Assembly (NCBI GenBank): GCA_963706025.1
Contig: CAVPLM010000003.1
Span: 640,001-704,000 of the forward strand
DNA length: 64,000 bases
Source: an uncultured Actinomycetes bacterium
GTDB taxonomy: Bacteria; Actinomycetota; Thermoleophilia; RBG-16-64-13
Direction: 5' to 3'
Shown here piece after piece: positions 1 to 64,000 of the stretch. The translations under genes and the position numbers were made by a program. A model generated the notes under the pieces. It ran no database searches. It was not told the origin of the DNA and worked only from the letters and a program-made list of their open reading frames with translations. Position 1 is the first letter of the stretch. Each line of letters begins with the position of its first letter.

Positions 1-1
1 C

Positions 2-877
2 GGTTACGATGTGACTATGTACTCCCGCAAGGCCGAGACCCTCGACAAGGCCATGTCTGTGGCCAAAGCGAATCTCGCCACCTTCGTCGAGAGCGGGCTC
101 CTCTCCGAGGACGCGGTCCCCGGGGTTCTCGACCGGATCACGATTACCCAGTCGGTGGAGGAAGCCGGCAAGGACGCGGACTTCGTCATCGAGAGCATCG
201 CCGAGAAGATGGATGCCAAAAAGGCGCTCTACGAGGAACTGGACCGCATCTGCCCCGAGAGGACCATCTTAACCAGCAATACCTCATATCTGAACATCTA
301 CGAGGTCATGCCGGCCGGGCGGCTGCCTCAGACCGTCATCGCTCACTGGTTCGCGCCTCCGCACATCGTCCCCCTGGTCGAGGTCGTCAAGGGGCCGGAG
401 ACGAGTCAGGAGACGGTGGACTTCGTGGTGGAGCTGCTCCAGAAGGTGGAGAGGGTGCCCACGGTGCTGGAAAGGTTCGTCCCCGGGTTCTGTATAAACC
501 GTTTTCTACGGATCATGGGCCGCGAGATCTTCTTCCTGCTGGATAACGGCTACATGACCGCCGACCAGCTCGATCTTGCCGTGAAGGCCAGTATCGTCCC
601 CAGGGCGATGGTGTTGGGCTTCGTCCAGCGCTACGACTTCACCGGGATCGATCTCAGCTATGGCAACCTGCAGAACAAGGATTTCATCGAGCCCCCGATC
701 GACAACAATCCGCGCAGTTTGGTGGAACTCATGGAACGGGGTGAGCTGGGGGTGAAGAGCGGCAAAGGCTTCTTCGACTACAGCGACCGTCCCCTCGAGC
801 AGGTCTTGAGAGAACGGGATGCTGCGCTGATCAAGGTGTTCGAAGACGTGAAGGATCTGATCTACAAACGGGTATAG
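2..877 (+). CDS. 3-hydroxyacyl-CoA dehydrogenase family protein (5' truncated by window edge)
   Basis: Motifs ESIAEKMDAKKALY, TSNTS, HWFAPPHIVPLVEVV, PGFCINR, ELGVKSGKGFFDY. Frame is open from base 2; the Rossmann GxGxxG lies upstream of the window. Confidence 0.9.
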   Translation, partial: GYDVTMYSRKAETLDKAMSVAKANLATFVESGLLSEDAVPGVLDRITITQSVEEAGKDADFVIESIAEKMDAKKALYEELDRICPERTILTSNTSYLNIYEVMPAGRLPQTVIAHWFAPPHIVPLVEVVKGPETSQETVDFVVELLQKVERVPTVLERFVPGFCINRFLRIMGREIFFLLDNGYMTADQLDLAVKASIVPRAMVLGFVQRYDFTGIDLSYGNLQNKDFIEPPIDNNPRSLVELMERGELGVKSGKGFFDYSDRPLEQVLRERDAALIKVFEDVKDLIYKRV

Positions 878-894
878 GAGTCACGGGAGTCACC

Positions 895-1749
895 ATGAAG
901 CTACCTGCAGGCAAAGTCATCATCACCGCCTCCCTCAACGGCGCGTTCGTCACCAAAGAGATGAACCCCAACGTCCCTGAGCAGCCGAACGAGATCGCCC
1001 AAGCCGCGCTGGACTGCTACAACGCCGGGGCCGCCATCGTGCACATCCATGCCCGCGATGAGAAAGGTCAACCCACCGGCACCAAAGAGAAGTTCGAAGA
1101 GATCATGGCTGCCGTCCGGGGCAAGTGCGGCGAGATTATCGTGCAGTTCTCCACCGGCGGAGGGGCGAACCTCACCATCGAGGAGCGCGTTCGTTGCCTC
1201 GACGCCAAACCGGAATCGGCCTCGCTCAACATGGGCACCCTCATGCGTCAGACCGGCGCCTACGCCGGCACTCCCTTCTCCAACCTCACCAAAGACATCG
1301 AGGCTTGGGCGGCCAAGATGAAGGAACTCGACATCAAGCCCGAGATGGAATGCTACTCGCAGAGCATGTACCGGGACGTGAACAATCTGATCAAAAAGGA
1401 ACTGATCAAGCCTCCCTACTACGTGAACTTCGTGCTTGGGATGATGTACCAGGGCGCCATCGAAGCGTCTCCGGAGACGCTGGTGTCCATGTACCAGTTC
1501 CTGCCCGGGAACTGCTACTTCAACTGCACCGCCACCTCCGCGGCCCAACTCCCCGTCACGACGATGGCGATGATCATGGGCGGCTGCGTTCGGGTCGGAC
1601 TCGAAGACAATATCTACTACTCGAAAGGGGCGCTGGCCACGAGCAATGCTCAATTGGTCGAGCGCTCGGCTCGGATCGCCCGGGAGCTGAACATCGAGCC
1701 CGCGACTCCCGATGAAGCCCGGGAGATCCTTGGTATCGTCAAGCGCTGA
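895..1749 (+). CDS. Beta-keto acid cleavage enzyme (BKACE/Kce, DUF849 family)
   Basis: IITASLNGA start, metal-binding HIHARD, STGG, SLNMG and RVGLEDN motifs; RBS GGAG upstream. Confidence 0.92.
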   Translation: MKLPAGKVIITASLNGAFVTKEMNPNVPEQPNEIAQAALDCYNAGAAIVHIHARDEKGQPTGTKEKFEEIMAAVRGKCGEIIVQFSTGGGANLTIEERVRCLDAKPESASLNMGTLMRQTGAYAGTPFSNLTKDIEAWAAKMKELDIKPEMECYSQSMYRDVNNLIKKELIKPPYYVNFVLGMMYQGAIEASPETLVSMYQFLPGNCYFNCTATSAAQLPVTTMAMIMGGCVRVGLEDNIYYSKGALATSNAQLVERSARIARELNIEPATPDEAREILGIVKR

Positions 1750-1798
1750 CGGGCAGGGCCGGCAGGCAGGGCTGACAACAGAACGCCGTCAGGAAAGG

Positions 1799-2587
1799 AT
1801 GGTTGCAGCAACCATGGACGATCTGTTCTCCTTGAAGGGTAAGAACGCCGTCATCGTGGGTGGAGCCGGAGGTATCGGCCGTGGACTGGCGGAAGGGTTC
1901 GTGCGCCACGGCGCTCAGGTGGCCATCGCCGACGTCAACCTGACCGGCTTGGAAGACGCGGTCGCGGAGATCGAAGCCGCGACCGGCCAGAAGGTCAAGG
2001 CCTATCCGGTCGACACCGGCCAGGAGAGCAAAGTCCAGGAACTCGTGGCGAAAACGGTGGGCGACATGGGGCGCGTCCACGTGCTCGTCAACGCCCAGGG
2101 CTTCAATATCAAGGCGCCGGCGACGGAGTTCCCCGTCGAAGACTGGGACAGGCTCTTCTCCGTGAACGTCCGTGGAGTCATGATCTGCTGCAAGCACTTC
2201 GCGGCGCACATGGTCGAGCAGGGGGGCGGCAAGATCATCAACCTCTCGTCGATCCGGGGAGCGCGGGCGGCGTTGGGCGGCAATCTCGCCTATTGCGCCA
2301 GCAAGGGTGCCGTGGACATGCTGACCAGGCAGCTGGCGGTCGAACTGGCGTCGAAGAAGGTGCTGGTCAACGCCATTGCGCCGATCATCACCATCACGCC
2401 CATGACTGAGGAACGGGTCAGGCGGGACGCGGACCGCTACGAGAAGATGCTGGTCAACGTCCCCCTGAACCGTATGGGCACCGTCGCCGATCTGGTGGGA
2501 CCGGCGGTGTTCCTGGCCTCGGCCGCGTCCGACTTCGTAACGGGGACGATCCTGTATCCGGACGGCGGGACGATGGCTTTTGTGTGA
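1799..2587 (+). CDS. SDR family oxidoreductase (phloroglucinol-reductase-like, probably NAD(H)-dependent)
   Basis: GGAGGIG Rossmann motif, YCASK catalytic motif, acidic ADVN after beta2; RBS GGAAAGG before ATG 1799 (alternative ATG 1814). Confidence 0.88.
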   Translation: MVAATMDDLFSLKGKNAVIVGGAGGIGRGLAEGFVRHGAQVAIADVNLTGLEDAVAEIEAATGQKVKAYPVDTGQESKVQELVAKTVGDMGRVHVLVNAQGFNIKAPATEFPVEDWDRLFSVNVRGVMICCKHFAAHMVEQGGGKIINLSSIRGARAALGGNLAYCASKGAVDMLTRQLAVELASKKVLVNAIAPIITITPMTEERVRRDADRYEKMLVNVPLNRMGTVADLVGPAVFLASAASDFVTGTILYPDGGTMAFV

Positions 2588-2645
2588 TCAGTGAGACTGC
2601 GATGAGACTGTGGCGGTTCGGGAGTAGTGAGAGCGGGAAGCGACT

Positions 2646-3470
2646 ATGCCAAGACCACGCGTGATGTCCGAGCAACATGAGAAGACGGCGAGCGCCGGTG
2701 ACGGTGCTTTCATCGTCCGGGCCCTGGCCAAAGGGCTCGCGGTGCTGGGGCTGTTCGACGCGGAGAACCGCGATTGGACCCTGGACGAGATCGCGGAGGG
2801 AGCCGGTCTTCCCAGGATGACCGCGTATCGCATGATCCGGACCATGGAAGCGGCGGGTTACCTGGTCCGGGACCCCGTGACCAGTCGCTACCATCTCGGC
2901 CCCGCTCTGTTGGCGACCACCTACATCTCAGAGACCTACTCGGAACTCGTCGCCATCGCGCGGCCCTACCTGCGCGACCTGGCTGCGGAGACGGGGGAGT
3001 CGGCCACCCTGGCAGTGGAGGTGGACGCAGTCGCGGTCAGCGTGGATACGGTGGACACCGCCCGTCCCTTCAGAAGAGAGGTGGCGCAAGGACGGATCAT
3101 CGGCGATACGGCCAACGCGCACGGCAAGGTGTTCGCGGCCTTCAAGTCCGAGGCCGAAAAGGCGGAGATACTCGCCCTGCCGCGTGAACAGACGACGCCC
3201 CACACCATCACCGATCCGGCAGCGCTCGCCGCCGAACTGGAGCTCGTTATACGGGAGGGGATCGCCTTCGACCTCGAGGAGCGGAACATCGGCACGTGTG
3301 CCGTGGCCGCCCCCGTGCGCGACCAATTGGGCAAGGTGATCGCGTCCATATCGCTGGTCGTCCCCACGGGGCGCTTCGGTGACGAGGAGAGATTGCGCTT
3401 TGTACAGGCCACGAAGACCGCCGCCGCTTCTCTTTCTGCCTTTCTGGGCTACTCGAACCGAGAGGGCTAG
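2646..3470 (+). CDS. IclR family transcriptional regulator
   Basis: N-terminal wHTH (LDEIAEGAGLPRMTAYRMIRTM...RYHLGP); C-terminal AHGKVFAA and CAVAAPVRD effector-domain motifs. Confidence 0.93.
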   Translation: MPRPRVMSEQHEKTASAGDGAFIVRALAKGLAVLGLFDAENRDWTLDEIAEGAGLPRMTAYRMIRTMEAAGYLVRDPVTSRYHLGPALLATTYISETYSELVAIARPYLRDLAAETGESATLAVEVDAVAVSVDTVDTARPFRREVAQGRIIGDTANAHGKVFAAFKSEAEKAEILALPREQTTPHTITDPAALAAELELVIREGIAFDLEERNIGTCAVAAPVRDQLGKVIASISLVVPTGRFGDEERLRFVQATKTAAASLSAFLGYSNREG

Positions 3471-3529
3471 CGGAAGAGAGAGCCGGCAGAGCCGCCAGAG
3501 ACGACCCGGATGAGAAGACCGAAACGAGA

Positions 3530-3567
3530 GAAGCCCCGGGGCCGGCTAACGCCGGCCCCGGGGCTTC
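3530..3567. terminator. Perfect 17-bp stem hairpin between convergent genes (probable bidirectional terminator)
   Basis: GAAGCCCCGGGGCCGGC-TAAC-GCCGGCCCCGGGGCTTC. Confidence 0.7.
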
Positions 3568-3607
3568 GTACTGCACGGACTGTCGTCGAGAAGTATCAGT
3601 CCCGCCG

Positions 3608-5827
3608 CTAGATCTCCTGCATCATGGTGGTGGGCACGAAACCGTACTCCTCGTTGCGGAAGACCTCTTCCTTCAGCTCTTCGTCCTTGGCCTTGTACAC
3701 CTTGCAGAGCAGGCAGGTCAGGTCCGGTGAGCCGTACATGGGGTCTAGGTGGTCGTTGCTCGTCAGGACGTTCGGGTTGGAGATCCAGATGCCGTGGTAG
3801 CCCTCGGCCGGCTCCTCCGGGTAGAAGCAGTTGGCCGTGGCCATCAAGACGCCCTTCTTGATGCCGGGGAAGCAACGCAGCTTCTGCCTGATCCTTCCTC
3901 GGGGCGACTCGATCCAGACGATGTCGCCGTCCTCGACGCCGTAGAGCTCTGCCGTCTCCGGATGGAGCTGGCACGTCGGGAACTCCATGAAGCTGCGCAG
4001 CCACGGGATGTTGCGGTACTGCCCGAGGAAATAGAAGGGCTGGCGGTAGCCGCTGCTCATCACGATGGGGTATTCCTTGTACAGCTCGGGGGTCGAGACA
4101 GGGCTTTCCCCGGGCTCGCTATAGACCGGCAGGGGATCGTACCCAAGAGACTCCAGGTGATTCGAGTGGAACTCGAACTTACCCGAGGGGGTCGGGAAGC
4201 CGCCGCCCTCTCTCCAGTAGTCGGTCTTGTACTTGTAATAAACCTGATCGGGGCCCCAGCAGCCGCTCACGAGCTTCTCGCTGAAATCTTTCCACTTCAG
4301 TGGGCCGCCATCGGGGCTCTCTCCCCTCCTGAGCTCGTAGTCGAGCATATCTTCGACGTTGTCCCACCACTTGTCGGGAACGACCCGCCTGCCGATCTCG
4401 TTGAAGATCCAAGCGTCGGACATAGCCTCACCGGGCGGATCGACGACTTTGTTGTGAGCTTCGATCATGAAGCGTGGGTGCATGTCGTAGACGTCGTCCA
4501 ACTCCAGCCAGTGGGCGGCCGGCAGCACGATGTCGGCCGCTTCGGCCATCGGGCCCATGAAGAGATCGGTGTGCGACATGAACTCGACCTTCTCGATGGC
4601 CGCGACAACCTCTTTGGTGTTGGCCATATGCACGATCTGCTGCCCGCCGACACTGAACCACACCTTGACGGGCGCTTCGCCGGCAAGGAGCTTCTTGACC
4701 ATGGTGTCGGGGTTACACGTGCGGGTGGCGCCCATCTTGAACCTATCGCCACCGATGATCTTGGCCTTCATCTCGTCGGTGATCGGCAGCTCGAGGTTGA
4801 AGTCCTCGATGAGGCCGGTGTCCGGCAGCACCCAGCTGATCATGCTGCCTGGGCGCTCGATGTTGCCGGCGAGGCCCATGAGGCAGGTTATGGCCCGGAG
4901 GGTGTGGCCACAGTTGGCCTGCCGCTCGAGGGAGCTGCCTACCTGGATGCAGCCCGGCGTGTCGACGGCCCACATCCGGGCCGCTTCGACGACCTGCTCC
5001 TTAGGGATCCAGCAGGTGTCGGACACCTTCTCGGGCGTCCACTCCTTGACGCGCTCGCGCAGCTCGTCGACGCCGAACGTCCAGTTGTCGACGAACTCCT
5101 TGTCCCAGAGCTCCTCTTCGAAGATGACGTTCATCATGCCCATGGCCAGCGCGCAGTCCGTTCCCGGCCGGGGCTGGATCCAGAGGGAGGCGCGGGTCGC
5201 ATATGCACTTGCCCGCGGGTCGATGATGATGAGGTTCTTGCAGTAGTCCACGGAGCGCATGAACCAGTAACCCATCTCGGAGTCGGCGCTGCTGATCTCG
5301 AGCTGCTTCGCCCACATGATCTGGGTCTTCGGGAACTCGCCGCCCCAGCCGTGGTAGTCGCAGTACAGGCGTCCATAGCCCGTCACGAGGGCGTAGAGGC
5401 CAAGGCGGGGGCTGTGGCATACGTAGCCCGGCGTGATGGCGTTGCCTGTGCTGAGGGAGCGCGCCAGCCGCATCGTGTAGCGGTTATACCCGCGCCCCGT
5501 CCCCTGGGAGATGGCAATGGTCTCCGGTCCGAAGTCCTTGATCGCCGCCTTCATCTTGTCTGCGATCGTGTCGAGGGCCTCATCCCACGAGATCCTCTGC
5601 CACTTACCGTGGCCTTTGGGTCCCACCTGCTTCATGGGGTACTTGAGGCGATAGGGGTTGTCGATGTGCTGGATGCTCGAGAGACCCTTGGAGCACATCG
5701 TGCCCCCGGTCAACGAGTCGGGATTGCCCTCGATGTGGATGACGACCCCGTCTTCCTTGGTCACTCTGACGCCGCAGCCACCATGGCAGCTCTTGCATGT
5801 GGAAAGTACGACTTCTCTTTTTGCCAT
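3608..5827 (-). CDS. Bis-MGD molybdopterin oxidoreductase catalytic subunit, acetylene-hydratase/catechol-dehydroxylase-like (Cys ligand), no Tat signal
   Basis: True start MAKREVV after GAGGAG RBS; CKSCHGGC...MCSKG [4Fe-4S] motif, RISWDEA, GYVCHSPR, ADIVLPAAHWLE, C-terminal molydop-binding domain. Confidence 0.9.
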   Translation of the reverse strand: MAKREVVLSTCKSCHGGCGVRVTKEDGVVIHIEGNPDSLTGGTMCSKGLSSIQHIDNPYRLKYPMKQVGPKGHGKWQRISWDEALDTIADKMKAAIKDFGPETIAISQGTGRGYNRYTMRLARSLSTGNAITPGYVCHSPRLGLYALVTGYGRLYCDYHGWGGEFPKTQIMWAKQLEISSADSEMGYWFMRSVDYCKNLIIIDPRASAYATRASLWIQPRPGTDCALAMGMMNVIFEEELWDKEFVDNWTFGVDELRERVKEWTPEKVSDTCWIPKEQVVEAARMWAVDTPGCIQVGSSLERQANCGHTLRAITCLMGLAGNIERPGSMISWVLPDTGLIEDFNLELPITDEMKAKIIGGDRFKMGATRTCNPDTMVKKLLAGEAPVKVWFSVGGQQIVHMANTKEVVAAIEKVEFMSHTDLFMGPMAEAADIVLPAAHWLELDDVYDMHPRFMIEAHNKVVDPPGEAMSDAWIFNEIGRRVVPDKWWDNVEDMLDYELRRGESPDGGPLKWKDFSEKLVSGCWGPDQVYYKYKTDYWREGGGFPTPSGKFEFHSNHLESLGYDPLPVYSEPGESPVSTPELYKEYPIVMSSGYRQPFYFLGQYRNIPWLRSFMEFPTCQLHPETAELYGVEDGDIVWIESPRGRIRQKLRCFPGIKKGVLMATANCFYPEEPAEGYHGIWISNPNVLTSNDHLDPMYGSPDLTCLLCKVYKAKDEELKEEVFRNEEYGFVPTTMMQEI

Positions 5828-5856
5828 CAGTGTCTCCTCAACACCAAGCTGGTGCT

Positions 5857-6828
5857 CTAGTAGGCGTGGCCTTTGGGTAGGAGGGGCCTGTAGATGCCGA
5901 CCTTCAGTACGCCATACTTGAGGGAGAACGCCCCGATGGTATGGCAGATGATCGCGAAGATGAGCAGTCCTGTCGCGGCCTCTCCGGCGAAGTAGCTGAC
6001 GATCGATATCACGAGCGGAACGATAATACCCAGCCCAACGATGCCCAGCCAGAACACCCAGGCCAGTTTTCCACGGATGAGCTCTTTCACCGACAACTCG
6101 GCTGTGACCGACTGATAGTTCGCGTTCACCAGATAGGACAAGATCAGCAGGGCGTTTATGATCAGCATGATCCGGGTGACCGACTCTGCCGGTCCGATCA
6201 CGTCTTCGCCGGTAACCAGGCCGACGCCCATGATCAAGGCCAAGCCGTCCGCGATGCCCATGAAGAGGAACACGATGGGCAGTAGCCCAGTGTTCCAGAA
6301 GGGGACGCTCTTGCAGTAGCTCATGGCGAATCCGCAGTAGACCCCGGTGAGGACCACGAAGATGCCGGCCAGGGCCATGAAGACCCAGTTGGCGAAGTGG
6401 ACGGCGTCGTAGGCCGAGCCGGAGACCACATCGTAAGCAAGCAGGTACAGCAGCACCAGCTGAATGGCTCCCAAGGCCACAAAGATCACGGTGAAGACTA
6501 TTCCCCGGGCAAACCACGAAGTCTTCCACGCCTTGCTGAAGGGCGGGAAGGTCTTCCAGAAGCGCAGAGGCTTGCCGAGGTAGGCAAAATGCAGGGGCAG
6601 CTTGAAGAACACGATCATGATCCAGCCGAAAAGCGCTCCCCACCAGGCGGTCTTGGGAGCGGTCTCGGTGAAGAATAGCGACACCAGATAGAGACCGGAA
6701 CCGAGAGCCGAGAAGACCTCCGCGATCCAGACGAGTATTCCCTTGCCGTCGATCCATTCGGTCTGAGCCATGGGTTTGATCATCCACTCATGGGGGACCA
6801 TCCATTGACGGGCGGTTCTTGCGTTCAT
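5857..6828 (-). CDS. nrfD: NrfD/PsrC-type membrane anchor
   Basis: Multiple TM helices with YLGKPLRFW, TSWFARG and VPFWNTGLLP motifs; lies between ferredoxin and Mo subunit. Confidence 0.85.
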   Translation of the reverse strand: MNARTARQWMVPHEWMIKPMAQTEWIDGKGILVWIAEVFSALGSGLYLVSLFFTETAPKTAWWGALFGWIMIVFFKLPLHFAYLGKPLRFWKTFPPFSKAWKTSWFARGIVFTVIFVALGAIQLVLLYLLAYDVVSGSAYDAVHFANWVFMALAGIFVVLTGVYCGFAMSYCKSVPFWNTGLLPIVFLFMGIADGLALIMGVGLVTGEDVIGPAESVTRIMLIINALLILSYLVNANYQSVTAELSVKELIRGKLAWVFWLGIVGLGIIVPLVISIVSYFAGEAATGLLIFAIICHTIGAFSLKYGVLKVGIYRPLLPKGHAY

Positions 6829-6844
6829 GTGGCCACTCCCCTAC

Positions 6845-7621
6845 CTAGTCCGCGTTCTTCTTGGCGAGTTTTTCCTTGGACGGAGCGTAGACGGTGCTCA
6901 AGTGCTGGATGTGGCTGCCAGTTTGAGCCTCGATAGGCGCCTTGTTTGAAGGAGCGCCCCCGAGCTTGTAGTCGATGTAGTAAACGGACGGCTCGGTCCC
7001 GTACTCCGCGTGCAGAACGAATCCGGCCTTGTCCCGGATCAGCTTGGAAACGTTGCTGTTGGGATCCTCCAGGTCGCCAAAGGTGAGAGCGCCCGCCTGG
7101 CAGATGTTCACGCAGGCCGGCGTGGCGGCCCGGTCGACACCGGGCACCAGGCCTTTTTCAAGACCGGCGTCGATCCGCTCGGCACAGAAGTTGCACTTCT
7201 GCGTCGTCCCGACCTGGTGCGGATAGAGCTCTTTCCCTTTCTTCTCGAAACCGGTCTGATCGTGCTCGGGGAAGTAGTTCGGGTTCCTCTTTCTGGAAAG
7301 GTACGTGCGGTTCTGATAGGGGCAGGCGATAACGCAGTAACGGCAGCCAAAGCACTTGTCGGAATCGATCGCGACGATACCGTCCTCGCGCTTGTGGGAT
7401 GCCTCAGTGGGGCAGGCATCCACGCACGGCGCCTCCTTGCACTGATTGCATCGGACCGGATAGGTGGTGACGTCGACAGTGATGCCGTCGTCCACTTCGA
7501 GGGCGATGAGCCTCGGCCAGGTCACCCGAAGCGGTAGGAAGTGCTCGATCCTGCACGCGACCACGCACGCGTGGCAGCGGATGCACTTCGCGAGGTTGAT
7601 CACCATTCCATATCTCGCCAT
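6845..7621 (-). CDS. 4x[4Fe-4S] electron-transfer subunit (NrfC/PsrB/DmsB-like)
   Basis: CIRCHACVVAC, CNQCKEAPCVDACP, CFGCRYCVIACP, CNFC...PACVNIC. Confidence 0.92.
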   Translation of the reverse strand: MARYGMVINLAKCIRCHACVVACRIEHFLPLRVTWPRLIALEVDDGITVDVTTYPVRCNQCKEAPCVDACPTEASHKREDGIVAIDSDKCFGCRYCVIACPYQNRTYLSRKRNPNYFPEHDQTGFEKKGKELYPHQVGTTQKCNFCAERIDAGLEKGLVPGVDRAATPACVNICQAGALTFGDLEDPNSNVSKLIRDKAGFVLHAEYGTEPSVYYIDYKLGGAPSNKAPIEAQTGSHIQHLSTVYAPSKEKLAKKNAD

Positions 7622-7937
7622 CGGCCCCTCCTATGTCCCGTTAGGCTTTCGTGTGCAGTTGCCCGCCCCGAGACCGCGCTCAAGGGGGGTTTCCCAGTGC
7701 GCTTATGGATCGAACCACACTGATTGTAGCACAGACAATGATATCGACATAATGCACAACGTTAAATACAATACCGTTTGTAGACGTGTGTGCTCCCCGG
7801 GTGCGGCGGGCGCCACAGGGACCCCTGCGCCCGCTCAAGAGGTTTGCGCGGCGCCCGCGGAGCAGTTAGGATGAGGGCGTGGGACGCGCTCGTGGGACGA
7901 AAGTGGGCTCGATGTCCGAGATGGGAGGTACTCTCCA

Positions 7938-9818
7938 ATGGCATACGGTTACGCGGGAAAACTGCTCTTTGTCGACCTGACCGCCGGTACCATCCGCGAA
8001 GAAACGCCCGAAGAAGGTTTCTATCGCGAATGGATCGGAGGGACCGGCCTGGGGGCCAGGGTCATGATGGAGCGCACCAAGCCGGGTATCGATCCCCTGG
8101 GCCCCGAGAACATGCTGGCCTTCACGACGGGACCGCTCACCGCGACGGGCGTCTACGGCGGGGGCAGGTATACCGTCACCGCCAAGTCACCATTGACAGG
8201 GGCCTGGGCCGACTCCAACTCCGGCGGATACTTCGGGCCGGAATTGAAGAACGCCGGCTACGATGGGGTCTTTTTCACGGGCGCCGCCGAGCGCCCTGCC
8301 TGCTTGGTCATCGATGCCGGGCGGGCGCGGCTGATCGAGGCCGCGCAGCTCTGGGGGAAAGACACCTATGAGACCGACGACGCGCTGCAGGCCGAGCTGG
8401 GAGATCCGGGGAGCTGGAGGATCGCCTGCATCGGTCCGTCGGGCGAGCAGTGTTCCCTGCTGGCCGGGATCGTCAACGAGAAGGGCAGGATAGCCGCCCG
8501 CTCCGGCGTGGGGGCGGTCATGGGCTCGAAGAAGCTGAAGGCGATCGCGGTCCGAGCCGCCAAGGGCGCCCGCATCGGCGTGGCCGACAAGGCCGGGCTC
8601 AAAGCCGCACAGAAGGAGTACGCTGAGGTCCTCAAGAGCCATCCCTTTCACTCCGGGCTCACCGCTGCCGGTACGGGTGGAAGCACGAGCTTCCTGCTCT
8701 CCATCGGAGACTCCCCGGTGGACAACTGGACACGTACGGGCAGCGACGCCCTGCCCGGATGCAGCAGTCTCGACGGCCCCAAAATGGACGTCTACAAACT
8801 GAAGGCCTACGGTTGTAGCACCTGTCCCGTCCGCTGCGGCGCGCTGGTACGGATCGACGAAGGCCCGTTCGCCAGCCAGGACGAGCTTCACCGGCCCGAA
8901 TACGAGACGCTGGCCGCTCTCGGGGTCAACTGCCGCAACGACAATGTGCAGGCTGTCATACGTGCGAACGAGATCTGCAATCGCTACGGTCTCGACACCA
9001 TGGGCGTGGGCAATAGCATCTCGTTCGCGATGGAGTGCTACGAGAACGGTCTCATCGGCTCGAGCGATACGGGGGGTTTGGAGCTCACTTGGGGGCACGC
9101 GGAGGCCCTCGTCGCTCTCACCGAGCTGATCGCAAGGCGGGAGGGTCTTGGCGCAGCCTTGGCCGACGGCTCCAAGGTGGCGTCCCAGCAGATAGGCCGG
9201 GGCAGTGAGGAGTACGCCATGCACGTGGCCGGCCGAGCGGTTCCCTATCACGACCCTCGCATGGCGCCCAGCAGCGGCACCTTCTATATCGGTGATGCCC
9301 AGCCGGCCCAACATCTGGGACCCCAAAGCATGGCGTTGCTCGAGCAAGGGGCGCCTCTGGGGCCCGACCCCCTGCTGCAACCGGGCGATTCGGGCGAGCT
9401 CTATGGTGACTACGACAAGAAGGGCGACATCTACGCCCGCGGAGCGGCCTGTATCCAGCTGCTGAGCTCGGCCGGACTCTGTGCGCTGTATGCTCATTTC
9501 TACACTCCCCCGTTGGTCGAGCTCTTGCGGCCGGTCACCGGTTGGGACATCGACTGGAGCGAGGGGCTGAAGACGGGAAGGCGGATCCTCACTCTGCGGC
9601 AGGCGTTCAACCACCGCGAGGGGCTCACTCCGGACGAGTTCCGGCTGCCTAAGAGATTCGAGGCGCCGTTGAGCGTCGGACCCGCCGCGGGACATGCGAT
9701 CCCCTTCGCCCACTTGAGGGACAAGTACTTCGAGACCATGGGCTGGGATCCGCGGACGGGCAGTCCCCTGCCGGAGACGCTCTCCGATCTGGGTATAGAC
9801 CCTTCGCTGGTGGTTTGA
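7938..9818 (+). CDS. aor: Aldehyde:ferredoxin oxidoreductase (tungsten AOR family)
   Basis: GYAGKLLFVDL, KSPLTG, SNSGG, AARSGVGAVMGSKKLKAI, CSTCPVRC, PEYET, CNRYGLDT, GLC. Confidence 0.93.
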   Translation: MAYGYAGKLLFVDLTAGTIREETPEEGFYREWIGGTGLGARVMMERTKPGIDPLGPENMLAFTTGPLTATGVYGGGRYTVTAKSPLTGAWADSNSGGYFGPELKNAGYDGVFFTGAAERPACLVIDAGRARLIEAAQLWGKDTYETDDALQAELGDPGSWRIACIGPSGEQCSLLAGIVNEKGRIAARSGVGAVMGSKKLKAIAVRAAKGARIGVADKAGLKAAQKEYAEVLKSHPFHSGLTAAGTGGSTSFLLSIGDSPVDNWTRTGSDALPGCSSLDGPKMDVYKLKAYGCSTCPVRCGALVRIDEGPFASQDELHRPEYETLAALGVNCRNDNVQAVIRANEICNRYGLDTMGVGNSISFAMECYENGLIGSSDTGGLELTWGHAEALVALTELIARREGLGAALADGSKVASQQIGRGSEEYAMHVAGRAVPYHDPRMAPSSGTFYIGDAQPAQHLGPQSMALLEQGAPLGPDPLLQPGDSGELYGDYDKKGDIYARGAACIQLLSSAGLCALYAHFYTPPLVELLRPVTGWDIDWSEGLKTGRRILTLRQAFNHREGLTPDEFRLPKRFEAPLSVGPAAGHAIPFAHLRDKYFETMGWDPRTGSPLPETLSDLGIDPSLVV

Positions 9819-9877
9819 GGAAGTTGTTCTCTTTAGTTACGAGTACCCCTGCGGTGACCGGAAAGGATTAAGAAGCC

Positions 9878-11254
9878 ATGATCTCTGAAGCCGAACTGAA
9901 AGAGCTTTCGTTCCCCGATGCTCCCCAGATGGTCTGTGAGGTCCCTGGGCCCCGAGTGATGGCGCTCATGGCCGAATCGGCCAAATATGAAGCCTTCACC
10001 CGAGGGGGCGGGGGATTCCCGGTCATCTTGGAGCACGGCAAGGGAGCCACGGTCAAAGACGCCGACGGCAACCTCTACATCGACATGGCGGCCGGCGTGG
10101 CCGTGAACGCGGTGGGGCGGGGCCACCCCAAGATACTGGAAGCCATCCAGCGCCAGTCGGGCGTCATCATGCACACCACCGACATCACCAACCCCAAGAG
10201 GATCGAACTTGCGAAGAAGGTCTCCGGAGTCATGCCCCCCGGGCTGCGGGGCAACTGCCACACCTCCTTCTTCCAGGCCGGTTCCGATGCGGTAGAGACG
10301 GCCATCAAGTTCTCCCGGCGTCACACCGGCCGCACCCAGATCATCGCCTTCCAGGGCGCCTACCACGGCGTGTGGTGCGGCACCTCGGCTCTCACCACCG
10401 GGTACAACTACCGGCACGGCTGGGGCCCTCTGATCGCCGGGGTCCAGCACCTACCGTACGCCTACTGCTACCGCTGCCCCTTCAACATGACCTATCCGGC
10501 CTGCGATGTGCAGTGCGCTCAGTACGTGGACTACGTCTTGAACACGCCCTATACGGCCGCCGATGACGTCGCCGCCGTCATCATCGAATCCGAGCAGGGC
10601 GAGGGGGGCTACGTGGCCCCGCCGCCCGAGTTCTTCCAGATCATAAAGGCAGCCTGCGAGAAATACGGCTGCCTCTATGTGGCCGACGAGGTGCAGTCCG
10701 GGGCCGGCCGCACCGGCAAGATGTGGTGCATCGAGCACGCGGGTGTGGAGCCGGACATGCTCACCTGGGGCAAGGGCATGGGTGGGGACATACCCATGGC
10801 CGGGATCACCTACCGGGCCGATATCGAAAAGAGTCTGTCCGAAGGCTCGCAGCCCAGCACCTTCGCCGGCAACGCTCTGGGGTGTGAGGTCTGCATGACC
10901 AACATCGACCTTATCACCGACCCGGAGATGGATCTCATGGGCCGGGCGGCCACGCTTGGGGAGGAGATCCGGGGACTGTTCACCGAGGCCATGAAGTCGG
11001 TCACGGCCATCGGCGACGTACGCGGAAGAGGTCTCATGATCGGGGTCGAGATCGTGGCTGACCAGAAGACCAAGGAGCCTCCGGCACCCGCCAAGGTGGG
11101 CGAGCTGGCCATGAAGCTCCTCAACCGCGGGATCCTGATAACGCCGTGCGGCCGCTACGGCAACGTGTTCCGCTTCATGCCGCCACTCACCATTCCCCGA
11201 GACTACGCCCTCAAGGCCACCGACGTCATGATCGACGTCCTCAAGGAGTGGTAG
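9878..11254 (+). CDS. Class III (omega) PLP aminotransferase, GabT-like
   Basis: GSDAVETA, AYHG, ADEVQSGAGRTG, PDMLTWGKGMGG (PLP Lys), STFAGN, VRGRGLMIG. Confidence 0.93.
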   Translation: MISEAELKELSFPDAPQMVCEVPGPRVMALMAESAKYEAFTRGGGGFPVILEHGKGATVKDADGNLYIDMAAGVAVNAVGRGHPKILEAIQRQSGVIMHTTDITNPKRIELAKKVSGVMPPGLRGNCHTSFFQAGSDAVETAIKFSRRHTGRTQIIAFQGAYHGVWCGTSALTTGYNYRHGWGPLIAGVQHLPYAYCYRCPFNMTYPACDVQCAQYVDYVLNTPYTAADDVAAVIIESEQGEGGYVAPPPEFFQIIKAACEKYGCLYVADEVQSGAGRTGKMWCIEHAGVEPDMLTWGKGMGGDIPMAGITYRADIEKSLSEGSQPSTFAGNALGCEVCMTNIDLITDPEMDLMGRAATLGEEIRGLFTEAMKSVTAIGDVRGRGLMIGVEIVADQKTKEPPAPAKVGELAMKLLNRGILITPCGRYGNVFRFMPPLTIPRDYALKATDVMIDVLKEW

Positions 11255-11354
11255 CAGGCTGTGGGGCTCTTCGTCTAGCTGCGCACAATACTGAAGCGAA
11301 GCAGTCTTCGTGCGGAGTCGGCCGCCGAGATCCGCTACCAGGAAGGGAGCGAAT

Positions 11355-12281
11355 GTGTCCCTGAAGTACAAGGTGTTCTTGCATAGCTACCTCGGCTTCA
11401 ACAGCAACTCCACCTTGTTCTACGGGGAGAAGGATGCAGTTCTGATCGATGCCTCTCAACTCCTGAGCGACACCCACAAGATGGTCGCCCAGATGATCCC
11501 CATGAGGAAGAACCTGACCCACATCTACGTCTCGCACTTCCACCCGGACCATCATTTCGGGCTGGGCGTGCTGCAGAGCGCCTTCCCGCAGGCGAAGATC
11601 GTGGCCCTGCCGAGTGTCGTCAAGGACGTGGTCTTCACCTCCAGCGACAAAGTCGACATGTGGGCCATCGATCGCTTTGGCCCCGACATCCCCACCAAGA
11701 CCACGATCCCCATGCCGCTCCACGAGCCTCGTCTCGAGCTGGAAGGCCAGGAGCTGCTTTTCTCGGACGACTGGGAGGGAGATAGCATCAACAACTCCGT
11801 GGTCTGGGTCCCCTCGATCGGGGTTGCCTGCGCGACGGACGTGGCCTTTCACGACTGCAACCTGTGGCCCATCGAGAGCAACGTCGAGCGGCGGGTGAGA
11901 TGGAGGAGCTCGATCAGCAAGCTCATGGACTTCGGCCCCCGGATCGTCATCCCCGGCCACCACGACGAGGCCAAGTTGCGGATCCTCGAGGAGGTCCAGG
12001 AGGACTCCTCCCGCACGTACACCGATTGCGTCGATTGGTCGCTTCGATACCTGGACGTCTATGACGAGGTGTACAGCACCGCTACGAACGGCGCTGAGCT
12101 GGTCGAAGGCATGAACAAGTACTACGGGGACGTGAAAGCCGAGGACTTCGCCCTCCACTGGCAGGCGAGACTGCTCTTCCCGCGTAGCTGCCCCGACTGG
12201 TTCACTCCGCTGCCGGGAGAACCCGGGAAGATCTTTCTGAATCCCAGCGGCGGGTTCGACGGCGATCCACCCAAGGAATAG
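11355..12281 (+). CDS. Metallo-beta-lactamase-fold hydrolase
   Basis: SHFHPDHHFG (HxHxDH), VLIDA, TDVAF, IPGH; GTG start after AGGGAG RBS. Confidence 0.85.
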   Translation: MSLKYKVFLHSYLGFNSNSTLFYGEKDAVLIDASQLLSDTHKMVAQMIPMRKNLTHIYVSHFHPDHHFGLGVLQSAFPQAKIVALPSVVKDVVFTSSDKVDMWAIDRFGPDIPTKTTIPMPLHEPRLELEGQELLFSDDWEGDSINNSVVWVPSIGVACATDVAFHDCNLWPIESNVERRVRWRSSISKLMDFGPRIVIPGHHDEAKLRILEEVQEDSSRTYTDCVDWSLRYLDVYDEVYSTATNGAELVEGMNKYYGDVKAEDFALHWQARLLFPRSCPDWFTPLPGEPGKIFLNPSGGFDGDPPKE

Positions 12282-12347
12282 GCTCCGTCGTTCTGTTCGG
12301 GAGGGAGATGGACCGCACGCACTTCCCACGAGAAGGGGGGCAAAGAG

Positions 12348-13163
12348 ATGCAGTTGGAAGGTAGGGTGGCACTCATCACCGGGGGCGGCACGGGCATCGG
12401 CGCAGCGGTCGCCGAGCGCTTCGTGGCGGAGGGTGCACGAGTATGCATCACCGGCCGGCGCCGGGAGATGCTGGAGAAGGTGGCAGAGTCGTTGCCCCCC
12501 GGAAGCGTCACCGTGTTCGCCGGCGACGTCAGCGAGGACGGGGCTGCGGAGCGCATGGTCGACGCGGCTCTCGGCATCGGCGGCCGGCTCGATATCCTGG
12601 TCAACAACGCGGCGATCGAGCACAACGCGAACATCGTCGAGATGGACCCGGCGGTCTGGCGGCAGACGCTCGAGGTCAACCTCACCGGGCCGTTCCTCAT
12701 GATGAAAGCAGCCATCCCGAGAATGATCGACGGGGGTGAAGGCTCGATAATCAATGTGTCCTCCCTGGCCGGAGTGGTGGCCGTACCCGGCGCGCCGGCC
12801 TACTGCGCCACGAAGGCTGGGATAATCCATCTCACCAAGCAGGTGGCGCTTGACTATGGCAAGCACAACGTGCGCTGCAACGTCATCTGCCCGGGTCCCA
12901 TACGGACCGGCATGCTCGAGATGAATTTCAAGCCCTTGGCGGAGCTCCTGAAGACCGACATGGACGGAGTGTTCGAAAAGGTGCGCGAGAACGTGCCCTT
13001 GCGCCGCATCGCCAACCCGGCCGACCTCGCCGGCGTGTTTGTCTTCCTGGCGAGTGACGATTCGCGCTTCATGACCGGCTCGACGGTGCTTGCCGACGGC
13101 GGCGTGCATTTCGTCGACGCGTTCGCCGCGGGGGTGGGCCATTACGGGGCGACCTGGGGGTAG
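12348..13163 (+). CDS. SDR family oxidoreductase (probably NADP(H)-type)
   Basis: TGGGTGIG, TGRR, NNAA, YCATK, CPGPI, DGG. Confidence 0.92.
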   Translation: MQLEGRVALITGGGTGIGAAVAERFVAEGARVCITGRRREMLEKVAESLPPGSVTVFAGDVSEDGAAERMVDAALGIGGRLDILVNNAAIEHNANIVEMDPAVWRQTLEVNLTGPFLMMKAAIPRMIDGGEGSIINVSSLAGVVAVPGAPAYCATKAGIIHLTKQVALDYGKHNVRCNVICPGPIRTGMLEMNFKPLAELLKTDMDGVFEKVRENVPLRRIANPADLAGVFVFLASDDSRFMTGSTVLADGGVHFVDAFAAGVGHYGATWG

Positions 13164-13497
13164 AGGTTGGGGGTCATGTGGGTCCTCTTCCAGCTGCGCA
13201 CAAAGGCCTGTGCGACTCTTCCAGAGAACCCACATGACCTCCCCAGACTGAAAGATGAGGAGCAGGGCCCGGCGCCAAGACGCGACGCGCGCAAGTCACG
13301 CACGTGCAGGGTCCCGGGGATCTGACGTGGCGCGGTTCATGGCCCTTTGAAGGAAGAATCGCACCCGCGCTGCTGGGACAAAGGGCCATGACCGAAGCTT
13401 GTGCGACCCTTCCGGGGAACCCGTTCGGCCCCTCTTCTTGATGGCAGGCGGGCTGAAGAGCCTCAGAGGACCACGCCGGTCCATTTCCGGCCGTAGA

Positions 13498-13896
13498 CTA
13501 CGCGCTGGTTTCTTCTTTGAGAAACGCGCGAACACGGTCGCGGTCCTCGTTCTCCTTGTCACCCTTGAAGTAGATCTCGACCAGAACAACTCGGTCTCGC
13601 GCGGCTTCATATCCATAGATCACCCTCATGCCGCTCTTGCTACCGGTGCCCTTGAGTGCCCTGCAGGCCATGCGAACTACCTTGAACACCACGATCTCTT
13701 CCGAGATTTGGACGCCGGCCATTCTTTCAATATGCCCAGCGTCGACGCCCAAGTGATGAAACGGATGAAGACCACTCTTGATAAGAGTCCCTAGGTCCTC
13801 GTCAAGGGAGCGATACTTCTTCTTTAGAGCCTTCAGGTCGCGGTTGAACTCGGGGCGCCGCTCGATGATGCCGAAGGGGGAATCAGCCAAGATCAC
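13498..13896 (-). CDS. RelE/HigB-like type II toxin (putative)
   Basis: EFNRDLKALKKKYRSL N-terminus, GSKSGMRVIY and VEIYFKGDKEN motifs typical of the RelE/ParE superfamily; overlaps the antitoxin stop. Confidence 0.7.
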   Translation of the reverse strand: MILADSPFGIIERRPEFNRDLKALKKKYRSLDEDLGTLIKSGLHPFHHLGVDAGHIERMAGVQISEEIVVFKVVRMACRALKGTGSKSGMRVIYGYEAARDRVVLVEIYFKGDKENEDRDRVRAFLKEETSA

Positions 13897-14675
13897 GCCT
13901 TACGGAGTACTCCGGGGTCCGATAGAACACGCTCTCGTAGTCCAGAACCTCACCCTCATCGGCAACGAGCCACGGCACGTCTCTGTGTGAGTATTCCGCA
14001 ATCTTGGAGGCGTTCATGTCGGAGAGTCGGCAGATGACTTCATCAATGGTCTGGATTTCCCGGCCGTTGAGAACAGATAGGTCCGGTTCGCGGAGAGCCA
14101 TGTATCGCTTCTGTCTCATGCCGTAGTACTCAGACCCGTAAGCCTGCAGATCGTTCTCAGCCACCATCGTTCGAGCTATGTCCTGGAACTCAACCGGGAG
14201 AGGTCCGAATTCCCTCTTTAACATACGTAGCCCCGACCAGCTGCTCCTCATACCGCTCGTAGTAATCGAAGTCGATGAAATAGAGGAGCTTGTAGAGAAC
14301 GGTCTCTCCCACATTGGGCTTCCCGCCGACACGGGTCAACAAGTAAAGGAGGGTCTCCTTGAACTTCTGAACGTTTTTCTGCGGAACGCTAATGCGGAGC
14401 CCGGCATCCCTCTTCAAAGGGGCGGCGCGTTGCTCGAGAACCACCTGCGGCCGTCTTGTGGGATCCACTAGGTAGTCAGCCGGGATTCCAAGAGCACAGG
14501 AAAACCTCTGCAACTCGTCTGCAGTCACCTTACGTCTTCCGGCTTCGATCTGGCCAATCGCCACTCGCGACAGACCGACCAGCCGACCCAGGTCTTCCTG
14601 TGTCATTTCGAGCTCTGTGCGAACCTTACCTATCTGTTCGCCGAGCCGACGATCAAACTCCGTTCCTCTGCTCAT
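13883..14675 (-). pseudogene. XRE-HTH + DUF4065 (Panacea/SocA) antitoxin, split by a one-base frameshift at about 14217-14219
   Basis: First frame has HTH (MTQEDLGRLVGLSRVAIGQIE) and KLLYFIDF...GATYVK. The +1 frame continues REFGPLP...YSHRDVPW. Removing one A from GTT AAA G AGG restores V-K-R-E-F-G-P. Confidence 0.8.
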
Positions 14676-14696
14676 GGAGCCTCCCTTTCGAGAGAC

Positions 14697-14726
14697 ACTC
14701 TAGACGATGTCATCAATATCTGTCAA
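14697..14726 (-). promoter_or_regulatory. Sigma70-like promoter of the TA operon
   Basis: Minus strand TTGACA-N18-TAGAGT, followed by GGGAGG RBS and ATG at 14675. Confidence 0.5.
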
Positions 14727-14894
14727 TCATAAGAAAGAAAAGCCTTCATCATCCCAGCCGCGACTCATCGGCGTCGGCAAGTTCCCGTGCACCCCAGCTA
14801 CTCGGACAACACCAACGCCGCTACCCGGCAAGCAGCTGCAAACGCCGGCTCGACCTCCTGACGGTGGTCGCGGAGTCCGAGGAGGGAGATGGGC

Positions 14895-14933
14895 GAAAAG
14901 ATGGCCCCCCGCCGCTTCTCGCGGCGGGGGGCC
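14895..14933 (-). terminator. Intrinsic terminator downstream of the ferredoxin gene
   Basis: GGCCCCCCGCCGC-TTCTC-GCGGCGGGGGGCC stem with an A-run on its left (U-tract on the minus strand). Confidence 0.65.
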
Positions 14934-14990
14934 GATCGTCTCCGGTACTTCGCCTGACCCCGGGGCTGCTTGGAGCCCTGACGGGCGCAG

Positions 14991-15809
14991 TTACTTGGTC
15001 AGAGCGATGTCTCCGAGGTTGACGTCCTTCTCCGTGCTGATCTCATCGAAGGTCTTGGCGGCGAAGCCCTTGGCCGAGATGGTCAGCTTGTAGGTGCCGT
15101 CGGCCAGTCCCTTGAACCAGAAATCGCCGAAGGCGTCGGTGGTGGCGGTAAGCGTCGCGCCTTTGTCCGGTCCGGTCAGGGTACAGGTCGCTCCGATGAC
15201 CACTTCTTTGTCGACCGGATCGTAGACCGTGCCCGCGACGAACTTCTTGGGGATGTTCAGGTAGTAGACCCGGGGTTTGGCCCCGAGCTCGGGCTTCAAT
15301 ACCTCAGCCTTGGCGATGTCGGCGGCGAATTCGCTCTCCTCACCGAATTTGATGGCCAGAGTGGGGCACGCGTCGGCGCACCTGGGGATCTTCCACTCGC
15401 CGCCATCGAGCAGGTGGGCGCAGCCGGTGCATTTCTGCGCGAGGTTCAGGTCGTCGTTGAAGTAGATGGCGTCGTAAGGACAGGCATCGACGCATAGCCT
15501 ACAACCCGTACACTTCACCGAGTCGATGATGACCAGCCCGTCTTCTCTCTTGTAGATGGCGCCCTCGATGGGGCAGGGCGGGATGCACGGAGGCTCATCG
15601 CAGTGCATGCAGGGGTTCGGGACATAGTGCATTTCGACCTTCGGCACGGTCCCTCTGATGTGTTCGTCCAGCCTCATCCAGAATTGCCCGGTATCCGGCT
15701 GGGGCTTGGCGATCGGCGACCAGTCATTGCCGACGTGCTCGTCTTTGCAGACGAACTGGCAGGCGTAGCAACCTACGCAGAGACCAACGTCAATAACGAA
15801 TACCTTCAT
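14991..15809 (-). CDS. Transhydroxylase beta-subunit-like Fe-S protein (BthL-like; four cluster motifs plus C-terminal beta-sandwich)
   Basis: CVGCYACQFVC, CMHCDEPPCIPPCP, CTGCRLCVDACP, CTGC..RCADACP; C-terminal TDAFGDFWF carboxypeptidase-regulatory-like domain. Confidence 0.88.
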   Translation of the reverse strand: MKVFVIDVGLCVGCYACQFVCKDEHVGNDWSPIAKPQPDTGQFWMRLDEHIRGTVPKVEMHYVPNPCMHCDEPPCIPPCPIEGAIYKREDGLVIIDSVKCTGCRLCVDACPYDAIYFNDDLNLAQKCTGCAHLLDGGEWKIPRCADACPTLAIKFGEESEFAADIAKAEVLKPELGAKPRVYYLNIPKKFVAGTVYDPVDKEVVIGATCTLTGPDKGATLTATTDAFGDFWFKGLADGTYKLTISAKGFAAKTFDEISTEKDVNLGDIALTK

Positions 15810-18437
15810 CTAGTCCCTGCCTCCTTCGATCCAGGCGTCGAAGCGCAGTCCGGCGCCTTGGTCGTATTCCCTGGCGAAAGCTTCGGGGTGATCCCTACGC
15901 CATGCTTCCCATTCCTCGTTCTTGACCTTCTGCACGTCGACCAGGTAACCACTCGTGGCCTGGCCGCACGCGTTCTTGGAAGTGAGCCCGTTCGGGGCGA
16001 TCGTGTTGATGGCCCCACCCCGGTCGACCTTGCCGGGAACCAGGGGATCGTGGCGAGCACCGTGGTCGACGTAGACGACACCGGGCTTGATCCTTTCCCA
16101 GACGCGGGCGCCGACAAGCACGATGCCCCGCTCGTTGAAGACCTTGACGACGTCACCGTCCTTGATGCCGCGCTCGGCGGCGTCGAGCGGGTTGATCCAG
16201 ATGGGTTCGTACCGGTAGCCGTCGAACCCAAGCACTTTGCCGGTGGGTGTCTCGCGGGCCCAGCTGATGTCGTCACCCTGGGCGTGCGTGCGCCAGCGCG
16301 GGTGGTTGGAGATGATGAGCAGCGGAAACATGTCGGCCCGCTCACTGGACAGGGCCTCGTCGTGAGTGACGCCCTTCTCGATCCACTTCGGGAACGGCGG
16401 CCGTTCCTTGTCGTCGGGGAAGTGCTGCGCCAGGCGCTCGGAGTAGAACTCCAGGAGGCCGCTGGGGGTCTTGAGCGGGTTGGTCTTCGGGTCTTCGTAG
16501 AACAAGCGGAAGCCGGGCGGGTCCTTCTCCCAATCATGAGCGGTGGCATAGACGTAGGTCTTCTTCTCGTAGAAGTCCTCCCAGGTGGTGAGCTTGTCCA
16601 TCTTCATGGCGTCGAAGACGACCTTCTGGAGGTCCTTGGTCGTCATGCCGCCGGTGAACTCCTCGCCCTTGCCCAGCTTCTCGGCGATCGCGGCCACGAT
16701 CTCGTAGTCGCTCTTCGACTCGCCGACCGGGAGGACCGACTGCTCCTGGATGGAGACGCTGGCGAAGTGCGGTCCCTGCCGGACCGTGGTGACGATGTCC
16801 TCGACCTCGAGCGTGGTGTTGGCCGGCAGGATGATGTCGGCATAGAGGCAGTCGTTCTCGAGCCAGGGATGCTGAGCGACCACGCACTCGATGCTCGCGT
16901 CCTTCATGGCCTCGATGGTCCAGTTGCCGTGGTTCCAGCAGGTGATGCGGCACGGCGTGTCGGTCCAGATCATGTGGATCGGGACGCCGCCCTTTTCCTT
17001 CGCTATCGGATACGTGTACCGGTCGAATTGCTCCTCGGTCTGGCACTCCTGGCCGCCGCTCCCGTAGAAGACCAGCGGCGCCTTGAGGATGGCGTCCTGG
17101 ATGAGGGTCTTGGGGATGAGTTGCGGGCCCCAGGCATGGACCGTGGTCCAGCACGGCTTGGTGAGGCGCTCGGGCAGTTCGGGGTTGAAGAAGCGGACGC
17201 TTCCCAGCCCTTCCGCCCTGGGCATGCCGAAGTACGTCATCTGGCACTGGTGAACGCCGGGCCCACCGAGCCCCTGCATGCCCAGGAGGACGCATTCCAG
17301 CCGGCCGGGCTCATGCGAGTAGGGGCCCCGGAAGGCTGAGCCGCCGAAGTAGTGGATGATGGAAGTGGTGTTCTTGGCGAACTCGCGCGCCAACGCTTTG
17401 ATGGTCCATTCCGGCACGCCGCACTTGGGGGCGGCCCACTCGGGAGTCTTGGCTATGCCCTCCTCGTCGTTGCCGAGGACGTATTCGGCGACCTTGTCCA
17501 TGCCGACCGCGTGGGTCTTGACGTACTCTTTGTCCCAGGTGCCCTCGGTGAGCCACACATAGATGATGGCCAACTGGAGAGCGGCGTCGGTATTGGGGAG
17601 CACCGGGATCCACTTGTCGGCGTGGACGGCAGCGGCGTAGTTGAGGTCGGGGCAGATATACACCTGCTTGATGCCGGCGCGGGTCCAGAACTGCGAGATG
17701 CGGCTGGCGTACTGCCCCGTGAACCCCCAGGGTGTGGTCTCCTCGTCGCAGCCCCACTTGAGCACCAGGTCGCAGTTCTCCGAGATGTCTTTGATGAGGT
17801 TGGCTGCGGGCGACATCATGCCCTGGAAGCCCTGGCCCCACACGTGCTTGGCCCCCCAGTACCAACCTTCCCAGCTATCCGGGTTGCGGACCTGCTGGGT
17901 GAAGCCGCCCATCATGTCGAGTAGTCGGGCCTGGTGACCGTGCGGCGTGTGGATGGTCTTGTTCTCGCCGTGTCCGTCGCCCTGAGCCAGTACGGCGAGC
18001 GGACCGTACTCCTTGTGTATCCGTCTGATCTCCGCGGCGATGATATCGGTGGCCTCGTCCCAGGAGATCCTCTTGTACTTGCTCTTGCCCCGGTTCTGAG
18101 GGTTCCTTTCCCCGTCGGGGTCCCAGTCGACCCGCTTCATGGGGAACTTGACGCGATTCGGGGAGAAGGTCCTCTTCTTGTAGGCGAGCGAGAAGGGAGC
18201 CGGCAGGGCCTTCGGCAGCGGGCTCAGCGTCTCGCCATTGCGCTCGATGGTCCACGGGTTCAGCTTGTCGAAGTCGTGCTTCCAGTCGTACTTGTACGGT
18301 CTGATCCTGACGGCCTTGCCGTCTTTCACGTCGACGAAACACTCGCCGCCGCCGCCGAGCAGACCGCCCATGGCCAAGTTCTTGATCGTTATCTTGTCGA
18401 CGCTTACATCAACCTTCTTGCGCTCCTCGTCCGTCAT
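15810..18437 (-). CDS. Pyrogallol-phloroglucinol transhydroxylase-family Mo enzyme, large subunit (divergent paralog)
   Basis: MKRVDWDPDGERNPQNRG, NPDSWEGWYWG (Ser ligand), no N-terminal Fe-S Cys motif; start MTDEERKK after AAAGGA RBS. Confidence 0.88.
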   Translation of the reverse strand: MTDEERKKVDVSVDKITIKNLAMGGLLGGGGECFVDVKDGKAVRIRPYKYDWKHDFDKLNPWTIERNGETLSPLPKALPAPFSLAYKKRTFSPNRVKFPMKRVDWDPDGERNPQNRGKSKYKRISWDEATDIIAAEIRRIHKEYGPLAVLAQGDGHGENKTIHTPHGHQARLLDMMGGFTQQVRNPDSWEGWYWGAKHVWGQGFQGMMSPAANLIKDISENCDLVLKWGCDEETTPWGFTGQYASRISQFWTRAGIKQVYICPDLNYAAAVHADKWIPVLPNTDAALQLAIIYVWLTEGTWDKEYVKTHAVGMDKVAEYVLGNDEEGIAKTPEWAAPKCGVPEWTIKALAREFAKNTTSIIHYFGGSAFRGPYSHEPGRLECVLLGMQGLGGPGVHQCQMTYFGMPRAEGLGSVRFFNPELPERLTKPCWTTVHAWGPQLIPKTLIQDAILKAPLVFYGSGGQECQTEEQFDRYTYPIAKEKGGVPIHMIWTDTPCRITCWNHGNWTIEAMKDASIECVVAQHPWLENDCLYADIILPANTTLEVEDIVTTVRQGPHFASVSIQEQSVLPVGESKSDYEIVAAIAEKLGKGEEFTGGMTTKDLQKVVFDAMKMDKLTTWEDFYEKKTYVYATAHDWEKDPPGFRLFYEDPKTNPLKTPSGLLEFYSERLAQHFPDDKERPPFPKWIEKGVTHDEALSSERADMFPLLIISNHPRWRTHAQGDDISWARETPTGKVLGFDGYRYEPIWINPLDAAERGIKDGDVVKVFNERGIVLVGARVWERIKPGVVYVDHGARHDPLVPGKVDRGGAINTIAPNGLTSKNACGQATSGYLVDVQKVKNEEWEAWRRDHPEAFAREYDQGAGLRFDAWIEGGRD

Positions 18438-18538
18438 CGCAATCGTCGTCCTTTCGCTTTTCCGTGGTTGACGTGCTCGGAATCTTTCTAGTACGAGGGG
18501 AATCCCATCCCTCTTACTACCGTAACCACCGGGAATAA

Positions 18539-19414
18539 TCAAGGGGCTGGGCCTGGCACCAGGCGCGGGGAACGCCGGCCCGAAGAAGGCCTGTTGGGAT
18601 GGCGTCCGCTCATCCGTGCCGGCAGACTCGGATTCCAGCCCAGATAGGCTGAGAACGAGGCGGCTGTGGCTCTCACCGCCTCGGCGCACAGCGCGCTCTC
18701 GGCCGCGCCGAAGCGTCCCGCCGGGACCACGACCGAGATGGCGGCTATCACCGTTCCCAACTGATCGCGCACCGGGGCACCCACCGCACAGATGCCGGGA
18801 TAGAGCCCTTCGAGGTCGAAGGCCACGTTGTTCTTCGCTATCTGGTCCAGTTCCAGCGCGAGCTCGCGTGCATCGGTGATGGTGTGGGGGGTCCGCTGGG
18901 GACGGGGCTGGGACAGGATCGCGTCCCTTTCCTCCGGCGGCTTGAAGGCGGTGAAGATCTTGCCGTGGACCGACGCGATGTCGCCGAGGATCCGTCCGGG
19001 CGCCGTCTTACGCTTGAAGGGGCGGGTCGTATTGATGATGTCGACGCACACCGGGAACCCGTCGGCCTCGACAGCCAGGGTGACCGACTCCCCCGTTTCC
19101 TGCACGAGCGACTCGAGGAACGGCCGAGCCGAATCCACAAACTCCGAGTGGTCATCCGAGACGTAGGTGATCGCCAGCGTCGCCGGGCCGAGACGGTAGC
19201 GATTGGTCGTAAGGTCGCGGACAAGAAAGGCCATGGATTCGAGCGTCCGCACCATGCGATAGACGGTCATGCGCACGAGGCCGGTCTGCTCGGCCATCTC
19301 GTCGATGGTCCACTCGCGGTGGTCCACGTCGAAAAGGCAGAGGATGGAGAGTCCTCTGGCCAGCGCCCGGACCTGGAACGGGTCGGTCTCATGCAGTCCT
19401 GTGGTCGCGCCCAT
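18539..19414 (-). CDS. IclR family transcriptional regulator (paralog of 2646-3470)
   Basis: VRALARGL...RMTVYRMVRTL...RYRLGPA, VHGKIFTA, CAVGAPVRD; AGGAG RBS before ATG 19414. Confidence 0.92.
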   Translation of the reverse strand: MGATTGLHETDPFQVRALARGLSILCLFDVDHREWTIDEMAEQTGLVRMTVYRMVRTLESMAFLVRDLTTNRYRLGPATLAITYVSDDHSEFVDSARPFLESLVQETGESVTLAVEADGFPVCVDIINTTRPFKRKTAPGRILGDIASVHGKIFTAFKPPEERDAILSQPRPQRTPHTITDARELALELDQIAKNNVAFDLEGLYPGICAVGAPVRDQLGTVIAAISVVVPAGRFGAAESALCAEAVRATAASFSAYLGWNPSLPARMSGRHPNRPSSGRRSPRLVPGPAP

Positions 19415-19501
19415 GTATCTCCTGTAGATCAGAACCGACCTGCAAGGCAGGCGTGCATCTTGCAAATGGACCGTGCCTACTCTACGATATTAGCAGTAAT
19501 G

Positions 19502-19516
19502 CTCGATAATATCGAG
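19502..19516. promoter_or_regulatory. 7-1-7 palindrome, candidate IclR operator
   Basis: CTCGATA-A-TATCGAG in the AT-rich divergent intergenic region. Confidence 0.55.
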
Positions 19517-19574
19517 ATATCGTTTTGTCCCTCGGACTGCCGACCATCTCTGATCTCAGGGGAGCTGATGATTG

Positions 19575-22100
19575 ATGGCTGAAAAGGTTTTCGCGAACTG
19601 TACCAACAGCGGGCCCGTCTCTGTGTATGTCAAGGACGGGAAGATCACGAGGGTCCGTCCCCTGGTGGTGGACGAGAAGGACATGAAGCCCTGGGTGATC
19701 GAGGCCGGCGGGAAGAGTTACTCTCCCCCGAAGAAGGTCACCCTCTCGCCTTACATCCATGCCGAGCGGCGGCGCATCTACTCCGACGAGCGGATCAAAT
19801 ACCCCATGAAGCGGGTCGACTTCGATCCGAACGGCGAGCGCAATCCCCAGAACCGCGGCAAGTCCCGCTACGAGCGTATCTCCTGGGACGAGGCTGCGAC
19901 TCTGGTGGCGACTGAGCTCAAGCGGGTGAAAGACACCTATGGCGGGTCGGCCATCAGTGGCATGACCTCGTCGCATCACAACTGGGGCATCGTCGGCTAC
20001 AAGATGGGGCCGTTCGCCCGCTTCCTCAACATGATGGAAGGCACTCCGGTGCTGGACAACCCCGATAGCTGGGAGGGGTGGCATTGGGGAGCGACGCACA
20101 GCTACGGCTTCTTCTGGCGGCTGGGCATGCCCGAGCCGTACGACATGCTGGGCGACGCCCTGCAGAACGCGGAGATGATCGTCTATTGGTCCAACGACCC
20201 TGACAGCACCCGGGGTACGTACTCCGGCCAGGACTCGGCTCTCTGGCGGCAGTGGCTCAAGGAGAAGGGCGTCAAGATGGTCTTCATCGACCCCTTCTAC
20301 AACTACACCAACGCCGTCATGGGCGGCAAGTGGATCACCCCTCGCCTGGGCACCGACACCGCTGTGGCCATGGCCATCGCCTTCGTCTGGATCACCGAGG
20401 ATACCTACAACAAGGACTACATCCAGAACCGCACCATCGGTTTCGACGAGTTCAAGAAGTACGTCCTCGGCGAGATCGACGGGCAGCCCAAGACCCCGGA
20501 ATGGGCCGCGGAGGAGTCGGGCGTCGATGCCCGCGTGATCCGCACCCTGGCCCGCGAATGGGCCGCCAAGCGCACGGTCTTGTCGGGCGGTTCCCGTGGG
20601 GGGGAAGGCGGCGCCTGCCGGACGGCCTACGGCACCGAGTGGGCTCGTATGATGGTGCTGTTGCAGGCCATGCAGGGACTGGGCGCTCCGGGCCGTAGCA
20701 TCTGGGGTACGACCATGGGGGCGCCTTCAGACACCACCAGGTGGGTCCCCAGCTATGGCGAGCCGGAAGCCCGGATATCGATGTCCACCAAGGCGTGCAA
20801 GTACATCCCGGTGAACACGACCAAGCAGCGCCTGTGGCGTCTCACCGTGCCCGAAGCGATCCTGGACCCGCCGGTGGACTGGTACGGGGAAGGTTTCTGC
20901 GGCCGGAGCCTGGAGCAGCAGTTCATGCACTTCGTGTATCCGATGGAGGGGCACTCCGAGATGAAGCTGTGGTACCGCTACGGAGGCTCCTTCATGGGCA
21001 CCATGAGCGACACCAGCAAGTGGGTGCGGATGTACCAGAGTCCCAAGCTGGAGTTCGTGGTCAACCAGGACATCTGGTACAACAGCGAGACCCGCATGGC
21101 CGACGTGATCCTGCCGGCCTGCACCAACTTCGAGCGCGACGACATGGGCGAGTGGGCAGCCATCAACGGCTACACGGTGCACGCCAGCTGCGGCTGCAAC
21201 TACCGGGTAGTGGTGCGCGAGCAGAAGTGCATCGAGCCCCTGTGGGAATCCAAGTCGGACTACGAGATCTTCGCGCTCATCTTCGAGAAGATGGGCCTTA
21301 GAGACGAGTACACCGACGGCGGCAAGACCGAGGTCGACTGGGTGAAAGCCTTCTTCGACATCTCCGACCTGCCCAAAGACGTGAGCTGGGAGGAGTTCAA
21401 CCGGAAGGGCTACCACATCATCAACATCAACGACGACTACAAGCCGACGCCGGGGATGCGCTGGTTCTACGAGGGGCGCGACTGCGACACTCCCGACTTG
21501 GGTAACCCCAAGCGCCTCACGGAAAAGCGCGCCGAGCTCGGCACGTTCAGCGGCAAGATCGAGTTCGAGTCGGTGAGCCTCAAGCAGTACTTCCCCGACG
21601 ACGAGGAGCGACCGGTGGTGCCGCGCTACATCCCCAGCTGGGAAGGGCACCACACCACCGAGCTCTACGAGAAGTACCCACTGCAGCTCCTTTCCCCGCA
21701 CCCGCGGTTCACCTTCCACTGCCACTACGACAAGCACACCGACTGGCTGAACGATATCCCCGGGCACCGCATCAAGAAGGACGGCTATGCCTGGTGGCCG
21801 GCGCGCCTCAATCCCGAGGACGCGGCCAAGCGGGGCATCAACAGCCACGACATCGTCCGTCTCTACAACGACCGCGGCTCGGTGCTCTGCATCGCCGTGG
21901 TCACCGGACGGGTCAGTCCCGGGGTCATACACTCCTATGCCTCGTCGGCCCTTTACGATCCGCTGATGCCGGGCAACGCGGACTCCGTGGACAAAGGCGG
22001 CTGTGTCAGCATCCTCACCCCGTCGCGCATGCTGTCCAAGAACGCGCCGGGAATGACGCCCAATTCGTGCCTCATCGAGATCGAAAAATGGGAGGGCTAA
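19575..22100 (+). CDS. Pyrogallol-phloroglucinol transhydroxylase-family Mo enzyme, large subunit
   Basis: NCTNSGPVSVYVKDGKI, SSHHNWG, NPDSWEGWHWG, GGACR, LPACTNFER, SPHPRF. Confidence 0.92.
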   Translation: MAEKVFANCTNSGPVSVYVKDGKITRVRPLVVDEKDMKPWVIEAGGKSYSPPKKVTLSPYIHAERRRIYSDERIKYPMKRVDFDPNGERNPQNRGKSRYERISWDEAATLVATELKRVKDTYGGSAISGMTSSHHNWGIVGYKMGPFARFLNMMEGTPVLDNPDSWEGWHWGATHSYGFFWRLGMPEPYDMLGDALQNAEMIVYWSNDPDSTRGTYSGQDSALWRQWLKEKGVKMVFIDPFYNYTNAVMGGKWITPRLGTDTAVAMAIAFVWITEDTYNKDYIQNRTIGFDEFKKYVLGEIDGQPKTPEWAAEESGVDARVIRTLAREWAAKRTVLSGGSRGGEGGACRTAYGTEWARMMVLLQAMQGLGAPGRSIWGTTMGAPSDTTRWVPSYGEPEARISMSTKACKYIPVNTTKQRLWRLTVPEAILDPPVDWYGEGFCGRSLEQQFMHFVYPMEGHSEMKLWYRYGGSFMGTMSDTSKWVRMYQSPKLEFVVNQDIWYNSETRMADVILPACTNFERDDMGEWAAINGYTVHASCGCNYRVVVREQKCIEPLWESKSDYEIFALIFEKMGLRDEYTDGGKTEVDWVKAFFDISDLPKDVSWEEFNRKGYHIININDDYKPTPGMRWFYEGRDCDTPDLGNPKRLTEKRAELGTFSGKIEFESVSLKQYFPDDEERPVVPRYIPSWEGHHTTELYEKYPLQLLSPHPRFTFHCHYDKHTDWLNDIPGHRIKKDGYAWWPARLNPEDAAKRGINSHDIVRLYNDRGSVLCIAVVTGRVSPGVIHSYASSALYDPLMPGNADSVDKGGCVSILTPSRMLSKNAPGMTPNSCLIEIEKWEG

Positions 22101-22104
22101 GATC

Positions 22105-22944
22105 ATGGCGCGCCTGAGCCTGCTCATCGACGTGACCAAGTGCAGCGGTTGCCACAACTGCTTCCTGGCCTGCCGCGACGAGTACTACGACAACGACTAC
22201 AGCCCCTACTCTGCCCCCCAGCCTCTCGAAGGTCAGTTCTGGATGCAGGTCAAGGAGATAGAGCGAGGCAGCTATCCCAAGCCCAAGCTCGACTACATCC
22301 CTCTTCCCTGTCAGCACTGTGAGACGGCTCCCTGCGTGGAAGTCGCCGCGGACGAAGCCGTGTATCGTCGCAAAGACGGCATCGTGTTGATCGACCCGCA
22401 GAAGTCAAAGGGCCAGAAAGCGATCGTCAATTCCTGTCCCTACCGGGTGGTCTTCTGGAACGCGGAGCTCGAGATACCGCAGAAGTGCACCCTGTGTGCC
22501 CATCGGCTGGACGAAGGCGCCAAGGAGCCGCGCTGCGTAGAGGCCTGCCCCACCGGCGCGTTGGTGTTCGGCGACCTGGACGACCCGAGCAGCGAGATCG
22601 CCAAGCTCTCGGCCTCAATGAAGGTCGAGACCTATCATCCTGAGTACAACGCGGCTCCCCTGGTCAAGTACGTGGGCATCCCCAAACGCTTCGTCGTCGG
22701 CGAAGTGGTGCGGCGAGATGTCCCCGAGGAGTGTGCTGAGGGGGTTCTGATCGCGCTCGAAGGCGGCGGCGCGAAGCTGAAGACCCGCTCGGACAGCTAC
22801 GGCGACTTCGAATTCGAAGGCCTTGAAAGGAACACGGCCTATCGCGTCCGGGTCGAGCTCGACGGCTACGCGCCGCAGGAGTTCGATGTCGTCACGCAGA
22901 AGGATGTGGACCTGGGCGAGATCGTCCTGGACCCAGTGAGCTGA
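22105..22944 (+). CDS. Transhydroxylase beta subunit-like Fe-S protein (three-cluster type)
   Basis: CSGCHNCFLAC, CQHCETAPC, KSKGQKAIVNSCPY (one cluster motif lost), CTLC..RCVEACP; SDSYGDFEF C-terminal domain. Confidence 0.9.
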   Translation: MARLSLLIDVTKCSGCHNCFLACRDEYYDNDYSPYSAPQPLEGQFWMQVKEIERGSYPKPKLDYIPLPCQHCETAPCVEVAADEAVYRRKDGIVLIDPQKSKGQKAIVNSCPYRVVFWNAELEIPQKCTLCAHRLDEGAKEPRCVEACPTGALVFGDLDDPSSEIAKLSASMKVETYHPEYNAAPLVKYVGIPKRFVVGEVVRRDVPEECAEGVLIALEGGGAKLKTRSDSYGDFEFEGLERNTAYRVRVELDGYAPQEFDVVTQKDVDLGEIVLDPVS

Positions 22945-22969
22945 TGACAAACGACCCGGGAAAGGTCTC

Positions 22970-24169
22970 ATGAACGAGGTAGTGATCGTCAGCGCCGTGA
23001 GAACGGCGGTGGGTAGACTGGGTGGAGGTCTCAAGGACGTCGAGCCGGAAGACCTCGCGAAGCTGGTCATCATAGAAGCCCTGGCGCGGGCTCAGGTGGA
23101 ACCGGAAGCGGTCGACGAGGTCATCATGGGCCAGACCAAGCAGAGCGCCGACGCCGCCAACCTGGCCCGGGTGGCCGCGCTGAAAGCGGGCCTACCGGTG
23201 GAGGTGCCGGCCTACACGGTGATGCGGCAGTGCGGTTCGGGCCTGCAGGCCGTCCACAACGCGGCGGAGAGCATCATGATCGGCCAAGCCGACATCGTCG
23301 TGGCGGGCGGGGTCGAGAACATGAGCAAGGCCCCCTACTATTTGAGAAGCGCCCGGTACGGCTACGGGGCGGGCAACGCGGTGCTGGTGGACTCCAACAC
23401 CGAGAGCCAGCCGCGTTCGCAGCCGTATGAGGTCTACGGCAACCTGACCATGGGTCTCACGGCCGAGAACCTGGCGGTCAAGTACGGCATCAGCCGGGAG
23501 GAACAGGACGCCTTTTCCCTCCAGAGCCAGGAGAGGGCTTTCGCGGCCATCGAATCAGGCCGGTTCAAGGACGAGATCGTGCCGGTGGAGATCCCGCAGC
23601 GGAAAGGCGCGCCGTTGGTGTTCGACACCGACGAGCATCCACGCAGGAGCACCCTTGAGGGGTTGGCCGCGCTGCCCGCGGTGTTCAAGGAGGGCGGCAC
23701 GGTGACCGCGGGGAACGCCTCGGGCCGCAACGACGGCGCGGCCTGCACCGTCGTCATGTCGGCGAAGGAGGCGTCTAGAAGAGGTCTCAAGCCGATGGCG
23801 ACCATCAGGAGCATGGCTGTAGCCGGGGTGCCGCCGGAGATCATGGGCATCGGACCGGCGCCTGCCAGCCGCAAAGCCCTCGCCCGGGCAGGTCTGACCT
23901 TGGACGACATCGGACTGATCGAACTCAACGAGGCCTTCGCTGCCCAGGCTCTCTCGGTGGTCAAAGAATTGGGCATCGGCGACCGTATGGCCGAGTTGAA
24001 CGTGAACGGTGGGGCCATTGCTCTCGGACACCCTCTGGGGTGTTCCGGGGCCCGGATATTCACCACCCTGCTCTACGAGATGAAGAAGCGCGGGACCCGC
24101 TACGGGCTGGCGACGCTGTGCATCGCCGGGGGTCAGGGGATAGCGACCGTCGTCGAAGCTGGGGAATAG
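22970..24169 (+). CDS. Thiolase (acetyl-CoA C-acyltransferase)
   Basis: QCGSG, NEAF, GHPLG, CIAGGQG. Confidence 0.95.
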   Translation: MNEVVIVSAVRTAVGRLGGGLKDVEPEDLAKLVIIEALARAQVEPEAVDEVIMGQTKQSADAANLARVAALKAGLPVEVPAYTVMRQCGSGLQAVHNAAESIMIGQADIVVAGGVENMSKAPYYLRSARYGYGAGNAVLVDSNTESQPRSQPYEVYGNLTMGLTAENLAVKYGISREEQDAFSLQSQERAFAAIESGRFKDEIVPVEIPQRKGAPLVFDTDEHPRRSTLEGLAALPAVFKEGGTVTAGNASGRNDGAACTVVMSAKEASRRGLKPMATIRSMAVAGVPPEIMGIGPAPASRKALARAGLTLDDIGLIELNEAFAAQALSVVKELGIGDRMAELNVNGGAIALGHPLGCSGARIFTTLLYEMKKRGTRYGLATLCIAGGQGIATVVEAGE

Positions 24170-24208
24170 GTCGCGCGAAGGCAGACTGCCGATCGGATCG
24201 ACCCCCTT

Positions 24209-24245
24209 GGCCCCCCGCGAGCCTCTGGCTGCGGGGGGTCTTTCT
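24209..24245 (+). terminator. Intrinsic terminator after thiolase
   Basis: CCCCCCGC(G)AGCC-TCT-GGCTGCGGGGGG followed by TCTTTCT. Confidence 0.6.
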
Positions 24246-24311
24246 ATCTGTGTTCGCGGCGCCGTTTGTGCAACGCTGCTCTGAGCGCGGCGAGTCGGTA
24301 TCTGCGGTCGC

Positions 24312-25028
24312 CTAGGGCGCCAGGGAGATGCGGGGACTATCGGCCGTCAGGTAGTCGATCCGGCTGGTTCCTCCGCAGAAGCGTTGTATCAGCTCGGCCA
24401 CCTCGGCACACGCGGCTTCGATCTCGGCCGGGCTGACTGGAGGCAGTCCGTCCACATTGAACTCTATGGCTCGAGTCTCCGGTAGGGTCAGGGTGTGATT
24501 GCCCTGACGCCAGGTCCAGCGGCGGGTCAGCACTGTTTTGCCTTCTACAAAGACCACTTCCCCCGGGAGCGGATGCTCCATCTCCTCCGACCCGAAGGGG
24601 ACGAACTCCTCCTCGCCGGTGGCGAAGCGCAGTTCGATGTCGCCGCCCAGCAGGTCGATGGCGTGGCCGCCGGCCGGGATCAGATGGCGCAAGGAAATCA
24701 CGTTGCCGATATCGACCAGCGCGCTGATGGCGGGGAGCTCGTCTCCGCGAAGCGCCCGCCGGGCCATGGCCTCAACCGACGAGCGGTACTCGGCGGGCTT
24801 GGCGCCGAAGGCGCGGTAGGCCTCGCGCCAGCACTTGATGCGCGGCTCCTCGGCTATCTGTTCCAGGTTCACGCGGGTACGCACCGATTCCTCGGCTTCG
24901 CGTAGCATCTGCACCAGCTCCGCCGGCGAGGGGCCGTTACGGACTTCGTGGGCGATTACGACGCCGCGCACGTAACCGGGGAAACGCCCAAATATCTCGG
25001 GAGATATGCTGTAACTGAAGTGCTCCAT
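24312..25028 (-). CDS. Stand-alone B3/B4 (PheRS-beta editing-like) domain protein
   Basis: WREAYRAFG, YRSSVEAMARR, ISALVDIGN, GGHAID, TRRWTWRQ. Confidence 0.85.
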   Translation of the reverse strand: MEHFSYSISPEIFGRFPGYVRGVVIAHEVRNGPSPAELVQMLREAEESVRTRVNLEQIAEEPRIKCWREAYRAFGAKPAEYRSSVEAMARRALRGDELPAISALVDIGNVISLRHLIPAGGHAIDLLGGDIELRFATGEEEFVPFGSEEMEHPLPGEVVFVEGKTVLTRRWTWRQGNHTLTLPETRAIEFNVDGLPPVSPAEIEAACAEVAELIQRFCGGTSRIDYLTADSPRISLAP

Positions 25029-25270
25029 AACGGCGTCCGCCCCTCTGGTCGAAGTGTTCCTGGCCGGGATTCTACCCGAAAACCGCCTGGCCCCGCCGCC
25101 CATACGCGGCACCCGCCCGGCACTCGCATGGCACGCCGCCCTGCGCTGAGCGCGCCACCCGGCGCGATACTCGGTGCGCGGCTGCGTCCGTCCGCCCGCT
25201 TGCCGCCGGGGAGGCGCCTGCGCTAGGCTGAGTGCCTACTTGAAGCGCGGGCCGAGGAGGGACACACGTC

Positions 25271-26551
25271 ATGCGGATCGATGTGCCCTGGGGCACCAGA
25301 ACGACTCTCGTCGAGGTGGACGCCCGCCGGGTGGCCGGCGTACTGGGCGCCAATGTGGAGAGGGCTGAGGATCCGGACGCGATACTGCGGGCGGCGATCG
25401 CGCGACCAGAGGCGGGCCTCAAGGAGTTCCTGGCCGGAGCTCCCTCGCCGCTGCTCGTGGTCGTGAACGATGCGACCCGGCCTACCCCGTCGGCCGATGT
25501 GCTGCGCGTGCTCCGGGCCGATCTGGAAAAGTGGCTGGGGAACCCGGGCAATGAACTGGCGTTCGTCATCGCCACCGGGACGCACAGGGTGGCGCTCCCC
25601 GAGGAGGTCGAGCACCTTTTCGGTTCTGAACTGGCGGGAGCACACGGGGACCGCATCTTCTGCCATGACTCCAAAGACGAAGGGCAGCTCGTTCGCATCG
25701 GCCGGACCGCGCGCGGCACCCAGATCTGGGTCAACCGACTCCTGGCGGAGGCCGGCAGCGTGCTCCTCATCAACTCGGTGGAGCCGCACTACTTCGCCGG
25801 CTACACGGGTGGGAGGAAATCGCTGTTCCCCGGCTTGGCCGGCTACGAAACGGTGTGGGCCAACCACAGGCTTTCGATGGAGACCGGCTCCGAGACCCTG
25901 GTCCTGAGGGGCAACCCGGTGCATGAAGACCTTGAAGACGCGATGACGATCGGCGTCGGGGAGAAGCAGGTCTTCTCCATCCAACTGGTGCTCGACAAAG
26001 ACCACCGCATCGGCTTCGCTGCCGCCGGCGATCTGGACGATACGTTCCGGCAGGCCGTCGCGGTGGCCGACAAGCAGTTCGTTCTGGACATAGAGCGGCG
26101 CTTCGAGATCGTGGTAGCCGTCGCGCCCCATCCCATGGACTGCAACTTCTACCAGACCAACAAGGCCATCCAGAGCGGGGCGCTGGCCGTCAAGGACGGG
26201 GGCGTCCTCATCGTGGTGTCGGAGTGCCCTTTCGGGCTGGGAGAGAACCAGATCCTGTTCGACATGCTGGCCGCGGCCGAGTCGCCCGCGGAGGCGCTCG
26301 AGCACGCCGATCAGGAGGAGTATCGGCTGGGGGTACAACAGGCCACACGCATCGCGGCCATCCTCGAACGGGTTGAGATCTGGGCCGTCACCTCGCTTAG
26401 GGACGAGGAGGTGCGCGCCATGTTCATGACTCCCTTCCCCGACGTGCAGACGGCCGTGGATGCCGCCTTGGCCAAACACGGCGAAGAGGCGCAGGTGCTC
26501 TTTCTGAAGGAGGCCAGCATCACGGTGCCCAGAGTGCGCGGGGCAGGCTAA
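25271..26551 (+). CDS. larA: Nickel-pincer-dependent LarA-family 2-hydroxy acid racemase/epimerase
   Basis: VNDATRPTP, ATGTHR, EPHYFAGYTGGRKS, NPVHED, NFYQTNK. Confidence 0.88.
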   Translation: MRIDVPWGTRTTLVEVDARRVAGVLGANVERAEDPDAILRAAIARPEAGLKEFLAGAPSPLLVVVNDATRPTPSADVLRVLRADLEKWLGNPGNELAFVIATGTHRVALPEEVEHLFGSELAGAHGDRIFCHDSKDEGQLVRIGRTARGTQIWVNRLLAEAGSVLLINSVEPHYFAGYTGGRKSLFPGLAGYETVWANHRLSMETGSETLVLRGNPVHEDLEDAMTIGVGEKQVFSIQLVLDKDHRIGFAAAGDLDDTFRQAVAVADKQFVLDIERRFEIVVAVAPHPMDCNFYQTNKAIQSGALAVKDGGVLIVVSECPFGLGENQILFDMLAAAESPAEALEHADQEEYRLGVQQATRIAAILERVEIWAVTSLRDEEVRAMFMTPFPDVQTAVDAALAKHGEEAQVLFLKEASITVPRVRGAG

Positions 26552-26575
26552 CCGAGAGTGCGCGACGCAGGCTAA
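26531..26575 (+). repeat. Near-tandem 21-bp duplication of the larA 3' end
   Basis: AGAGTGCGCGGGGCAGGCTAA (26531-26551) and AGAGTGCGCGACGCAGGCTAA (26555-26575). Confidence 0.75.
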
Positions 26576-26620
26576 GGCCGGCCGCCCCGAAGCGGCCGGC
26601 TTGGAGCGCGCGAAGCGCTG

Positions 26621-27043
26621 CTAGGCCTCCACTATGCGGAACGACGACTTGATCGTCGTCCCCGGCTTGAGCATGGCCCAGACCGGGCACAACTGTTCCT
26701 CAGCTATCCGCAGGCTGCGCGTGATCACCTCGGGATCCTGGCCGGAGCCGTGCACCACGAACTCCAGATCGATATCGGTGAGGACGGTGGGGTGCTCGTC
26801 CCGGCGCGTCCCCCTTGCTTCGACCTCGAGGCCTTTCGGGCTCGCATCCACCCGACGAAGCAGCATGGCGAGGGTTCCGCCCGCGCACGCTGCGAGACTG
26901 GCGAGGAGCATCTCCAGCGGCGTAGGGCCGGAGGTCTCGCCTGGCTGCAGGGGGTAATCAAGATGCACCGAATGCTCGCCGGTACCTACGAGGAAGTGCA
27001 TGCCATCCTGGTGGACTGCGCGCGCACATAGTTCTTTGGACAT
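26621..27043 (-). CDS. OsmC/YhfA family protein
   Basis: GPTPLEMLLASLAAC, EHPTVLTDI, EQLCPVWAML; GGAGG RBS before ATG 27043. Confidence 0.88.
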   Translation of the reverse strand: MSKELCARAVHQDGMHFLVGTGEHSVHLDYPLQPGETSGPTPLEMLLASLAACAGGTLAMLLRRVDASPKGLEVEARGTRRDEHPTVLTDIDLEFVVHGSGQDPEVITRSLRIAEEQLCPVWAMLKPGTTIKSSFRIVEA

Positions 27044-27100
27044 GTGGACCTCCCAGCTGTCTATCGAATTCGTATCATCATAGACGCGGTTGGCACTGCC

Positions 27101-27187
27101 GTGGCGCCCATTATCGGAGGAGCCGTCGGAGGATTGCTCTACCACTATCTGATCGGGAAGCCAAAGGCCGAGCCAGAGACCGCCTGA
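27101..27187 (+). pseudogene. 3' remnant of an aquaporin (MIP/AqpZ-like) gene
   Basis: Translates VAPIIGGAVGGLLYHYLIGKPKAEPETA*, resembling the last TM helix of AqpZ; followed by a terminator; no upstream MIP sequence. Confidence 0.6.
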
Positions 27188-27208
27188 CCCCAGATCCGAC
27201 CGTCAGGC

Positions 27209-27248
27209 CAGGGGGCTCCCGGTGTCATGGGAGCCCCTGTTTCTTCTT
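27209..27248 (+). terminator. Intrinsic terminator after the aquaporin remnant
   Basis: GGGGCTCCC-GGTGTCAT-GGGAGCCCC followed by TGTTTCTTCTT. Confidence 0.65.
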
Positions 27249-27275
27249 GAAATGACCCTATCCTTTGGGTATCAT
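27247..27275 (+). promoter_or_regulatory. Sigma70-like promoter of the tRNA cluster
   Basis: TTGAAA-N17-TATCAT about 30 bp before tRNA-Tyr. Confidence 0.6.
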
Positions 27276-27307
27276 GCGAGTTCGCCTCCGCGTGGGGTTT
27301 CACGCGT

Positions 27308-27391
<84 letters not shown>

Positions 27392-27446
27392 TGAACCGGC
27401 GGTGGCCACAGCCAGTGTGGCGGCCAGTGGCAAGCTGGTCCGACGG

Positions 27447-27522
27447 GCCTCCATAGCTCAGTTGGCAGAGCACTTCCATGGTAAGGAAGGGGTCCTCGGT
27501 TCAAATCCGAGTGGGGGCTCCA
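27447..27522 (+). tRNA. tRNA-Thr(GGT)
   Basis: GCCTCCA/TGGGGGC acceptor, CTTCC-ATGGTAA-GGAAG anticodon arm, encoded CCA. Confidence 0.95.
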
Positions 27523-27528
27523 TGACGG

Positions 27529-27602
27529 GGCGGCGTAGCTCAGTCGGTCAGAGCAGCGGAATCATAATCCGCGTGTCAGAGGTTCGAGTCCTCTCGCCGC
27601 TA
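27529..27602 (+). tRNA. tRNA-Met(CAT), elongator type
   Basis: GGCGGCG/CGCCGCT acceptor, GCGGA-ATCATAA-TCCGC anticodon arm; no encoded CCA. Confidence 0.92.
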
Positions 27603-27656
27603 TTAGGGTTTGTGGTAGCATGCACGGGCGTTATATGACTAGGGAGTGGTGAAGTA

Positions 27657-27806
27657 ATGCGGGTACGGGTAACGATGGCCTGCCAAGAATGCAAGCGCCG
27701 TAACTACACCACCATGAAGAACAAGCGCAACGATCCCGAGCGGATCGAGCTGCGCAAGTACTGCAAGTGGTGCGATACGGTCACGGCCCACAAAGAGACC
27801 AAGTAA
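27657..27806 (+). CDS. rpmG: 50S ribosomal protein L33 (Zn-binding type)
   Basis: [39 protein letters not shown]...; read directly, below the ORF-track cutoff. Confidence 0.96.
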
Positions 27807-27833
27807 TCGGGCACCGGAAGGCTGGGTAGGCGT

Positions 27834-27909
27834 AGGGCAGTAGCTCCAACGGTAGAGCGCCGGTCTCCAAAACCGGATGTTGGGGGTTCGAATCCCTCCT
27901 GCCCTGCCA
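27834..27909 (+). tRNA. tRNA-Trp(CCA)
   Basis: AGGGCAG/CTGCCCT acceptor, CCGGT-CTCCAAA-ACCGG; canonical position between rpmG and secE. Confidence 0.95.
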
Positions 27910-27935
27910 CTTCTTCTGGAGATCGAGTAGAGACC

Positions 27936-28256
27936 ATGGCAAAGATAGTGAGTGACAAGTCAGCGGGCGAGGCCCAGCCCAAGCAGGCTGGTACCAAGAA
28001 GAGCGCTACTTCGCGCATCGCCGGCGTGCGTCCGTCCTCAGCTCCACGAGGGGCGGTGAGCACCAAGCCGCACGGCCGCGTTCGCACCTTCCTGCGCGAA
28101 GTCAAGATCGAGATGAGCAAGGTCACCTGGCCGCCGCGCAGGGAACTGCTGCAGGCCACCGGGGTGGTCATCATCGCGGTCGTCATAGCCGCTGTCTACA
28201 TCGGCGTGTTCGATTTCATCTGGAACGTGATCGTTCAAACGGTCGGGCTGGGCTGA
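27936..28256 (+). CDS. secE: Preprotein translocase SecE
   Basis: FLREVKIEMSKVTWP plus one TM helix. Confidence 0.95.
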   Translation: MAKIVSDKSAGEAQPKQAGTKKSATSRIAGVRPSSAPRGAVSTKPHGRVRTFLREVKIEMSKVTWPPRRELLQATGVVIIAVVIAAVYIGVFDFIWNVIVQTVGLG

Positions 28257-28298
28257 TCGACGGACCCCAGTCCAACATCGCCGGGAGTCACCACAGCC

Positions 28299-28823
28299 AT
28301 GGATGCCAAGTGGTACGTCATCAATACGTACTCTGGTCACGAGAACAAGGCCCGCGCCAACCTGGAGCACCGCATCCAGTCGATGAACCAGGCGCAGTAT
28401 TTCGAAGAGATCGTCGTGCCGACGGAGCAGGTGGTGGAGACGAAGGGCGGCGAGAAGATCCAGGTGGAGAAGCGCATCTTCCCGGGCTATCTCTTGGTCA
28501 AGATGATCATCACCGACGATTCCTGGTCGCTGGTCAAGAACACCCCGGGGGTGACCGGCTTCGTGGGCTCGGAGAACAAGCCGACCCCGCTCATGCCCTC
28601 GGAGGTCGATCGTATCTTGCACACGTCCACGGTGGAGAAGCCCAAGGCGAAGGCCGAGTTCGTCGTGGGCGACCAGGTGCGGGTGGTTAGCGGACCCCTC
28701 ACCGATTTCACCGGGGAAGTGTCCGAGGTCAATATCGAGCAGAGCAAGCTGAAGGTCATGGTGTCCATCTTCGGGAGGGACACACCGACCGAGCTTGGTT
28801 TCGAGCAGGTCAAGAAGATCTAG
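28299..28823 (+). CDS. nusG: Transcription factor NusG
   Basis: WYVINTYSGHE, FPGYLLV, TPGVTGFVG, KOW domain. Confidence 0.97.
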   Translation: MDAKWYVINTYSGHENKARANLEHRIQSMNQAQYFEEIVVPTEQVVETKGGEKIQVEKRIFPGYLLVKMIITDDSWSLVKNTPGVTGFVGSENKPTPLMPSEVDRILHTSTVEKPKAKAEFVVGDQVRVVSGPLTDFTGEVSEVNIEQSKLKVMVSIFGRDTPTELGFEQVKKI

Positions 28824-28866
28824 GTCGGTCGGACCGCGGATCCTGAGATAGAGACGGAGATTCAAG

Positions 28867-29292
28867 GTGGCGAAGAAGGTACGGGCGATAGTCAAATTGC
28901 AGATAGTGGGAGGCAAGGCCAGCCCGGCACCCCCAGTCGGCCCCGCGTTGGGTCAGCACGGCGTCAATATCATGGAGTTCTGCAAGGCTTACAACGCGGC
29001 CACCCAGGACCGCATCGACCAGGTAGTCCCCGTGGAGCTGACGGTTTTCGAAGACCGTTCATTCACCTTTGTACTCAAGACCGCCCCGGCTGCGGTCCTC
29101 ATCCGCCAGGCCGCCGGTATCGCCAAGGGGTCCGGCAACCCCCGCAAGGAGAAGGTGGGCAAGATCACCAAGGATCAGCTACGGCAGATCGCCGAGGTGA
29201 AGATGCCCGACCTGAACGCTCTCGACGTCGAAGCCGCCATGAACATCCTGGCCGGCACGGCGCGCAGCATGGGAGTCACCGTAGACGAATAA
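28867..29292 (+). CDS. rplK: 50S ribosomal protein L11
   Basis: [21 protein letters not shown]. Confidence 0.98.
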
Positions 29293-29314
29293 GCCCGCAG
29301 CCCGCGGGCCGGAA

Positions 29315-29346
29315 GGTGGGAGGGCTCTGTCGCCCGTCTGACCACC
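29315..29346 (+). promoter_or_regulatory. L1-binding autoregulatory mRNA element
   Basis: GGTGGGAGGGC...GCCCG..GACCACC stem with asymmetric loop directly before the rplA RBS. Confidence 0.6.
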
Positions 29347-29359
29347 AGGAGGTAGCAAG

Positions 29360-30073
29360 TTGAGCAAAAATTCCAAGCGCTTCCAGGAAGCCAAGAAAGC
29401 GATCGAGCCGGGTCGCGTCTATACGCCGCTGGAGGCAGCCAAGTTGCTGAAGGGCATGACTACGGCCAACTTCGACGAGACCGTGGAAGCCCACATCAAG
29501 CTGGGAGTCAATCCTCGTCACGCCGACCAGCAGGTGCGGGGCACGGTCATGCTGCCTCACGGCACCGGCAAGACCGTGCGAGTGGCCGTCTTCGCCAAAG
29601 GGGAGAAGGCCGCCGAGGCCGAGGCCGCCGGCGCCGATCTGGTGGGCGCCGAAGACTTGGCCGCGCAAGTGGAAGGTGGCATGCTCGATTTCGACGCGGC
29701 CATCGCCACCCCGGACATGATGGGCGTGGTGGGTAAGCTGGGCCGGGTGCTCGGTCCCCGTGGTCTCATGCCCAACCCCAAGGCGGGCACGGTGACTTTC
29801 GAGGTGGGCAAGGCCGTGCAGGACATGAAGGCCGGCAAGGTCGAGTACCGTACCGACAAGTTCGGGGTCGTGCACCTGATCGTGGGCAAGAAGTCCTTCG
29901 AAGCCGAGCATTTGGTGGCCAACTACAGCGAGGTGCTGGGGGAGATCGTCCGGGCCAAACCGGCTGCCGCCAAAGGCAAGTACCTGCGCAGCATCACCAT
30001 GACCACAACCATGGGCCCCGGCGTCCCCCTGGATACATCCAAGACCCGGGCTCTCTTGGAAGAAGAAGCCTAG
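29360..30073 (+). CDS. rplA: 50S ribosomal protein L1
   Basis: [23 protein letters not shown]. Confidence 0.98.
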
Positions 30074-30169
30074 CCGGCGAGGCGGCGGAGCGGGTGCCTT
30101 CTCTGGACACCGGCTGCGCGCCGGTCGCCGATGTGGTCATTTGGACCCGTGCTATAATGCCGGGCGTTA

Positions 30170-30310
30170 TCCGCCAGAGACAGCTGGTGCCGCCAAGGCG
30201 GCAGAAGCGGTGAGGTCTTTGGGCCGACCCGCCAGCCGAGGTAGAGTGAGACCGACATAACGGCTCTGTTGAGCCTGTTTCAAGTCATCGTCCGCCTCTG
30301 CTATCGGAGG
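30170..30310 (+). ncRNA. L10 leader
   Basis: AGAGACAGCTGG...CCAGCCGAGG core upstream of rplJ, downstream of an extended -10 (TGCTATAAT, 30150-30158). Confidence 0.7.
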
Positions 30311-30343
30311 TGGACGATTTGTTTTCGAAGGAGGTGAAACAGT

Positions 30344-30868
30344 ATGCCGAGACCGGACAAGGTCGAAGCGGTCAGGGAGATAGCGGCCGACCTTCGGGCC
30401 ACCGATGTCTACTACTTCGTGGACTATCGGGGACTGACTTTCTCGGAGGCCACCGAACTGAGGGCCCGCCTGGTGAAGGTCGACGCCAGCCTCAAGGTGG
30501 TCAAGAACACTCTGGCTAAGATCGCCGCGGTCGATGCCGGCGTGGAGGGTCTGAGCGAACTCCTGCAAGGACCCACGGCCATCGCCTATTGCCATGGCGA
30601 TCCCGTACGGGTGGCCAAGACCATCCAGGACTTCATCAAGGAGAAGAAGAAGGCCGCCATTCGTGGGGGCAAGCTTCAGCGCTCGATGCTGACGGCGTCA
30701 GAAGTGGAGAGACTGGCCGCGCTTCCCAGCCGCGAGCAGCTCATCGCTCAGATGGTCGGCGCCATCGCCGCCCCGTTGACGGGGCTCGTGGGTGTGTTGA
30801 ACGGTCCCATCCGGGGACTGGTGATGGTGCTTGCTCAAGTGCAGGAGCAGAAGGCCAATGCCGCCTGA
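30344..30868 (+). CDS. rplJ: 50S ribosomal protein L10
   Basis: DYRGLT, VVKNTLA, GPTAIA, LPSREQL. Confidence 0.97.
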   Translation: MPRPDKVEAVREIAADLRATDVYYFVDYRGLTFSEATELRARLVKVDASLKVVKNTLAKIAAVDAGVEGLSELLQGPTAIAYCHGDPVRVAKTIQDFIKEKKKAAIRGGKLQRSMLTASEVERLAALPSREQLIAQMVGAIAAPLTGLVGVLNGPIRGLVMVLAQVQEQKANAA

Positions 30869-30947
30869 GAACCGCGCCCTGGGGGGCGCCAGGTGGCTCT
30901 AATGTAGCGAAGGTATGGCAATCGAGATTGGAAGGAGTTGAGCTAAG

Positions 30948-31325
30948 GTGACCCCTCAAGAGCTCATCGAAGAGATCAAGAAGATGTCGGTGCTCGAGCT
31001 GTCGACGCTGGTCAAGGCTCTGGAAGAGGAATTCGGTGTGAGCGCCGCCATGCCCATGGCTATGGCTGCCGCTCCGGCCGGTGCGGCGGCTGCCGCGGTC
31101 GAGGAAGAAGAGAAGACTGAGTTCGACGTTATCCTCAAGGCCGCGGGCGAGAAGAAGATCCAGGTGATCAAAGTCGTGCGGGCCCTCACGGGTCTGGGTC
31201 TGAAAGAAGCGAAGGACCTGGTCGACGGAGCTCCCAATGCGGTGAAGCAGGCCGTGAACAAGGAGGAGGCCGAAGACATCAAGAAGCAACTGGAAGAAGT
31301 GGGCGCGGAGATCGAGGTCAAGTAA
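30948..31325 (+). CDS. rplL: 50S ribosomal protein L7/L12
   Basis: [23 protein letters not shown]. Confidence 0.98.
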
Positions 31326-31515
31326 GGTGCGACGCCGTGCCGGGCGCCGGCGAGGCCGGCGCCCGGCACCGTATTTCAGGCTGGCGCCGGCTGTCGCCGG
31401 AGGGACATTGGTCCGACGACGGCCTTGCTTGTTGCGCGCAAAACGGCATGGTAGTATACCTGGTTGCGCGTTGAACCGCTGTGCAAAACCCCTGGCATGC
31501 GAGGAGTGATCCCCT

Positions 31516-34500
31516 TTGGGCGAAAGGAAGACTCCCAGACCGCGTAAATCCTTCTCCAGATTACCCCATATTCTGGACGTTCCCAATCTGATCGCCATCC
31601 AGACCGAGTCGTTCGATTGGTTCAAGACCAAGGGACTCAAAGAGACGATCGAGGACATCAACCCTATCGAGGACTACACGGGCAACTACGCTGTGGAGTT
31701 TGGAGAGTACGAGTTCCACGAGCCGTCGGTCTCGCTGAAGGAATGCCGGGACAAAGACCAGACCTATGCCGCGCCTCTGTTCATAACGGTGCGGTTCGTC
31801 AACCGAGAATCGGGAGAGATACGGGAGCAGAGCGTCTTCATGGGCGACTTCCCCATGATGACCGAGCAAGGCACCTTCATCATCAACGGTACCGAGCGGG
31901 TGATCGTCACCCAGTTGGTGCGGTCGCCGGGCGCCTACGTGATGGCCGCCAAGGACCCCACCAAACAGGTCCTTATCGCCAACCTCATGCCGGCCCGCGG
32001 TTCGTGGCTCGAGTTCGAGATCGACAAACGGGGCGGCGTATCGGTGCGCATCGACCGCAAGCGCAAACTGCCCGCCACCGTCTTTCTCCGCGCCCTGGCC
32101 GGCATCGACTCTGAGAAGACCAAGGACGACCCCGACCTTCTCTCCAAAGGCACCGACGAGGAGATACTCGACCTGTTCGACGGCAATCCCTTCCTCAAGG
32201 CCACTCTGGAAAAGGACTCGGTGCGCTCGGTGGAAGAGGCTCTGGTCGAGCTGTTCAAGAAACAGCGTCCGGGCGAGCCGCCGACGCTCGAGGCCAGCCG
32301 CAACCTACTGTGGAACATCTGCTTCGACCCCAAGCGCTATGACCTCACCCGGGTGGGTCGGCACAAGCTGAACGCCCGTCTCGGTCTCAATACCCCTCTG
32401 GACGTGCGCACCCTCACCAAGGCGGACATCATCGCCCTGGTGCGGGAACTGGTGGCGGTACCACTGGCCATCGATCACGAACACCTTCTGGAGGAGTCGC
32501 GCGACTTGGCCGATGTCGCCTCCAGCCTGCCCTGGGACGAAGTGGCCGGCCGCCTGGACGAGTACGAGCACTTCGGCAATCGCCGGCTGCGCATGGTCGG
32601 CGAGTTGGTGCAGGAAGCCTTCCGGGTCGGCCTTTACCGCATGGAGCGCGTGGTGCGGGAGCGCATGACCACCGAAGACGTCGATACCATCACCCCGCAG
32701 TCCATCATCAACATCCGGCCTGTGGTGGCCGCGCTCAAGGAGTTCTTCGGCAGTTCCCAGCTTTCACAGTTCATGGACCAGACCAACTCCCTGGCCGGGC
32801 TTACCCACCGGCGGCGTCTTTCGGCGTTGGGCGCCGGCGGTCTCACGCGCGAGCGGGCCCCCATCGAGGTGCGCGACGTGCATCCCACCCACTACGGGCG
32901 CATGTGTCCGATCGAGACTCCCGAGGGCCCGAACATCGGTCTCATCGGGTCGCTCTCAAGCTACGCGACCGTCAACGAGTTCGGTTTCATCCAGACTCCC
33001 TACCGGAAGGTCGCCAAAGGCAAGGTGACCGACGAGATCCACTGGCTGACGGCCTACGAGGAAGAGAAGTACACCATCGCTCAGGCGAACGCCCCCGTCG
33101 ATCCCAAGACCAGGTCGTTCGGCGAAGAGACAGTCCTCGCCCGCGCTCCCGGCGGTGAGTACGTGAGCGTGCGTCGCGAGACCGTGGACTACATGGACGT
33201 TTCACCCCAGCAGATCGTCTCGGTGGCCACCGCCCTCATCCCCTTCCTGGAGCACAACGACGCCAACCGCTCCCTCATGGGCTCCAACATGCAGCGTCAG
33301 GCGGTACCGCTCCTGCAGGCCGAGACCCCGCTCATCGGCACCGGCATGGAATATCGCGCGGCCGTCGACACGGGAGACGTTCTCTTGGCGCGGCGAGCGG
33401 GCAAGGTGCGGGGCGTGTCGGCCGACCGTATCCTCATCGAGACGGACGACGGCGACCTCGACTCCTACGACCTGCTCAAGTTCGAACGCTCGAACCAGGG
33501 CACCTTCATTCACCAGAAACCGCTGGTGGACGTGGGAGACGAGGTGGCGGGCGGCGAGGTCCTGGCCGACGGTGCTTCCACCAAGGATGGTGAGCTGGCT
33601 CTGGGTCGCAATCTGCTGGTGGCCTTCATGAGTTGGGAGGGCTACAACTTCGAAGACTCCATCGTCATCAGCGAGCGGCTGGTGAAAGACGACGTGCTCA
33701 CTTCGGTCCACATCGAGGAATACGAGGTCGAGGCCCGCTCTACCAAGCTCGGCGACGAGGAGATCACTCGGGACATCCCCAATCGCTCCGAGGAATCGCT
33801 GGCCGACTTGGACGAAGACGGCGTCGTCCGCATCGGGGCCGAGGTCGCCTCCGGCGACCTCCTGGTCGGCAAGATCACCCCCAAGGGGGAGACGGAGTTG
33901 ACGGCTGAAGAGAAGCTCATCCGCGCCATCTTCAAGGAGAAGGCCCGCGAGGTGCGTGACACCTCTCTCAAAGTGCCGCACGGCGAGAAGGGCGTCGTGA
34001 TCGACGTCAAGGAATTCGCCCGCGAGGCCGGTGACGACCTCTCTCCGGGCGTCAACCGCTTGGTGCGGGTCTATGTAGCCAAGAAACGCAAGATCGCCGA
34101 GGGCGACAAGCTGGCCGGCCGCCACGGGAACAAAGGGGTCATCTCCAAGATCGTCCCCGAAGAGGACATGCCGTTCCTGGAGGACGGCAGCCCGGTCGAC
34201 ATCATTCTCAACCCACTGGGCGTCCCCTCGCGCATGAATATCGGTCAGGTGATGGAGACTCATCTGGGCTGGGCCGCGCACCACGGTTTCTATCAGTTGA
34301 AGCGCAACAAGAAGAGCATGGAGGGAGATCCCCTCTTGACGGGTGACGATCTCGCCCCCGAGGACCAGCTCAAGCTGGTCCGCAAGTACTACGGGATAAC
34401 CGACGAGTCGGCTACTCACGGCCCTGTTCCCATTGCTACCCCGGTGTTCGACGGTGCCACCCAGGTGGAGGTAGACGAGGCCCTCATGGGCTGGATGGCG

Positions 34501-35271
34501 GCCCATCCCGAGCAGGCCTCGGATCCCCTGCGTGTGAAGATGCCCGTCAGCCTGGACAACAACCCCGGCACCCATGTCGCCGGGAAGGTGAAGCTCTACA
34601 ACGGTCGCACGGGCGAGCCCTACGATCAGAGCATCACCGTGGGTTACATGTACATGCTGAAGCTCCACCATTTGGTGGACGACAAGATCCACGCCCGTTC
34701 CACCGGCCCCTACTCGCTCGTGACCCAGCAGCCGCTGGGGGGCAAGGCTCAGTTCGGGGGCCAGCGTTTCGGCGAGATGGAAGTCTGGGCGCTCGAAGCC
34801 CACGGCGCGGCCTATACGCTGCAGGAGATGCTCACCATCAAGTCCGACGACACCCAGGGGCGGGTCAAAGCCTACGAGGCCATCGTCAAGGGCGAGAACA
34901 TCGCTCGTCCGGGCGTGCCCGAGTCCTTCAAGGTCTTGCTGAAAGAGATGCAGTCTCTGGCTCTGGACATCCGGGTGATGAGCGAAGAAGGCGGGGCGCT
35001 CGAGGTGGCCGAGGAGGAGGACGACCTGCTCCGTGCCGCTGAAGAGTTAGGTATCGATCTGACGGCCCGCTACCGGGCCGAGGAGCGGGCCGCCGAGGCT
35101 CAGGCAGCCCTGGTCAGCACTCACCTCGGCTCGGAGTTGGACGAGCAGCGCGACGACGAAGAAGAGTCGGACGAGTTCGAAGGGGCACCCGAGATCGAGA
35201 CCCATGAGATCGACCTGGGCCCTGACGCGGGCGACGTTGAACTGTCTCACTTCGCCGACGAAGCGGAATAG
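31516..35271 (+). CDS. rpoB: RNA polymerase beta subunit
   Basis: [38 protein letters not shown]; acidic C-terminal tail; TTG start. Confidence 0.99.
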
Positions 35272-35280
35272 GAGTCCTCC

Positions 35281-39606
<4,326 letters not shown>

Positions 39607-39624
39607 CGCTTAACTAGAGGCGTG

Positions 39625-39653
39625 TTGCAGGCCTTCCGAGGCTTTGCTATACT
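39625..39653 (+). promoter_or_regulatory. str operon promoter
   Basis: TTGCAG-N17-TATACT with TG extension. Confidence 0.6.
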
Positions 39654-39742
39654 TCGCGGCCGCTGCGCGGCCAGACGCGTAATATGCGCGCGTCCGCAGA
39701 GCGGCAGGCGAGTTTCACAGTGAGAGCAGACGAGGAGTATTT

Positions 39743-40114
39743 GTGCCGACGATCAACCAGCTGATCCGCAAGGGCCGGGAGGAACAGTCCAAGAGGACCA
39801 AGACCCCTGCTCTCAGAGGCGCGCCCCAGAAGCGCGGGGTTTGTACGCGCGTCTACACCACTACCCCCAAGAAACCCAACTCGGCCCTGAGGAAGGTGGC
39901 GCGTGTGAGGCTGGTCAACGGGATGGAGGTCACGGCCTATATCCCGGGAATTGGGCACAACCTGCAGGAGCACTCCGTGGTCCTCATCCGCGGGGGTCGG
40001 GTGAAGGATCTCCCCGGTGTCCGCTACAAGATCATCCGGGCGGCTCTGGACGCCGCCGGGGTGGCCAATCGCAAGCAAGGCCGCTCCAAGTACGGCGTCA
40101 AATTGAGCAGCTAG
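39743..40114 (+). CDS. rpsL: 30S ribosomal protein S12
   Basis: [28 protein letters not shown]. Confidence 0.99.
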
Positions 40115-40136
40115 GCACAGGAAGGCACACGCAGTC

Positions 40137-40607
40137 ATGGCAAGAAGAGCTAGAGCGGCCAAGCGGGACATCCAGCCCGACCCGGTATACAGGAGCCGTC
40201 TGGTCACCCAGATGGTCAACCGCATCATGCTCGACGGGAAGAAATCGGTGGCCGAGCACATCATGTACGACGCGATGAACATACTGCGCGAGCGCACCGG
40301 AAACGATCCGGCAGGTGTCCTCAAGGAAGCCGTGGAAAACGTGCGGCCGGCGCTCGAGGTACGATCCCGGCGGGTCGGCGGCGCCAACTACCAAGTGCCG
40401 GTGGAAGTTCCCACCCGTCGTTCCTACACGCTCGCAGTCAGGTGGATGGTCACCCACAGTCGGGCCCGCCGCGAGCACAGCATGGCCGAGCGTCTGGCCG
40501 GCGAGTTGCTGGACGGATACAACCGCACCGGCGTCACTATGAAGAAGAAAGAAGACCTGCTGCGGATGGCTGAAGCCAACAAGGCCTTCGCCCACTACCG
40601 CTGGTAA
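40137..40607 (+). CDS. rpsG: 30S ribosomal protein S7
   Basis: [24 protein letters not shown]. Confidence 0.99.
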
Positions 40608-40641
40608 TCTGCAAGGGCAGATCCGGCTGACGAGAGAGAAA

Positions 40642-42771
40642 TTGGCACAAGCGACTGCACATAGACCCGACACCAAGACGGCCCCGCGGCATCCGCTGGC
40701 GATGGTCCGCAACATCGGCATCATGGCTCACATCGATGCCGGTAAGACCACGACCACAGAGCGGATGCTGTACTACACCGGTCGCACTTACAAGATCGGC
40801 GAGGTGCACGACGGCGCGGCGGTAATGGATTGGATGGCCCAGGAGCAGGAGCGGGGCATCACGATCACCTCGGCGGCTACCACCTGCGAATGGCGCGATT
40901 ATCGCATCAACATCATAGACACGCCCGGGCACGTGGACTTCACGATGGAAGTGGAGCGCTCCCTGCGGGTGCTGGATGGGGCCATCGCTCTATTCTGCTC
41001 GGTGGCGGGGGTCGAGCCACAGTCCGAGACGGTGTGGCGGCAGGCGGACAAGTACCAGGTGCCGCGGGTCGCTTTCGTTAACAAGATGGATCGGGTGGGA
41101 GCGGATTTCGCCCAAGGCGTGCAGATGATGGTCGACCGGCTCCACGCCCAGCCACTCGTCATCCAACTGCCTTTGGGCCGGGAGGAGAAGTTCCGGGGAG
41201 TCATCGATCTGGTGCGCATGGTCGCCTATATCTTTGACGACGAGATGGGGGTGGAATGGGACGAGGTCCCCATTCCCGAGGACATGCTTGATCGCGCGCA
41301 GGCCGAGCGGGCCCACATGATCGAGACACTGGCCGAGGACGACGACCGTCTGATGATGGACTACCTGGAGGGCCGGGAGATCGGCGAAGAGCGGCTCAAG
41401 GCCGCCATCCGGCGGGCCACCCTAGACATCGCGCTGACTCCGGTGCTGTGCGGGTCGTCTTTCAAGAACAAGGGCGTGCAGATGCTGCTCGATGCAGTGG
41501 TCGACTATCTCCCTTCACCACTGGACATCCCTCCGGTCGAGGGGATCAATCCCCACAACGGCAAGGCGGTCGTCCGGCATGCAGACGACGAGGAGCCCTT
41601 CTCGGCCATCGCCTTCAAGATCATGTCCGACCCCTTCGTCGGCAAGCTCACCTACTTCCGTGTCTATTCCGGTAGCCTCAAAGCAGGGTCGTATGTCTAC
41701 AACTCCAGCAAGGACAAGAAGGAGCGGGTAGGGCGGATCCTGCAGATGCACGCCAACCACCGTGAGGACATCACCCACGTGTTTGCCGGGGACATCGCCG
41801 CCGCGGTCGGCCTGAAGGGCACTACCACCGGCGATACGCTTTGCGATGCGAGCGGGGCAGTCATACTGGAGTCCATCGAGTTCCCCGAGCCGGTGATCTT
41901 CGTGGCCATCGAGCCGAAGACCAAGGCCGACCAGGACCGGCTCTCCGACAGCCTCATGAGGCTGGCCGACGAGGATCCCACCTTCCGGGTACGCACCGAC
42001 GAGGACACGGGCCAGACCATCATCGCCGGCATGGGCGAGTTGCACCTCGAGATCATCGTCGATCGCCTGCTGCGCGAATTCAAGGTCGACGCGAATGTCG
42101 GCCGGCCCCAGGTGGCCTACCGAGAGGGCATCACCAAAGCGGTGCCCAAGGTCGAGGGCCGGTTCGTCCGGCAGACCGGCGGACGGGGCCAGTACGGTCA
42201 CGTGGTCATCAAGATGGAGCCGAACGAGTATGGGGCGGGATTCGCATTCGAGAACAAGATCGTCGGGGGCGCCGTTCCCAAGGAATACATCCCGGCCGTC
42301 CAGGCGGGCATGATCGAAGCCATGGAGACCGGTGTGCTGGCCGGATTCCCGATGGAGGACGTGAAGGTCGAGTTGATCGACGGCTCCTATCACGAGGTCG
42401 ACTCCTCGGAGATGGCCTTCAAGATCGCGGGCTCCATGGCCTTCCGGGAAGCGGCCAAGAAGGCGCACCCGGTGTTGCTGGAACCTGTCGAGGATGTGGA
42501 AGTGGTCGTGCCCGAGGAGTATATGGGCGAAGTGATGGGTGATCTCAACAGTCGCCGCGGCCACATCGTGGGGATGGAGCCGAGGGCGGGCGTGCAGGTC
42601 ATCCGGTCGACAGTGCCACTGGCACCGATGTTCGGGTATGCTACCGACCTGCGCTCGATGACTCAAGGACGGGCGACGTACACCATGCAGTTCAGCCACT
42701 ATGCTGAGGTGCCCGGTGTTATCGCGCAAGAGATCATCGCCCAGCAGGGCGGCAGAGGTTTACACGACTAA
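40642..42771 (+). CDS. fusA: Elongation factor G
   Basis: [23 protein letters not shown]. Confidence 0.99.
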
Positions 42772-42853
42772 CTACAGGACGACGAACCAAGGGAAACCGG
42801 CTGCCTGGCTGCGGCGGCCGCCTGAGTGATTCAGGTAGAAAGGGAGGAATGAA

Positions 42854-44059
<1,206 letters not shown>

Positions 44060-44069
44060 GAGTCGCCCG

Positions 44070-44378
44070 GTGGCGCAACAGAAAATACGTATCAGGCTTA
44101 AGGCCTACGACCACGAGTTGGTCGATAGAAGCGCGCGGAGCATCGTCGAGACGGCGGAGCGCACCGGCGCCACCGTTTCGGGCCCCGTCCCGCTGCCGAC
44201 GGAGAAGAACGTCTACTGCGTGATCAGGAGCCCGTTCAAGGACAAGGACTCGCGAGAGCATTTCGAGATCAGGACCCACAAGCGCCTGATCGACATCCAC
44301 CAGCCCACCCCCAAGACGGTGGACTCTCTGATGCGCATGGATCTGCCCGCGGGTGTGGACATAGAGATCAAACTGTGA
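44070..44378 (+). CDS. rpsJ: 30S ribosomal protein S10
   Basis: [18 protein letters not shown]; GTG start. Confidence 0.98.
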
Positions 44379-44989
44379 TGAAGACGCTGTTAGGCACCAA
44401 GCTGGGCATGACCCAGTTCTTCAACGAGGACGGCACGGTCGTCCGCTGCACGGTCATCCAGGCCGGGCCTTGCCTGGTCACCCAGAAGAAGACGCTCGAA
44501 AAGGACGGCTATGCCGCCACGCAGATCGCCTTCGGTGATGTCAAAGCCAAGAGGCTGAACAAGCCCCTGCTCGGACACCTCAAGAAAGCGGGAGTGACCA
44601 CTCCCAAACGCCACCTCGTCGAGGTGCGGGGCGAGGAAGATCTGGCGGTCGGCGACACCGTCACGGTGGACGTGTTCGCCCCCGGCGATCGGGTGAAAGT
44701 CACCGGCGTGAGCAAGGGCAAAGGCTTCCAGGGTGTCATGAAACGGCACGGGTTCGCGGGAGGACCCGGCTACCATGGCGCCCACTTCCATCGCGCCCCC
44801 GGATCCATCGGGGCTTCGGCCGACCCGGCCCGGGTATTCCCGGGCACCCGGCTTCCTGGGCAGATGGGTAACGTGCGTGTCACGCAGACAGGTCTCACCG
44901 TGGTCGGGACCGACCCCGACAAGAATCTGGTACTGGTCAAAGGCGCGATCCCGGGGAGCAAGGGCTCCTTGGTCGTTATCAGAGGTTAG
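44378..44989 (+). CDS. rplC: 50S ribosomal protein L3
   Basis: [21 protein letters not shown]. Confidence 0.98.
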
Positions 44990-44993
44990 TCCT

Positions 44994-45632
44994 ATGCCAT
45001 CCATCGACAGAATCGACGAGAACGGCGCGGTGATCGGCCGGCACGACCTGGCAAGCACGCTGGTGCAAGACGAGATCAAGATCGGTCTGCTCCACCAGGT
45101 GGTGACCGCCGAACTGGCCGGGCACCGTCAGGGAACCGCGTCCGCCAAGGGGCGGAGCGAGGTCGCCGGCACAGGGGCCAAGCAGTGGCGGCAGAAGGGC
45201 ACCGGCCGGGCCCGAGTGGGCTCCGGCAAGGTGTCGCAGTTCACCGGTGGAGGCGTGGCCTTCCCGCCTATCCCGCGCAGCTATGCGCTGAAGGTGAACA
45301 AGAAAGTGAAGGTGCAGGCCTTCCGCATGGCGCTCGGTGACTTGGTGGCCGGCGGGACGGTCCGAGTGCTGTCCGGCGCCGCCTTCGATGAACCATCGAC
45401 CAAACGAGCGGCCTCCATCCTCGATGGCGCCGGGCTGGATAGGCCCCTGCTCGTTCTGGTCGGCGCCGAAGAAATCGCCGCCCTCAAGAGTTTCCGCAAT
45501 CTGGCCGGCACCCGCGCCCTTTGCGTGGGCGAAGCCGAGGTGCAGGACTACGTGTGGGCCAAGAGCTTGTTGTTCACCGAAAGCGCCGTGTCCTTCCTGG
45601 AAGGTGGCTTGAGTGAAGGCGGTGGGTCCTAG
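44994..45632 (+). CDS. rplD: 50S ribosomal protein L4
   Basis: RQGTA, QKGTGRAR, GGGVAF. Confidence 0.97.
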   Translation: MPSIDRIDENGAVIGRHDLASTLVQDEIKIGLLHQVVTAELAGHRQGTASAKGRSEVAGTGAKQWRQKGTGRARVGSGKVSQFTGGGVAFPPIPRSYALKVNKKVKVQAFRMALGDLVAGGTVRVLSGAAFDEPSTKRAASILDGAGLDRPLLVLVGAEEIAALKSFRNLAGTRALCVGEAEVQDYVWAKSLLFTESAVSFLEGGLSEGGGS

Positions 45633-45916
45633 TGGACGCGCGGCAGATTATCATCCGTCCCATCATCTCCGAGAAGAGCTACCGGGCTGTCGACAGCAAC
45701 CGGTACTCGTTCGAAGTGAATTACCGGGCCACCAAACCCCACATCCGTGCCGCCGTGGAGGAGATCTTCAACGTCAAGGTCATCGGCGTGCAGACCATCA
45801 ACATGAAGCCGAAACCCAAACGCAGGGGCGCCCACGTGGGGGTCACTAAACGGTGGAAAAAGGCAGTGGTCGAGCTCGCTCCGGGCAACCGGATCGAGTT
45901 CTTCGGCGCGACGTAG
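45632..45916 (+). CDS. rplW: 50S ribosomal protein L23
   Basis: RPIISEKS, WKKAVV. Confidence 0.97.
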   Translation: MDARQIIIRPIISEKSYRAVDSNRYSFEVNYRATKPHIRAAVEEIFNVKVIGVQTINMKPKPKRRGAHVGVTKRWKKAVVELAPGNRIEFFGAT

Positions 45917-46038
45917 AGGTCGGTGAAGAATGACGATTTGCCATCAGGATGCAATCGGCGCTCCGCCCAGTGCGGACTCGGCGGCCGAGTCGTCATTTTG
46001 AACCGAGCTATTGGAAGAAGGGAAGCGGTAACAGACAC

Positions 46039-46872
46039 ATGGCGATAAAGAGCTACAAACCGACCTCTCCCGGACGCAGGTTCGCGACGACGCCTGCCTT
46101 CGATGAGATCACGAAGTCCGAGCCGGAGAAGGCGCTCACCCGTCCGGTGAAGCGTAATGGCGGCCGCAACAACAACGGCCGTATCACCACTCGGCATCAA
46201 GGCGGCGGGCACAAGCGCCTGTACCGGGTTATCGACTTCAAGCGCGACAAGGACGGCGTCCCCGGCCGGGTCGACGCCATCGAGTACGACCCCAATCGCA
46301 ACTGCCGCATCGCCCTGATCGTCTACGCCGACGGCGACAAGCGTTACATCTTGGCGCCCAACAAGCTTGGTGTGGGCGCCATGGTGGAAGCAGGTCCCGA
46401 GGCCGATATCCGGGTGGGCTGCGCCCTTCCGCTGCGCAATATCCCGGTCGGTACGGTCGTGCACAACATCGAGATGTACAAGGGGCGGGGAGGGCAGATC
46501 GCCCGGTCTGCCGGCACTTCGGCTCAGGTCATGGCCAAGGAAGGCGACTATGCCATCCTGCGTCTGCCGTCGGGCGAGATGCGCATGCTGCGGATGGAGT
46601 GCCGGGCCACGGTGGGCGAGATCGGCAACGCCGAGCACGAGAATCTCACCACCGGAAAAGCCGGCCGCAAGCGCTGGATGGGGGTCAGGCCCGGGGTCCG
46701 CGGCACGACCATGAACCCGGTCGACCATCCCCACGGCGGCGGTGAAGGCTCCACTGCTCCCGGTCGCCATCCTGTCACGCCCTGGGGCGTTCCCACATTG
46801 GGTCACAAGACCCGCAAGGCCAACAAGCCCTCGACTAAGTACATTGTCAGGCGACGGGGAAAAGGGAGGTAG
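46039..46872 (+). CDS. rplB: 50S ribosomal protein L2
   Basis: [28 protein letters not shown]. Confidence 0.99.
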
Positions 46873-46881
46873 TAGAAGATC

Positions 46882-47166
46882 GTGGCGCGTTCAAGCAAGA
46901 AAGCTCCCTTTGTCGAAGCACGGCTGATGAAGCGGGTCGAGACCATGAACGAGACCGGCGAGAAGCGCATGCTCAAGACCTGGTCCCGGGCGTCCACCAT
47001 CTATCCGGAGATGATCGGGCATACAATCGCGGTTCATGACGGCCGCAAGCACGTTCCCATCTACGTCACCGAGAGCATGGTGGGCCACCGGCTGGGCGAG
47101 TTCGCGTTGACCCGCACCTTCCGCGGACACGGCGGCAACAAAGAGCGCCGCATGAGGAGGAAGTAG
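46882..47166 (+). CDS. rpsS: 30S ribosomal protein S19
   Basis: [16 protein letters not shown]. Confidence 0.98.
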
Positions 47167-47169
47167 GGC

Positions 47170-47508
47170 ATGGTCAACGCTACTGCCAAGTACGTGCGGG
47201 TCTCTCCTCGCAAGGCCGGTGATGTGGCCCGGCTCATCCGGGGCAAGCGAGTGGCCGAAGCCAAGGCCATACTCGCGCTGACCCCCCGGGCCGCCGCCAA
47301 GCTGGTAGGTAAGGTGCTCGACTCGGCCGTGGCCAACGCCGAGAACAATCACGACCTCGACGCCGACGACCTCTACGTGGTCCAGGCGTACGTCAACGGT
47401 GGTCCCACCATCAAACGGTTTCGGCCGCGGGCGATGGGACGGGCCAGCCGCATACGTAAGAGGACCAGTCACATCACCGTGTGCGTCGACGAGAAAAAGG
47501 AGTCGTAG
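47170..47508 (+). CDS. rplV: 50S ribosomal protein L22
   Basis: [17 protein letters not shown]. Confidence 0.98.
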
Positions 47509-47511
47509 CAG

Positions 47512-48186
47512 GTGGGTCAGAAAGTGCATCCCGGAGGCATGCGGCTCGGCATCATCCATGACTGGAAGGCTCACTGGTACACCGAGAAGCATTTCGCCAG
47601 TTTCCTCCACGAGGACCTGGCGATCCGCAAGCATATCCAGAAGAAGATGGGGCATGCCGGCCTATCCACCATAGTCATCCGCAAAGACACCAACAAGGTG
47701 GTGGTGGACATCCACACTGCCCGGCCGGGCATCGTCATTGGCAAGTCGGGCTCAGAGGTCGACGCGCTCAGGCGCGATCTGCATGAGATGACCGGCAAGG
47801 CCGTGCACGTCAACATCGTCGAGATCAAACGGCCGGAGCTGGACGCCAATCTGGTCGCTCAGTCCATCGCCGAGCAGCTCGCGAACCGGGTGAGCTTCCG
47901 GCGCGCTATGAAGAGGGCCATCACCTCGGCCATGCGCTCGGGCGCCGTGGGCATCAAGGTGAAGTCGGGAGGGCGTCTGGGTGGAGCGGAGATGGCCCGT
48001 GTCGAGGGCTACAGTGAGGGGCGGGTGCCGCTTCACACGCTCCGGGCCGACATCGACTACGGCTTTTGTGAGGCCGATACGACTTTCGGCAAGATCGGCG
48101 TCAAGGTGTGGATAAACAAGGGTGAGATCATGCCCGAGGGGTTCGAGCAGGGCTCCCGGGGGCAGGCGGAAGCCCGTACAGGTTGA
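47512..48186 (+). CDS. rpsC: 30S ribosomal protein S3
   Basis: [28 protein letters not shown]. Confidence 0.99.
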
Positions 48187-48277
48187 CGGTCGCCGGTCTT
48201 CGAGCCTTCGGTCCAGGCTGGGAAACGCCCGGACCCGTGGACGTGAGGCGAGAGACCGGGAGGAAAAAGGATAAGAG

Positions 48278-48703
48278 ATGCTACTACCAAAACGGGTCAA
48301 GCACCGCAAACAGCATCGAGGCCGCATGGCCGGGAAGTCGAAGGGCCAGACCACGGTCCAGTTCGGCGAATACGGCCTGCAGGCACTGGAGCCGGGTTGG
48401 ATCACCGGCCGGCAGATCGAAGCTGCGCGTATCGCCATGACCCGCAAGATCAAACGGGGTGGGAAGGTGTGGATCAACATCTTCCCGCAGAAACCCATCA
48501 CGAAGAAGCCGGCCGAGACCCGGATGGGCTCCGGCAAGGGCTCGCCCGATCAATGGGTGGCCGTGGTCAAGCCGGGCCGCGTGATGTTCGAGCTGGCGGG
48601 TGTCTCCGAGGATCTTGCCAAGGAGGCCATCCGGCTCGCGGCGCACAAACTTCCTGTTAAATGCAGGTTCGCGACCAGGGAGGATGCAGGCATTGAAGGG
48701 TAA
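48278..48703 (+). CDS. rplP: 50S ribosomal protein L16
   Basis: [18 protein letters not shown]. Confidence 0.99.
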
Positions 48704-48893
48704 GGACTTGGTCGAACTCGCTGACGAGGAATTGGCCCAGCGTCTGAAGCAGTCGCGGGAGGAACTGTTCAACCTGCGTTTCCAGCACGCGGCCGGTCAG
48801 CTGGAGAACATCAGCCGTCTGCGCCAGGTGCGCCAGGACATCGCCAGGATCATGACGGTGCAATCCGCGAGAGAACGGGCGAGGGAGTTCTGA
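48684..48893 (+). CDS. rpmC: 50S ribosomal protein L29
   Basis: [15 protein letters not shown]. Confidence 0.95.
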
Positions 48894-49156
48894 TGGCCGA
48901 GCAGCGAGCGACAAGGCAGCGGGAGCGGCAGGGCGTGGTCGTCTCCGACAAGATGGACCGGACCATCGTCGTGCAGGTGAGCGCGGTGCGGCCGCACGCC
49001 CAGTACAAGAAGGTGGTACGGACCACCAGCCGCTTGAAAGCTCATGACGAGCAGAACGAGGCTCGGGTGGGGGACACGGTCTTGGTGCGCGAATGCCGGC
49101 CGCTCTCTCGCGACAAGACTTGGCGTCTCATCAGGGTGCTCGAGCGGGCCGAATAG
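48893..49156 (+). CDS. rpsQ: 30S ribosomal protein S17
   Basis: GVVVSDKMDRT, AHDE, ECRPLS. Confidence 0.97.
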   Translation: MAEQRATRQRERQGVVVSDKMDRTIVVQVSAVRPHAQYKKVVRTTSRLKAHDEQNEARVGDTVLVRECRPLSRDKTWRLIRVLERAE

Positions 49157-49185
49157 CCCCGCCGGTAGGAGATGGGTGAAACACG

Positions 49186-49554
49186 ATGATACAGGTGGAG
49201 ACAAGACTCAAAGTGGCCGACAACACCGGCGCACGCGAGCTGCTCTGCATCCGCATCAAAGGCGGTTCGCAGAGACGCTACGCGGGAGTGGGCGACGTCA
49301 TCGTCGGGGCGGTCAAGGAGGCCATCCCGGGCGGCTCGGTCAAAAAGGGTGACGTGGTGCAGGCGGTGGTCGTGCGCGTGAAGAAGGAATATGGCCGCCG
49401 GGACGGCACCTATATCGGCTTCGACGAGAATGCGGCTGTGTTGATCGATCGGCAGATGAACCCCCGGGGTACCCGGATCTTCGGACCCGTGGGTCGGGAA
49501 TTGCGCGAGAAGAACTTCGCGAAGATCGTCTCGCTGGCGCCGGAGGTGCTGTGA
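49186..49554 (+). CDS. rplN: 50S ribosomal protein L14
   Basis: [22 protein letters not shown]. Confidence 0.99.
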
Positions 49555-49898
49555 TGGGCCGGGTGACAACGCAGAAAAAGAAGTTCCGCATCAAGAAGGG
49601 CGACACCGTCCAGGTGATGCAGGGCAAAGAAGCCGGCAAGCGGGGCAAGGTCATGCGCGTGCTGGCAGAAGAAGAGCGCGTGGTGGTGGAGAGGGTCAAC
49701 TTCATCAAGCGGCATGTGCGCCCCTCGCAGAAGACACCTCAGGGCGGGGTCATCGAGCGTGAAGCCAGCATGCACATCAGCAGCGTCAGGCTGGTCTGCC
49801 CGGGCTGCGGCCGGCCCGTCCGAGTGGGCGTCCGCATGGAGGGCGAAGACAAGGTGCGCTACTGCAAGAAATGCGACGTCCAGGTGGATAAGGGTTAA
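49554..49898 (+). CDS. rplX: 50S ribosomal protein L24
   Basis: [12 protein letters not shown] motif; C-terminal CPGC...CKKC. Confidence 0.97.
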
Positions 49899-49900
49899 CG

Positions 49901-50449
49901 ATGGCAGTTCCCAGACTCAAAGAGAAATACCGCGCCGAGATCGTGCCGGCGATGCGTGAGCAGTTCGGCTACAAGAATGTCATGCAGGTACCCAGGGTCA
50001 TGAAGCTCACTCTCAATATGGGGGTAGGCGAGGGTACGCACGATGCCAAGGCCATGGAGGAAGCGTCGCTCCAGCTCGCTCAGATCAGCGGCCAGAAGCC
50101 ACAGGTGCGACGCGCGCGGAGGTCGGTGGCCAACTTCAAGTTGCGGACCGGCATGCCGGTGGGGCTGCGGGTCACCCTGCGCGGTGACCGCATGTACGAG
50201 ATGCTCGATCGACTCGTAAGTGTGGCCCTGCCCCGCATCCGGGACTTCCGAGGGGTTGGTGGCGAGAGCTTCGACGGTCACGGCAACTACAACCTGGGCG
50301 TGAAAGAGCAGCTCATTTTCCCGGAGATCGATTACGACAAGATCGATCGCACCCGGGGGCTCGACATCGCCATCACCACCACGGCCAATACGGACGACGA
50401 GGGACGGGCGCTCCTCAGATTGATGGGCATGCCCTTCCGCGAGAGCTGA
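49901..50449 (+). CDS. rplE: 50S ribosomal protein L5
   Basis: [21 protein letters not shown]. Confidence 0.99.
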
Positions 50450-50468
50450 AGGATAGGAGCAACAGCGC

Positions 50469-50654
50469 ATGGCAAAGAAGTCGATGATCGCTAAGGCGCG
50501 ACGCCCGCAGAAGTACGCCGTTCGGGCGCGCAGCCGCTGCCTCCGCTGCGGCCGGCCGCGCGGCTACCTGCGCCGCTTCGGTCTGTGCCGCATCTGTCTA
50601 CGTGAACTGGCCCACCAGGGACTGATCCCTGGGGTCACCAAGTCGAGCTGGTAG
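50469..50654 (+). CDS. rpsN: 30S ribosomal protein S14 (type Z, Zn-binding)
   Basis: RCLRCGRP...LCRIC, 61 aa. Confidence 0.97.
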
Positions 50655-50662
50655 GAGGGGTC

Positions 50663-51061
50663 ATGTCACACACCGATCCCATCGCCGATATGCTGACCCG
50701 CATCCGGAACGCCAACAAGGCGCTCCATGCGCAGGTCGAGATGCCTTCTTCAAGTCAGAAGGTCGAGTTGGCCCGTGTTCTGAAGGACGAGGGCTACATC
50801 ACCGGCTACTCGATGGTGAAAGAGGGCAGCTTCGACAAACTGGTGATCGAACTCAAGTACACTGACGGCCGTCGCCGCGTCATCTCGCAGGTCAAGAGGG
50901 TCAGCAAGCCGGGCCGCCGCATCTATGCCAAGAAAGACAACCTCCCCAGGGTCCTCGGGGGCCTGGGCACGGCCGTCATCTCCACCTCGCGTGGCCTGAT
51001 GACCGCGCGGGAGGCGCAGCGGCAGGGTGTAGGCGGCGAAGTCATCTGTTTCGTCTGGTAA
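50663..51061 (+). CDS. rpsH: 30S ribosomal protein S8
   Basis: [20 protein letters not shown]. Confidence 0.99.
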
Positions 51062-51065
51062 CGAT

Positions 51066-51599
51066 ATGTCTAGGATAGGTAGAGCACCAATTACAGTACC
51101 CGGCGGCGTGGAAGTCACGATCGCCGGCAACAACGTCGCCGTCAAGGGCCCCAAGGGGGAGCTGACCCAGGACGTTCACCCCAACATGCAGGTGGCTTTG
51201 GCCGACGGCATGCTGACCGTCGCCCGGCCCGACGATACGGCGCCGAACCGCTCCCTGCATGGTCTGACCCGCACGCTCCTCTCCAACATGGTCACGGGGG
51301 TGACCACGGGCTTCGAGAAGAAGCTGGAGATCGTGGGTGTCGGCTATCGGGCTTCCAAGAAAGGTTCGGATCTGGAGATCCTCGTCGGTTATTCCCATCC
51401 GGTGGTGGTGCCACCGCCGGAGAACATCGAGTTCGAAGTGCCCGTTCCGACGCAGATCGTGGTCAGGGGCATCGACAAGCAGCGCGTCGGCCAGGTAGCC
51501 GCCGAGATACGTGCCCTCCGCAAACCCGAGCCCTACAAAGGCAAGGGTATTCGCTACGAAGGCGAAGTGGTGCGGCGCAAAGTCGGTAAGCGGGCGTAG
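51066..51599 (+). CDS. rplF: 50S ribosomal protein L6
   Basis: [16 protein letters not shown]. Confidence 0.99.
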
Positions 51600-51614
51600 T
51601 AGGAAGAGGATTGT

Positions 51615-51971
51615 ATGACTTATCAAGATGACAAGAACCGGTCTCGGGAGCGGCGTGCGAACCGGGTGAGGGGCAAGGTGCGCGGCACCGCTGAACGTCC
51701 GCGTCTTTCCGTGTTCCGATCCAATCGGGCCATCTGGGCTCAGGTCATCGACGACGGGACCGGACGGACGCTGGCCAGCGCCGGCAGTGTTCATGTGAGC
51801 GAGAAGGGCCTATCGAAGAAAGACCAGGCTGCCAAGGTCGGGACGATCCTGGCGGAGCGGGCTAAGGCAGCCGGGGTCGAGCGCGTGGTGTTCGATAGGG
51901 GACCCTACCTGTACCACGGTCGAGTAAAGGCTCTGGCGGACGGTGCCCGCGAGGGCGGCCTGGACTTCTGA
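51615..51971 (+). CDS. rplR: 50S ribosomal protein L18
   Basis: [19 protein letters not shown]. Confidence 0.98.
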
Positions 51972-51990
51972 GGGAGAGAGAGGTAGCACT

Positions 51991-52539
51991 TTGGCGCAGA
52001 TCAAGGCAGATTCGCTTAACCTTCAGGAGAGCGTGATCCACATCAACCGCGTGGCCAAGGTGGTCAAGGGTGGTCGGCGTTTCTCGTTCACCGCTCTGGT
52101 CGCGGTCGGGGATGGAGAAAGCACGGTGGGCGTCGGCTATGGCAAGGCCAAAGAGGTGCCCCTGGCGATCCAGAAGGCCATAGAAGACGCACGCAAGAAC
52201 CTGTTCGTGGTGCCCAAGCACGGGAGCACCATCACCCATGAGATCGTGGGTCATCACGGCGCCGGGCGGGTGCTACTGCGACCGGCTTCCGCGGGGACGG
52301 GAGTGATCGCGGGCGGCGGGGTACGCGCGCTGCTCGAGTTGGGTGGGGTCCACGACGTCCTGACCAAGTGCCTGGGCACCACGAACCCCATCAACATGGT
52401 GCGGGCCGCCGAGCAGGGGCTTCGCGCCCTGCGCCGGCCCGAAGACATCGCCCTGCAGCGCGGCAAGACCGTCCGGGAGATCTTGGGCATGGGCCCGGTC
52501 GACGAACCGGCGCCGGCCGCGGCCGGGACCGGAGAGTGA
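51991..52539 (+). CDS. rpsE: 30S ribosomal protein S5
   Basis: [24 protein letters not shown]; TTG start inferred. Confidence 0.98.
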
Positions 52540-52543
52540 CCCT

Positions 52544-52735
52544 ATGCTGAAGATCACCCAGGTTAAGAGCCGCATCAATCGCAAGAAGGATCACAAGGGC
52601 ACGCTGGATGCTCTCGGCATCAGCCGCATGCACCAGACGGTCTATCACGAAGACACTCCGGCCATCCGGGGCATGGTGCATAAGATCTCGTATATGCTCC
52701 AAGTGGACGTGGTCGACATCAAGGACAAAGGATAG
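52544..52735 (+). CDS. rpmD: 50S ribosomal protein L30
   Basis: LKITQVKS, TLDALG, IRGM. Confidence 0.96.
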   Translation: MLKITQVKSRINRKKDHKGTLDALGISRMHQTVYHEDTPAIRGMVHKISYMLQVDVVDIKDKG

Positions 52736-52737
52736 AG

Positions 52738-53211
52738 ATGGGAGACATCTTCCTGCACAATCTGCGGCCCGACCCCGGGGCCCGGCGTGGCAAGAAGCGC
52801 GTGGGCCGGGGCGAAGGCTCAGGCGTGGGCAAGACTTCGGGCCGGGGCCACAAGGGTTCGAAGCAGCGTTCCGGGGGACGGATATCGCCCCGGTACGAAG
52901 GCGGTCAGATGCCTCTGCACATGAGGTTGCCCAAACTGCGGGGCCCGCTGGCCAAGACCGCCATGCCCATCGGGCCGTTCCGCACCTACATGACGCCCGT
53001 CAATCTGTCGCGGCTCGCGGTGTTCGCCGAGGGTGAAGTGGTGTCGCCGGAAGCGCTGCTGGAGCGGGGCATCATCAAGAAGGCGGACGCGAGGGTCAAG
53101 ATCCTGGCGATGGGCGAACTGGCTCAGCCTCTCACGATCAAGGCTCACGGCTTCAGCGCCGCGGCGATGGCCAAGATCGAGGCCGCCGGCGGCACGGCGG
53201 AAATCATCTGA
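52738..53211 (+). CDS. rplO: 50S ribosomal protein L15
   Basis: RVGRG.GSG.GKTSGRGHKG, EGGQMPL. Confidence 0.98.
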   Translation: MGDIFLHNLRPDPGARRGKKRVGRGEGSGVGKTSGRGHKGSKQRSGGRISPRYEGGQMPLHMRLPKLRGPLAKTAMPIGPFRTYMTPVNLSRLAVFAEGEVVSPEALLERGIIKKADARVKILAMGELAQPLTIKAHGFSAAAMAKIEAAGGTAEII

Positions 53212-54461
53212 TGCTGCAGTCCCTGCTCAACGCCTGGAGGCTTCCGGATCTCCGGAAGAAGCTGCTCTTCACGGCCATGATCATTGCGATCTACCGGCTG
53301 GGTTGTTACATCCCGGTGCCTGGCGTCAGCGTGGATGCCATCCAGGAAATGTTCAACACTGGGGGTGTGTTCGACTTCTACAACCTTTTCGCCGGTGGCG
53401 GCTTGGAGCGGGTGGCCGTCTTCGCCATGGGCATCATGCCCTATATCACGGCGTCGATCATCATGCAGCTGCTCACCATGGTCATCCCCCGGCTGGAAGC
53501 CCTCATGAAGGAGGGCGAAGCGGGTCAGAAGAAGGTCAACCAGTACACCCGTTATTTCACCGTCATCCTCGCCCTTATCCAGGCGATAGGCTTCGTCTTT
53601 CTTTTCCGCAGCTACGGCGCCTTTCCCCCCGACGCGCCGCTCACGCCGCTCCGTTTCTACCTCATCGTTCTCACTCTGACGGTCGGCACGGCGCTGGTCA
53701 TGTGGATGGGCGAGCTCATCACCCAACGGGGCATCGGGAACGGTATCTCACTCATGATCTTCGCGAGCATCGTGTCGCGGCTTCCCAGCGGGATCCAGAA
53801 GCTCTTCACCCTCAACCCCGCGTATTGGGTGCTCATGGGCGTCATCGCCGTAGCTGTCGTGGCAGCCGTCGTCTATATCACAGAGGGTCAGCGCCGCATC
53901 CCTGTTCAGTATGCGAAGCGGGTGGTGGGGCGCAAGGTCTACGGCGGGCAGAGCACCTACCTTCCGCTGCGGATAAACATGGCCGGCGTCATCCCGGTGA
54001 TATTCGCCTCTTCGGTGCTCTTGTTCCCGGTCACCTTGGCGCAGATGACTCCCTGGACCTGGGCCAAGAGGCTGGCGGAGATCCTCGGTCCGGGCTCCTG
54101 GTGGTATCTGGTGGCCGAGATCGTGTTGATCATCCTCTTCACCTACTTCTATACGGCCGTGCAGTTCAACCCCATCGACCAGGCCGAGAACCTCAAGAAA
54201 TATGGGGGGTTCGTCCCAGGCATCCGCCCCGGACGGCCCACCGCCGTCTATCTGGATCATGTGCTGACCCGCATCACGTTCCCGGGTGCGCTGTTCTTGG
54301 CGGCCATCGTGCTGCTGCCCACCCTGCTGATTCGGCTCTTGAACGTGCCCTTCTACTTTGGGGGAACTTCACTCCTGATCGTCGTAGGGGTGGCTCTGGA
54401 TACGATGAAGCAGATGGAATCTCAGCTGCTGATGCGGCACTACGAAGGTTTCCTCAAGTAG
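53211..54461 (+). CDS. secY: Preprotein translocase SecY
   Basis: GIMPYITASII, GIGNGISL, AGVIPVIFA, GGTSLLI. Confidence 0.99.
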   Translation: MLQSLLNAWRLPDLRKKLLFTAMIIAIYRLGCYIPVPGVSVDAIQEMFNTGGVFDFYNLFAGGGLERVAVFAMGIMPYITASIIMQLLTMVIPRLEALMKEGEAGQKKVNQYTRYFTVILALIQAIGFVFLFRSYGAFPPDAPLTPLRFYLIVLTLTVGTALVMWMGELITQRGIGNGISLMIFASIVSRLPSGIQKLFTLNPAYWVLMGVIAVAVVAAVVYITEGQRRIPVQYAKRVVGRKVYGGQSTYLPLRINMAGVIPVIFASSVLLFPVTLAQMTPWTWAKRLAEILGPGSWWYLVAEIVLIILFTYFYTAVQFNPIDQAENLKKYGGFVPGIRPGRPTAVYLDHVLTRITFPGALFLAAIVLLPTLLIRLLNVPFYFGGTSLLIVVGVALDTMKQMESQLLMRHYEGFLK

Positions 54462-54495
54462 CGCTGTGGTAGGCGAGAAAGAAGGGATAGAGAGC

Positions 54496-55173
54496 GTGAC
54501 CCACTTCAACCTCATTCTGCTCGGACCGCCCGGGGCAGGGAAAGGTACCCAGGCCGGCCTCATCGTGGCCGAGTACGGTATCCCTCATGTCTCCACCGGC
54601 GACATCCTACGCTCGGCCGTCAAGAACCAGACGCAGATGGGTCTGGAGGCCAAGAAGTACATGGATGCCGGAGAGCTGGTGCCCGACAGCGTGGTGATCG
54701 GCATCGTCAGGGATCGCCTGCAGGAGCCCGACACTGCCAGGGGCTTCCTGATGGACGGCTTCCCGCGGACCATCCCTCAGGCGGAGGAACTGGACGCCGT
54801 CCTCGACGGCTTAGGACGGGGGGTGACGAAGACCCTCGTGATCCTGGTGGATGAAGAGGATCTGGTGCGTCGCCTTACCGGGCGCCGCATCTGCCGCGTC
54901 TGCCAGGCCCCCTTCCACGTGATGTTCAACCCGCCCAAGCGTGAAGGCGTGTGCGACAAGTGCGGCGGTGAGCTCTACCAACGCGACGACGATTCCGAGG
55001 CCACGGTGCGCAATCGGCTCGAGGTCTACCGCAACCAGACCGAGCCACTCATCGGTTACTACGACCAGGCGGGGGTTGTCGCGCGCATCGACGGTGCGCA
55101 GTCACCCGACGAGGTCTATGAGGACATACGCATGGCTCTCGGTCAGGTCGGGGGAGGAGCCGGGGACGCTTGA
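54496..55173 (+). CDS. adk: Adenylate kinase (Zn-LID type)
   Basis: GPPGAGKGTQ, DGFPR, CRVC...CDKC. Confidence 0.98.
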   Translation: MTHFNLILLGPPGAGKGTQAGLIVAEYGIPHVSTGDILRSAVKNQTQMGLEAKKYMDAGELVPDSVVIGIVRDRLQEPDTARGFLMDGFPRTIPQAEELDAVLDGLGRGVTKTLVILVDEEDLVRRLTGRRICRVCQAPFHVMFNPPKREGVCDKCGGELYQRDDDSEATVRNRLEVYRNQTEPLIGYYDQAGVVARIDGAQSPDEVYEDIRMALGQVGGGAGDA

Positions 55174-55195
55174 GGTCTGGGAGAGCGACGACACG

Positions 55196-55957
55196 GTGAT
55201 CATCAGAAAGTCGCAGGCGGAGTTGGAGAAGATGGCCCGGGCGGGCAGGGTGGTCCAGGGATGCTTGGACCTCATGGCCCAGGAGATAAAGCCGGGCATA
55301 ACAACGAAAGAGTTGGATCGGTTGGCTGAGAGATTCATACGCGCGAAGGGCGGTGTGCCTACGTTCAAAGGCTTCCGGGGTTTCCCGGGGTCCATTTGCA
55401 CGTCGCCCAACGACATGGTGGTCCACGGCATCCCAGATGGCACCCGGCTGAGGGAGGGCGACATCCTGGGGGTCGATGTGGGCGTCACCTTGGAAGGCTA
55501 TATCGCCGACGCCGCGCGTACCTTGCCGGTGGGCGAGATCTCCGAGGTCGCACGGGAGTTGCTTCAGGTCACCGAGGAATCGCTGTACGAGGGGATCGCC
55601 CAGTGCCAGGTCGGTAACCGGGTGGGGGATATCTCTCATGCCGTGCAGACTCATGCCGAGGCGCACGGTTTCTCGGTGGTGCGGAGCATGGTCGGCCATG
55701 GTGTGGGCCGTGACATGCACGAAGATCCACAGATGCCCAATTTCGGCCCGCCGGAGCAGGGTCCCGAGTTACGAGACGGCATGGTCCTCGCCATAGAGCC
55801 CATGGTGAACGTGGGCGGGTTCGAGGTGGAGATAGGTGATGATTCCTGGGCCATCTATTCGAAGGACGGCAGTCTCTCCGCTCATTTCGAACACACGGTG
55901 GCCATCACCCGGACGGGCCCCCGCATCCTTACCGCGGCTGAAGTAGCTGGAGCCTAG
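55196..55957 (+). CDS. map: Methionine aminopeptidase type I
   Basis: VVHGIP, GHGVG..MHEDP, AIEPM, SAHFEHT. Confidence 0.98.
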   Translation: MIIRKSQAELEKMARAGRVVQGCLDLMAQEIKPGITTKELDRLAERFIRAKGGVPTFKGFRGFPGSICTSPNDMVVHGIPDGTRLREGDILGVDVGVTLEGYIADAARTLPVGEISEVARELLQVTEESLYEGIAQCQVGNRVGDISHAVQTHAEAHGFSVVRSMVGHGVGRDMHEDPQMPNFGPPEQGPELRDGMVLAIEPMVNVGGFEVEIGDDSWAIYSKDGSLSAHFEHTVAITRTGPRILTAAEVAGA

Positions 55958-56022
55958 CAGGATGAGCCCTTGTGCTAAGATAAGCGGCCGACTTTCAGGC
56001 GGGGGTAGTTGGGTGGCGAACC

Positions 56023-56244
56023 GTGTGTCCTAAAGAGGAAGCCATTGAGCTCGAGGGCGAGGTCATCGAAGCCCTGCCCAATACCATGTTCAGGGTCAAG
56101 CTTGACAATGAGCTGGAGATCCTGGCTCACATATCCGGCAAGATGCGCATGAACTACATCCGGATCTTACCGGGTGACAGAGTCAAGGTCGAGTTGTCGC
56201 CGTACGATCTGACCCGCGGTCGGATCACGTATCGCTTCAAGTAG
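56023..56244 (+). CDS. infA: Translation initiation factor IF-1
   Basis: [24 protein letters not shown]. Confidence 0.98.
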
Positions 56245-56258
56245 AGGAAGGGCGTCAG

Positions 56259-56372
56259 ATGAAAGTAAGGGCGTCGGTCAAACCGATGTGTGAGAAGTGC
56301 AAGATAGTGCGGCGGCGCGGCGTGGTGCTGGTCATCTGCCAGAACCCGCGTCACAAGCAGCGGCAAGGCTAG
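56259..56372 (+). CDS. rpmJ: 50S ribosomal protein L36
   Basis: [37 protein letters not shown]; read directly. Confidence 0.97.
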
Positions 56373-56505
56373 GAGGCTGCCGAATCATGAAGCCACGGCC
56401 ATCAGTACGCACTGGGCGGCGCGATAGTTTGTCCTCGGTCACGCGTAGCCTCTCACCTTTGGCGCAACTTCATCATTCAGCAGCCTATTGAGGCAGGAGT
56501 AGCGT

Positions 56506-56883
56506 ATGGCTCGTATCGCTGGTGTCACTCTCCCCCGGGAGAAACGGATCGAGATCGGTCTGACCTACGTGTACGGCATCGGCCGGTCCATGTCCAACAG
56601 GATCCTCTCAGCTGTGAAGATCGATCCTGAGACGCATGTCAAGGATCTCACGGAGGACGAAGAGATCCGTCTGCGTGGCTACATCGAGGACAACGTCCTG
56701 GTCGAGGGCGACCTGCGGCGTGAGCGCAGCCAGAACATCAAACGACTGATGGAGATCGGCTGCTACCGGGGTATCAGACATCGGCGCGGCATGCCTGTCC
56801 GCGGCCAGCGTACCAAGACGAACTCCCGGGTGCGCAAAGGGCATAAGCCGACAGTGGGCGTCAAGAAGAAGGTGCGGGTCTAG
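56506..56883 (+). CDS. rpsM: 30S ribosomal protein S13
   Basis: [23 protein letters not shown]. Confidence 0.99.
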
Positions 56884-56930
56884 CCGTCTGGCTTTCTCGC
56901 AGGGATATCTAGGGACGGAGTTAAGAAGAC

Positions 56931-57338
56931 ATGCCGAAACCGAAACGCACTACCACCGGTACGCGTGGGCGGCGCCGCAAGGTGCGGAAGAGCATCGCGG
57001 TAGGCAACGCCTACATCAAGACGTCGTTCAACAACACCCTTGTGACCCTCACCGACAAAGAGGGAAACGTGATCGCGTGGGCGAGCGCCGGTTCGGCGGG
57101 CTTCAAAGGCTCGCGTAAGTCCACCCCCTTCGCCGCGCAGGTGACGGCCGAGAGGGCGGCCCGGGCCGGGATGGAGCACGGGCTGCAGAAAGTGGACTGC
57201 TACGTCAAAGGACCGGGGAGTGGTCGCGAGACCGCCATCCGGTCGCTGCAGGCCACCGGTCTCGACGTGACCAGTGTCAAGGACGTCACCCCCATCCCTC
57301 ACAACGGTTGCCGCCCCAAGAAGCGGCGCCGGGTCTAG
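56931..57338 (+). CDS. rpsK: 30S ribosomal protein S11
   Basis: [22 protein letters not shown]. Confidence 0.99.
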
Positions 57339-57353
57339 GGCGGAGTAGCGAGC

Positions 57354-57980
57354 ATGGCCAGAGATAGGTCTCCACAGTGCAAGCAGTGCCGCCGGGAGGG
57401 CGAGAAGCTCTTCCTCAAAGGCGAGCGTTGCCTGACCGACAAGTGCGGGGTCGACCGGCGGGCGTATCCCCCGGGTGAGCACGGCCGCGGCCGTAGGCGC
57501 AAGCAGTCCGAGTACCTCACCCAGCTACGGGAGAAACAGAAGGCGCGCCGCTATTACGGGGTCCTCGAAGGACAGTTTCGCAACTACTATGCGTCGGCCG
57601 CCCGGCAATCGGGCATGACCGGCGAGAACCTGTTGCGTCTCCTCGAGCTACGGTTGGACAACGTCGTCTACCGTCTGGGTTTCGGCGCTTCCCGCCGGCA
57701 GGCCCGGCAGCTCATACGGCACGGTCACTTCACGGTCAACGGCCGCCGGGTGAACATACCTTCGTACCGGGTGAAGCCGGACGATATCATCACGGCCGTA
57801 CTCGACAGCGAGGGCCTGAAGGCGCTCGTCGAGGATGCCACGGATCTCACGGCCTCTGTGCCTGCCTGGCTCCAGGCCGACCACGACAACATGCTGGGCA
57901 AAGTCCTTCGTCTGCCCGAGCGGGCCGATATCGATATCCCCATCCAGGAGTCGCTCATCGTCGAGTTGTACTCCAAGTAG
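57354..57980 (+). CDS. rpsD: 30S ribosomal protein S4 (Zn-binding type)
   Basis: [25 protein letters not shown]. Confidence 0.99.
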
Positions 57981-57993
57981 ACAGGAGGGCCGA

Positions 57994-58950
57994 TTGTTAG
58001 ATTTTGCCACCCCGCATAGCGCCTACGAACCGGTTGCTGAGAACCAAGGCCGCTTTGTGGTAGAGCCGCTGGCCCGTGGTTTCGGGTATACCTTCGGCAA
58101 CGCTCTCCGGCGGGTGCTGCTCTCTTCGCTCGAAGGCGCCGCCATCTCGGCGGTCAAGATCACCGGAGTGGAGCACGAGTTCTCGACGGTGCCTCACGTC
58201 AAAGAAGATGTCACCGACATCATCCTCAATCTCAAGAGGATAGTCTTCGTCCTGCATGGCGATGACGACGAGCACGAGGTCGAACTGGTCAAGGACGGCC
58301 CCGGGATCATCACTGCCGGTGATATCCAGCTTCCTGCAACTGTCGAGGTCGTGGATCCGCTCGCGTACATCGGCACCCTGGAAGATGGGGGCCGGCTGGA
58401 GATGCAGTTGACGGTGCGTCGGGGCCGGGGATATGCATCCGCCGACGACAACAAAGGCATCGAGACCATCCTGGGAGTCATCCCCATAGACTCGATCTTT
58501 TCCCCGGTCACCAAGGTGGCGTACAGCGTAGAACCAGCGCGGGTGGGTCAGCGCACCGATTTCGACAAGCTGACGCTCGAGGTGCAGACCAACGGCGCCC
58601 TCGAGCCGCGGGCGGCGCTGGCCAAGGCGGCAGCCCTGCTGCGCGACGACCTGTCGATCTTTCTGGAGGACGGGGACGAAGAAGAGGACGAGTTCTCCCT
58701 GGAGTCCGGAGCCGGTCAAGCGGACGTTCTCTTGGGTAGACCTTCGGGATCCGACGATACGCCTATCGAAGAACTGGAACTGGGAGTGCGCTCCTACAAT
58801 TGCCTGAAGCGTGAGGGCATCGAGACGGTCGGTGACCTGATCGCCAGGTCTGAGCAGGAGCTGATGTGCATCCCCAATCTTGGTCGCAAGACCATAGAAG
58901 AGGTGCGCGAGCGCCTCGAGCAGAGCAACCTGAAGCTCAAGGGAGAGTAG
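57994..58950 (+). CDS. rpoA: RNA polymerase alpha subunit
   Basis: EPLARGFGYTFGNALRR, intact CTD (VRSYNCLKR, NLGRK); TTG start after AGGAGG. Confidence 0.98.
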   Translation: MLDFATPHSAYEPVAENQGRFVVEPLARGFGYTFGNALRRVLLSSLEGAAISAVKITGVEHEFSTVPHVKEDVTDIILNLKRIVFVLHGDDDEHEVELVKDGPGIITAGDIQLPATVEVVDPLAYIGTLEDGGRLEMQLTVRRGRGYASADDNKGIETILGVIPIDSIFSPVTKVAYSVEPARVGQRTDFDKLTLEVQTNGALEPRAALAKAAALLRDDLSIFLEDGDEEEDEFSLESGAGQADVLLGRPSGSDDTPIEELELGVRSYNCLKREGIETVGDLIARSEQELMCIPNLGRKTIEEVRERLEQSNLKLKGE

Positions 58951-58951
58951 A

Positions 58952-59302
58952 GTGAGGCACCAGAGAAAAGGAAGGCGGTTCGGTATCCAGCCGAGCCATC
59001 GCCGGCAGATGCTGGCGAATCTTGCCTGCTCTGTGCTCGAGCATGGACGCATCAAGACGACGGAGGCGCGGGCAAAAGAAGTGAAGCCCATCGTGGAGAA
59101 GATGATCACCATGGGCAAGTCGGGCGATCTCAACTCGCGCCGCACGGCCATCAGCCAGCTGCGCAACAAGCAGATATCGTACAAGCTGTTCAACGAGATA
59201 GCGCCCAAGTACGAGGACCGGCCGGGCGGCTACACCCGCATCGTCCACCTCGGGCCCCGCTTGGGCGACGCGGCTGAGATGGTGTTTCTGGAGCTCGTAT
59301 AG
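58952..59302 (+). CDS. rplQ: 50S ribosomal protein L17
   Basis: MRHQ, RPGGYTRI, GDAAEM. Confidence 0.98.
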   Translation: MRHQRKGRRFGIQPSHRRQMLANLACSVLEHGRIKTTEARAKEVKPIVEKMITMGKSGDLNSRRTAISQLRNKQISYKLFNEIAPKYEDRPGGYTRIVHLGPRLGDAAEMVFLELV

Positions 59303-59355
59303 CCAGCGCGGCGCCGGGATGACGGCGAGGCGGAACTAGATTGACGGCAGACTCG

Positions 59356-59391
59356 ATGCCGGGGCCCGATAGACCCCGGCATTCGGTTTTC
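59356..59391 (+). terminator. Probable terminator after rplQ
   Basis: TGCCGGGG-N9-CCCCGGCA followed by TTCGGTTTTC. Confidence 0.5.
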
Positions 59392-59400
59392 TGGGGGGAC

Positions 59401-59460
59401 CCTGGGGTCGGGAGACCGGAGGGGCCGGCGCCTGGGGTTGGGAGGCCGGAAGGGCCGGCG
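59401..59460 (+). repeat. 30-bp tandem repeat (2 copies) upstream of truA
   Basis: CCTGGGGTCGGGAGACCGGAGGGGCCGGCG / CCTGGGGTTGGGAGGCCGGAAGGGCCGGCG. Confidence 0.8.
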
Positions 59461-59463
59461 GAG

Positions 59464-60303
59464 GTGATCCTGACGGGCAGACACCGCATGGAACTGCAGT
59501 ACGACGGGACCGGGCTGCACGGCTGGGCGAGGCAGGAAGGGCTGCCCACTGTGGAGGGATGCTTGGAGGCCGCCCTCGCGACCGTGCTGGGTAGCGCCCC
59601 GGCGCTCCGGGTCGCCGGCCGGACCGACGCCGGCGTGCACGCACGCCGGCAGGTGGTGAGCCTTCTACTGCCGGCGGATGTCGACCCGGTGCAGCTGGTC
59701 CGATCCCTGAACGCCCTCACTCCGCCGGGCATCGCCATCACGCGCATCGTTCGCGCGTCAGCGGCCTTTGATGCACGGAAAGACGCGGTGAGCAGGACCT
59801 ACCGATACTTCCTCTCCACCGGCGAGATCGTCTCCCCCTTCTGGGCCAGGTACTGCTGGCATGTGCATGGGGAGTTGGACGTGCAGGCCTTGCGGGCGGC
59901 CGCGGCCCTGGTGGCCGGCGGCCACGACTTCAGCGCCTTCACCCCCACCGAGACCGAACACGTGTCCTTCGACCGGTTGGTGCTGCGCTGTGGATGGAAG
60001 AAGATGCGCGGCGGACTACCCGCCGTTGCTCCACCCCCAGGCGCTGCACGATGGGGTCCAGGCCGCGACCCGTCCGATGTCACGAGGGGGTTAGGGTACC
60101 TGGAGATCGAAGCCGAGGCTTTTCTGCGCCGCATGGTCCGCTCTCTGGTGGGGACCATGCTGGAAGTGGCCCGGGGGGAGCGCACGCTCGAGGATTTCCG
60201 CCGGCTGCTGCTGGGCGCTCCTCGGGAGGAGGCAGGACCTACTGCGCCCGCCCACGGACTATTCTTGTGGGACGTGCGCTACGCGGCGGCGCGGACGGCC
60301 TGA
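59464..60303 (+). CDS. truA: tRNA pseudouridine(38-40) synthase TruA (start uncertain: 59341, 59464 or 59488)
   Basis: YDGT, AGRTDAGVHA, FDAR, FLRRMVR, TAPAHGL. Confidence 0.95.
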   Translation: MILTGRHRMELQYDGTGLHGWARQEGLPTVEGCLEAALATVLGSAPALRVAGRTDAGVHARRQVVSLLLPADVDPVQLVRSLNALTPPGIAITRIVRASAAFDARKDAVSRTYRYFLSTGEIVSPFWARYCWHVHGELDVQALRAAAALVAGGHDFSAFTPTETEHVSFDRLVLRCGWKKMRGGLPAVAPPPGAARWGPGRDPSDVTRGLGYLEIEAEAFLRRMVRSLVGTMLEVARGERTLEDFRRLLLGAPREEAGPTAPAHGLFLWDVRYAAARTA

Positions 60304-60312
60304 AGCTGCTCG

Positions 60313-62910
60313 CTATCGCGTGGGACCGCCGCCCCACTTCTCCACCTGGACCAGGCACGAGTTCGGCGCCTGGCCAGTAGAGGTCGGCGTGATGAAGCGT
60401 TTGGAGGTCAGCAGGTTGACACAGCCGCCTTTGTCCGGGGACGCCCCAGGCGTGCCCAGGGGCATGTACTCGGCGGAGGACTCGTAGGAATGGACCGTGC
60501 CTGGAGGCACGCGCTCTGTCAGCTGTGCCACCAAGATGACCGAAGCCCGGTCGTTGAAAGCTCGGATGAGGTCGCCGCCTTCGATGCCTCGGGTTGCCGC
60601 GTCCTTGACGTTGAGACGCATGATCCAGTAGTAGTGGCCGTCTTCTTTGAGAATACGGTGGTCCTTGATGTCGTTGCTCCACGACCCCTTCGCGTCCCCC
60701 ATGGTGTGGAAGCTGTAGCGGGGGTGCGGCGACACCATCTGCAGGGGGTACTTCTCGTAGAGCTCGGTGGTATGGTGACCCTCCCAGCTCTCTATGTACT
60801 GGGGTCCCATGGCCGGGCGTTCGGGATCGGCCGGGTCCGTTTCGTAGAACCGGGTAAGGCTGCTGGAAACGAACTCGATCTTGCCCGACTGGGTCTGTAG
60901 GCCCTTCAGTTTCACCTGGTCCCAGATGGGCGGGCCCCAGTCCGGTGTGTCCTTCTCCCGGTCTTCGGCGAACCAACGCAGGGCCGGCGTGGGTTGGCGA
61001 TCTGCCGGGACCGGCACCATGTAGTAGCCCTTCTTCTCGAAGTCGTCCCAGGATATCCGCTGGGGCAGGTCGCTGGCGTTGAACATGCGCTTGACCCAGT
61101 CGAGGTCGGTATGCCCGCCCTCGGTGTAGATGTGGCCTATGCCCAGCCTGTCGGCAAGGAGGGAGAAGATCTCGTAGTCGGACTTGGAATCCCCAAGCGG
61201 CTCGATGCACTTCTTCTCCAGCACGATGAGGCGGTGATTCACCTGGTCGAACTTGTGCGTCCCGTAGCCGGCGGCGTACGCCCAGTCGCCGATGTCCCAG
61301 CGCTCGAAGTTGGTGCAGGCCGGTAGGATGATGTCCGCGAACTTGGTCTCGCCCTCCAACCAGATCGCTTGATTGACGACGAAGGGGACCTTCCCCTCTC
61401 TGTACGCGGTCACATAACGGTTGGTCTCGGTCATCGTGCCGATGAAGGAACCCCCATACCGGTAGTACATCCCCACGTGGGGATAGCCCCCGGCCGGGTA
61501 ATGCCGCTTGTGGAACTGCATCTCGATGGACGCTCCGCAGAAGCCTCGGGCATACCACTCCATCCGCTCGTGTCTCATGACCTCGGGGATCCTGAGGCGG
61601 GAGACCGTCTGGCCCTCGGCGGAGTGCTGGATATTGGAGAAGGTTCCCCCGTTGGGCCACATGCGGGAGGCGAGGCGATAGCCGGCGGCGGTACCGGCGA
61701 CGTCGCCGGACATCCCGCCTTCGGAATAGCCGGGGAAGTAGAAAGTCTTGTCGAACGGCACGCCCGAAGTGGTCGACCAGATGTTGCTGCCCGGCTTGCC
61801 CAGACCCTGCATGGCGGCCAGGGCGATCATGGTGCGGGCCCACTCGTTGCCGGTGGCGGCGCGGCACGCGCCGCCCCATCCGCCCATGGCTCCGGCGGAG
61901 AGCATGGTCTTCTTCGCACCCCACTCCCGGGCCAAAGCCCTGATCTCCCTGGCGGGAACGCCGCTTTCTATCTCGGCCCACTCCGGGGTCTTGGGCACTC
62001 CGTCGCTCTCGCCCAGCACGTAGGACTTCCACACGTGGAAGTCCTTGGTCCGGGAGGCCACGTACTCCTTGTCGTAAGTCCCTTCCGAAAGCCAGGTGAA
62101 GGCGATGGCCAGCCCCATAGCCACGTCGGTCCCCAAGCGCGGCGCGAACCACTTGTCGGCGAAGATGCCGGCGGTGTGGTTGTAGTAGGGGTCGATGAAC
62201 ACCATCTTGACCCCCAGCTCCTTGAGCCAGAAGCGCCGCGAGGTGGCCTCGAAGGAGCCGTAGACCCCGCCGGTGGTCTCGGGGTCGGCCGACCAGAACA
62301 CGACCATCTCCGTGTTCTTGAGGGCGTCCTCCAAGAGATCGTACTGCTCGGGGATGCCGAGCCGATGGCTGAAGCCCCACATGTGCACGCCGCCCCAGTG
62401 CCAACCCTCCCAGCTGTCGGGGTTGTGCTCGGCATAGGTATGGCCGACCAGGTTGATGAAGCGGTTGTAGGCGCTGAAGCGGTAGCCGATGTTGCCCCAA
62501 AGATGGTGGGAGCCCGCAGTGGTGAGCATCCCCGCCGGCCCGACCTCTCTCTTCACCCGCACGATCTCGCCGGCCACGATGTCCAGGGCTTCATCCCAGC
62601 TGATGGGCTCGTAGCCGGACTCGCCGCGCTTGTGGATGTTGCGCTCCCCGTTCGGGTCGAAATCCACTCGCTTGAGCGGGGTCAGGATGCGTTTGGGGGA
62701 GTAGATGGTGGATTTGTGGGCCACCGTCCAGGGCGAGAGAGTCGTCTTGCGGGGCGGGGTGAAGGCCCGACCCCTTGCTTGTATGGTCCACGACGGCCCG
62801 TCGCTGTCGTCGAGCTCGAGAGGAAAGATGCGCAGGATCTTGCCGTCCCGGACATCGACATGCACGGGTCCGCCGGTCGTGAGATTGGTGAGTCGACGAG
62901 TCTTCGCCAT
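60313..62910 (-). CDS. athL: Pyrogallol hydroxytransferase (transhydroxylase) large subunit homolog, no adjacent beta subunit
   Basis: RLTNLTTGGPV, GSHHLWGNIGYR, HNPDSWEGWHWGG, GGWGGACRA, FPGYSEGG, EKDTPDWGP: colinear with Pelobacter AthL as recalled. Confidence 0.9.
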   Translation of the reverse strand: MAKTRRLTNLTTGGPVHVDVRDGKILRIFPLELDDSDGPSWTIQARGRAFTPPRKTTLSPWTVAHKSTIYSPKRILTPLKRVDFDPNGERNIHKRGESGYEPISWDEALDIVAGEIVRVKREVGPAGMLTTAGSHHLWGNIGYRFSAYNRFINLVGHTYAEHNPDSWEGWHWGGVHMWGFSHRLGIPEQYDLLEDALKNTEMVVFWSADPETTGGVYGSFEATSRRFWLKELGVKMVFIDPYYNHTAGIFADKWFAPRLGTDVAMGLAIAFTWLSEGTYDKEYVASRTKDFHVWKSYVLGESDGVPKTPEWAEIESGVPAREIRALAREWGAKKTMLSAGAMGGWGGACRAATGNEWARTMIALAAMQGLGKPGSNIWSTTSGVPFDKTFYFPGYSEGGMSGDVAGTAAGYRLASRMWPNGGTFSNIQHSAEGQTVSRLRIPEVMRHERMEWYARGFCGASIEMQFHKRHYPAGGYPHVGMYYRYGGSFIGTMTETNRYVTAYREGKVPFVVNQAIWLEGETKFADIILPACTNFERWDIGDWAYAAGYGTHKFDQVNHRLIVLEKKCIEPLGDSKSDYEIFSLLADRLGIGHIYTEGGHTDLDWVKRMFNASDLPQRISWDDFEKKGYYMVPVPADRQPTPALRWFAEDREKDTPDWGPPIWDQVKLKGLQTQSGKIEFVSSSLTRFYETDPADPERPAMGPQYIESWEGHHTTELYEKYPLQMVSPHPRYSFHTMGDAKGSWSNDIKDHRILKEDGHYYWIMRLNVKDAATRGIEGGDLIRAFNDRASVILVAQLTERVPPGTVHSYESSAEYMPLGTPGASPDKGGCVNLLTSKRFITPTSTGQAPNSCLVQVEKWGGGPTR

Positions 62911-62994
62911 TTTCTCTGTCCTTCGGTCCGTTCTGTCAGAGAGTCTCGTATATCCGCCACGGACTGAGGCCGCACCTTCAGATGTCCGCGCGTA

Positions 62995-63048
62995 AACTAC
63001 CGTACGACCGGTTGTTGTCTGCGTTAAACTACCTGTTGTGTGGTAGCT
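62995..63048. promoter_or_regulatory. Two tandem candidate TetR operators AACTACC-N8-GGTAGTT
   Basis: AACTACC-gtacgacc-GGTTGTT (62995-63016) and AACTACC-tgttgtgt-GGTAGCT (63027-63048). Confidence 0.6.
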
Positions 63049-63109
63049 TGTCAACCTCAGCGGGCGTACGCACGAGCCCACTTAACGGGACGGGGAAGGA
63101 AGCGGAGAA

Positions 63110-63763
63110 TTGGCTCCACAGCAACATCGGATGAGTGCCGAAACAAGAAAGCGGCAGATCGTCGAGGTCACCCTGGACTTGATCGGCAAGTACGGGCTGC
63201 GGGGAGCGACGATGTCCCGTATCGCCGCGGGAGCAGGGATCAGGCAGGCCTCTCTCTACACTCACTTCGACAGTAGACGGGCCATCCTGCTTGCGGCCCT
63301 GGATGTGGTCTACGAGAAGATCTATGCCTCCCGCGAGACGCGCACCGAAGAGAACTCGTTCGGACGTCTTCGGGAGATGTGTGACCACCACTTGGAACTC
63401 TGGGCGGCCCAGGGAGAGCGGCACCATGCCCACCTGCTGCTGGAGTTCATCGCAGGCGCCCGGAGCGAAGGCCTCGGGGAGATACTGGCCGAGAAGCACC
63501 TTCGGTCGTTGGAGCAGTTCACCCAGGTGGTCGAGGACGGCAAGGCAGAGGGGAAGATCCCCGACTACGTGGATCCGGCGCAGGTATCCTGGCTCATCAC
63601 CGGTTGGGCGTTCGCCGGAGACGTCGCTCACCAGATGGGTTTCAGCTCCTTCTTCGATCCGAACATCGCGGTCCATTGGCTGGACGTGATTTTCGAGAGC
63701 TTCGCGGCCGAACCCGCCCTTGAGCTCGTCGCGGACGGAACGAGCGGTACTGCGCGTGCTTGA
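63110..63763 (+). CDS. TetR/AcrR family regulator
   Basis: RKRQIVEVTLDLIGKYG...TMSRIAAGAGIRQASLYTHF HTH. Confidence 0.93.
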   Translation: MAPQQHRMSAETRKRQIVEVTLDLIGKYGLRGATMSRIAAGAGIRQASLYTHFDSRRAILLAALDVVYEKIYASRETRTEENSFGRLREMCDHHLELWAAQGERHHAHLLLEFIAGARSEGLGEILAEKHLRSLEQFTQVVEDGKAEGKIPDYVDPAQVSWLITGWAFAGDVAHQMGFSSFFDPNIAVHWLDVIFESFAAEPALELVADGTSGTARA

Positions 63764-63789
63764 CACCAACTGCCTCCCTCCATTATTAT
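63760..63789 (+). promoter_or_regulatory. rplM promoter, -35 overlapping the TetR stop codon
   Basis: TTGACA-N18-TATTAT. Confidence 0.5.
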
Positions 63790-63815
63790 CTGCGGTCGCG
63801 TTCTAAGGAGGCAGT

Positions 63816-64000
63816 TTGAAGACCTATTCAGCGAAACCCGGCGAAGTCCCACGCAAATGGTGGGTCGTCGATGCCGATGGCAAGAATCTCGGCAGGCTGG
63901 CGTCGGAGATCGCAATAGTGCTGCGGGGCAAGAACAAACCCCAGTACACCCCTCATGTCGATACCGGGGACTTCGTCGTGGTGGTCAATGCTCAGAAGAT
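63816..64000 (+). CDS. rplM: 50S ribosomal protein L13 (3' truncated by window edge)
   Basis: TTG start after AAGGAGG: [33 protein letters not shown]...[16 protein letters not shown]. Confidence 0.96.

Follow-up and report, generated by a model that had tools for sequence, protein, structure and literature searches.

The question raised by this locus is which compounds would be broken down by the enzymes of a 24-kb gene block, at positions 1–24169 of the window (the whole stretch of DNA analyzed, 64,000 nucleotides), and by what route. The source is an uncultured sediment actinobacterium, and an earlier note had read the block as an integrated anaerobic island for the catabolism of polyphenols and aromatic amines in a Thermoleophilia-like lineage. 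The lineage label fits, since the closest public loci carry the titles Actinomycetes, Thermoleophilia, Gaiellales or RBG_16_64_13. Gene families were called by Pfam and NCBIfam scans, and every enzyme class listed in that note was detected within positions 1–24169. The features of the block are as follows.

1–877, + strand: 3-hydroxyacyl-CoA-dehydrogenase-family (3HCDH) gene, TfD-like (PF02737, PF00725)
895–1749, + strand: beta-keto-acid cleavage enzyme (BKACE) of the TAL-like type rather than Kce (PF05853, 313 bits)
1829–2587, + strand: SDR1, NAD-type, Asp after strand beta2 (adh_short_C2, 195 bits); the ORF opens at 1712 and the start is uncertain
2646–3470, + strand: IclR-family regulator 1 (PF09339, PF01614)
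3530–3567, no strand: GC hairpin with a 17-bp stem, terminator-like, in the gap where the IclR1 and Mo-enzyme genes converge
3608–5827, − strand: catalytic bis-MGD subunit, 4Fe-4S motif at the N-terminus, TAT signal absent (PF04879, PF00384, PF01568)
5857–6828, − strand: NrfD/PsrC-type integral membrane subunit, about 8–10 hydrophobic segments (PF03916, 71 bits)
6845–7621, − strand: four-cluster-type 4Fe-4S electron-transfer subunit, DsrO/ArrB-like, no TAT signal (Fer4_11 and related families)
7622–7937, no strand: AT-rich control region from which the Mo-complex and AOR operons diverge, with back-to-back promoter-like hexamers at 7744–7772 (+) and 7765–7738 (−)
7938–9818, + strand: aldehyde:ferredoxin oxidoreductase, AOR family (PF02730, PF01314)
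9878–11254, + strand: class-III aminotransferase, GABA/acetylornithine-AT-like (PF00202, 319 bits; PRK05769, 388 < 552)
11355–12281, + strand: MBL-fold metallo-hydrolase with an HxHxDH motif, uncharacterised (PF00753)
12348–13163, + strand: SDR2, NADP-type, GRRR after strand beta2 (adh_short_C2, 224 bits)
13423–14902, no strand: strain-specific insertion (PF01381, PF13274)
14991–15809, − strand: BthL-like small subunit 1, Fe-S clusters and C-terminal beta-sandwich (Fer4_11, CarboxypepD_reg)
15810–18371, − strand: AthL-like large subunit 1, divergent transhydroxylase paralogue (PF21423, PF00384, PF01568)
18539–19465, − strand: IclR-family regulator 2 (PF09339, PF01614)
19572–22100, + strand: AthL-like large subunit 2, close paralogue of pyrogallol-phloroglucinol transhydroxylase (884 bits to 4v4c_A, full length)
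22105–22944, + strand: BthL-like small subunit 2 (Fer4_11, CarboxypepD_reg)
22970–24169, + strand: thiolase, acetyl-CoA C-acetyltransferase (PF00108, PF02803; TIGR01930, 486 bits, above the cut-off of 240)

The NrfD-type subunit, the 4Fe-4S subunit and the insertion come in addition to the inventory of the earlier note; in all, the block encodes three Fe-S subunits and the NrfD anchor. The 3HCDH gene is cut by the start of the window, its 5' end lying 130 bp upstream (full ORF L001:1370–2377), and a Liv-type ABC transporter is encoded directly upstream of the block.

The block is a paralogous copy of the known route from pyrogallol through phloroglucinol to acetyl-CoA. In the portions of the published account drawn on here (PMC10470551), that route comprises a transhydroxylase, PGR, DPGC, TfD, TAL (a BKACE) and thiolase. 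The earlier note proposed hydroxyl transfer followed by ring reduction, hydrolysis and beta-keto cleavage to acetyl-CoA, and this sequence of steps agrees with the published one. Its further statement that no such pathway had been described does not hold: a canonical copy is present on contig C17 of the same genome (G000), and MAGs of genus RBG-16-64-13 have previously been reported, in the part of that study used here, as polyphenol degraders expressing PGR/pgthAB (PMC12203004). The C17 cluster (approximately 20.9–42.3 kb) is arranged as BKACE-SDR-3HCDH-cyclase-AthL-BthL followed by four AthL1-type genes, and its AthL is a true transhydroxylase orthologue (1297 bits to PDB 4v4c). The two sets, which share BKACE, SDR, 3HCDH, a hydrolase, AthL/BthL, further AthL1-type genes and IclR, run parallel gene for gene except that a cyclase at C17 faces the MBL gene in the window; the cyclase and the true transhydroxylase orthologue are found only at C17. 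The enzymes of the window copy are distant from their C17 counterparts (36% identity for 3HCDH, 35% for BKACE and 39% for the SDR), and because the lower enzymes are only 35–39% identical to the canonical set, the substrate of the window block is probably a related but different phenol.

Comparison of gene neighborhoods showed the complete set in the same order in genomes of this genus, in rearranged order in a second genus and in compact form in a further relative. All 19 window proteins recur in G003 at 80–95% identity, 18 of them in one 24.5-kb block and the aminotransferase 5.5 kb beyond, and in G007, which belongs to another genus, 16 of the 19 are found again over a span of about 31 kb (about 24 kb when an outlying B3_4 gene is left aside). 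The compact form, at L052, consists of 12 genes with gaps of 8–129 bp, in the order 3HCDH-BKACE-SDR1-IclR1-MBL-SDR2, then BthL1-AthL1-IclR2, then AthL2-BthL2-thiolase. Of the 43 Actinomycetota-titled MBL loci, 12 have the lower module, 15 an AthL-type gene, 10 the Mo-complex subunit and 9 the AOR. The modules are thus co-conserved across genomes and genera, and the lack of co-conservation that the earlier note had named as grounds for giving up an island is therefore not what we found.

Hydroxyl transfer would fall to the two AthL/BthL pairs. As in the Pelobacter acidigallici enzyme (PDB 4v4c/4v4d/4v4e), both window large subunits begin with an AhtL-like domain, contain the molybdopterin domains and are devoid of a TAT signal, and each small subunit combines Fe-S clusters with a beta-sandwich domain. 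Both large subunits have His144, Asp174 and Ser175 conserved at aligned positions. AthL2 also retains Tyr404 and has Lys in place of Arg153. AthL1 scores 410 bits to 4v4c_A, and two residues from the pocket of the solved enzyme are replaced in it (Arg153 to Pro, Tyr404 to Arg), which speaks against the reading proposed here. The window genes, at 884 and 410 bits, differ in this respect from the 1297-bit C17 gene, the best orthologue in the genome. A tree placed AthL1 in a clade of seven paralogues from this genome, and AthL2 in a separate clade of three; the four AthL1-type genes of C17 share 51–53% identity with AthL1. By membership of this family, the two molybdoenzymes would move hydroxyls around the ring so that a 1,3,5-type, phloroglucinol-like ring results, which an SDR may then reduce.

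For the lower steps, we compared the window with the Clostridium scatologenes phloroglucinol cluster in so far as it is set out in the sections of Zhou et al. (mBio 2023, PMC10470551) considered here. An SDR, a 3HCDH-family dehydrogenase, a BKACE without the Kce glutamate, a thiolase and a regulator are common to both. The window differs in having an MBL-fold hydrolase and no cyclase-family DPGC, and in having two SDRs, neither of which contains the published PGR motif TR(S/N) as written when aligned; a CoA-transferase gene was not seen in the window. At the position of the amine-binding Glu14 of Kce, the window BKACE has Phe, and TAL, according to the same sections, has Trp. Assignment as Kce was rejected on this residue and on the score (296 bits, below the NCBIfam cut-off of 382); the score for the triacetate enzyme, 3,5-dioxohexanoate:acetyl-CoA transferase, is likewise below cut-off (220 < 430), and no NCBIfam equivalog cut-off was reached for the lower-pathway enzymes. 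By analogy, the 3HCDH-family dehydrogenase would oxidize a hydroxy-oxo acid, and BKACE would cleave the resulting beta-keto acid with acetyl-CoA, thiolase then yielding acetyl-CoA.

Between ring reduction and these steps the ring would have to be opened by hydrolysis, for which the best candidate is the MBL hydrolase with its NADP-type partner SDR2, and the alternative is a DPGC encoded elsewhere in the genome. In the MBL protein (714 homologues; AF2 model pLDDT 87.5), residues H61, H63, D65, H66, D162 and H202 are invariant. A Foldseek search with the model gave generic MBL matches only and no functional analogue, and we regard the protein as a candidate ring-opening or lactone hydrolase. Copies of the window type invariably come with both MBL and SDR2. 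The SDR2 gene adjoins the MBL gene in 20 of the 43 actinobacterial loci, and the pair adjoins an AthL/BthL pair in other genera (L100, L107). A cyclase was seen at none of 80 MBL loci (the 43 Actinomycetota-titled and 37 from other phyla).

The strongest alternative is that the block is a duplicate pyrogallol/phloroglucinol route served by the cyclase-family DPGC of C17 or C14, while MBL-SDR2 does something else, such as lactone or thioester hydrolysis or detoxification. Ring opening could take place in trans because a C17-type DPGC orthologue is present in 9 of 11 MBL-bearing relatives, as it is in the genome of the window itself; in G013 the match reaches only 67% identity and is interrupted by a stop codon. 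In other phyla, MBL orthologues of 70–79% identity stand alone in unrelated contexts at all 37 loci, which would suit a function broader than ring opening, and on contig C26 of the same genome a 61% MBL paralogue lies between an acetylene-hydratase-like Mo gene (5') and a beta-hydroxyacid dehydrogenase (3') with no BKACE set. Against this, the divergence of the lower-pathway paralogues argues for other substrates, MBL-SDR2 sits inside the tight operon line 3HCDH-BKACE-SDR1-IclR1-MBL-SDR2 (gaps of 14–67 bp in several genomes), and G002 (94% complete) and G024 (76% complete) carry the island with no DPGC match found. We therefore consider supply of the cyclase in trans rather unlikely.

Across the BKACE family, pairing with a 3HCDH-family dehydrogenase is a generic feature. 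It could accordingly be argued that the 3HCDH-BKACE-SDR trio works with the Liv-type transporter, the aminotransferase and the AOR on a beta-hydroxy or amino acid that is not aromatic (carnitine-like, lysine-derived or similar), and merely lies beside transhydroxylase genes; the upstream position of the transporter and the unmet equivalog cut-offs would agree with this. However, the same trio occurs at C17 with the cyclase and the true transhydroxylase, and on C5 there is a third BKACE-SDR-3HCDH set, about 10.5 kb away from two AthL2-type genes, although the alignments of its SDR and 3HCDH are partial. Linkage to AthL/BthL is also kept across several genera, and the BKACE lacks the amine-binding Glu, making a chance neighborhood quite improbable.

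The third Mo enzyme is, judged by its sequence, a relative of acetylene hydratase and of the catechol dehydroxylases: its best PDB match is acetylene hydratase 2e7z (293 bits; next match 175), which is also the nearest solved relative of the Eggerthella and Gordonibacter enzymes Dadh, Hcdh, Cadh, Dodh and Cldh (eLife 2020, PMC7028382). "Dehydroxylase-like" appears a fair label. Both the Cys that binds the metal and the Cys motif of the Fe-S cluster are kept, whereas the catalytic Asp13 of acetylene hydratase is His here. Like the E. lenta dehydroxylases, the window complex has a 4Fe-4S partner (174 bits to the DsrO model, for which the cut-off is 200) and a membrane subunit; unlike them, it has no TAT signal, and therefore its active site would face the cytoplasm. 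The NrfD anchor distinguishes it from the soluble Gordonibacter type. We infer a cytoplasm-facing, quinone-linked redox enzyme that probably removes or adds a ring hydroxyl.

The AOR matches tungsten AORs over its full length (306–347 bits to PDB 1aor, 8c0z and 9mqx, with 347 for 9mqx and 335 for 1aor) and has both AFOR domains; it is not BamB-like (189 bits to 4z3w). It is one of at least nine paralogues in the genome; it is a regular companion of the cluster and probably oxidizes an aldehyde. The aminotransferase is an occasional neighbor whose linkage to the cluster is loose: its place differs from genome to genome, and only 3 of the 43 actinobacterial loci have it within 10 kb of the MBL gene. 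Alanine dehydrogenase, absent from the window itself, is encoded beside the AOR in three same-genus genomes and between AOR and aminotransferase in two, and because of the latter arrangement the amine-to-aldehyde-to-acid branch of the earlier note gains some support, but nothing points to aromatic amines. That note's single linear route, from an aromatic amine by transamination and AOR to an acid, then by dehydroxylation or transhydroxylation, reduction, hydrolysis and cleavage to acetyl-CoA, would suit the head-to-tail order of AOR, aminotransferase, MBL and SDR2 in the window (gaps of 59–100 bp), the typical amine:pyruvate transamination set formed with alanine dehydrogenase in the sister genomes and the likeness of the third Mo enzyme to a class that includes dopamine dehydroxylase (PMC7028382), but is very improbable given the GABA/acetylornithine affinity and scarce linkage of the aminotransferase, its place outside the block in G003, the lack of alanine dehydrogenase in the window and a compact 12-gene form devoid of AOR, aminotransferase and Mo complex.

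The two IclR regulators are 57% identical over 249 amino acids, and no shared operator was found among the control regions of the island. The small, toxin-antitoxin-like insertion at 13423–14902 is outside the pathway. It carries an HTH-plus-SocA/Panacea antitoxin-like gene in two overlapping frames (13883–14675, − strand); in a DNA contig from run X2, position 13422 is followed directly by 14903, and G003 has only 185 bp at the site. In a metatranscriptome run, contigs overlap the genes for AOR, aminotransferase, SDR2, AthL1, IclR2 and AthL2, a weak hint of expression, as only 5 of 186 contigs match at 99% or better and DNA may be present in the run.

Taken together, we think it fairly probable that the block is a conserved, IclR-regulated, multi-operon catabolic supercluster for the O2-free breakdown of polyhydroxybenzenes, built from paralogues of pyrogallol/phloroglucinol pathway enzymes. 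Its substrates are most likely plant-derived polyhydroxybenzenes, degraded by a variant of the pyrogallol/phloroglucinol route in which an MBL metallo-hydrolase would replace the usual ring-opening enzyme.

An ORF listing and Pfam/NCBIfam scans of the window recovered all the gene classes that the earlier note had named within its first 24,169 nucleotides, and the label of a Thermoleophilia-like actinobacterium fits, the nearest public loci carrying the names Actinomycetes, Thermoleophilia, Gaiellales or RBG_16_64_13. The source genome (G000), in which the window takes up positions 640001-704000 of contig C3, amounts to 3.66 Mb in 30 contigs, with 92% completeness and 7% contamination. The two IclR regulators of the block are 57% identical to each other.

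Genes of the block (window positions, strand, assignment)
1-877, plus: 3HCDH, 5' part cut by the window edge; the full ORF starts 130 bp upstream
895-1749, plus: BKACE
ORF from 1712, probable start near 1829, end 2587, plus: SDR1
2646-3470, plus: IclR1
3608-5827, minus: bis-MGD catalytic subunit, in one operon with the NrfD and 4Fe-4S genes
5857-6828, minus: NrfD membrane subunit of the same Mo-complex operon
6845-7621, minus: 4Fe-4S subunit of the same Mo-complex operon
7938-9818, plus: aldehyde:ferredoxin oxidoreductase (AOR)
9878-11254, plus: class-III aminotransferase
11355-12281, plus: metallo-beta-lactamase-fold (MBL) hydrolase
12348-13163, plus: SDR2
14991-15809, minus: BthL-like small subunit 1 (BthL1), in a unit with AthL1 and IclR2
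15810-18371, minus: AthL-like large subunit 1 (AthL1)
18539-19465, minus: IclR2
19572-22100, plus: AthL-like large subunit 2 (AthL2)
22105-22944, plus: BthL-like small subunit 2 (BthL2)
22970-24169, plus: thiolase

A mobile "island" was rejected, as GC content across the block is even (0.59-0.67), a tRNA scan of 1-27 kb returned none and no integrase was seen flanking the block, which is a chromosomal cluster adjoining the ribosomal-protein region. After the thiolase come a B3/4-domain gene on the minus strand and a homologue of the LarA-like nickel-pincer racemases (24312-26551; 312 bits, under the malate racemase cut-off of 500). Both follow the thiolase also in the relatives G001 and G003 (the latter of the same genus), and the LarA gene is found in G007, of another genus; they may be mere neighbours toward the tRNA and nusG/ribosomal block that begins at 27.3 kb. 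Immediately upstream of the window (positions 620001-640000 of contig C3; locus L005, 9499-19670) are genes for an ADP-forming acyl-CoA synthetase, an indolepyruvate-type 2-oxoacid:ferredoxin oxidoreductase (two genes) and a five-gene Liv-type ABC transporter. The binding-protein gene of this transporter ends about 200 bp ahead of 3HCDH, with a hairpin after it. Inside the block, a 1.48-kb segment (13423-14902), next to a strong terminator hairpin (14903-14933) and just beyond it, is absent from G003; it holds small ORFs belonging to no family and one gene of HTH (PF01381) plus SocA/Panacea antitoxin-like type, which runs across two overlapping frames on the minus strand (14190-14675 and 13883-14332). 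A DNA contig of run X2 joins 13422 to 14903 and lacks this HTH/Panacea element, which is therefore a strain-specific insertion following the BthL1 terminator.

The modules of the block are conserved together in related genomes and in public loci, as the earlier note had needed for its proposal. The MBL protein was present in 12 of 41 genomes searched. All 12 belong to the family of the source genome, in which 11 of 24 relatives had it, against 0 of 16 genomes from other families of the class, and the window's 19 proteins were mapped onto the fetched neighbourhoods of MBL-bearing relatives. G003 has all 19 at 80-95% identity, 18 of them in one 24.5-kb block with the order kept and the aminotransferase 5.5 kb outside it; the gene order is the same in G002 and G001, several genes of the latter being fragmented. 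G007 and G024, of another genus, have 16 of the 19 in a rearranged block of about 31 kb (about 24 kb if the outlying B3/4 gene is set aside), from which AthL1/BthL1 and SDR2 are absent; their BKACE is a different one (38%), and the MBL-SDR2 pair lies elsewhere. Of the matches to the MBL protein in public genomes, 80 loci were kept and their neighbourhoods mapped, 43 of them with Actinomycetota-type titles, several from the same genomes or close kin, so that the counts are not independent. Among these 43, SDR2 lay directly downstream of MBL in 20, and near it were an AthL-type gene in 15, the 3HCDH, BKACE and SDR1 together in 12, a Mo-complex subunit in 10, the AOR in nine, the thiolase in six and the aminotransferase in three. 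The most compact form, in locus L052, is a 12-gene cluster with gaps of 8-129 bp (3HCDH-BKACE-SDR1-IclR1-MBL-SDR2 / BthL1-AthL1-IclR2 / AthL2-BthL2-thiolase) in which AOR, aminotransferase and Mo complex are all absent, and in four further loci (L054, L055, L056 and L058) the Mo complex stands divergently upstream of 3HCDH. From these layouts we take the core to be the 12 genes of L052. Beside this core the Mo complex is often present, the AOR regularly and the aminotransferase occasionally.

The same genome carries, on contig C17, a cluster in the order BKACE-SDR-3HCDH-cyclase-AthL-BthL, which corresponds to the phloroglucinol gene set described in PMC10470551: PGR (an SDR), DPGC (cyclase family), TfD (3HCDH family) and TAL (BKACE), plus a thiolase. 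Window and C17 proteins are 36% (3HCDH), 35% (BKACE) and 39% (SDR1) identical. From the families, their linkage and this parallel with C17, all directly observed, we infer substrates and an order of steps: AthL1/BthL1 and AthL2/BthL2 would shift hydroxyl groups on the ring, an SDR would reduce it, a hydrolase would open it, and 3HCDH, BKACE and thiolase would take the product to acetyl-CoA. The block reads, on balance, as a second, paralogous pathway of the pyrogallol/phloroglucinol type, probably for a related phenol. What the earlier note had observed is confirmed, and its interpretation holds in part: the modules are co-conserved, but the pathway is not of a new kind, rather a variant of that seen in C17 and the published set.

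Individual residues were compared for the lower-pathway enzymes. The window BKACE has Phe at the aligned position of Glu14 of Kce, the lysine-fermentation BKACE, in which this residue binds the 5-amino group; it is therefore not the lysine-fermentation enzyme, and Kce was rejected for want of the amine-binding Glu. The characterised triacetate enzyme CsTAL likewise has a bulky hydrophobic residue there (Trp16; PMC10470551). By NCBIfam models the window BKACE falls under both cut-offs (NF053538, for the triacetate enzyme, 220 vs. 430 bits; NF052387, for Kce, 296 vs. 382 bits). SDR1 and the C17 SDR have an Asp after strand beta2 that is typical of NAD use, and SDR2 has T-G-R-R-R there (GRRR, NADP-typical). 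PGR is described as an NADPH-dependent SDR with a TR(S/N) motif (PMC10470551); the T-G-R-R-R of SDR2 is of NADP type and is not that exact motif. The TfD type is recognised by its lack of the CoA-contact residues Lys56 and Asn221, and the window 3HCDH is here assigned by family membership only. A third BKACE-SDR-3HCDH set was observed on contig C5 (1104546-1107201), about 10.5 kb from two AthL2-type genes; it may be decayed, since the SDR aligns over 168 of 266 and the 3HCDH over 176 of 320 residues.

The transhydroxylase-like enzymes are related to the pyrogallol-phloroglucinol transhydroxylase of P. acidigallici, which passes a hydroxyl group between pyrogallol and tetrahydroxybenzene. AthL2 gives a full-length match to its solved large subunit (884 bits, residues 8-842) and AthL1 one of 410 bits (residues 13-829); the first-domain model PF21423 gives 74 and 35 bits, respectively, at a cut-off of 27. 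The Mo ligand Ser175, and with it His144 and Asp174, are aligned and identical in both. Arg153 and Tyr404, residues of the substrate/cosubstrate pocket, are in neither protein both retained: AthL2 keeps Tyr404 and has Lys for Arg153, and in AthL1 the two positions are taken by Pro and Arg, respectively. Each BthL-like subunit has Fer4_11 and CarboxypepD_reg domains, i.e., Fe-S clusters and a C-terminal beta-barrel/beta-sandwich domain, and the small- and large-subunit genes abut with gaps of 0 and 4 bp. The genome's transhydroxylase orthologue is the C17 gene (1297 bits, all five residues kept); AthL1 and AthL2 are not the genome's best match and fall outside its clade. Searched with the model of the AthL first domain, G000 gives 24 matches above cut-off; the 19 full-length ORFs among them form three clades in the tree: nine around the true orthologue, three with AthL2 and seven with AthL1.

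Several of these copies were located. On C17, four AthL1-type genes lie downstream of the true transhydroxylase. Elsewhere on C3 (509804-519332; locus L132) there is a second convergent pairing of AthL2-type/BthL (62% and 58% identical) with AthL1-type/BthL (62% and 70%), so that the two paralogue types travel together in both places. A third AthL-like large subunit in the window (60313-62910, minus strand), of the true-transhydroxylase clade and 52% identical to AthL2, has no adjacent small-subunit gene and immediately follows a ribosomal/secY/rpoA/truA block, with a TetR gene at 63110-63763 (plus strand). The copies at C1:11253, C29:11603 and C8:171119 hardly differ from one another; recent duplication or the 7% contamination may be the cause. 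The genome further encodes six to seven BKACEs, six cyclases and at least nine paralogous AORs. Chloroflexi from sediment that possess two AthL operons have been on record since 2013 (PMC3971608), and literature searches covering main texts found no description of an AthL expansion (about twenty-fold) in Actinomycetota.

How the ring would be opened is the point at which the window cluster departs from the published one, whose DPGC is a cyclase-family, Mn-dependent dihydrophloroglucinol cyclohydrolase. The window contains no cyclase (PF04199) gene, the six in G000 sit elsewhere, and none of the 80 MBL loci has a cyclase within 10 kb. The MBL protein has an HxHxDH motif and invariant D162 and H202; Foldseek places its confident AlphaFold model (pLDDT 87.5) nearest to true beta-lactamases and to an MBL protein that is itself uncharacterised (15-20% identity), and PDB sequence, AlphaFold/Foldseek and protein-atlas searches gave generic MBL matches only, which point to no function. 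Its place within the operon and its fixed SDR partner favour a ring-opening role. What speaks against one is that orthologues in other phyla stand alone. The protein has 714 homologues at E<=1e-10; orthologues 70-79% identical occur across Actinomycetota, Acidobacteriota, Dehalococcoidia, Desulfatiglans and others, and none of the 37 loci outside Actinomycetota has island genes near MBL. The 45 neighbouring proteins from 10 such loci show no shared context (MFS transporters occurred twice, as did GntR/Band7, and a partial SDR once, in L115). The co-occurrence of a C17-type cyclase also argues against it. The cyclase Pfam family as a whole is uninformative here, being present in 30 of 31 family genomes; the C17-type orthologue has matches in nine of 11 MBL-bearing relatives (that in G013 only 67% identical and with an internal stop), with no match in G002 or G024. 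As the two mostly co-occur, phyletic complementarity decides nothing. We put forward only tentatively, and as one joint proposal, that MBL and the NADP-type SDR2 may be a non-homologous replacement of the PGR/DPGC pair, MBL acting as a metallo-beta-lactamase-fold C-C (retro-Claisen) hydrolase on a reduced polyhydroxybenzene ring. The phloroglucinol-type pathway in which they would work would be a second one, supplied by two new specificities of a transhydroxylase family that has expanded greatly, to 19 full-length copies in a genome of 3.7 Mb. Literature searches covering main texts found no description of a cluster with MBL and without cyclase. A 61% MBL paralogue was noted on contig C26 (26001-44000; locus L131, 6962-15034), preceded by an acetylene-hydratase-like Mo gene that spans two overlapping frames and is possibly frameshifted; genes for a beta-hydroxyacid dehydrogenase, a Zn-ADH, a DUF1847 protein and an SDR lie downstream, and an MFS transporter and a RidA-like gene upstream.

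The third Mo enzyme scores 293 bits against acetylene hydratase and 175 against the next solved family. The Cys metal ligand and the cluster cysteines are retained, and His stands at the position of Asp13, the catalytic residue of the hydratase beside the cluster cysteine; and whereas acetylene hydratase is a stand-alone non-redox enzyme, the window protein is encoded in an operon with Fe-S and NrfD partners. No TAT signal was found on it or on its Fe-S partner, and its N-terminus leads straight into the Fe-S Cys motif. Catechol dehydroxylases are likewise reported to be nearest to acetylene hydratase (PMC7028382), and the mark of the class in that paper is a closer kinship to acetylene hydratase and the known dehydroxylases than to other bis-MGD enzymes; the E. 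lenta dehydroxylases have Fe-S and membrane partners and are TAT-exported. Unlike the E. lenta type the window enzyme has no RR motif, and unlike the soluble two-subunit Gordonibacter type its complex has an NrfD subunit. Its nearness to acetylene hydratase, its partners and the missing TAT signals suggest a complex resembling the catechol dehydroxylase class in what would be a new layout for it, cytoplasm-facing and NrfD-anchored.

The AOR has both AFOR domains (N- and C-terminal) and full-length similarity to solved AORs. A BamB-type ring reductase was rejected, as BamB scores 189 bits vs. 335-347 bits for true AORs. In three same-genus genomes an alanine dehydrogenase gene adjoins the AOR (L032:1386-2765, minus strand; L034:18015-19130 and L046:17349-18455, plus strand), in two of the three between AOR and aminotransferase; the window lacks it and has just 59 bp there.

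Local alignments of six intergenic regions, sought for a shared IclR operator, gave no pair beyond shuffled controls (best pair z 2.5, its score reached by 5 of 200 shuffles), and the 7-mer GATATCG was the only word common to two regions. Contigs of two RNA-labelled runs touch several genes of the block, mostly at 90-95% likeness, a match that stops short of showing transcription or co-induction. Near-identical DNA occurs in freshwater and sediment metagenomes (seven runs from three studies, each with at least half of the sampled words), one of which may be the source sample. In a study of peat microcosms, the catechin degraders listed include MAGs of the genus RBG-16-64-13, and 57 MAGs are reported to express PGR/pgthAB (PMC12203004).

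How phenols derived from tannins and flavonoids are turned over anaerobically matters for carbon storage in sediment and peat, the subject of the "enzyme latch" discussion (PMC10470551), and expression of such genes by MAGs from this actinobacterial lineage is already on record (PMC12203004). At least two lower pathways are maintained side by side in the lineage, with about twenty paralogues of the transhydroxylase, and labelling all of these paralogues "pyrogallol transhydroxylase", with a single substrate implied, is almost certainly an oversimplification. The block offers three candidate molybdoenzyme types (AthL1-type, AthL2-type and a cytoplasmic, NrfD-linked acetylene-hydratase-like complex), and the MBL-SDR2 pair is a concrete candidate for the ring-opening step missing from a cluster conserved over several genera.
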